A stretch of 35,726 nucleotides of DNA from an uncultured Gammaproteobacteria bacterium. GTDB taxonomy: Bacteria; Patescibacteriota; Microgenomatia; UBA8517. Shown here piece by piece: positions 1-35,726 of this stretch; position 1 is the stretch's first letter; the number at the start of each line of letters is the position of its first letter. The DNA is taken from assembly GCA_965231135.1 (NCBI GenBank), contig OZ246419.1, forward strand, positions 147,028 through 182,753, given 5' to 3'. Under the pieces are notes generated by a model. The model was given only the letters and a program-made list of their open reading frames with translations, did no database searches and was not told the DNA's origin. The translations under genes were made by a program, and so were the position numbers.

Positions 1-117
1 AGGAGGCATTAATATGGTATATTTTTTTTCTGCTTTTGATTCTTTAAAAGCACCTGAGTTTTCCCAGAGAGAATAAATTTTTTCTTCGTGATCTTTGTGG
101 TTGTAGGTTTTGTCCAT
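1..117 (-). CDS. valS: Valyl-tRNA synthetase, N-terminal 39 codons (runs off the window)
   Basis: Manual translation from ATG at 117: MDKTYNHKDHEEKIYSLWENSGAFKESKAEKKYTILMPP, the typical ValRS N-terminus leading into the PPPN motif. Starts 10 nt after the tsaD stop. Not in the ORF track. Confidence 0.85.
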   Translation of the reverse strand, partial: MDKTYNHKDHEEKIYSLWENSGAFKESKAEKKYTILMPP

Positions 118-127
118 TATGAGCCTA

Positions 128-1156
128 TTATATCAAATCTGTAATTATTAATTCAGGGTTTGCTGAAACATTTTCCCAACTTACTTTTTTATTTTGGAAA
201 AATGCTGCGGCTCCTATTGCAGCGGCATTATCAGTGCATAAAACAACTTCTGGAACGTACAAACGCAAGTCTTTAAATTTACCCGAATGCCGAAGGCATT
301 CTTCACTGAATTTGCTTCTTAGTCGTGAGTTTGCTGAAACACCACCGCCAATTAATAAAGAATTTACTTTATATTTCTCTGCAGCATGCATAGTTTTTAT
401 AACAAGAGAATCGACAATTGCTTCCTGGACTTCGGCGGCTAATTTTTCTTTATCAATGTTTTTTTCTTTTTGTACTTCGCGAAGAACTGCAGTTTTAAGT
501 CCTGAAAAAGACCAGTCAAAATTATTTTCGTTAATCATTGGTCTTGGAAAGAAATTTAACTTTACATCAGGATTTTTGTCAATAAATTTTCCAGCGAGTT
601 TAGATAAATTAGGACCACCTGGGTAAGGAAGATTGAGTAATCTTGCAGTTTTATCAAAAGCTTCGCCAGCTGCATCATCGCGAGTGGATCCGATTAATTT
701 AATATTGTCGTGAGATTTCATTAAAACTAAATCAGTATGACCGCCTGAAACAACAAGAGCTAATAAAGGGAATTGGGGAGAATTGTCTATAAAATTAGCG
801 TAGATATGGCCGAGTAAATGATTCACAGGAATAAGAGGCTTATTCCAAAGCATGGATAAAGTTTTGGCTGTTTCAACGCCAACTAAAAGAGAACCAATTA
901 AACCAGGGCCAACAGTTACTGCAATTGCATCGATATCTTTTGAAGAGTGATTTTTCATTGCTTCTTCGATTACAGGGATAATACTTTTTATTTGTTCGCG
1001 GGCCGCATTTTCAGGAATAACTCCATCAGTTAATGCGTGCATTTCACTAGAACTTGCGATTATGTTTGAAATAATTTTTAAATTATTATTTTTATCTTTT
1101 TCAATTATTGCTGCAGATGTTTCATCACAGCTGGTTTCAATTGATAGGATTTTCAT
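128..1156 (-). CDS. tsaD: tRNA N6-adenosine threonylcarbamoyltransferase TsaD
   Basis: Motifs IETSCDETSAA, GPGLIGSLLVG, NHLLGH, VSGGHT, DDAAGEAFDK, FSFSGLKT-like WSFSGLKT, GGVSAN, CTDNAAAI. Confidence 0.97.
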   Translation of the reverse strand: MKILSIETSCDETSAAIIEKDKNNNLKIISNIIASSSEMHALTDGVIPENAAREQIKSIIPVIEEAMKNHSSKDIDAIAVTVGPGLIGSLLVGVETAKTLSMLWNKPLIPVNHLLGHIYANFIDNSPQFPLLALVVSGGHTDLVLMKSHDNIKLIGSTRDDAAGEAFDKTARLLNLPYPGGPNLSKLAGKFIDKNPDVKLNFFPRPMINENNFDWSFSGLKTAVLREVQKEKNIDKEKLAAEVQEAIVDSLVIKTMHAAEKYKVNSLLIGGGVSANSRLRSKFSEECLRHSGKFKDLRLYVPEVVLCTDNAAAIGAAAFFQNKKVSWENVSANPELIITDLI

Positions 1157-1194
1157 AGCTTATTATACCTTGACATGAATGATATTATAAATAA

Positions 1195-1452
1195 ATGGCG
1201 GACGAGAGAAATAAATACCAACTTTCAGAAGAAGATGTGAAACTTTACGAAATGCCTCTTGAAGAATTAAGAGCATATTGCGGAAGTATTGATACGAGTC
1301 CGGTTGGCGAAAAAAGATCAGATGATGTACAGCATGTAATCAATATTTGGTTTATGAGATCACGAGCTCAAATAGCTGAAGAAAATAGAGCTGAATATTA
1401 CAAAGAACTTAGAGGAGAACCAAATGATTTTGATGAGTATGCCCCGTATTAG
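1195..1452 (+). CDS. Acidic hypothetical protein, 85 aa
   Basis: Fills the gap between tsaD and the VanW gene. Extended -10 TGATATTAT (1180-1188) lies 6 nt before the ATG. No family recognised. Confidence 0.65.
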   Translation: MADERNKYQLSEEDVKLYEMPLEELRAYCGSIDTSPVGEKRSDDVQHVINIWFMRSRAQIAEENRAEYYKELRGEPNDFDEYAPY

Positions 1453-1461
1453 TTTTATAAA

Positions 1462-2814
1462 TTAAGAAGTTTTTGTGCCACGAAGATATTTTGCCTGCCA
1501 GGGCTGGTAATTGCTGTAAAAAGTTTGTTGATTAATTATATTTCCATCTTTGGTGACAGTATAGTCAAACTGAGATTTTAGACCTGTTGCTGCAAAATCT
1601 ACTTGCTGAATAGTTCCTACTGGCAAATCTGGGTCGTCGGTATATAAAGGATCCGGAGCAGGCGAATATCCCCAAAGTTTTGGTTTACTGATTGTTGCAA
1701 CACGGCCATCTGAAGTGCCGTAGAAATTGAAAGTTAAGACTTCATTTTTGGCATCAAAATCTGATTCGATTAAAATGTAATTTCCGGTGTCGTTTTTGAA
1801 TTTGAAATCTACTGTGGGACTATAAATAGTAGCGTCTAATCCAGCTGGAGCATCTTCTTCGTAATAATGAACTTGATAAGCGTGTGCATGGCGCTCTGTA
1901 ATTGGGAGACCAGTATTCATGGCCGCGCGGAACATAGTGGTACTAACCTGGCAAACTCCGCCGCCATCACCTAAGACTGTTTGACCATTTTGAATAATAT
2001 ATGCTTGTTTATAACCTGAAAGGGAAGAAATATCACCGACTGTTTTATCAAATGAAAAAATATCGCCTGGAGCTATCAAAGTATTATTAATTCTGCTTGC
2101 AGCAAGACCAATATTGTAAACGCGAGTTGCAATGGAACCAGCGAAATGAGAAGTACCGCTTCCTATTAATTCTTTGATACCTAAATTATTGATGTCTGAA
2201 GTTTTTATTTGAGCACTCATCTTATTTACAGGAATTTCTAAAACAATTGGATCAGTTGTGTTTTTTTGAAGAGCATTATTAATTTCAGTTTGGAGTTTAT
2301 TGACATCCATTTCCTGACCATTTGAATCTTCCTGAAATGCTGTCACCTTGCCATTTGAAACTGTGAAGACGCCATTTTTAGGATAGATATTAATGGAATT
2401 GGCGATCTGATCTAGATTGTTTTGCAAAACATTTTGATCGTAGTTTATTTCTATAGGATAATTTACTTTATGTGTCAACAAGCTGATCAAATGTTGAGGT
2501 TTGCTGACGTTATATGCTTTATTTATGGTTGACTCTTTGTCTATAGTAAGATTTAATAAAGATGTATCAATCTGATAAACTTTCCCGTTGTAAGTTAATG
2601 TAAGCGAGACGGGAATGTTTAAACTGGGATTAATAATTTTATTTACTTCATTAAATGTTTTTCCAGATACATTGACACTATTTATATAAATGTTTGGATA
2701 AATGCGATTTGAGAAAAAAATAACAATACTAATTACAAGAATGATAAGAGTGGTGATAACTCCTAAGAAAATTGGAAGAAGGATTTTTGTCTTCGGTTTC
2801 TTTTTTTTAGCCAT
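1462..2814 (-). CDS. VanW-family protein with N-terminal TM, peptidoglycan-binding-like region and G5-like C-terminus
   Basis: VanW core motifs GGGVCQVSTT, ERHAHAY, GLDATI, DFKFKNDT. Start moved to ATG 2814 (MAKKKKPK + TM), which has TATAAT 7 nt upstream. Confidence 0.9.
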   Translation of the reverse strand: MAKKKKPKTKILLPIFLGVITTLIILVISIVIFFSNRIYPNIYINSVNVSGKTFNEVNKIINPSLNIPVSLTLTYNGKVYQIDTSLLNLTIDKESTINKAYNVSKPQHLISLLTHKVNYPIEINYDQNVLQNNLDQIANSINIYPKNGVFTVSNGKVTAFQEDSNGQEMDVNKLQTEINNALQKNTTDPIVLEIPVNKMSAQIKTSDINNLGIKELIGSGTSHFAGSIATRVYNIGLAASRINNTLIAPGDIFSFDKTVGDISSLSGYKQAYIIQNGQTVLGDGGGVCQVSTTMFRAAMNTGLPITERHAHAYQVHYYEEDAPAGLDATIYSPTVDFKFKNDTGNYILIESDFDAKNEVLTFNFYGTSDGRVATISKPKLWGYSPAPDPLYTDDPDLPVGTIQQVDFAATGLKSQFDYTVTKDGNIINQQTFYSNYQPWQAKYLRGTKTS

Positions 2815-2837
2815 ACTTGATATTATATATACAGAAT

Positions 2838-4307
2838 ATGAATGAACCAAACCCAACACAACCACTTCAACAACCGAATCCTACTGTTCCAGTAAATCAA
2901 AATATCTTTACTTCTGGACAAAATGTGCAAGATCCTTCGACTCGTGGACTGGCTCAGGACGATAAGAATCGAATTATTCAAAATGTTGCTGGGCCAAAAA
3001 GTTTTGGAGGCAAGAAAATATTAATTGCACTTGGAGCTGTTGTTTTAATTTTAATTATTTTACTTATTGGAAAAGCTTTGTTTACAAAAGTTAACCAAAA
3101 CAAAAATGTAACTTTAACCTGGTGGAATACGACTTTAGACCAAGCTGCAGTTAACCCAATTATTCAAGAATTTGAGCAGCAGAATCCGAACGTGACCATT
3201 AATTTTGAATCACAATCTCAAACTGATTATCGAATAAGACTTGCAAATGCTTTGCAGCAAGGGAAAGGACCGGACATTTTTGAAATACATAATAGCTGGA
3301 TGCCAATGTTTATTAATAGTTTGAGTCCTTCAAATACTGATTTTAGTAATGATTTTTATGCAATAGTTGGAAGTAATTTTAAAGTTAATAATAAATTTTA
3401 TGCGGCACCGCTTTCGTATGATGGAATTGCCCTTTTTGTAAATCAGGATATCTTACAATCTTATGGAAAGACTGCTCCCAAGACTTGGGATGATTTTGTA
3501 AATTTGGCGCAATCTTTAACACTAAGGGATGCAAGCGGGAATATTACACAAGCTGGTGCTGCTATCGGGACAACAAGTAATATTGATTATTGGCAGGATA
3601 TATTTGCGACACTAGCACTCCAAAATGGAGTGAATCTTAATCAGCCAAATTCTACGAACGGAGAAAGTGCACTTACTTTTTATACTAAGTTTTCTAATAT
3701 TTACCATGTTTGGGATGATACTTTGCCGCAATCAACACTTGATTTTGAAAACGGGAAACTTGCTATGTATTTTGGGAAATATACTGATGCTGAAACGATA
3801 AGAAAACAATTTCCAAATTTACATTTTGAAATAGTTCCAGTTCCACAACTTCCAAGCGATGCATCGACTATTCCAAGCGTTTCTTATGCGAGTTATTTTG
3901 CAGATGCAGTTTCTAAACAAAGTGCGAATTCTTCTATGGCATGGAAATTCTTGCAATTTTTGACTACGCAGCAAACTTTGCAAGAACTTAATAAAAATGA
4001 ACAACAAACAAGGGGATATGGAATAATTTATCCGAGAGCTGATATGCAAAATGTACAATTAACTGATCAGACAGCTTCTGCATTTGCTTATCAAGCAAGC
4101 TTTGCACAAAGCTGGTACCTTGCTGATAAAACATTTGACGGAGATAGCGGAATAAATTCACAAGTAGCTAAAGCCTATTCGGATGCAATTGATGCTGCAA
4201 ATGGAAATTCTGGAGGAAATGGTGCAATAGCAACTGCGCAGACAGCATTGCAGCTCATACTTGCTTCTTATGGATTAGTTGCTCCAGTGCCGTCTTCAAC
4301 TCCTTGA
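2838..4307 (+). CDS. Membrane-anchored extracellular solute-binding protein (sugar ABC SBP family 1-like)
   Basis: Motifs LTWW, FEQQNPNVTINF, GPDIF, PKTWDDF, FENGKLAMYF, AWKFLQFL. One TM after a Pro/Gln-rich N-tail. Start moved to ATG 2838. Confidence 0.85.
   Translation: MNEPNPTQPLQQPNPTVPVNQNIFTSGQNVQDPSTRGLAQDDKNRIIQNVAGPKSFGGKKILIALGAVVLILIILLIGKALFTKVNQNKNVTLTWWNTTLDQAAVNPIIQEFEQQNPNVTINFESQSQTDYRIRLANALQQGKGPDIFEIHNSWMPMFINSLSPSNTDFSNDFYAIVGSNFKVNNKFYAAPLSYDGIALFVNQDILQSYGKTAPKTWDDFVNLAQSLTLRDASGNITQAGAAIGTTSNIDYWQDIFATLALQNGVNLNQPNSTNGESALTFYTKFSNIYHVWDDTLPQSTLDFENGKLAMYFGKYTDAETIRKQFPNLHFEIVPVPQLPSDASTIPSVSYASYFADAVSKQSANSSMAWKFLQFLTTQQTLQELNKNEQQTRGYGIIYPRADMQNVQLTDQTASAFAYQASFAQSWYLADKTFDGDSGINSQVAKAYSDAIDAANGNSGGNGAIATAQTALQLILASYGLVAPVPSSTP
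2931..2960 (+). repeat. Dispersed ~30-bp repeat, copy A (in-frame in the SBP gene)
   Basis: GATCCTTCGACTCGTGGACTGGCTCAGGAC shares ATCCTTCGACTCGT and CTCAGGA with the copies at 25518 and 28695. Confidence 0.8.
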
Positions 4308-4329
4308 TCCGTTCGACTACACTCAGGGC
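4306..4329 (+). repeat. Dispersed repeat, short variant D (intergenic, SBP stop to groES promoter)
   Basis: GATCCGTTCGACTACACTCAGGGC has the same ATCC-TTCGACT...CTCAGG skeleton with a shorter middle. Confidence 0.55.
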
Positions 4330-4333
4330 TATA

Positions 4334-4360
4334 GCAGCACTTAGGTATTGACTTTGCTAA
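4334..4360 (+). promoter_or_regulatory. Degenerate CIRCE-like (HrcA) operator
   Basis: GCAGCACTT-N9-CTTTGCTAA versus consensus TTAGCACTC-N9-GAGTGCTAA: 6/9 in each arm, exact 9-nt spacer, just upstream of groES. hrcA is not in the window. Confidence 0.35.
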
Positions 4361-4376
4361 TTTGATTTGATAAATT
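4348..4376 (+). promoter_or_regulatory. Sigma70-type promoter of the groES operon
   Basis: TTGACT (4348-4353), 17-nt spacer, TAAATT (4371-4376) with a TGn extension; 12 nt before the groES ATG. Confidence 0.55.
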
Positions 4377-4388
4377 TCAAGTCTAGAT

Positions 4389-4688
4389 ATGGCTAAAGCA
4401 AATACTTCAAAATTGAATATCACCCCTGCTCCAGGATATTTATTAATAGAACCGCAGGAAGTACAAACAAAAACTTCTGGAGGAATTTATTTAGCAGAAA
4501 ATGTAAACGCAGAAAAACCACAAAAAGGAAAAGTACTTGCAGTTGGAGAAAAAGACGGCAAAAAAGAATCTCCTGCTCAAAAAGGAGACGAAGTTGTTTA
4601 TAAAAAATGGGGAGGAAATGAATATAAACATGAAGGAAAAGAATATACTTTTATAAAGTTTGAGGATATACTAGCGATTATAAAGTAA
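4389..4688 (+). CDS. groES: Co-chaperonin GroES
   Basis: PAPGYLLIEP, mobile loop KTSGGIYL, KGKVLAVG, GDEVVYKKWGGNE, EDILAII. Confidence 0.96.
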   Translation: MAKANTSKLNITPAPGYLLIEPQEVQTKTSGGIYLAENVNAEKPQKGKVLAVGEKDGKKESPAQKGDEVVYKKWGGNEYKHEGKEYTFIKFEDILAIIK

Positions 4689-4689
4689 T

Positions 4690-4974
4690 ATGAAAAAATT
4701 AAATGGATTTAAACAAATTTTGAATGAGACTACTGACTTGATGGTTGAAATGGATGGTAGGTTTACGCGAGCAGAAGCAACTGCCTTGGCTTTTCCAACT
4801 GCAATTAGACAACTCTGGAGTTTGATGGGTTCTGAAATTGGTGGAGAAAAAAGAATTGCTAATGAAGTTTTTGGAATTTCTTATCGAGAATTTGTTGCTG
4901 AATGTGATAGAAGGAAAGATTTGGTGGAGAACTCTAGAGCAATGGGAGCAGCCAAAGAAAGGTTTGGTAATTAA
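4690..4974 (+). CDS. Hypothetical protein, 94 aa (first ORF inside the groESL operon)
   Basis: ATG 1 nt after the groES stop; stop 2 nt before the next ATG. Aligns by eye with the next ORF. Confidence 0.8.
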   Translation: MKKLNGFKQILNETTDLMVEMDGRFTRAEATALAFPTAIRQLWSLMGSEIGGEKRIANEVFGISYREFVAECDRRKDLVENSRAMGAAKERFGN

Positions 4975-4976
4975 TT

Positions 4977-6858
<1,882 letters not shown>

Positions 6859-6900
6859 TTGCTTCTTGAATAAATATCCCTTTTTTAGTTACTATATTTT

Positions 6901-7092
6901 ATGACCGCTGAATTTAACCGACATTATTCTGATAAAGGCGGACATTTTGCAAGAGGAAAGTTTTGGAAGAATTATTCTAAAGATTTAAAACATGTGTCGG
7001 AGGAAGTTTATGATTTATTTGCTTATAATATACCTCTTGGTAAGGATGTAAGAAGATCAATGTTGAGATCGCATTCTTCTGGAAAAAGGTGA
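6901..7092 (+). CDS. Small basic hypothetical protein, 63 aa
   Basis: Fills the gap after groEL. TTGAAT (6866)-18 nt-TACTAT (6890-6895) ends 5 nt before the ATG. Confidence 0.55.
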   Translation: MTAEFNRHYSDKGGHFARGKFWKNYSKDLKHVSEEVYDLFAYNIPLGKDVRRSMLRSHSSGKR

Positions 7093-7104
7093 TATAATTT
7101 TTTT

Positions 7105-7782
7105 ATGCCCAAAGAGGAAAAAGAATACAAGAAAAAACTTCGAGTGGTAACTGAAGAAGTAACAGCGGAACCTGAAGCGAAAATTGAAGAAGTTAAGCAA
7201 ATGGAAACTCCAGAGGAAACAAAAATAGTTGAAGAGGTACCAGTAGATGAAGTGAGTAAAGACGAACCGAGATTTGGAGTACGCGAGACGCAAAATATTG
7301 ATTTAAATAGAAAAGAAGAACGTGGAGCTTTTGTAAAAATATTTTTTGTCACCTTTTTTGCTACACTTTTGGCATTTTTACTTGCTGGAGGAATTTATGT
7401 CTATTTGACTGGGATAAAAGGTGGAAGTGTTAGTCCAACTCCTACTCCAACAACTGAGGCAATTACTGAACCTACGCCGACGCCTACTCCGACAGCAGAT
7501 CTTTCAACTTTCAAGATTTCAGTTTTGAACGGTAATGGAGGAATTGGTGTAGCAACTGCTGCAAAAGCTGTGATTGAAAAAGCTGGATTTACAGTGACGG
7601 ATGTTGGGAATGCTGATAATTTCAATTTTACAGATACCTTAGTCCAAGTAAAAAGTACTGTCCCAAGCGATGTAGTTGAGAAAATTAAAAACGCTCTCTC
7701 TGCAAATTATTCTGTAGCTATGGGAGATCCACTTGATGCAAATAGTAATTTTGATATTGTGATTACTGTTGGGTCGAAGTAG
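7105..7782 (+). CDS. Single-TM protein with Pro/Thr linker and LytR C-terminal (LytR_C) domain
   Basis: Acidic N-tail, TM, PTPTP repeats, then ISVLNGNGGIGVA...GFTVTDVGNADN...DIVITVG. TGATATAAT 6 nt upstream. Confidence 0.85.
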   Translation: MPKEEKEYKKKLRVVTEEVTAEPEAKIEEVKQMETPEETKIVEEVPVDEVSKDEPRFGVRETQNIDLNRKEERGAFVKIFFVTFFATLLAFLLAGGIYVYLTGIKGGSVSPTPTPTTEAITEPTPTPTPTADLSTFKISVLNGNGGIGVATAAKAVIEKAGFTVTDVGNADNFNFTDTLVQVKSTVPSDVVEKIKNALSANYSVAMGDPLDANSNFDIVITVGSK

Positions 7783-8365
7783 TGATATTATCTGTGAGCA
7801 TGTGTGGACCTGCTTTTGGAAAAGGCGGCAAAATAGTCAAAGGATTTACTGCTTTGCCGTTTATATGAATTTCTAAATGTAAATGAGGACCTGTTGCATG
7901 CCCTGTTGCTCCAATAAGGCCAATAATAGTATTCATATCAACTGTATCGCCCTTTTTAACGAATATTTTTGATAAATGAGCATATAAACTTTCCATACCG
8001 TTGCCATTATCTATTAAAACTTCATTTCCATAACCGTCTGTAGTGTAACCCGCAAATTCAACGGTTCCTGATGCGATAGATTTAATAGGATTTCCATAAG
8101 CGTTTGGTAAATCAATCCCTGGATGATAACTGGTGAAAAATTGGCTAATGTACCAGAAATTGACTGGAATTTGAATTTGAGGGGTATCAGTTTTATTTGC
8201 GATATTAAAGGCAATATCTAGCTTTTGCTCTGGAATTACCATGCTTGGAGAGCTTCCTGAAATAGAATTTATAGGAGAAGCTATGGGTAAAGTGATTAAA
8301 GCAAAGGCAAGGTTCCCTGCTAAAAAGGTTTTTACACGTCCCAAAATGTCAGTCTTTTTTATCAT
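7763..8365 (-). CDS. M23-family metallo-endopeptidase
   Basis: HPGIDL (HxxxD), GYGNEVLIDN, YAHL, GATGHATGPHLHLEI (HxH); hydrophobic N-terminal segment. Confidence 0.92.
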   Translation of the reverse strand: MIKKTDILGRVKTFLAGNLAFALITLPIASPINSISGSSPSMVIPEQKLDIAFNIANKTDTPQIQIPVNFWYISQFFTSYHPGIDLPNAYGNPIKSIASGTVEFAGYTTDGYGNEVLIDNGNGMESLYAHLSKIFVKKGDTVDMNTIIGLIGATGHATGPHLHLEIHINGKAVNPLTILPPFPKAGPHMLTDNITTSTQQ

Positions 8366-8366
8366 C

Positions 8367-8426
8367 GTTGAGGCGCCTACTTGCGTGCCTCTTCAACTCA
8401 CAAAAAATCCCGATTTTAATCGGGAT
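8367..8426 (-). other. Two adjacent hairpins in the leader of the M23 gene
   Basis: Perfect inverted repeat ATCCCGATT-TT-AATCGGGAT (8407-8426), followed on the minus strand by a T run. A second imperfect stem, GAGGCGC/GTGCCTC, lies directly before the ATG. Confidence 0.55.
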
Positions 8427-8465
8427 AGGCACAAGTATAAGGAAAATAAGGTATAATGTCAAGTA

Positions 8466-9056
8466 ATGTGGCAGCAAGCTGAGGAGGAATTGTCTAAGGA
8501 TAAATACCTAAAAAAACTGATAGAAAAGTATGGGCATTGTACTATAAATGTTAGGTTAGAAGACGATTATTTTGAAGATCTTTGTAGTGCAATTGTTGGA
8601 CAGCAATTATCTGGAAAAGCGGCTGATGCTATTTTTGCAAAATTCAAGAAAACTGTGATAGAGATTACACCTGAAGCTATTTTGAAAGTTGAGGATCAAG
8701 CTTTGAGAAATTCAGGATTGTCTTGGGCAAAAGTGAAATATATTAAAGATTTAGCAAAAAGAACACATGAGGGAAGTTTGGAAACAAAAAATTTATCAAA
8801 TTTGAGCGATGAGAACATCGAAAAAGAACTTACAGCAGTAAAAGGAATAGGAAAATGGACTGCACAAATGTTTTTGATGTTTACTTTAGGGCGAGCTGAC
8901 ATATTTCCATCTGGCGATTTGGGAATTAAAAATGGAATTAAAAAGTTAACAGGAAAAGAAATGAAACCTGAAGAAATGGAGAAATTTGCTGAGAGATGGA
9001 AGCCTTATAGAACTGTTGCTTCATGGTATATATGGCGCAATTTGGATAATAGATAA
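8466..9056 (+). CDS. DNA-3-methyladenine glycosylase II-like (AlkA/HhH-GPD family)
   Basis: AIVGQQLSGKAA, GLSWAKVKYI, HhH LTAVKGIGKWTAQM, DIFPSGDLG, WKPYRTVASWYIW. Confidence 0.92.
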   Translation: MWQQAEEELSKDKYLKKLIEKYGHCTINVRLEDDYFEDLCSAIVGQQLSGKAADAIFAKFKKTVIEITPEAILKVEDQALRNSGLSWAKVKYIKDLAKRTHEGSLETKNLSNLSDENIEKELTAVKGIGKWTAQMFLMFTLGRADIFPSGDLGIKNGIKKLTGKEMKPEEMEKFAERWKPYRTVASWYIWRNLDNR

Positions 9057-9057
9057 A

Positions 9058-9816
9058 TTATTGGATTGGTTTTTCTGATACTTTAATACTATCTAGGTTA
9101 TAAATTATGAAAGTTGATGCGTCGCCTTTTTCGTATTCTGTTCCTTCTATGTAAATTATTCCATCATATCCTAAATCTTTAACCACAAAATCTGCAAACC
9201 AGTTTCCCCATTGAACTCCATAGTTATTTCCGTTGAAACCTGATGGTGAATTAATTATTGGCTGAGTTCCTAACATTTTTCGAAGGTGAATATTAGATTT
9301 ATCTTCTATTTCTTCTAGATATTTTAAATATTTTTCTTTTTTATCTCGATCGATATATGCTCTATTTATAATTCTTCTTCCTATTCCATTTTTACCTTCA
9401 ACATGAGCTATTTCTGGTCCTAAATCTGGCTTTTCTTCTTTTTCTTGATTAAATCTTTTTTCAAAATAACTTTTCCATTTTTTGATTATGTTTGGAGGAG
9501 TAAATGTATTTCCGCCTTCCTCGTTTCTAAAATCTAGAAATTTGCAGTCATTTGCATAGACTGAATAAACGTGAGTTGGTGGTTTTTTATGAGTGCTATA
9601 GTCATAATGACCCTGTCTTACATGAGAGTATTTTTTTGCCTCTTCTTCTGTGTGAAGTGAATATAAACCAGGACCAAGAGTCCAACTTCCGTCTGTTGTT
9701 GCTGTATTGTAATCATATTTTGGATCAAAATTAAAAGGCTCTTTTGCTCCGTGATACAAAATTCCTGAGTAATAAGTTGTTTCTGGCTCTTCAATTTGAG
9801 ATGTTGTTTCTGTCAC
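9058..9816 (-). CDS. Hypothetical protein with ADP-ribosyltransferase (PARP/ART)-fold-like motifs
   Basis: LYHG, LGPGLY, EEAKKY, VYSVY, LGYDGII, FIIYN. GTG start with TAAACT 6 nt upstream. The fold call is by motif recognition only. Confidence 0.6.
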   Translation of the reverse strand: MTETTSQIEEPETTYYSGILYHGAKEPFNFDPKYDYNTATTDGSWTLGPGLYSLHTEEEAKKYSHVRQGHYDYSTHKKPPTHVYSVYANDCKFLDFRNEEGGNTFTPPNIIKKWKSYFEKRFNQEKEEKPDLGPEIAHVEGKNGIGRRIINRAYIDRDKKEKYLKYLEEIEDKSNIHLRKMLGTQPIINSPSGFNGNNYGVQWGNWFADFVVKDLGYDGIIYIEGTEYEKGDASTFIIYNLDSIKVSEKPIQ

Positions 9817-9830
9817 ATTGAAAGTTTAAC

Positions 9831-11372
9831 ATGAAAGTATACGTGTTAACCAAGATACTTTCTGCCAGTAATTTTGGGCTAAAAACTATTCCAATTGAAG
9901 TGGAAGTTAATGTCTTCAAAAAAGGATTTCCTGGATTTACAATTATTGGACTTCCAAATAAAAGCATTGAAGAAGCTAAAGAGAGAGTAAAAACTGCATT
10001 AATAAACTCTGGAGTAGATTTTCCTAATTTAAAGATTATTGTAAACTTGGCGCCGGCTGATATTCCAAAAGAAGGAAGTGCTTTTGATTTGGCAATTGCT
10101 ATTGGAATTTTGAATAGTTTGGAAGCGATAAAATTACCGAAAGAAAAATCGTATTTCTTTGGGGAACTTTCGCTTGACGGATCGCTTCGGCATACGAAAG
10201 GAACTTTTTTACTCGCGCTTTGTGCAAAAGAAAACAATATTAAAAATGTTTTTATTCCAAAAGAATCTTCCAATGAGGCATCTGCAGTAAACGGTGTGAA
10301 TATTTATCCAGTTGAAACCCTTCAGCAATTAATAATTCATTTAAATGGTGGAGAACAAATAAAACCTGTTAAAAATATTAAAATAAAAGAAAGTGCAAAA
10401 ACACTTAACCCTGAATTTGATTTTGCTGAAATTATTGGACAGGAGCAGGCAAAGAGAGCTTTAATGATTGCTGCAGCTGGAGGACATAATATTTTTATGC
10501 AAGGGCCGCCAGGAAGCGGCAAAACAATGCTTGCAAGAGCGCTTTCTGGAATACTTCCGCCACTTTCTATTGACGAAAGTCTTGAAGTTACAAAAATTTA
10601 TTCAGTAACCGGAAATATTCCATCCGGCTCTTCGCTTATTTTTGATAGACCTTTTAGAAGCTGCCATCATACAACTAGTAGAATTGGACTAGTTGGCGGA
10701 GGAAGTAATCCTCATCCTGGGGAAATATCGCTTGCTCATTTGGGAGTTTTATTTCTAGATGAATTTCCTGAATTTTCAAGATCAACTTTGGAAGCGCTTA
10801 GGCAACCAATGGAAGATGGAATTGTAAACATATCACGTGCTGCAGGAAGTATTTCGTATCCAGCTCAATTTATGCTAGTTGCTGCGGCAAACCCATGTCC
10901 ATGTGGATACTTAGGTGATCCGAAAAGAGAATGTAAATGCTCACCACGGATGATTATGAAATATACTTCAAAACTTTCTGGACCTCTGATGGACCGTATT
11001 GATTTGCATATTAATGTGCCGGCAGTAGATGTTGATAAACTTATTGATACAAAACAAAATATAAAAACGCAAACTTCAAAAGAAATACGTGAGAAAGTAA
11101 TGAATGCCAGGAAAATTCAGCAGAATCGATTTAAAAAAGAGAAGATTTTTATGAATGCACATATGAAGAATAAACATGTGAAGAATTTAAAGATAGAACC
11201 TTCTGCCCTTTTAATTCTTAAGCAAGCAGTAAACGCTTATAATTTATCAGCAAGAACTTATTTTAGATTAATAAAAGTCAGCCAAACTATTGCAGATCTT
11301 GAGATGGCAAATTCTATTTTGGATAAACATGTTGCTGAGGCACTTCAGTATCGTATTCGTGTAGAGAATTAA
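9831..11372 (+). CDS. comM: YifB/ComM Mg-chelatase-like AAA+ ATPase
   Basis: IIVNLAPADIPKEGSAFDLAIA, GPPGSGKTMLA, PGEISLAHLGVLFLDE, NPCPCG, LSGPLMDRID, EALQYR. True start may be GTG at 9843. Confidence 0.95.
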   Translation: MKVYVLTKILSASNFGLKTIPIEVEVNVFKKGFPGFTIIGLPNKSIEEAKERVKTALINSGVDFPNLKIIVNLAPADIPKEGSAFDLAIAIGILNSLEAIKLPKEKSYFFGELSLDGSLRHTKGTFLLALCAKENNIKNVFIPKESSNEASAVNGVNIYPVETLQQLIIHLNGGEQIKPVKNIKIKESAKTLNPEFDFAEIIGQEQAKRALMIAAAGGHNIFMQGPPGSGKTMLARALSGILPPLSIDESLEVTKIYSVTGNIPSGSSLIFDRPFRSCHHTTSRIGLVGGGSNPHPGEISLAHLGVLFLDEFPEFSRSTLEALRQPMEDGIVNISRAAGSISYPAQFMLVAAANPCPCGYLGDPKRECKCSPRMIMKYTSKLSGPLMDRIDLHINVPAVDVDKLIDTKQNIKTQTSKEIREKVMNARKIQQNRFKKEKIFMNAHMKNKHVKNLKIEPSALLILKQAVNAYNLSARTYFRLIKVSQTIADLEMANSILDKHVAEALQYRIRVEN

Positions 11373-11826
11373 TTGCTTTTCTTAGATTTTTGTAGTTTTT
11401 ATCGAAATATCCAATTTCTGGAATATATAATTTTAAGTGACCTCCCAGAGATGCTTTGTATAAACTGGTAATGTCTTTGAAATAGATTAGAAGAGATTTT
11501 TTTGAAGTTAAATTAAAATCATTTGGATTACAACAAGTTAACATTAGTACTGACCCCTTACCATCTTGACTGTCCACCCATTCTTGCAATGGTAATTCAT
11601 TTCCATTATCAATATAAGTCCATTCGGTTTTATTTCTTTCTGTTCCATGCGCTTTGAAGCATATATGTCGATATAGTCCAGTTCTTTTTTCCTACAAACT
11701 TACTAATTCATTGAACATTTTTCGACCAAGAAAAACATCTTCAATATCTGTTTCGAAACTTGATGTTAAATAAATGAAGTCACTAGAATATTGATATGTT
11801 TTATTTCCATCGAAGTGCTCGTGCAT
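11314..11826 (-). pseudogene. 170-codon reading frame interrupted by a single TAG
   Basis: ATG 11826 (TATAAT 7 nt upstream) reads MHEHFDG...ELVSL, TAG at 11692-11694, then continues in the same frame (EKRTGLYRHIC...) into track ORF 11314..11589. Confidence 0.65.
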
Positions 11827-11848
11827 TTGTATTATTATAAATTAATAA

Positions 11849-12220
11849 ATGAAACAGAAGAATTATGAAACTGGGAAGTTGGGGGAAAGAATTGCAGAGG
11901 ACTTCTTGACGAAAAATAATTATAAATTGATTGCGAGAAATTTTCATACAAGGTTTGGCGAAATTGATTTAATTTTTTCTAAAAATAATAAACTAATTTT
12001 TGTTGAAGTAAAATTAAAAGTTGGGGAGGATTTTGGGACTCCGGAGGAAATGATAAATAGACATAAAATAAGACAAATTGAGATGACAGGACAAAGCTTT
12101 TTATTAAAATATCCAGAATATGAGAAGTTTTATGAATCACTTCAAATAGATGCAATATGTATTGTAACTGATGAAAATCACAATATTATAAGAATAAATC
12201 ATTATGAAAACATTTCTTGA
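11849..12220 (+). CDS. yraN: YraN/UPF0102 family nuclease-fold protein
   Basis: GKLGERIAEDFL, ARNFHTRFGEIDLI, LIFVEVK, QIDAICI. Confidence 0.92.
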   Translation: MKQKNYETGKLGERIAEDFLTKNNYKLIARNFHTRFGEIDLIFSKNNKLIFVEVKLKVGEDFGTPEEMINRHKIRQIEMTGQSFLLKYPEYEKFYESLQIDAICIVTDENHNIIRINHYENIS

Positions 12221-13079
12221 CTATTCGATTCAAAATATTAAGTTTGGAGATAAAAGTTATCCAAAAAACTTATCTAAAATAAAGAAGCCGCCGAAGGAAA
12301 TTTTTTATCGAGGTGAGCTAAGCAACAATATTTTGGAGAAAACAATTGCAATTGTTGGGACACGACAAGTGACAAATTACGGAAAGCAAGCGATTGATGA
12401 ATTTGTAAGTGCCTTTGTTTCTCAAGGTGTTACAACAATTTCTGGATTTATGTATGGAGTGGATACTGAAGTACATAATAAAACTTTGGAATACGGAGGT
12501 AGAACGATCTCCATATTTGGTAATGGGCTTGATTATGTTTATCCTCCTGAAAACGATAAATTGTATCTGAAGATTTTGGAAAATAAGGGAATAGTGATGA
12601 GTGAGTATGAAAAAGATATGAAACCGCAACTTTGGACATACCCAGCGCGCAACAGAATTGTGAGCGCTTTATCTACAATTGGAGTTTTAGTAATAGAAGC
12701 AGATATTGATAGCGGCTCGATGATAACTGCAAAGATAGCTTACGAGCAGAAGAAAAATGTATGGGCAATTCCTGGGCAAATAACGTCAAAGTCGAGCAAT
12801 GGAACGAATTATCTTATCAAAAAAGGACTAGCGAAAATGGCGACTAGTCCAGCTGATATTGTATCTTTGAGTAAACAAACTGAAGAAAAAATTCAGCTGA
12901 AACTCGACGGTTTGGAAGCCGAAGTTTATGCGATAATAGAAAACGAAAACTTGTCGATTGATGAAATTTCTATGAAACTTGGAAAGGATATTGTTGAAAT
13001 AAGCGCTACTTTAACAATGATGGCAATAAAAGGAATTGTTAACGAAATTGGAGGAAAATATTTTATTTCGAAAGTCTGA
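12204..13079 (+). CDS. dprA: DNA-processing protein DprA
   Basis: YPKNLSKIKKPP, IAIVGTR, ISGFMYGVDTEVH, PARNRIVS, SGSMITA, C-terminal winged-helix segment. Confidence 0.95.
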   Translation: MKTFLDYSIQNIKFGDKSYPKNLSKIKKPPKEIFYRGELSNNILEKTIAIVGTRQVTNYGKQAIDEFVSAFVSQGVTTISGFMYGVDTEVHNKTLEYGGRTISIFGNGLDYVYPPENDKLYLKILENKGIVMSEYEKDMKPQLWTYPARNRIVSALSTIGVLVIEADIDSGSMITAKIAYEQKKNVWAIPGQITSKSSNGTNYLIKKGLAKMATSPADIVSLSKQTEEKIQLKLDGLEAEVYAIIENENLSIDEISMKLGKDIVEISATLTMMAIKGIVNEIGGKYFISKV

Positions 13080-13150
13080 GGCCAGAGCGGGAATCGAACC
13101 CGCGCATGGCGGTTTTGCAGACCGCAGCGTTTCCACTTCGCCATCTGGCC
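13079..13150 (-). tRNA. tRNA-Cys (GCA), CCA end not encoded
   Basis: Minus strand: acceptor GGCCAGA/TCTGGCC, D-arm GCG..CGC, anticodon stem GCGGT/ACCGC with loop CTGCAAA, T-arm GCGGG-TTCGATT-CCCGC, U73 discriminator overlapping the dprA stop by 1 nt. Confidence 0.96.
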
Positions 13151-13197
13151 TTGACTCAACTAAACAAGTGTATTTTAGCATATAATTAGACTATTCC

Positions 13198-14007
13198 ATG
13201 AAAAGCAATCGTATTTTTATTTTAATTTTTATAGTTATTGTTTTAGTCGTTGTTGGAATTGTTTTTTATAAAAGAGTGTTTGTTAGTGATCTTGCCAGTA
13301 TCGAAATTGATTCGAATAAAACTGTCGATGTTTATATTGATGGGAAAAATGTTGGGAAAACTCCTTATACGCAAATAATTGCTGCAAAACAGATAACGCT
13401 TGATATTGGAAGTTATGAAACACAAGTAACCTTGCAACCAATGATTAAAACAATTGTGCAGAGAGATTTCAATGATGACTTATCAGAATCTTTTGGAAGC
13501 GTTATTTCCTTTGAAAAAACTGGAATAAATAATTCACAACTTGTTGTGATAACTGATCCGGGAGGCGCGTCTATTAGTTTTGATGGAAACGTGATTGGTA
13601 ATACGCCTTACGAACTTGATAATTTGAAGGAGGGAAGTCATGGTTTGGAGGTAAATTTACAAGGATATGAAGATAAAAAGTTTAATATAAATTTGTACAA
13701 TGGATATAAATTAACTTTGCAGGTAGATTTATCGCCTGAGGTAACGACGCAGCTACAAAACGTCACGCAACAAGAGTTAACTCAAGCTGAAGTTGAAATA
13801 TTATCAACACCAAACGGATTTTTAAGAGTACGCAGCCAACCAGATACTGCAAGCAGCGAAATTGCGAGAGTTCATCAAGGAGATAAATTTCCACTTGTCA
13901 CGATAGACAAAAAAAGCGGATGGTTTGAAATACAACTAACGGCCAGCAAATCAGGATGGATTTCTAATGTATATGCATCAACGAGTTCCGGAGAAACTAA
14001 GGATTAA
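13198..14007 (+). CDS. PEGA-domain protein with C-terminal SH3b-like domain
   Basis: N-terminal TM; two PEGA-like repeats (VYIDGKNVGKTP, ISFDGNVIGNTP); LRVRSQP...GWFEI...GWIS. Confidence 0.85.
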   Translation: MKSNRIFILIFIVIVLVVVGIVFYKRVFVSDLASIEIDSNKTVDVYIDGKNVGKTPYTQIIAAKQITLDIGSYETQVTLQPMIKTIVQRDFNDDLSESFGSVISFEKTGINNSQLVVITDPGGASISFDGNVIGNTPYELDNLKEGSHGLEVNLQGYEDKKFNINLYNGYKLTLQVDLSPEVTTQLQNVTQQELTQAEVEILSTPNGFLRVRSQPDTASSEIARVHQGDKFPLVTIDKKSGWFEIQLTASKSGWISNVYASTSSGETKD

Positions 14008-14944
14008 AACCTAATTGGATTCCTCCGTAGAGGATCCAAATGACAAGAAGTGTCCAAATTCCAACAGAGGCCATTAGAGAAATATCTTTCAGTAAAACTT
14101 TTTCAGGAGCTTCGGAGCGGCCTTCAAAAATAAGACCCTGATAACGCATAATAGCAAAGATAGCAAAAGGAATTGTTAGCATCAGAAGTTTGGAAATAGT
14201 TGTTGTTTTACTAAACTCAGCAAGGAAAAGTAAAAGATTTTTTGGAACTGCTGGAGTTTCGAAAAAAGTAAAAAGCGCCCAGGACATCCAAGCGGCATTT
14301 GCAAACATTGTCACATATGAACTTAACAATCCTCTTGGATAACGGCCAAGACTTGCGCGAGTTTTTGAATCTCTGCCAAGATTACCCAACTCTGCAAGAC
14401 GTTTGCCTGATGCAAGAAAAAGTGCTGTTGAAATTACACAAAGCAAAAACCAAACAGATAAATGAGCGTTGATTGCGAAAGCTCCAGCGTAAACTCTGAT
14501 TACAAAACCTGTAGCGATGATAATGATATCTATAATTGCCAACTTTTTGAGGAAAAGAGAATAAGCAACCTGGATTATTAAATAAGTCAAGGTCAAAATG
14601 AATAGAAGACTTGAGATAGCGCTTGCAAGACTTAAAGAAATTGCAGCTAAAAGTATGCATTCTAAAATTGCCACAGGAACTGATAATTTTCCACTTGCGA
14701 TAGGACGGTTCTTTTTGATTGGATGCAAACGATCTTTTGGTGCATCGAAAATATCATTAAAAATGTATGTAGAACTTGCTGCAAAACAAAATATCCAAAA
14801 AGTCCAGAATACGTTTATGAAAAGCGGTTTATTGTAAAGTTCACCTGCAAAAACTAAACTTGCGAAGACACTCAAATTTTTGACCCACTGGATTGGTCTT
14901 GTTACCTTAACTGCATTTATGATTTGGGTTTGTATGTTAGCCAC
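13997..14944 (-). CDS. UbiA-family prenyltransferase, decaprenyl-phosphate phosphoribosyltransferase-like
   Basis: RPIQWVKNL, YIFNDIFDAPKDRLHPIKKNRPIASG, YSLFLKK, DIIIIATGFVIRVYAG, KRLAEL. GTG start. Confidence 0.85.
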   Translation of the reverse strand: MANIQTQIINAVKVTRPIQWVKNLSVFASLVFAGELYNKPLFINVFWTFWIFCFAASSTYIFNDIFDAPKDRLHPIKKNRPIASGKLSVPVAILECILLAAISLSLASAISSLLFILTLTYLIIQVAYSLFLKKLAIIDIIIIATGFVIRVYAGAFAINAHLSVWFLLCVISTALFLASGKRLAELGNLGRDSKTRASLGRYPRGLLSSYVTMFANAAWMSWALFTFFETPAVPKNLLLFLAEFSKTTTISKLLMLTIPFAIFAIMRYQGLIFEGRSEAPEKVLLKDISLMASVGIWTLLVIWILYGGIQLGFNP

Positions 14945-15936
14945 AATATTAGACCTCCAATAAATATTCCTGCCCCAATTATTGTATAGAACTTAGTACT
15001 GGTATTCAAACTTAAACTAATTAAACCTAAAAGAGCTGTACCTACCCAATAAAAAATTGCCACCTGCGGAATTGTTAAATGGCCGCTATCCAATAATCTG
15101 TGATGCAAATGACCTCTATCCCCCCAAAAAGGTGACTTGCCGGAAATAATTCTCCTTATGATTACATAACCAGTATCTATTAAGGGAATTGCTAGAACCA
15201 CAAGTAATGTTCCGACTTTTGCTGTTGAGAGAATTGATAAGATCCCCAGAAAAAAACCTGCTAAATTGCTCCCGGAGAAACTTGGCATGATTTTTTGAGG
15301 ATAAATATGCCAAGGAAGAAATCCTAAAAAACTTCCTGCCAAAATACTGCCTAAAATTAAAACAGGGATTTGAGTAAGGTTTACACCAAGCTTTAAGGTG
15401 AGAAGAACAATTGTAATAGCTGCTATTGCTACAACTCCTGACAATTGACCGTCGACACCTTTGGCGCCAAAATTTAGACCGTTCATTAAAAAGACTATCC
15501 AAAAAACCGAGATTCCAGCTCCTATTGCAAAAGGTAAATTTATAATTCCGCCTCCTGGATTTGTAATAAAATTAATTGTTGTTCCTGAAAAGACAACAAT
15601 AGCTGCACAAATAAATTGAATGATTAATCTTAAATAGGGATTTAAATTATATTTATCGTCTAATAAACCCATTATTAAAATAATTGATGCACCAATAAGA
15701 ATTGCTGAGAATTCTTTAGTTAATGGCAAAAAAAGCAGACTTGTAATTAAAATGGCAATGAAAATTGCTAAGCCGCCGCCGCGAGGAATTGGATGAGTGT
15801 GCAAAACTTTGGGATGTTTATTTTTTTTGGGATCATCTATGAGGCCGCAAATCCACGCAAACTTAATAACAAGCGGAGTTGATAAAAAGGAAATAATGGC
15901 GGAAATAATTAGCGGTACAATAATTAAATTAATCAT
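14917..15936 (-). CDS. Polyprenyl-phosphate GlcNAc-1-P transferase, WecA/TagO-like (GT4/MraY family)
   Basis: PIPRGGGLAI, GLLDDK, MNGLNF..GVDG, PQKIM, IPLIDT, DRGHLHHRL; multi-TM. Confidence 0.88.
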   Translation of the reverse strand: MINLIIVPLIISAIISFLSTPLVIKFAWICGLIDDPKKNKHPKVLHTHPIPRGGGLAIFIAILITSLLFLPLTKEFSAILIGASIILIMGLLDDKYNLNPYLRLIIQFICAAIVVFSGTTINFITNPGGGIINLPFAIGAGISVFWIVFLMNGLNFGAKGVDGQLSGVVAIAAITIVLLTLKLGVNLTQIPVLILGSILAGSFLGFLPWHIYPQKIMPSFSGSNLAGFFLGILSILSTAKVGTLLVVLAIPLIDTGYVIIRRIISGKSPFWGDRGHLHHRLLDSGHLTIPQVAIFYWVGTALLGLISLSLNTSTKFYTIIGAGIFIGGLILWLTYKPKS

Positions 15937-15940
15937 TTAT

Positions 15941-16267
15941 TTAGAAACTGCCGACGAGAAAAATTATTTTTATGATAGTAATTAAACTTAAAGCAGTAAG
16001 CGTGATATTAAGGCCTAATAATATTTTTTCTAAAAACTTATCTTTTGAAATTTTAGTTACCGATGTATTTATAACTATTAAAATAATTGAGACAATTGAT
16101 GGGATTGAAAGAAAAGTTGATGAAACTAAAATATTTGGGCTTACTGGAAGGCCATAAAGAAGAGGGACTATTGGCGGAAGACTTTTTTTACTTATAAAAA
16201 TAAAAAGAATACTAAGAACATTTAGAAAGGCGCAGGTGATACTTACTAGTTTGAAACTTTTGCTCAT
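15941..16267 (-). CDS. Small membrane protein, 3 TM
   Basis: Hydrophobic, LPPIVPLLYGLP motif, tightly packed in the operon. Confidence 0.7.
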   Translation of the reverse strand: MSKSFKLVSITCAFLNVLSILFIFISKKSLPPIVPLLYGLPVSPNILVSSTFLSIPSIVSIILIVINTSVTKISKDKFLEKILLGLNITLTALSLITIIKIIFLVGSF

Positions 16268-16281
16268 TTACACAATTTTAC

Positions 16282-17763
16282 TTAGTTTTTGAGGAGTTTC
16301 CAAATTTGGCTATTTATTTCACTGTTTGAGATCTGCGCATATTCCTTATTTAGTAATATATTTAATCCTGGTATTTCGGGTGAACCATGTAATAAGACGA
16401 TTAATTTTGGGGGATTATTAGATAATGTATCAACGGTTGCAGGAAGGCTTGAAAAATCTGTGATATGGTAATCTGCTGCATATTTTATTGGAGGTAACCT
16501 ATGTGATAATGCGTAAATTGTAGGAGCTTCTTCACCCCAAACGAAAACTTTATCGCTATTTGCAGAAGTTAGCATTATTAATTTTGCAGTATTGTAATTA
16601 TCTTCTGTACTTTTGTCGATATTGTTAAAATATTGCCATTTGCTTTCCTGACCAGTTGCAAAAGAAATGAAATTTTCATAGTAAGGAAAGGTTGGATAAT
16701 ACCAAAAATGATAGTAAACAAGAGCTAATGGAACTAAGCTCAGAGGAATAATTGCTAAGACCTGCTCGAATTTTTGAGAAGTAACAAGAATTGCTATAAG
16801 AAGAGAAAAAGCTGGAACAACTTGGATCATGTAATGAGGATATGGACGACCTGAAAGAGTTGCTGCAAAGAGACTTGTTAAAAGCCAGATCGCCGCTATT
16901 AAAAAACTTTTAGATAGTTTTGACGACTTGATACGCAAAATGATAAGACCTAATAAAACAATTCCTCCTTTTATAAAAAGCGGAGCATTTCTTACAACAA
17001 AAGATGTTTGATTGTTACCACTCCAGGAAGAAAGATATCCAATGTTTTCTAAAAATGCAGCTTTGAAATAATCGAGGGCAGCATTATGGAGAGCGTACCA
17101 AACAAATGTAAGAGCGATGGGAATAATGAATGCGATAAATAAAGTGACAGTTCTTTTAATAATAATTTTTATGTCCTTAGAATTTACTGCATTTATTAAC
17201 CAATAAATAATTACAACTGGAATATCAAAAACTGCCGGAATTTTAAAGAGAGCTGCAACAGCAAAAGCGACCCCTGCAATAATTATGTGTTTTTTGGTTG
17301 GATCTTTTAATAAAAGCAAAATTGCCAAAATTGTCGGGCCAATTAAAAAAATTTCCGCGTTTACAATCTGGCCTTCCAGTAAAGGAAGAGTGGTGAGAAA
17401 AGCGAAAATTGTGACTGCAACTTGCTGGGCACGAACATTTTTTTCAAAGAGAACTTTGGTCAAATGCCAGAAAATAGCAATTGTAACCAACATCCAAAAA
17501 AGAAGAATTGCTCTATAAATTGCTAGGTTTCCAGCAACTGCTGCCAGAATATAAATAAGAGGAGGTTTGTTATCGTGGATTTGGGAGTAAAGGGTTAGAC
17601 CATTACGAACTGCATTTCCGAGAGTTAAATAAATCATTTCGTCACCGTAATAATAAGGCTCAAAAAGAGAAGGGATGCGAAGAAGAAAGACAAAGCTTGA
17701 AATCAATAAGACCCAATTTGGTGGCTCGATTTTAGCGATAAAACGATCTATTTTCTTGAGCAT
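16282..17763 (-). CDS. GT-C superfamily membrane glycosyltransferase (ArnT/PMT-like)
   Basis: EPYYYGDEMIY, HDNKPP, NAEIF, LFKIPAVFD, RPYPHY; multi-TM plus C-terminal soluble domain. Start probably ATG 17763 or 17775. Confidence 0.8.
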   Translation of the reverse strand: MLKKIDRFIAKIEPPNWVLLISSFVFLLRIPSLFEPYYYGDEMIYLTLGNAVRNGLTLYSQIHDNKPPLIYILAAVAGNLAIYRAILLFWMLVTIAIFWHLTKVLFEKNVRAQQVAVTIFAFLTTLPLLEGQIVNAEIFLIGPTILAILLLLKDPTKKHIIIAGVAFAVAALFKIPAVFDIPVVIIYWLINAVNSKDIKIIIKRTVTLFIAFIIPIALTFVWYALHNAALDYFKAAFLENIGYLSSWSGNNQTSFVVRNAPLFIKGGIVLLGLIILRIKSSKLSKSFLIAAIWLLTSLFAATLSGRPYPHYMIQVVPAFSLLIAILVTSQKFEQVLAIIPLSLVPLALVYYHFWYYPTFPYYENFISFATGQESKWQYFNNIDKSTEDNYNTAKLIMLTSANSDKVFVWGEEAPTIYALSHRLPPIKYAADYHITDFSSLPATVDTLSNNPPKLIVLLHGSPEIPGLNILLNKEYAQISNSEINSQIWKLLKN

Positions 17764-17807
17764 TAGATATTTCATTATATGAAGGATTTTTGTTTGGAGC
17801 AATAAGT

Positions 17808-18053
17808 TTATTTATTTTTTGTAATTTCTATTATTTCTGGGGTTTTATCGTATTGAAGGCGACTGGTTTTTTCTTCAAATGTTTGTGTTGCGGCTTTTGT
17901 TTTTATTCTCGGATCTTTTATTTCTTCTATGGGTTTGAATTTAAGATCTTTATCTTGTACTAAAATTGTCTCTTGTTGGGATATTCTAGGTTCACTATTT
18001 CTTATTATTCGGGGTTTACCCATTACTGGTTTATCAAAATTTGGTTCTGACAT
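17808..18053 (-). CDS. Small hypothetical protein, 81 aa
   Basis: Starts 6 nt after the GT2 stop; charged; no family recognised. Confidence 0.55.
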   Translation of the reverse strand: MSEPNFDKPVMGKPRIIRNSEPRISQQETILVQDKDLKFKPIEEIKDPRIKTKAATQTFEEKTSRLQYDKTPEIIEITKNK

Positions 18054-18059
18054 AATTTA

Positions 18060-19553
18060 TTATACTTTTTCTGTGACTTTGTATTCAATGTATTTTCCAA
18101 GCATTAAACGAGTGTGTGCATCAATTCCTGGTAATGCCGAAAAGAAAAAGCCGGCAACTGGCATTAATACAAACTCAAACGGAGTTAATAATGCACGCCA
18201 TAAAGGAAAAGTTGCTGGGCGTTTTGGCTTGTAAAAATAATCAATAATAATCATTAAAACTAAGAAGACTAGGGCAACTGTTAGAATAGTGGAGGAGATT
18301 TTAGGAACTAAAAAGCCAAGAGTTGTACGACCAAAAGCAGGATTTATTAATGTAGGAATGGTTAATCCGATTGTTATGAAAAACCAGTTAACTGGCCATA
18401 AAAAATGAGATTGGATTATATAAAGCAAGCGCATGGTTTTGTCCCAAAAAGGAACATCGGGAGTTAAAAAGTAATATTTTATAATCCATGGATCGTCTGA
18501 AGTTCCCCAAGCCCAACGCTTTAGTTGTTCGTATTGGACTTTAAGAGTTTTAATAGTTGATGTTGATTGAGCTGCGTCAGCGTAAATTGGAAGATAAATT
18601 GGTTCGACTTCGACTTTGCCTTTCATTTTGAAATATGCCTTGAAGAAAATTCCCCAATCTTCTGGAATTTTATCTGCGTCCCAATAATCAACTTCGTCTG
18701 CCAACTTAAAAGATAAAGAATAGTTTTGCTGATTTATTAAACGGTCCTTTCTGGGAAGTTGACTTAAATTCCAAATAGATCCTAAAGTGTTTTGCACCCT
18801 TGTAATTGCTGGAATTTCCCAAATGTTGTTGTAAAAAAGGACACCTGGCTGCCAGAAAAAGTTATATCTTTTTGGATTGTCTAAAAACTTATATGTCAGA
18901 CAAGCGAAATGTTTTTTGTGATAAACGTGATCTGCATCACAACTTGTAATTGTGAAATAATCCATATTTAATTTATTTTTCTTGATGAAGTTATCTCTTA
19001 CCCAAATTGCAGCAAATCTTTCATTGCTTGCTTTACCTGCCACCTCCCCTTCTGTTAATTTGTGAACTGTTACTAATAATTCGCCAAAAATGTTTTTAAA
19101 CTCTTTATTTAATGCATCAACTTTTATAAGACGCTCTTTTTCGTCTTCTTTAAATTCCATCGCTAAAACTACGATTAATTGTTTGCGATCTAATTCCTGG
19201 TTTTTAAGAGAATTTAGTGTTCTTTGAAGGATATGTAGTGGCTCTTTGTATGTTGGAATAATAATTACATGTTTGACCTTGTCAGCGTCGGGAAAAGATT
19301 TTAAATCACCAACCCAGTCGTAATTCATGGCAGCTTGAATTCTTAAATGGGAAATAATGATGGTGATACCAATAGTAAAGCTTTGGTAAAACCAATAGAT
19401 ATTGAAAAGAAGAATAAAATAGGCGACGAAAGTTGGAATTACAAAAATTCCCCAATAAGGAAATAAAATTAAATTCCAACTTACAAACCCGGGAAGAATT
19501 TCAAGAGCTCTTTGGATTCCATGGGCATGTTTGAGGGCAAACTTTTTAAACAT
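18060..19553 (-). CDS. Processive membrane GT2 glycan synthase-like protein
   Basis: IIPTYKEP, GKASN, DADH (DxD), PEDW, QLKRW (QxxRW); TMs at both ends. Confidence 0.88.
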   Translation of the reverse strand: MFKKFALKHAHGIQRALEILPGFVSWNLILFPYWGIFVIPTFVAYFILLFNIYWFYQSFTIGITIIISHLRIQAAMNYDWVGDLKSFPDADKVKHVIIIPTYKEPLHILQRTLNSLKNQELDRKQLIVVLAMEFKEDEKERLIKVDALNKEFKNIFGELLVTVHKLTEGEVAGKASNERFAAIWVRDNFIKKNKLNMDYFTITSCDADHVYHKKHFACLTYKFLDNPKRYNFFWQPGVLFYNNIWEIPAITRVQNTLGSIWNLSQLPRKDRLINQQNYSLSFKLADEVDYWDADKIPEDWGIFFKAYFKMKGKVEVEPIYLPIYADAAQSTSTIKTLKVQYEQLKRWAWGTSDDPWIIKYYFLTPDVPFWDKTMRLLYIIQSHFLWPVNWFFITIGLTIPTLINPAFGRTTLGFLVPKISSTILTVALVFLVLMIIIDYFYKPKRPATFPLWRALLTPFEFVLMPVAGFFFSALPGIDAHTRLMLGKYIEYKVTEKV

Positions 19554-19556
19554 AAA

Positions 19557-20981
19557 TTATTTTAAGCGAGGGAATAATGGTTTATCAGATTTAATTTTAT
19601 CAGTATTAAATTGTTTTTGAATTTTTTGAGCAGTTTCTGGCAAAAATGGTTCTAAATCAACTGCAATTTGCCTGATATCTGAAACCAAAAACTCTAAAAC
19701 CTTTTGAAGTTCTTCACCACTTAAAGTCCAGACTTTTTTGTGATTGATTAAAATATCCAGTTCTCTTATTTTGTCCCAAATTGTTTTGAGAGAATTATTA
19801 AATTCATATTTTTTAAGAGGGATTTCTAATTCAATATCAAAAGAGTTTTTTGAAACAGGAAATTCAAAACCAGATTTTTCGCAGAGAGCTGCGACACGGG
19901 CAATTAGATTGCCCAGACCATTGGCAAGGTCTGAATTGTAAACCTCTTTAAATCTTTCGATTGTGAAATTGTGGTCGGCGTCTAAAGAAACTTGAGATAA
20001 TAAATAGTATCTTAAAGGCTCGAGGCCAAATTCTTTAATAAATTCTATTGGATCGATGACATTTCCCAGTGACTTACTTATTTTTTGGCCATCAATATTT
20101 ACGAAACCGTGAATCAAAATTAATTTTGGCAATGGAAGATTTGCCGACAAAAGCATTGCAGGCCAATAAACTGTATGGAATCTGTTGATGTCTTTTCCTA
20201 TTACATGAATATTTGCTGGCCAATATTTTTTCCATTTTTCTTCATCCCAACCGAAACCAATACCAGTCATGTAAATATCAAGAGCGTCAAACCATACATA
20301 AATTTTTTGAGTGTCATCTCCTGGAACTGGAACACCAACTCCTTGCGCTCTTTCATTTGATCTTGAGATAGAGAAATCTTCTAGACCTTCCTTGATGAAT
20401 GACAGTGTTTCATTCCGCTTGTTTGTAGGAATAATTTGCAAAATATCTGATTCAATTAATTCTATTAATTTTTCCTGGTATTTGGATAATTTGAAAAAAT
20501 AATTTTCTTCTTTTATGTAATCCGGTTTTTTATTGTGAATAGGGCAAAGACCGTCAACTAATTCTTTTTCTGTTTTAAAAGATTCACAGCCAACACAATA
20601 CCAACCTTCGTAAGATTTTTTATATATGTCGCCGTTTTTATTACACAATTCCCATAATTTCTGAACTCCGGGCCAATGTTTTTTTTCATCAGACCCTCTT
20701 TGGAAAACGTCTAAAGGAACACCAACTGCATCGTAAGTTTCCTGCCAAATTTTTGAATATTTATCTAAATACTTTTTCGTTGAAATGCCTTCTTTTTCTG
20801 CAGCCTGGACATTTTTAAGAGCGTTTTCGTCAGCTCCAGAGAGCAATAAAACATCTTCTCCTAAAGCCTGGTGATATTTTCTGATTGTATCAGCCATAAA
20901 ATATTCAAAGGTGTGGCCGATATGAGGTTTACCGTTTACATAAGGAATAGCTGTGGTGATGTAAAAATTTTTGTCGGACAT
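19557..20981 (-). CDS. metG: Methionyl-tRNA synthetase (short form)
   Basis: YITTAIPYVNGKPHIGH, Zn knuckle CVGCE...CPIH, YVWFDAL, GKDINRFH, KISKSLGN. Start moved to ATG 20981 (TATAAT 7 nt upstream). Confidence 0.97.
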   Translation of the reverse strand: MSDKNFYITTAIPYVNGKPHIGHTFEYFMADTIRKYHQALGEDVLLLSGADENALKNVQAAEKEGISTKKYLDKYSKIWQETYDAVGVPLDVFQRGSDEKKHWPGVQKLWELCNKNGDIYKKSYEGWYCVGCESFKTEKELVDGLCPIHNKKPDYIKEENYFFKLSKYQEKLIELIESDILQIIPTNKRNETLSFIKEGLEDFSISRSNERAQGVGVPVPGDDTQKIYVWFDALDIYMTGIGFGWDEEKWKKYWPANIHVIGKDINRFHTVYWPAMLLSANLPLPKLILIHGFVNIDGQKISKSLGNVIDPIEFIKEFGLEPLRYYLLSQVSLDADHNFTIERFKEVYNSDLANGLGNLIARVAALCEKSGFEFPVSKNSFDIELEIPLKKYEFNNSLKTIWDKIRELDILINHKKVWTLSGEELQKVLEFLVSDIRQIAVDLEPFLPETAQKIQKQFNTDKIKSDKPLFPRLK

Positions 20982-21029
20982 AACACATATTATATAGTTT
21001 TGAAGCAAAAAAGACTATTTTTATGAATT

Positions 21030-21395
21030 TTAAGAAAGATGATCGAACATTGCGGACAGTTCCCAGAAATTTGCTGACAATGCGGTTAAAGTAAAAATAG
21101 AAGATGCATAACTGCCCCAAAGAGTTAAGTCTCTTATTGTTGTGTTTGCACTATTTTCTTTATCTGTCCATTCTGCGATAAATATTGCTTTTTTTGAATC
21201 ATAGTTTGAGCGTCTAATGAGGAATGATGCTGTATTTATTTCGAAGTGTATGTATTCATTGTTTTCAAGACAATTTTTCCATGAGAACTTTGCTCCTTCT
21301 TTAATAACATCCATGGCTGTAGAACCAGGTGTGAAAGTGTAAGGATTTTCCTTTGAGCCGTCTCCTTTGCTGTATCTTATTTCTCTTTCTGGCAT
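21030..21395 (-). CDS. Hypothetical protein, 121 aa
   Basis: Only long ORF in the gap; no family recognised. Confidence 0.6.
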   Translation of the reverse strand: MPEREIRYSKGDGSKENPYTFTPGSTAMDVIKEGAKFSWKNCLENNEYIHFEINTASFLIRRSNYDSKKAIFIAEWTDKENSANTTIRDLTLWGSYASSIFTLTALSANFWELSAMFDHLS

Positions 21396-21563
21396 ATTAA
21401 GTTGATATTAAAACAATAATTAATTTGCTTGTCAAACGCTAGATACAAAACGCCTTAATTATGAGACATTTTGGGGACTTGAAAAGCTTGTAATAAAACT
21501 ACAACAATGATAAATATCTGCCCAAAATTCATACCCTTTTGGGCTAAAAAGGGGGTGATTAAT

Positions 21564-22160
21564 ACGAAAAAACTTTTAATAGCTGGTGCTATTTCATTTG
21601 CCGGACTTATGCTTACTGCCGGAAGCGCTTTTGCTTCTAATGTGACAATAAGCGGAAACGGTTATGACACACACAATTATGTGAACACAAGCAGTTCGAC
21701 TTATTCGTCGACAAGCCAAACTAATGTAACAACTTTTACGAATAACGTTACTACCGGATCAAACAAAGGCACAAAAAACAGTGCCAATAATAATACCGGA
21801 AAAGGAAGTGTTACAGTTACAGGAGGCAGTTCAACAAGCAAAGTAAATATTACAAATTTGGGAAGCGTAAATGTTAGCGTTGATCCAAATTCTTGCTGCC
21901 CATGCAACACGACAGGCGATGTGACCATTAAAAATAATGGTGCAAAATCATCAAACGGAGTTAATGTTTGGACAAACTGCGTAACAACCGTTAGCCAGAC
22001 AAATGTTACTACTGTAAATAATACAGTTAACACCGGAAACGGAGGAAGCAATAATAGCGCAAACGGAAATACCGGCTCAGGCGATGTTAGCGTAACAGGC
22101 GGAGATAGTTCGTCGACTGTTAATATTACCAATGCTGCAGGATTAAACGTCGCGTTATAA
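21564..22160 (+). CDS. Secreted Thr/Asn/Ser/Gly/Val-rich two-repeat protein; start codon atypical or uncertain
   Basis: Signal-peptide-like KKLLIAGAISFAGLMLTAGSAFA and two ~80-aa repeats. AAGGGGGTGA lies 5 nt before ACG at 21564. The track start is ATG 21507. Confidence 0.75.
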   Translation, partial: TKKLLIAGAISFAGLMLTAGSAFASNVTISGNGYDTHNYVNTSSSTYSSTSQTNVTTFTNNVTTGSNKGTKNSANNNTGKGSVTVTGGSSTSKVNITNLGSVNVSVDPNSCCPCNTTGDVTIKNNGAKSSNGVNVWTNCVTTVSQTNVTTVNNTVNTGNGGSNNSANGNTGSGDVSVTGGDSSSTVNITNAAGLNVAL

Positions 22161-22174
22161 GTCTCAGGAAAAAA

Positions 22175-22513
22175 CTAATTTTTAGTTTTAAGGAGCTCTC
22201 TTAAACGAGAGCTCCATTTTGTTGCCCAGGCGTCTGCGTCAATTTTTTTTACGACTTCTTTGACTTCTTTTTTATTTAATAAATTCTCGTTTTCTGAAAT
22301 AAATTTAGAAGTTACGTGCAAATTATTTTTGATATTTTCCTGAGTTCTTTTTTTACTTAACCAATAAAGAACCGATAATCTTTTGGATAAAGTTTCCAGT
22401 TCTTTGTCTGTTAAAAAAGATTTTAAAAAATTTAGAGTTTCTTCTTCGTTTTTGAAGTCCGAAAAGGTAAGAGCTAAAGTTTTTTCAATTTGCTTTTTTA
22501 GAGTTGGATTCAT
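22175..22513 (-). CDS. Trp-repressor-like (YerC/YecD) helix-turn-helix protein
   Basis: FLKSFLTDKELETLSKRLSVLYWL...IKNNLHVTSKFIS matches the family pattern FLxxxLTxxExxxLxxRLxV...IxxxLxVSxxxIS. Confidence 0.7.
   Translation of the reverse strand: MNPTLKKQIEKTLALTFSDFKNEEETLNFLKSFLTDKELETLSKRLSVLYWLSKKRTQENIKNNLHVTSKFISENENLLNKKEVKEVVKKIDADAWATKWSSRLRELLKTKN
22192..22220 (+). terminator. Probable intrinsic terminator for the secreted repeat gene
   Basis: Perfect 9-bp stem GGAGCTCTC-TTAAAC-GAGAGCTCC followed by ATTTT, 31 nt after the stop; embedded in the 3' end of the convergent gene. Confidence 0.65.
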
Positions 22514-22823
22514 ACAGGAGTATTGTAATCACGATTGCCGTTAAAAGAAAGAAGTTTACGAAATTACCAAGACCAAAATATCGCAAGATTACAAAAATGG
22601 TTAAGGCAATTGTGATAATTAAGTTTTTGATAGAAAAATAAACGCATAAGAAAAATACAAAAAAGAAAAAGGGAATAATGCCAAAAGTTTTCGGGTCTAT
22701 AAAATAAATAATAAACGCCAGAATTAACCAGAAAAAAAGAGGAATTAGAATTTTTGAAATTGGGAAATTAAATTTCTTGGTTTCGGTTTTTTGTTCTTGT
22801 TTTCTTCGGCGAGAAGGAGGCAT
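22485..22823 (-). CDS. Small membrane protein with basic N-terminus
   Basis: About 4 hydrophobic segments; TATAAT 5 nt upstream of the ATG. Confidence 0.7.
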   Translation of the reverse strand: MPPSRRRKQEQKTETKKFNFPISKILIPLFFWLILAFIIYFIDPKTFGIIPFFFFVFFLCVYFSIKNLIITIALTIFVILRYFGLGNFVNFFLLTAIVITILLYESNSKKAN

Positions 22824-22838
22824 AATGTATTATAACCT

Positions 22839-23759
22839 ATGGAATTACTACTGATATTAGTTTTAATAATTGGATTTGGAATTGTTATTTATTTGCTTAT
22901 TCAAAAGCCAAAAACTTCAAACGATTTACTCGAGTATTTGAAATCTACAAATAATAGATTAGATCGCCAAGGAATGGATTTTAATCAAAGACTTGATAAT
23001 GCAGCGCGCGTAATTTCTGATGTCCAAAAAAACATCGGAGAGATGAGCGAAATAGGGCGCAGTATGCGCGATTTTCAAGAACTTTTACAATCTCCAAAAC
23101 TGCGAGGAAATGTTGGAGAACATATTTTGAATGAAATACTTGAGCAAAATTTGCCAAAATCTTCTTTTAATTTGCAGTATGCCTTTAAAAATGGCCAGAA
23201 AGTAGACGTTGCGATAAAAACTTCTGCTGGAATAATTCCTGTGGATTCCAAGTTCCCATTAGAAAATTTCAGAAAATTAAATAGTGCAAAATTAGAAACT
23301 GAAAAAAGAATTGCTGAAAAAGATTTCGAGAGAGATGTAAAACATCATATTGATGATATTTCTAAAAAATATATTTTAACTGATGAAGGAACAATTGATT
23401 ATGCACTGATGTATGTTCCAAATGAAGCGATTTATTATGAAATTGTAAACAATGTAAGTTTGTTTGAATATTCACAAAAGATGAGAGTACTTCCGGTTTC
23501 TCCAACAACTTTTTATGCATATATGCGAGCGATACTGATGAGTTTTGAAGGGCAAAAAATTGAAGCGAAAGCGAAAGAAATATTAAACGCCCTTCGGGCG
23601 ATAAAACAAGATTATGAGAAGACAGAAGAAGATTTAAATGTTATGCAAAGACATTTAAATAGTGCAGTTAATAAAATGAATGATGTATTTAATTCATTTG
23701 GAAAGTTAGGTGGAAAAATTTCTGCAACGAAGAATTTGGGAGAAGATACAAAAATCTAG
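22839..23759 (+). CDS. rmuC: DNA recombination protein RmuC
   Basis: N-terminal TM and coiled coil, KLRGNVGE, IPVDSKFPLENF, HIDDISKKYI, DYALMYVPNEAIY, VSPTT. Confidence 0.93.
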   Translation: MELLLILVLIIGFGIVIYLLIQKPKTSNDLLEYLKSTNNRLDRQGMDFNQRLDNAARVISDVQKNIGEMSEIGRSMRDFQELLQSPKLRGNVGEHILNEILEQNLPKSSFNLQYAFKNGQKVDVAIKTSAGIIPVDSKFPLENFRKLNSAKLETEKRIAEKDFERDVKHHIDDISKKYILTDEGTIDYALMYVPNEAIYYEIVNNVSLFEYSQKMRVLPVSPTTFYAYMRAILMSFEGQKIEAKAKEILNALRAIKQDYEKTEEDLNVMQRHLNSAVNKMNDVFNSFGKLGGKISATKNLGEDTKI

Positions 23760-23941
23760 ATTAGTAAGGAATTGGAGTACCGGTTCGAATTTATCTTACT
23801 CTTCGGACTTTTTAATGAGAGGCTGACAATTAATCTCCTTCCAATTCAAATTATGGATTTTATTATTTAAAGAAAAATTACAAATTCTTCCATAATTTAT
23901 GGGCTTACTTTGATAATTATACAGCGTGATACAATTGGTTT

Positions 23942-24451
23942 ATGAAAATAATTTTATATATGGCTATTTCTGCAAACGGAATGATTGCGAAAGCTGATCA
24001 TGACACTCCATGGAGTGATGATGAATTTGAAAGTTATAAAAACAAAGTAATTGAAATTGGAAATTTAGTAATTGGCAAAACTACTTATGATTTAACTATT
24101 GAGGATAATGGTTTTGATAATTTGAGAAATCCGTTTATTGTTGTTTTAACAACTTCTGGTGACAAACCAAGAAATAAAAATACAATTTTTGTAAAAAGTT
24201 TTAATGAAGCAATTAAAGTTTCTCAGGAAAAAAAGTTTGAAAACATGCTTATTGCAGGTGGAGGAAAAATGAATAAAGTTGCTTTGGAATCGGGAAAAAT
24301 TGATGAAATATTTTTAGATGTGGAACCATTTATTTTTGGAAAAGGAATTAATCTCTTTGCAGAGTCCGATATGAACTTAAATTTGAAGTTAATAGGAACA
24401 AAAAAAGTAGGAAAAAATGGAATACAACTTCATTATGAAGTTACTAAATAA
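23942..24451 (+). CDS. Dihydrofolate reductase-like / RibD C-terminal family protein
   Basis: ILYMAISANGMIA, LVIGKTTY, IAGGG, IDEIFLDVEPFIFGKGI, IQLHY. Confidence 0.85.
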   Translation: MKIILYMAISANGMIAKADHDTPWSDDEFESYKNKVIEIGNLVIGKTTYDLTIEDNGFDNLRNPFIVVLTTSGDKPRNKNTIFVKSFNEAIKVSQEKKFENMLIAGGGKMNKVALESGKIDEIFLDVEPFIFGKGINLFAESDMNLNLKLIGTKKVGKNGIQLHYEVTK

Positions 24452-24470
24452 CTAGTGATACAATGGCTTC

Positions 24471-27335
24471 GTGGAGAAAACTCTCAATAAACAACAACTT
24501 CAGGCGATAAAACATAAAAATGGTCCCTTACTTGTAATTGCTGGAGCTGGAACTGGGAAAACTACTGTTATTACTGAACGAGTTAAATTTTTAATTGAAA
24601 AAAAATTGGCAAAACCCGAAGAGATACTTGCACTTACCTTTACAGAAAAGGCGGCTCGAGAAATGGAAGAGAGAATTGATATTGCACTCCCATATGGATA
24701 TACCAATATGTGGATTCTTACTTTCCATGCATTTTGCGAGAGAATCTTAAGAAGGGAAGCGCTACAGATTGGAATGGATCCAAGATTTAAATTGATGACA
24801 ACGGGCGAGACTGTGCAGTTGATTCGCCAAAATTTGTTTAAATTTAAATTAAGTTATTATCGACCGCTTGGAAATCCTTATAAATTTATTGATGGGATGA
24901 TACAACATTTTTCCAGACTTCAAGATGAAGATATTAAAACTGATGAATATTTAAAATGGGCAAGGAAACAAGAGGACAAAAAATGGTTGGAACTAGCCAA
25001 TGCATATCGCACATATGAGGAATTAAAAATTGCAAATGGTTTTATGGATTTTGGAGATTTGATTACAAAAACTATAAAACTTTTTCGTGACAGGCCAAAT
25101 GTTTTGAAAGAATACAAACGCCAATTTAAATATATTTTGATTGATGAATTTCAGGATACGAATTTCTCTCAAAATGAGCTGGCGCTCATTTTGGCAAAAC
25201 AAAACAAAACACAGAATATAACAGTAGTGGGTGATGATGATCAAAGCGTTTATCGATTTCGGGGAGCGGCGATAAGTAATATTATTCAATTTAGAAAAAA
25301 TTTTCCTAAGACAAAAGTTGTCACTCTTACTCAAAACTATCGATCGACACAAGAGATATTGGATAGAGCATATGAACTTATACAACACAATAATCCAGAT
25401 AGATTGGAAGTAATTGAGAATGTTAACAAAAAATTAATTTCAAACAAAAAAGATGGAGAGAAAATAGAATTTATTCACACAGGACGGGTTGAAAATGAAG
25501 CTGAAATGGTTGCTAAAGAAATCCTTCGACTCGTAAAACTCCCTCAGGATCGATATGAATATCGAGATTTTGCGATTTTGGTGCGAGCGAATAATCACGC
25601 AGAACCATTCATTAGAGCATTACAGAGACAAGGAATTCCTTATCAATTTTTAGGACCTGGAAAACTTTTCCGGCAAAGTGAAATAGTTGATTTAATTTCT
25701 TATCTTCAAGTTCTTTATGATTTTGATAACAGTACGGCTGCGTTTCGGATTTTTTCTTTATCAGTGTTTGGTGTTAACTCAAGAGATTTGGCTAAGATTA
25801 GTAATTTTGCAAGAAGGCAAAACTTAAGTTATTTTGAAGCAGCTGAAAAAGCAGGTGAAATAAACATAAGCATTGACTCTAAAGAAAAAATTAAAAAAAT
25901 TGTTGAGATGGTCCACAAACATTTGGGGTTAGTTAATAAAGAAAGTGCGGGACAAATTTTGTATTATTTTTTGGAGGAGACAAAATTACTTAATGATTTA
26001 TTAAACCCAGAAAATGCTGAAGCTGCAAAGAGAGCAAATAATATTTCTAAATTTTTTGATAAAATAAAAACTTATGAAGTTGATCATCCAGGAAGTACAG
26101 GTGTTTTTGATGTTGTTGATTATATAAATCTTGCAATGGATGTAGGGGAATCACCGCTTGCCGCTGACAGCGATTGGAATGAAATAAACGTTGTAAATAT
26201 TTTAACGGTGCATTCTTCTAAAGGACTAGAATTTCCTGTTGTGTTTTTAGTTAACTTGGTGGCACAAAGATTTCCAACAATTGAGCGACGCGAGCAGATT
26301 CCAATTCCTGATGCACTCATAAAAGAAGTTTTACCAACTGGAGATTTTCACCAACAAGAAGAGAGAAGGCTTTTTTATGTGGGAATGACACGTGCAAAAG
26401 ATAAACTTTATTTTAGCGCAGCCAATTTTTACGGGGAGGCAAAAAGAGAAAAAAAGTTGTCACCCTTTATATTCGAATCGCTGGGCAAATCAGCTCTCGA
26501 TGCTGACGCATCGGTAAAGCAGAACGCAAAAATAGAACAACTGAGTTTTTTAAGTTTTGCAAACAAAAATGAAATTGCGGAAAACAAAAAAGATGAGAAT
26601 AATGCGAGGCTAAAAATTAACTATTTGTCTTATTCGCAAATTGAAACTTTTGAGATTTGTCCACTTCATTTTAAATTAAAATATATTTTAAAAATTCCAA
26701 CACAGCCAATTGCTGCAGCAAGCTTTGGAACAAGTATTCACAATACGCTTCGTGATTTCTATGAAAGCAAAAAAAATGCTGAAAAAGATTTACTTAAACT
26801 TTTTAAGAAAAACTGGATACATGAAGGGTTTTTGGATAAAAAACAGAACCAAGAATTTTTTGATAAAGGGAAAAAATATCTAAAAGATTTTTACAAATTA
26901 CAATTTGATAAAAATAAATTGCCAACATTTTTGGAACAAGATTTTGTTATACCAATTAGCAAAGATTTGAAAGTTGGAGGGAGAATTGATCGTGTTGATA
27001 AATTGCCTGATGGAACTATTGAAATCTGGGACTATAAAACAGGTATGAATGTCCCAACTCAAAAAGAGATAGATCGCAATTTGCAATTAACTATTTATGC
27101 GCTTGCTGCACAGGATTTGTTTAAGAAAAAACCAGAAAAGGTTAAATTATCTTTGTACTATTTTGAGAACCAAAAAAAAATTACAACAGTGAGAACAAAA
27201 AGCGATTTGATAAAAGCAAAAGAAGAGATTTTAAGAATAAAAAAAGAAATCGAGAAATCAGAGTTTAAATGTAGTGGAAGTATGCTTTGTGAATTTTGTG
27301 AGTTCAAAATGTTTTGTCAGGCGGATTTAGAGTGA
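24471..27335 (+). CDS. UvrD/PcrA-like SF1 helicase fused to a C-terminal PD-(D/E)XK nuclease with Fe-S cysteines (AddA/AdnAB-like)
   Basis: AGAGTGKT, DEFQD, VGDDDQSVYRFRGA, QNYRS, HSSKGLEF, EERRLFYVGMTRA; nuclease GRIDRVD..WDYKTG, QLTIY; CPLHF plus CSGSMLCEFCEFKMFC. Confidence 0.92.
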   Translation: MEKTLNKQQLQAIKHKNGPLLVIAGAGTGKTTVITERVKFLIEKKLAKPEEILALTFTEKAAREMEERIDIALPYGYTNMWILTFHAFCERILRREALQIGMDPRFKLMTTGETVQLIRQNLFKFKLSYYRPLGNPYKFIDGMIQHFSRLQDEDIKTDEYLKWARKQEDKKWLELANAYRTYEELKIANGFMDFGDLITKTIKLFRDRPNVLKEYKRQFKYILIDEFQDTNFSQNELALILAKQNKTQNITVVGDDDQSVYRFRGAAISNIIQFRKNFPKTKVVTLTQNYRSTQEILDRAYELIQHNNPDRLEVIENVNKKLISNKKDGEKIEFIHTGRVENEAEMVAKEILRLVKLPQDRYEYRDFAILVRANNHAEPFIRALQRQGIPYQFLGPGKLFRQSEIVDLISYLQVLYDFDNSTAAFRIFSLSVFGVNSRDLAKISNFARRQNLSYFEAAEKAGEINISIDSKEKIKKIVEMVHKHLGLVNKESAGQILYYFLEETKLLNDLLNPENAEAAKRANNISKFFDKIKTYEVDHPGSTGVFDVVDYINLAMDVGESPLAADSDWNEINVVNILTVHSSKGLEFPVVFLVNLVAQRFPTIERREQIPIPDALIKEVLPTGDFHQQEERRLFYVGMTRAKDKLYFSAANFYGEAKREKKLSPFIFESLGKSALDADASVKQNAKIEQLSFLSFANKNEIAENKKDENNARLKINYLSYSQIETFEICPLHFKLKYILKIPTQPIAAASFGTSIHNTLRDFYESKKNAEKDLLKLFKKNWIHEGFLDKKQNQEFFDKGKKYLKDFYKLQFDKNKLPTFLEQDFVIPISKDLKVGGRIDRVDKLPDGTIEIWDYKTGMNVPTQKEIDRNLQLTIYALAAQDLFKKKPEKVKLSLYYFENQKKITTVRTKSDLIKAKEEILRIKKEIEKSEFKCSGSMLCEFCEFKMFCQADLE
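25518..25550 (+). repeat. Dispersed repeat, copy B (in-frame in the helicase-nuclease gene)
   Basis: GAAATCCTTCGACTCGTAAAACTCCCTCAGGAT, 32/33 identical to 28695-28727. Confidence 0.9.
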
Positions 27336-27649
27336 TTATCGACTTCGTAAATATTTAATTGACCCTTGACTGGAAAAGGTTTTATTACTCTTAAATTTCT
27401 AATTAACCAAGCATATAATTTTGGAGAATATTTAAAGCATGCTGCTTTTTCATCACTTTTTTTCATTCTTCGAATATCGTAGAGATTGACTATGCAAAGA
27501 GCAAAACCAGCTGGTTCTATTTTGGGATTTTGTGAGGAGCAAATTAGTAAGTCTCCCCGATAATTTGTTTTCCATTTCCTTGTTTCAATTGTTTTAATTC
27601 CATCTCTTATTAAATTAGCGTAAGGCTGTTTGAGAGAGATGGCTTTCAT
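27317..27649 (-). CDS. ASCH-domain protein
   Basis: MKAISLKQPYANLIRDGIKTIETRKW..YRGDLLICSS..LYAWL..FPVKGQLNIY. Start at ATG 27649 in an ATGA overlap with the upstream gene. Confidence 0.9.
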   Translation of the reverse strand: MKAISLKQPYANLIRDGIKTIETRKWKTNYRGDLLICSSQNPKIEPAGFALCIVNLYDIRRMKKSDEKAACFKYSPKLYAWLIRNLRVIKPFPVKGQLNIYEVDNHSKSA

Positions 27650-28107
27650 AGTTTTGGGATAACATACCCCAAAACATCGAAATCTGGGTGCCAAATTTCA
27701 ATCATGTCTTCTTTGAAATTTCTAATGAATGGTGATTTATCCTTCCATTTATTTTTGAATTCTTGAAAATTATCTATTTCATAATCACCACAACCAACTT
27801 GGAGACGATATGGATCAACGATTCGAACACCTAAATAATTAATATTATAATTTAGTATTTTTTCTTGGACTTTAATATATAAACTAGTTTCGGAACTAAA
27901 CGGTTCCCTTGGACCTTTTTTGGAAATTAAATCATATAAATAATCATATTCATCAAAATAATGAGGAAATATTTTGAGGGTTGTAATGGGAAGTTTCTCT
28001 TGAAAGATTTCTAATGAAAGTTTTTCAAGTTCTGAAGTTATATATTCTAAAGCCTTGTTTAAATCTTTTTCATTTTTGATGGGACTAAAGGGATAAATTG
28101 TTTTCAT
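27646..28107 (-). CDS. Hypothetical protein, 153 aa
   Basis: Abuts the upstream stop (0 nt gap) and overlaps the ASCH start; no family recognised. Confidence 0.75.
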   Translation of the reverse strand: MKTIYPFSPIKNEKDLNKALEYITSELEKLSLEIFQEKLPITTLKIFPHYFDEYDYLYDLISKKGPREPFSSETSLYIKVQEKILNYNINYLGVRIVDPYRLQVGCGDYEIDNFQEFKNKWKDKSPFIRNFKEDMIEIWHPDFDVLGYVIPKL

Positions 28108-28953
28108 TTAGAATATTTTAATATTAAATTTGGATTTTACAAACAGGCCTGGATAACTAACTTCAGTTTTACTAAAACCAGATTTGAATTTGGTAAAGCC
28201 CTGCCAACTCTCTAATGGAAACCTTGTGTCGTAAATGCCATCGAAATCGAAAGTTTTCATTCCTAATTTTTTAGACAGTAAAATTGCATGCCAGGTTAAA
28301 AGAGTGGGGGCGAAATTTTTGCGGCCTTCATTATTTGCTGCGGCGTACATATAATAACTGACTTTATCAAAAAATAATAGAAATAGAACTGCAATTATTT
28401 TGTTATCTTTTTTAGCGAGAAGGATTTTTGAATTTTCTCCAAAGGATTTTTGCATAGCGATAATATTTTTTTGCTGACTAAAAAAAGGAAAACGATTTTT
28501 CTCGAAATTTTCTCTCCAAAAATTAGTGAAGTCTAAGACGTTGTCACTCTCAACTATTTCAACACGTTTTAAAAAGGATGTGCGCGTGATGTTGTAGCGA
28601 ACTTTTTGGGAGAAAGATTTTAGTAGTTCGTTTTCTGATTTGTTTAAATTAATAATTAAAGTTTTGGTTGGAAGGGATGGAGAGTTTGAGGGATGAAATC
28701 CTTCGACTCGTAAAACTCGCTCAGGATGTCGTGGGTACACTCCAGGTTCGATTGAGAATTGAAATGGATGGTATTTATTTTCAATAAATGTAATAATTTT
28801 TTGATTTAAAATTTCAGAGCGTTGAAGTTTGACAAAACTTCCGAGAACTGGAAAATACTTAATGTAAATATAAATATTATTAATTTTTTCTATTTTCCAA
28901 TTGATAGATTTTAGATAATTTGCCCAGTCAGGGGATTGACGAAGATCTGCCAT
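28108..28953 (-). CDS. FemABX/MurM-like GNAT peptidyl transferase (divergent copy)
   Basis: LRQSPDWANY, TKTLIINLNKSENELLKSFSQKVRYNI, YYMYAA, PTLLTWHAI, DFDGI, FTKFKSGF. Confidence 0.82.
   Translation of the reverse strand: MADLRQSPDWANYLKSINWKIEKINNIYIYIKYFPVLGSFVKLQRSEILNQKIITFIENKYHPFQFSIEPGVYPRHPERVLRVEGFHPSNSPSLPTKTLIINLNKSENELLKSFSQKVRYNITRTSFLKRVEIVESDNVLDFTNFWRENFEKNRFPFFSQQKNIIAMQKSFGENSKILLAKKDNKIIAVLFLLFFDKVSYYMYAAANNEGRKNFAPTLLTWHAILLSKKLGMKTFDFDGIYDTRFPLESWQGFTKFKSGFSKTEVSYPGLFVKSKFNIKIF
28695..28727 (+). repeat. Dispersed repeat, copy C (in-frame, antisense, in the FemABX-like gene)
   Basis: GAAATCCTTCGACTCGTAAAACTCGCTCAGGAT; on the coding strand it spans HPERVLRVEGF. Confidence 0.9.
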
Positions 28954-28955
28954 AT

Positions 28956-29876
28956 TTAAAACTGGGGTTTTATAAATTTAGATTTGAATCTTAAAGTGTG
29001 CCAGCGAATGAAATCCATAAATTTATAAAGTTGATATGCATTTTTATCTATAACTAAATCCCATGTTCCAATAAATTCTACAACACGTGGTTTGTAACCT
29101 TCTTTAAATTTGGTGAATCCTTTTCCGGGTTCACGTCCCCATAAATCAAATTTCGTACATCCTAATTTTTTACCAAATTTTATAGTTTTCCACATCATTA
29201 AATTTGGAGCCATGACATTTTTATATTTATGAGTTGAGGCGCCGTAAGGATAATAGAGGACTTTATCGAATTCAAATAAAATCCAAGTGACAATAATTTC
29301 GCCATTATATTTTGCAACTAAGAGGTGAGCAATTTTATTTTTTAGGAATTTCCACATTAGTTTGTGATAGTTTTCGCTATGGGCAAAGAATTTATCTCTT
29401 TGAGTGGTTTCTTTTGTGAGTTCCAAGTATTTTTCAAAAGCTTTTTCGCTATTGTCTTCATGAACTGTAACGCCTTTTTTAGTTGCCAAGCGAATGTTAT
29501 ATCGAGTTTTGCTTTCAAAACCTTTTAGTAATTCATCTTCACTTTTGGTTAAATCGATTTCAAAGGTGGATGGTGTAAATATTGTTTTTCCAGAAACTGC
29601 GCCAGAATTTTTTAATATAGAAATTAATTTATCTGATTTTTCAACGTTTGGTTCTAATTTAATGAAAATTAAATTGTTTTCTTGTCCAAATTTTTTTAGG
29701 TTTTCTAGCATTTCTTTGGTTGGAGCAGGACCTTTTTCAAAAATTCCTAATTTTTTATTTAAAAAAGGGATTTTATGGAGAGTTAAAAGATTGCCATCAA
29801 TGCGGACAACTTCGTTGCCCCAAACTCTTCTAAATTCTTCCCATTCTTTTGTTTGAAGTGGATGGACTATTTGCAT
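28956..29876 (-). CDS. FemX/FemAB-family lipid II aminoacyltransferase
   Basis: HPLQTKEWEEFR, FIKLEP, IDLTKSEDELLKGFESKTRYNIRLA, YYPYGAS, DLWG, FTKFKEGY. Start moved to ATG 29876. Confidence 0.9.
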   Translation of the reverse strand: MQIVHPLQTKEWEEFRRVWGNEVVRIDGNLLTLHKIPFLNKKLGIFEKGPAPTKEMLENLKKFGQENNLIFIKLEPNVEKSDKLISILKNSGAVSGKTIFTPSTFEIDLTKSEDELLKGFESKTRYNIRLATKKGVTVHEDNSEKAFEKYLELTKETTQRDKFFAHSENYHKLMWKFLKNKIAHLLVAKYNGEIIVTWILFEFDKVLYYPYGASTHKYKNVMAPNLMMWKTIKFGKKLGCTKFDLWGREPGKGFTKFKEGYKPRVVEFIGTWDLVIDKNAYQLYKFMDFIRWHTLRFKSKFIKPQF

Positions 29877-29910
29877 GAATATATAATACAATTATTTAGA
29901 CTCGCTTGCC

Positions 29911-30453
29911 ATGAAATTAAATTTAAAAGTTTATCTAATTCTTATTGTAGTGTCTTTTTCAATTCTGGCTTTTTATTTTGTTGCGAGACCTGGTAAAAAT
30001 AATAGTGTTACAGAGTCATCTCCTGTTCCTATTTTTGCTTCTGTGTCAACTGATGGCTGGAAAAATTACATTAACTCTGATTATGGATATTCTATAGAAT
30101 ATCCATCTAACTGGTATTTTTCTGTGGTAAGTAGTGGTACCCCAATTTGGGTTCATTTTTCACCTAAACCAATTCCAACCAGCGGTGTATTAGATAGTCC
30201 GCTTATTATAAATTTCTGGAATAATCAAACAGAGGAAAGTACTGTTAATATTTTGAGAAGTCAATCACCTGGAGCTGATGAGAAAACTGTTGTAGTAGGT
30301 AATTTGATGGCTCATGAGTTGTATAATTCTCTAGGAATTGATTATATTTTTCCTAAAGGGAAAGATTCTATTGAAATAGATACTGGACAAAATGAAGGAG
30401 CAACATGGAATATTTTGAGTACAATAGTTTCTACTTTTAGATTTACCAATTAA
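29911..30453 (+). CDS. Exported/anchored protein with PsbP-like domain
   Basis: N-terminal TM, WKNYINSDYGYSIEYPSNW, C-terminal ILSTIVSTFRF. Confidence 0.7.
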   Translation: MKLNLKVYLILIVVSFSILAFYFVARPGKNNSVTESSPVPIFASVSTDGWKNYINSDYGYSIEYPSNWYFSVVSSGTPIWVHFSPKPIPTSGVLDSPLIINFWNNQTEESTVNILRSQSPGADEKTVVVGNLMAHELYNSLGIDYIFPKGKDSIEIDTGQNEGATWNILSTIVSTFRFTN

Positions 30454-32275
30454 TATCATCATTATCATCGTCGAATACATATTCTTTTTGGTATTTTAAT
30501 TTAACACCTGCTGCTTCTAATAAATTTTCTGGAATATCAATGATAAATCTGCTCGGAGGATTGCTTGTTGTTTGACCAAAGAACAATCTTTGATTAGCAT
30601 ATGTTAGAAATAAAATTTCTTTAGCGCGAGTTATTCCAACATAAGCAAGACGACGCTCCTCTTCTAATTGCGCACTATCAAAAAGAGATCGTGAATGGGG
30701 GAATATTCCCTCTTCTAATCCAACCAAAAAAACAACCGGAAATTCGAGACCTTTTGCGGCATGTAAAGTCATTAGAGTTACACGGTTGCCTTCATCTCCC
30801 TTTAATTTAGAACTTTCTTCCTGCTCAACAAGCGCGACGTTTTCTAAAAATTCATTAATTAAAGGAAATTGAGTTGCAACACTTCGAAGCTCTTTTATAT
30901 TTTCTAATCTTGCCATATTTTCTTCAGTATTTTTATTAAATAAATCCAGATAGCCGCTTTCTTTTAAAACTTTATCCATAATATCTAATGTTGAGAATTC
31001 ATCCAGATTTTGTAATGAATCTTTTAAAGTATTAAATTTTGCAAGACGGCGAACTCCGAGCTTTTCTAGGCGTTTATAAGAAATTTTATCTTTTGGATTG
31101 GCTAAAACTCGCAAATACGAAATAATATCTTTAATTTCTTTTCTTTCGTAAAATTTTGTGCCGCCGACTAAAACATAAGGAATTCCTGCATGAAGAAGAG
31201 CTTCTTCTAAAACACGAGACTGAGCATTTGTTCTATAAAGAATAGCATAGTCGCTATACGGGCGATTAAATTCGTACAAAGTATTTACAATGAAACTTGC
31301 CTCATCAAGGCCGTTTCTTGCGGCATATAATTTTATCTTTTCGCCGTCAACGTTGTTAGTCCAGAGCTGTAAAATTGGATGATTGGTATTTTTACTAATA
31401 ACAGAATTTGCTGCACTAAGAATTTTTTTAGTTGAACGATAATTTTGTTCCAAATTAATTGTTTTTAAATTTGGATAATCCAAAGATAGATTATTTATAT
31501 TTCTATAATCTGCACCACGCCAGGAATAGATACTTTGAGAAGCATCGCCAACAGCTGTTAAATTTCCAGTTTTGCCAACTAATAATTTGGTTAGACTGTA
31601 TTGAATTTTATTTGTATCTTGCCATTCATCTACAAGAATATGAGTTAGATTTTTTTGCCATTTAGATAAAACTTCTGGATTATTGCGAAAAATTTCTACA
31701 ACTTTCATTAAAATATCGTCGAAGTCGAGCGCATTAATTGTTTTTAGTTCTTTTTCATATGCAGCATAAATTTTAAAAATATTTTCCTGGTAATCGCCTT
31801 GAGCAATTTCGCCATATTCAAGGCTTGTTATCATTTGAGATTTGGAATTACTTATTTCATTTAAAATACTTCCTGGATTGTAAGAATCATCAGGCAAATT
31901 AAAATCTTCGATTATCTCTTTTACTAATTCTTTTTGATCTGAGTCGTCGTAAATTATAAAATTGCTATCAATACCAATACTTTTGCCGTCAATTCGCAAA
32001 ACTCTGACACAAAAAGAATGAAAAGTTCCCGCAAAACCAGGCATATCGGAAATTAGATTGCCGATTCTTTCTTTCATTTCGGAAGCAGCTTTATTTGTGA
32101 AGGTTAATAAAATTACGGAACTTGGGGAAACTTTTTTTTCTTGAATAAACCAAGCAGCGCGATGAGTGAGGACTTTTGTTTTTCCTGAGCCTGCTCCAGC
32201 AAGGACAAGTAATTTATCCCCCTCAAAAGTAACTGCTTCTAATTGTTTGTCGTTTAATGATGCTAAAATATCCAT
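30443..32275 (-). CDS. pcrA: ATP-dependent DNA helicase PcrA/UvrD (short C-terminus)
   Basis: AGAGSGKTKVLTHR, DEWQD, VGDASQSIYSWRGA, EQNYRST, YRTNAQSR, HAAKGLEF, EERRLAYVGITRA, PSRFI. Confidence 0.95.
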   Translation of the reverse strand: MDILASLNDKQLEAVTFEGDKLLVLAGAGSGKTKVLTHRAAWFIQEKKVSPSSVILLTFTNKAASEMKERIGNLISDMPGFAGTFHSFCVRVLRIDGKSIGIDSNFIIYDDSDQKELVKEIIEDFNLPDDSYNPGSILNEISNSKSQMITSLEYGEIAQGDYQENIFKIYAAYEKELKTINALDFDDILMKVVEIFRNNPEVLSKWQKNLTHILVDEWQDTNKIQYSLTKLLVGKTGNLTAVGDASQSIYSWRGADYRNINNLSLDYPNLKTINLEQNYRSTKKILSAANSVISKNTNHPILQLWTNNVDGEKIKLYAARNGLDEASFIVNTLYEFNRPYSDYAILYRTNAQSRVLEEALLHAGIPYVLVGGTKFYERKEIKDIISYLRVLANPKDKISYKRLEKLGVRRLAKFNTLKDSLQNLDEFSTLDIMDKVLKESGYLDLFNKNTEENMARLENIKELRSVATQFPLINEFLENVALVEQEESSKLKGDEGNRVTLMTLHAAKGLEFPVVFLVGLEEGIFPHSRSLFDSAQLEEERRLAYVGITRAKEILFLTYANQRLFFGQTTSNPPSRFIIDIPENLLEAAGVKLKYQKEYVFDDDNDDINW

Positions 32276-32289
32276 AGAAACAATACTAT

Positions 32290-33351
32290 ATGAAAAATTT
32301 TAACACTAAAAGACTCAAAAGATTTATTTTCGCTCACATTCAACTTACAAGATTTGTAATACTGGGGGCATTTTTTGTTTTAATTATTGGTTCTCTTTTG
32401 TTTCTTTTTAAAACTGTTTCAAATAGCGTTTTGGGTGAGGAACTTGTTGCTGCAAAGAATTTTATTTTGCCTGATACACAAAATAAGCGAATAAATATTT
32501 TACTTATGGGTGTACGCGGAGAAAGTGGTGACGGACCAGACTTAACAGACACAATGATTTTAGTTTCTATTAATACTCAAAACAAAAAAATGGCATTGAT
32601 TTCCATACCGCGGGATATTTGGGTAGATGACCTTAAGGATAAAGTGAATAGCGCATATATGTATGGGAAACAGAAAGGTGGGGCACAAACTGGAATAATA
32701 CTTGCCAAATCGACTATTGAAGAAATTACTGGACAGCAGATTGATTACGGAGTTGTCGTTGATTTTAGTTCCTTTAAAGATATAGTTGATGCGATTGGAG
32801 GAGTGCAAGTTAATGTAGCTAATAGTTTTACTGATACACAGTATCCAGTAGCCGGCCAAGAAAATAATCCGTGTATAAGTTGTCGTTATATGACTGTAAG
32901 TTTTCAGAAGGGTTTGCAAACAATGAATGGGGATACGGCACTTGAATTTGTACGAAGCCGACATGCAAGCGGAGTTGAAGGGAATGATATTGCAAGAGAA
33001 GCAAGACAACAACTTATTATCGATGCAATTTTGAAAAAAATTGTAACACCTCAAGTTTTGACAAATACTTCAATAGATGAAAAATTGTTTAATGTTTTGC
33101 GAAATAATATTTTGACTGACATGACACTGAAAAATGCGGGGAGTGTTGCTAGATATATAATTGATGCAAAAAATAATAAAATAAGTTATACGATTCCTGA
33201 TGATTTACTTTATACACCTTCTAATGAATATCTTTACCACAACCAGTTTTTTACTCACGCTTTTGTATTTATTCCAAATAACAAAAAAAGTATTAGCGGG
33301 AGCGAAGACTGGAGTGATATACAAAAATGGGTAAGTAGTGTTTTAAATTAA
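32290..33351 (+). CDS. LCP (LytR-CpsA-Psr) family glycopolymer transferase
   Basis: TM, INILLMG, LTDTMIL, ISIPRDIWV, KVNSAY, FKDIVDAIGGV, ALEFVRSRH, NDIAREARQQ. Confidence 0.93.
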   Translation: MKNFNTKRLKRFIFAHIQLTRFVILGAFFVLIIGSLLFLFKTVSNSVLGEELVAAKNFILPDTQNKRINILLMGVRGESGDGPDLTDTMILVSINTQNKKMALISIPRDIWVDDLKDKVNSAYMYGKQKGGAQTGIILAKSTIEEITGQQIDYGVVVDFSSFKDIVDAIGGVQVNVANSFTDTQYPVAGQENNPCISCRYMTVSFQKGLQTMNGDTALEFVRSRHASGVEGNDIAREARQQLIIDAILKKIVTPQVLTNTSIDEKLFNVLRNNILTDMTLKNAGSVARYIIDAKNNKISYTIPDDLLYTPSNEYLYHNQFFTHAFVFIPNNKKSISGSEDWSDIQKWVSSVLN

Positions 33352-34367
33352 AATGCCCAGTGACCAATTGTAAAGAGGTATCCAAAATAAATCAGTAAAC
33401 TAATTGAAATAATTCCCCAAATAATTCTTAATATTTTTTTGTTTGTTAAGATTCCTAAAGTTATAAAAAAAGGCGGAATAGATAATAAATATCTTGGAGT
33501 ACTTAAGAGAAAGGAAGTTGATGTCATCATAATTGTTGCCAAAATAAAATAAGCGAAATAGGAAAAACGCATTCTAATTTTTTTAAAGATTAAATTTAAA
33601 AAAATAAAAGTGTAGGGAATTGTTGAAGCAAAAGCTTCGGCGAATCCGACAATATATTTATATTCTGGATTGGTTGACGGCGTATTAAACCCTCTTTGCC
33701 AACTACTAATAATTCCTTGCCACGGGAAGGCAAATGATTTTTGCCAATGAGTTTTTAGAAAAACCTCAAACATTAGAGGATTACCAAAGAGAGAATAATT
33801 AATTGATAAATAAATTGAACTTGCAAGAAATGAGAAACTTAAAATTAAAATGAGATCTAAATAGTTTCGTTTTTTGTTTAAGAACCATTCTATTAAAATA
33901 CTTGGCCAGATTAAGATTCCAAAAGGACGGGTTAGAGTCGCAAAAAAAGCAGCAATGCTTGAATATTTAAATTTATTGGTGCGGGCAAAGTATAAAGATA
34001 AAACAATTAATAAAAAAAATAGACTTTCAGGATAAGCTGTTAAAAAGAAATAACTTGTCGGGAAGATTGCGACAGTTAATGTTATCCAAATAGATTTTGA
34101 CTTATTGTAATCAAGTAAAAGCAATTTATAGAAAATGAAAAGGGCCAATATTATTGAAATAAGAGAAATTATAAAAGCTGATAAATAAGGATTGTTAATT
34201 AATAAATTTAGAATTTTAATTAACGAAGGATAAAGAGGGGGGAAAACTATAAAATATTTTTCGTCACCGGTTGTTACATAACCATTTTGTGCCAAAAATA
34301 AATAACTGTGGCCATCCCAACGAGAGACAAAATTTTGTAAGAAATTCAGCATATTACGGAGCGACAA
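33348..34367 (-). CDS. GT-C mannosyltransferase-like protein (PIG-V-like)
   Basis: RWDGHSY..AQNGY, FPPLYP, IFPTSYFF..YPESLF, ATLTRPFG, STPRYL. N-terminus is short; start may be ATG 34352. Confidence 0.82.
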   Translation of the reverse strand: MSLRNMLNFLQNFVSRWDGHSYLFLAQNGYVTTGDEKYFIVFPPLYPSLIKILNLLINNPYLSAFIISLISIILALFIFYKLLLLDYNKSKSIWITLTVAIFPTSYFFLTAYPESLFFLLIVLSLYFARTNKFKYSSIAAFFATLTRPFGILIWPSILIEWFLNKKRNYLDLILILSFSFLASSIYLSINYSLFGNPLMFEVFLKTHWQKSFAFPWQGIISSWQRGFNTPSTNPEYKYIVGFAEAFASTIPYTFIFLNLIFKKIRMRFSYFAYFILATIMMTSTSFLLSTPRYLLSIPPFFITLGILTNKKILRIIWGIISISLLIYFGYLFTIGHWAF

Positions 34368-35499
34368 TTCCTAGTTTATTGATTAGTAATACTCCCCAGA
34401 AATTTACTAAAATACTAAAAAATAATAGCAGCCAGTGATGCCATTTTAAATTGTTTTTTTGCAGATACTTAATAATTAAATAAAAAATAAATGGATAAAA
34501 ATCTGCGGCAAACCTAAATCCAAACTGAGCATAACCTGATTCCCCGTGCATGAAAACTAAAAATAGAATTGCAATTATTGAAATAATTGAAAGATATATT
34601 TCCTTTTTCTTTAAGTTGTTGAGAAATGCATAAATAAAAACGGGAGAAGTAATTGCAATAGATAACCCTCCCCAAGAAGGAACAATGAAAGGAAATGTGT
34701 TTTTGAAACTTGGTAAAGAAGTAAACATAATTTTCAAATTTCTTAAAATATAAAAAGGACTAATAATTCCATTTGAATACCATGGCTCTTGAAGAACGCC
34801 TGGAATTAAAGAATAACCTGTTTGGAAAAAATTACCGAAACGAAGAAAATTATAAAATAAGTAAAACGAAATTGATGGGAAGAGGCCTATTAGAAATTTC
34901 GTTTTGTGCTTTTCAAGCAAAAAATAAAAAAATGGGAAAGCAAGAATTATTTCTACTCGAGACAAAAAAGCAATCCCTAAAAATATTCCAACTAAAACAC
35001 TATTTTTGTTTTTTTCTAAAGTCAGTATTGCAAGAAGCAGGAATAAGATCGCGACAGTTTGGCCTAATAACCAGACAGATCCGACTGATGACATGAACCA
35101 CAGAATGTTTCCTAGAGCTGTTAAAAGAATAATATAAAGAGTTTTTAATTTATTTTTTGTTATTTCAAAACTAAGAATTGCAGAAACACAAACAATTGCC
35201 GCTCCGATTAAATTTGCAAAAATAGTTTGAGAAAAATTTGAGCCAAATAAAATAAGGAAAGGTATTAATAAAATAGCTGGAGCAGGAGGATATACAACTG
35301 CAAATTTATCCCGCGCAATTAGAATTAATTCGCTTAGCCAAGGAGGATTATCTGTAATATAATATCTTCCATGAAGAAAAGAATCCGCCAAACGGGTAAA
35401 ATAGTTGTAAGGAGTTGGACCATTGCCACTAAAATAAAAAATGCAGAAACTAATTAAAAATATTCCGAATATTATAATTTTACTCTTTAGTGCTTTCAT
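34354..35499 (-). CDS. GT-C-like multi-pass membrane glycosyltransferase
   Basis: YFTRLADSFL, VVYPPAP, FLSRVE, YNFLRFGNFF, QFGFRFAADF; about 10 TMs. Confidence 0.72.
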   Translation of the reverse strand: MKALKSKIIIFGIFLISFCIFYFSGNGPTPYNYFTRLADSFLHGRYYITDNPPWLSELILIARDKFAVVYPPAPAILLIPFLILFGSNFSQTIFANLIGAAIVCVSAILSFEITKNKLKTLYIILLTALGNILWFMSSVGSVWLLGQTVAILFLLLAILTLEKNKNSVLVGIFLGIAFLSRVEIILAFPFFYFLLEKHKTKFLIGLFPSISFYLFYNFLRFGNFFQTGYSLIPGVLQEPWYSNGIISPFYILRNLKIMFTSLPSFKNTFPFIVPSWGGLSIAITSPVFIYAFLNNLKKKEIYLSIISIIAILFLVFMHGESGYAQFGFRFAADFYPFIFYLIIKYLQKNNLKWHHWLLLFFSILVNFWGVLLINKLGIVAP

Positions 35500-35726
35500 T
35501 TTACGATTAATTTTATCACCGTTTGGGACACTTACACTTGATCAAAATACTTTTATAGCTTGGGGAAATAGACTTGTAACAGTTGGATTTTCCAAATTTT
35601 ATTTTGGTGGATGGAGCGATTATTTGCCTGGATATTTATATTTACTTCGATTTGTTTCACAAATTGCAAACGCAAATTCATTAACACAAACACCACAAAC
35701 AACAATTTATAAATTGCCTGCAATAT
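35441..35726 (+). CDS. 5' part of a GT-C-like membrane glycosyltransferase (runs off the window)
   Basis: Manual translation from ATG 35441, open to the window end: MQKLIKNIPNIIILLFSAFILRLILSPFGTLTLDQNTFIAWG...WSDYLPGYLYLL...YKLPAI. Not in the ORF track. Confidence 0.75.
   Translation, partial: MQKLIKNIPNIIILLFSAFILRLILSPFGTLTLDQNTFIAWGNRLVTVGFSKFYFGGWSDYLPGYLYLLRFVSQIANANSLTQTPQTTIYKLPAI

Follow-up and report, generated by a model that had tools for sequence, protein, structure and literature searches.

In-frame hairpin repeats in a Patescibacteria contig as probable orphan partners of Ssn-type GIY-YIG nucleases

How could one short DNA sequence come to lie in-frame inside three unrelated proteins, on either strand and in more than one frame? 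The question is raised by a dispersed repeat of ~30 bp in a 35,726-nt stretch of a Patescibacteria (Microgenomates) contig, hereafter the window. The original prediction described the repeat as a recently active, non-autonomous mini-element that adds peptide loops to proteins.

Copies of the repeat in the window

The pattern ATCC(T/G)TTCGACT…CTCAGG(A/G) occurs four times in the window, always on the + strand. The copies, given with the strand predicted to be the nuclease target, and their host genes are as follows.

Copy A, 2932-2959, (-) as predicted target strand: ATCCTTCGACTCGTGGACTGGCTCAGGA; GA-type hairpin, probably Ssn-related, in-frame in the solute-binding protein (DPSTRGLAQD)
Copy B, 25521-25549, (-): 29-nt hairpin motif, in-frame in the UvrD-like helicase (EILRLVKLPQD)
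Copy C, 28698-28726, (-), on which the FemAB-family gene is encoded: 29-nt hairpin motif, peptide HPERVLRVEGF
Copy D, 4307-4328, (-): short degenerate variant ATCCGTTCGACTACACTCAGGG, running from the TGA stop of the solute-binding protein (SBP) gene into the intergenic region
Host gene 1, 2838-4307, +: membrane-anchored extracellular solute-binding protein, SBP_bac_1 (Pfam; gene call of 489 aa)
Host gene 2, 24471-27335, +: UvrD/PcrA-type helicase fused to a PD-(D/E)XK nuclease domain (Pfam, homologs)
Host gene 3, 28108-28953, -: FemAB-family protein (peptidoglycan bridge aminoacyl-transferase-like), first of a tandem pair (Pfam, synteny)

All four copies were located at the positions first predicted. 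Three of the four are intragenic and in-frame, in unrelated host genes and with differing frames and strands. Copies B and C are identical at 28/29 positions, and at 32/33 over 25518-25550 and 28695-28727, on opposite coding strands, confirming that the similarity is at the DNA level. Four matches to TTCGACT-N3-14-CTCAGG were obtained against 0.01 expected (100 shuffles), and two to the 29-mer against 0.00 expected. The inner loop of copy A is unlike those of B and C; copy D starts inside the SBP stop codon (TGA), and an extra C breaks its outer stem. Half-site scans of the window and flanks revealed no further copies, leaving four across the ~56 kb examined and none in 20 kb of flanks. No duplications were found flanking copies A-D, nor any terminal inverted repeat beyond the 5-bp stem.

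The dnaA/dnaN genes are located ~8-10 kb left of the window, the GC skew is positive, and the four copies lie on the leading strand. Competence and recombination genes in the window encode DprA, a ComM-like protein and RmuC. An Rfam scan of the window at the gathering threshold returned only tRNA-Cys, and a literature search with the motif sequence gave no match.

A hairpin family across phyla

A search for ATCCTTCGACTCGT-N4-12-CTCAGGA detected at least 119 loci across many phyla. The matches listed came from Clostridia, Fibrobacter, Acidobacteriota, Verrucomicrobiota, Gammaproteobacteria, Omnitrophota, Planctomycetota, Bacteroidota and many Patescibacteria; among them, 94 of 123 were 29 nt long, and TGACA followed on the + strand in 71 of 123. 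In a scan of viral contigs, the form with a gap of 3 was over-represented (33/124). The 29-nt family consensus is rG-ATCCTTCGACTCGT-nnnn-CTCGCTCAGGA-TGACA, whose opposite strand, (T)GTCAT-YYY-GA-[stem-loop]-GA-RRR-ATC, keeps a 5' GTCAT tail and a 3' ATC. The - strand element in the window can be written as (GTCAT)-TCCT-GA-GC-GA-GT.nnn.AC-GA-GTC-GA-AGGA-TY. The conserved 5' flank (H)GTCAT upstream of the palindrome is absent from the - strand of all four window copies, which at this position have TCGTC (A), CGATC (B), GACAT (C, one mismatch from GTCAT) and TAGCC (D). The 5' tail of copy A is degenerate (TATCGTCCTGAG), and copy B reads TATCGATCCTGAG without the GTCAT tail.

The self-complementary ends noted in the original prediction are real (ATCCT/AGGAT), and the window copies also have an inner GT..AC pair. 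Thermodynamic DNA folding of single copies gave z ~0 against shuffles on both strands; we suspect that the folding energy model scores tandem G.A pairs poorly. The case for a hairpin comes from covariation across the family and not from the folding energy of single copies. The outer stem triplet is Watson-Crick in 182 of 190 instances with six triplet types, against 37.5 expected, and compensatory GTCC..GGAC and GTGC..GCAC pairs are seen in the 33-nt variants. As judged from these sequences, the element is a rod-like hairpin with tandem G.A pairs lying between its Watson-Crick segments.

In Rfam searches at E<=1, none of eight motif-bearing loci had a match covering the motif. The reverse strand resembles a hammerhead ribozyme (CUGA-N-GA[stem II]GAAA), which was rejected by inspection on account of an extra nucleotide, GAG for GAA and no three-way junction. 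Readings as a K-turn, a T-loop/tRNA-like element or attC were also rejected by inspection.

Association with small GIY-YIG nuclease genes

The sole recurrent neighbour of the motif loci was the gene of a small GIY-YIG protein (PF01541), present within 2.5 kb in only 6 of the 119 motif loci listed. The motif abutted its start codon in two loci, one of them in a Daviesbacteria MAG. No transposase, including Y1, recurred beside the 119 loci listed. In the reverse test, a GA-type hairpin was located within 300 bp of the gene in 48 of 80 GIY-YIG loci. The density of GA-type hairpins beside Ssn-like genes showed a 6-10-fold excess, and TGTCAT[CT][CT] occurred at 3.26/kb near the GIY-YIG gene versus 0.50/kb far from it, while control words were not enriched. 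The search for a small nuclease gene flanked by the repeat, suggested along with the original prediction, had a positive outcome in that small GIY-YIG (Ssn-like) genes carry the hairpin at their 5' end. The profile search for GIY-YIG proteins used two sequences, and the proteins are termed Ssn-like here as putative members of the family of N. meningitidis SsnA (CDD cd10448). Ssn-like homologs are abundant in Microgenomates (71-85% identical to the query), and many of their ORFs have N-terminal extensions reading ..LSERSESKG, which is the hairpin translated. Around one Daviesbacteria ssn gene followed across samples, the downstream genes were constant and the upstream genes variable, with a tRNA adjoining, which is not proof of mobility.

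The pairing of such repeats with a nuclease has already been published and the class is not new. The Ssn nuclease was described together with Ssn-related motifs (SRM), including NTS/dRS3 of Neisseria (Chenal et al., 2025, Nat Commun, PMC11893778). SsnA binds and cleaves NTS hairpins as ssDNA only, strand-specifically and upstream of the palindrome, the GTCAT tail being critical for cleavage, and it does not bind RNA (PMC11893778). At least one SRM was present in 71% of ssnA homolog regions, Rickettsia was among the genomes with >300 SRM copies, NTS modulates transformation in Neisseria, and only 2% of NTS are intragenic in N. meningitidis (PMC11893778).

The GA-type family shares several features with SRM. 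It consists of short, oriented, semi-palindromic hairpins in the published range of ~20-50 nt, whose family consensus has (C/T)GTCAT as the 5' flank and an ATC-type sequence as the 3' flank. It is dispersed, multi-copy and found in many phyla, and clusters next to small single-domain GIY-YIG genes (~80-100 aa), on one side or on both. Homologs from the same GIY-YIG protein set are flanked by NTS-like hairpins, TGTCATTCCCGC-GAAA-GCGGGAATCCA. In contrast to SRM, the GA-type stem is broken up by tandem G.A pairs (TCCT-GA-GC...GA-AGGA), three of the four window copies are in-frame inside genes versus the 2% of N. meningitidis NTS, the window copies have no GTCAT tail, and the host belongs to Patescibacteria, a group absent from PMC11893778. 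The published degenerate SRM search sequence, HGTCWYN(0-2)YYVSBRHN(0-5)WNVSBRGN(0-2)RNCYNB (PMC11893778), had 0 matches in the window; NTS and NTS-like hairpins pass it, whereas canonical 29-nt and short GA-type hairpins fail. Hairpins fitting it were found in 9 of the 80 GIY-YIG loci, where the tandem-GA subclass that it misses is ~5x commoner, and genome counts based on the published pattern are therefore probably underestimates.

The window and the 10 kb to each side of it contained no GIY-YIG gene or transposase, in agreement with the original prediction that no mobiliser is present, and a non-autonomous element with a partner encoded elsewhere is supported. No Ssn-like gene of the 810,692-bp source contig was among the best 120 homologs, and any Ssn partner encoded in this genome is putative. 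We consider it likely that copies A-D are orphans belonging to a hairpin family that spans phyla, the repeats of which are cis partners of Ssn GIY-YIG ssDNA nucleases.

The assignment to a MITE, REP/RAYT or Rickettsia palindromic element (RPE) kind fared less well. As in REP/REPIN-RAYT systems, a short tagged hairpin is combined with a single trans-acting ssDNA enzyme, orphan copies far exceed the enzyme genes, and copies are homogeneous within a genome. However, the tag is GTCAT instead of GTAG/CGTC (GTAG is absent from the window copies and from the family matches), the partner is a GIY-YIG nuclease and not a Y1 (HUH) transposase, and three of four copies are intragenic whereas REP are extragenic. 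MITEs were not matched, there being no TIR or TSD and, at the helicase site, a replacement of equal length or +2 codons. RPEs are likewise palindromic repeats tolerated in-frame in conserved genes, with passenger peptides in surface segments. RPEs are ~100-150 bp, whereas the window element is 20-33 nt and replaces sequence without added length at the helicase site; this distinction is drawn by description.

Replacement of host codons and its possible origins

Copy A sits in the variable N-terminal cytoplasmic tail of the SBP; its peptide was found in 0 of 119 SBP homologs, whose N-terminal tails are hypervariable. Copy C is in a length-variable linker of the FemAB-family protein, where the site exceeds that of orthologs by 4 to 13 codons. 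The codons of copy B align with native helix residues of PcrA with a gap of only 2 aa, and the site differs from orthologs by +0 codons (90%-identical) and by +2 and +4 (two others). From these alignments, the helicase copy is read as a replacement of native codons, not a simple insertion, and the loop-adding insertion first proposed does not hold here. In other Patescibacteria, in-frame copies were detected in CysRS, GatB, a CoA-ligase, a radical-SAM protein and TsaD, and one was found in the alanine racemase of an Omnitrophota MAG. In CysRS, TsaD and alanine racemase of these genomes, the motif lies within clear extra segments. In this lineage, the motif overwrites ~20-29 nt of tolerant, length-variable protein segments, in-frame.

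A recently active MITE- or RPE-like mini-transposon, that is, a discrete ~30-bp insertion adding peptide loops with a transposase in trans, would agree with the near-identity of B and C on opposite coding strands, with the longer FemAB site, and with the extra segments in CysRS, TsaD and alanine racemase (mostly Patescibacteria, and Omnitrophota). This is unlikely given that target-site duplications and longer terminal inverted repeats are missing, that native helicase codons are replaced, that distant lineages are occupied at the same helicase site, and that no transposase recurs near the 119 copies listed. The term 'recently active' drew on the B/C identity only. Occupancy of the same site could also mean that the coding sequence of the helicase copy is ancestral, passed on vertically and since lost by most lineages, with the other copies due to chance or convergence. 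Motif-type peptides were indeed present at this site in 11 of 120 helicase orthologs, so that the refuting outcome named with the original prediction, orthologs that share the peptides, partly applies; orthologs at 62-69% identity share EILR(L/Q)..QD in the same position and frame. However, carriers are scattered in at least eight places in the tree beside 85-90% identical non-carriers, and at least four canonical motif subtypes occupy the same codons in these lineages. The motif arms are ~92% identical although the genes are far more diverged, the arm Leu/Arg codons (CTT, CGA, CTC) were judged unusual for a 33% GC genome, and the same DNA is found in three frames and recurs among unrelated genes and phyla. 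An ancestral origin is hardly credible in light of these data.

The repeat might instead be a nucleic-acid signal selected by the host (uptake or anti-uptake, replication or architecture, mRNA structure) that arose by point mutation like USS/DUS. These are also often intragenic in several frames with tolerated peptides, and are linked to natural transformation. The leading-strand position of all four copies, the DprA, ComM-like and RmuC genes, the equal-length replacement in the helicase and the effect of the related NTS on Neisseria transformation are in favour of such a signal, but the sharing of one strand by all four carries little weight (p = 0.125). At 9-12 nt, USS/DUS are lineage-specific and serve as binding sites of the uptake machinery, whereas the motif is ~29 nt, cross-phylum and nuclease-linked; the same 29-nt sequence in many phyla departs from the lineage specificity of an uptake signal. 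With ~24 specified bases, it is implausible that point mutation produced the motif at least eight times at one site, and in a pair of helicase genes with 81% nucleotide identity the whole patch differs at once. The missing Rfam family and the inability of SsnA to bind RNA also argue against it, and we regard a host-selected signal as very unlikely.

Equal-length replacement between 90%-identical helicase orthologs suggests a copying process distinct from cut-and-paste insertion. For orphan partners of Ssn nucleases, the published biochemistry suggests by analogy that the cognate nuclease would bind the - strand as ssDNA only and cut just upstream of the hairpin. The predicted ssDNA target of the Microgenomates Ssn-like protein is the - strand sequence TGTCATCCTGAGCGAGTGAAACGAGTCGAAGGATC. 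Since the GTCAT tail is lost, the window copies would probably be weakly bound, or bound but uncut. Sources of such ssDNA are incoming transforming DNA and replication or repair intermediates. Spread and homogenisation may proceed by gene-conversion-like copying of short patches templated by other genomic copies, probably following Ssn action on ssDNA in analogy to REP/RAYT. Selection would retain only in-frame, stop-free and structurally tolerated events, and the encoded peptides would be passengers.

More tentatively, Ssn-type hairpins of Patescibacteria may spread when short patches of partly compatible coding sequence are rewritten from a template, with repeated 'homing' to the same codon positions within essential genes (in this contig the UvrD-like helicase; CysRS, GatB and TsaD elsewhere). 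Copy orientation might be constrained to keep the nuclease-sensitive strand off the lagging-strand template. We hold this extension to be possible but doubtful. If true, templated rewriting would represent a mode of repeat spread akin to gene conversion, by which the surfaces of proteins are remodelled.

The replacement mode bears on how REP-like repeats spread. In the small, gene-dense genomes of Patescibacteria, the hairpins are found in-frame inside essential genes, with several subtypes recurring at the same codons. The motifs also yield recurrent peptide strings (…LRMT, …AQDD, PER..VEG and LSE..SKD) in annotated proteins and spurious ORFs.

Four copies of the motif in the window

Four instances of one motif were found on the + strand of the window, at the places the original prediction had named:

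Copy A, 2932-2959, + strand: ATCCTTCGACTCGTGGACTGGCTCAGGA; in the ORF of an SBP_bac_1 solute-binding protein (SBP), peptide DPSTRGLAQD
Copy B, 25521-25549, + strand: ATCCTTCGACTCGTAAAACTCCCTCAGGA; in the ORF of a UvrD/PcrA helicase with a fused PD-(D/E)XK nuclease, peptide EILRLVKLPQD
Copy C, 28698-28726, + strand: one base different from copy B; in a FemAB-family ORF on the - strand, peptide HPERVLRVEGF
Copy D, 4307-4328, + strand: ATCCGTTCGACTACACTCAGGG; a short variant that begins in the TGA stop of the SBP gene

The pattern TTCGACT-N3-14-CTCAGG matched four times in the window against 0.01 expected, and the 29-mer twice against 0 expected. Copies B and C were identical at 32 of 33 positions, flanks included, and no additional copies were detected in 10 kb on each side of the window. 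Across the three host ORFs the motif DNA is translated in three ways, from two frames of the + strand and one of the - strand. The proposed DNA-level mini-element tolerated in frame was borne out, the same DNA lying in three frames of unrelated genes.

The motif family and its small nuclease neighbor

The motif is not specific to the genome of the window. A loose scan of viral contigs gave 124 matches, among which the form with a gap of 3 was over-represented (33/124); a consensus, gATCCTTCGACTnCGCTCAGGATGACa, emerged from it, and longer forms also occurred. Canonical copies were present in viral-classified IMG/VR contigs (L001-L120), for example L043 and L112, which carried two each with conserved flanks. 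When one genome per species was scanned more strictly (ATCCTTCGACTCGT-N4-12-CTCAGGA), at least 119 loci were detected, belonging to Clostridia, Fibrobacter, Acidobacteriota, Verrucomicrobiota, Gammaproteobacteria, Omnitrophota, Planctomycetota, Bacteroidota, Coriobacteriia and many Patescibacteria. The motif was 29 nt long in 94 of the 123 matches listed and directly followed by TGACA in 71 of them. Its middle is a variable mini-hairpin, GT-nnn-AC, and longer middles (GTCC-TTC-GGAC or GTGC-TTC-GCAC) displayed compensatory changes. Read on the opposite strand, TGTCA-TCCT-GA-GC-GA-GT.GAA.AC-GA-GTC-GA-AGGA-TC, it is predicted to fold as a rod-like hairpin containing two tandem G.A steps, here called the GA-type hairpin; no Rfam family for it was found. 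In the Omnitrophota MAG RS_9_43 the 29-nt motif lay within an extended, conserved repeat (…gtaaactgcggggaattaaacccgag[motif]tcaattcgactacagatttttctcc…) that recurred across at least 12 contigs (L134, L137, L139, L141, L161, L167, L180, L186, L202, L203, L226 and L229), and Oscillospiraceae RGIG7678 had seven copies with near-identical flanks.

All ORFs within 2.5 kb of 119 listed motif copies were clustered, and only one small recurrent neighbor family emerged, at six of these loci: proteins of roughly 80-100 aa with a GIY-YIG domain (PF01541). In L138 and in the Candidatus Daviesbacteria locus L221 the hairpin touches the GIY-YIG start codon in sense orientation, and at L181 and L231 arrays of partial units adjoin the gene. 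These arrays (L231:7300-7720 and L181:6000-6100), tandem CGACTC-[variable hairpin]-CGCTCAGGATGACA-A-rich spacer units beside the Ssn-like genes, resemble BIME clusters. In reverse, 80 metagenome loci were fetched with the GIY-YIG protein as query. The generalized motif lay within 400 bp of the GIY-YIG gene in 16 of 20 matches, with flanks reaching up to 3 kb. The word TGTCAT[CT][CT] occurred nearby in 68 of the 80 loci, at 3.26/kb inside 300 bp of the gene versus 0.50/kb outside, and control words near the genes showed no enrichment across the 80 loci. The GA-type hairpin (GTCAT-YYY-GA…GA-RRR-AT) was found within 300 bp of the gene in 48/80 loci, which answers the proposed search for a small nuclease gene flanked by the repeat. 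Its outer triplets, of six types, paired perfectly in 182 of 190 instances, where independence would predict 37.5. The predicted trans partner holds at the family level, as small GIY-YIG genes with an adjoining hairpin.

The L221 protein had 2,230 homologs, the best 120 of which were 71-85% identical and nearly all from Microgenomates-type Patescibacteria. Many extended homolog ORFs begin with …LSERSESKG, the hairpin in translation, indicating that the Microgenomates-type lineage of the window has this putative nuclease family together with the GA-type hairpin subclass; the window's own genome may encode such a nuclease. A Daviesbacteria Ssn-like gene (L329:3860-4010) lies immediately after a tRNA gene, with only the hairpin 3' half, GTCGAAGGAT, ahead of its start codon. 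In L327-L332 the Ssn-like gene marks the edge of a strain-variable region whose content differed between samples: some had restriction-modification genes there, and another had a second GIY-YIG gene.

Other GIY-YIG genes of the 80-locus set had TGTCATTCCCGC-GAAA-GCGGGAATCCA just upstream, a sequence known from Neisseria as the NTS/dRS3 repeat. The SsnA protein, 94 aa long with GIY-YIG as its single domain (CDD cd10448), binds NTS hairpins only as ssDNA and only one of the two strands, and its cut falls upstream of the palindrome (Chenal et al., 2025, PMC11893778). Among ssnA homolog regions, 71% contain one or more Ssn-related motifs (SRM), the NTS-ssnA-NTS layout looks IS-like, and the SsnA/NTS system modulates transformation in N. 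meningitidis (PMC11893778). The window repeat belongs to this class described in 2025 and hence is not categorically new. However, the published degenerate SRM pattern, which matches NTS-type hairpins, matched neither the GA-type hairpin nor any window copy; 9 of the 80 loci contained a match to it, while the GA type was found in 48. In N. meningitidis just 2% of the NTS repeats are intragenic, whereas copies A, B and C lie in frame in genes; Patescibacteria and in-frame copies are not mentioned in that paper (PMC11893778). New are the tandem-GA subclass beyond the reach of the published pattern, its intragenic in-frame residence in Patescibacteria, sequence replacement in place of insertion, and the way identical codons are occupied again and again. 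The window finding is real as to DNA-level mini-element, trans partner and in-frame tolerance; the mode of repeat spread is inferred.

As an oligonucleotide, the predicted Ssn target-strand form of the GA-type hairpin would be TGTCATCCTGAGCGAGTGAAACGAGTCGAAGGATC. For all four window copies the predicted target strand is the - strand, on which the hairpin bodies of copies A, B and C are intact and the 5' tail is degenerate: GTCAT is absent from copies A, B and D, and copy C has GACAT, with one mismatch. Since the canonical tail reads …GGA TGA… in one frame, it may have been lost through coding constraints. Judging from the published SsnA biochemistry, Ssn may still bind the window copies, but efficient cutting would be unlikely.

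Coding sites occupied by the motif

Compared with PcrA structures, the helicase motif codons paired with native residues (GRIREAVERGERRY), leaving a gap of just 2 aa. The peptide EILR(L/Q)…QD occupied the same position and frame in 11 of 120 helicase orthologs, all helicase homologs being Patescibacteria of Microgenomates/Woesebacteria type. These carriers fell in at least eight separate places of a distance tree, beside non-carriers 85-90% identical to them. The carrier P0045 (23-nt motif) and the motif-free P0088 (90% aa and 81% nt identity) were equal in length and differed by one replaced patch of about 27 nt, while P0046 (29-nt motif) had two more codons than P0023 and the window helicase four more than P0002. 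Two further carriers had other subtypes, ATCCTTCGGCAAGCTCAGGAC and, with a full tail and partly in another frame, ATCCTATCGCTTCGCTCCAGGATGACA, giving at least four subtypes at the same codons. Sharing of the peptide type by 11 orthologs could be read as ancestral sequence, but the scattered carriers and their subtypes make it likelier that the site was repeatedly rewritten, each genome drawing on its own repeats, than that it simply passed down by vertical descent. The original prediction of in-frame insertion stands as to frame, whereas the 2-aa gap and the equal-length P0045/P0088 patch speak against simple insertion.

This helicase position also held other inserts: three orthologs had a 10-aa EDPPSHEASEGQ and a fourth had LTASEAG (P0058, P0100, P0106 and P0115), so that the site seems to be a hotspot for short insertions in general. 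Some orthologs of the two UvrD-like helicases contained inteins with Hint/Intein_splicing domains, which bring these proteins to about 1,300 aa (P0014, P0032, P0047; L244:15194-18124).

The FemAB site is a linker of variable length, 18 codons in the window versus 14 (motif absent) in one syntenic ortholog and five in a second. The gene is one of a tandem FemAB-family pair (28108-29891), whose shorter, more divergent member alone carries the motif. The SBP peptide DPSTRGLAQD was found in none of 119 homologs, whose N-terminal tail is hypervariable; the event is therefore judged lineage-specific, and tail variability blocks finer resolution.

Long ORFs also span the 29-nt motif in low-GC genomes elsewhere. 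Hosts were CysRS (Saccharibacteria), GatB, a succinyl-CoA-ligase-like protein (Daviesbacteria), a radical-SAM protein (Moranbacteria), TsaD, twice (Berkelbacteria), and alanine racemase (Omnitrophota). In-frame residence is thus, on sequence grounds, a recurring habit of the 29-nt GA-type subclass, mainly in Patescibacteria. In one Berkelbacteria TsaD gene (L165) two inserts, CHPEREQRVEGS and CHPEQSEGS, derive from the hairpin, and the same peptide, DSSTPPGGSAQNDK, follows both, which suggests a composite repeat unit.

Genomic setting

A contig 100% identical to the window in their overlap (L325) carries rnpA-yidD-yidC-jag followed by dnaA-dnaN (L325:18975-21029), which puts them outside the window, some 8-10 kb to its left. 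The window therefore probably adjoins the replication origin. GC skew was positive across the entire window, and with dnaA-dnaN to the left the + strand is taken as the leading strand. Genes related to ssDNA, competence and recombination were also observed in the window:

9831-11372: ComM-like Mg-chelatase
11849-12220: UPF0102/YraN-like nuclease
12204-13079: DprA
22839-23759: RmuC

In Neisseria, Ssn nucleases act in natural transformation (PMC11893778).
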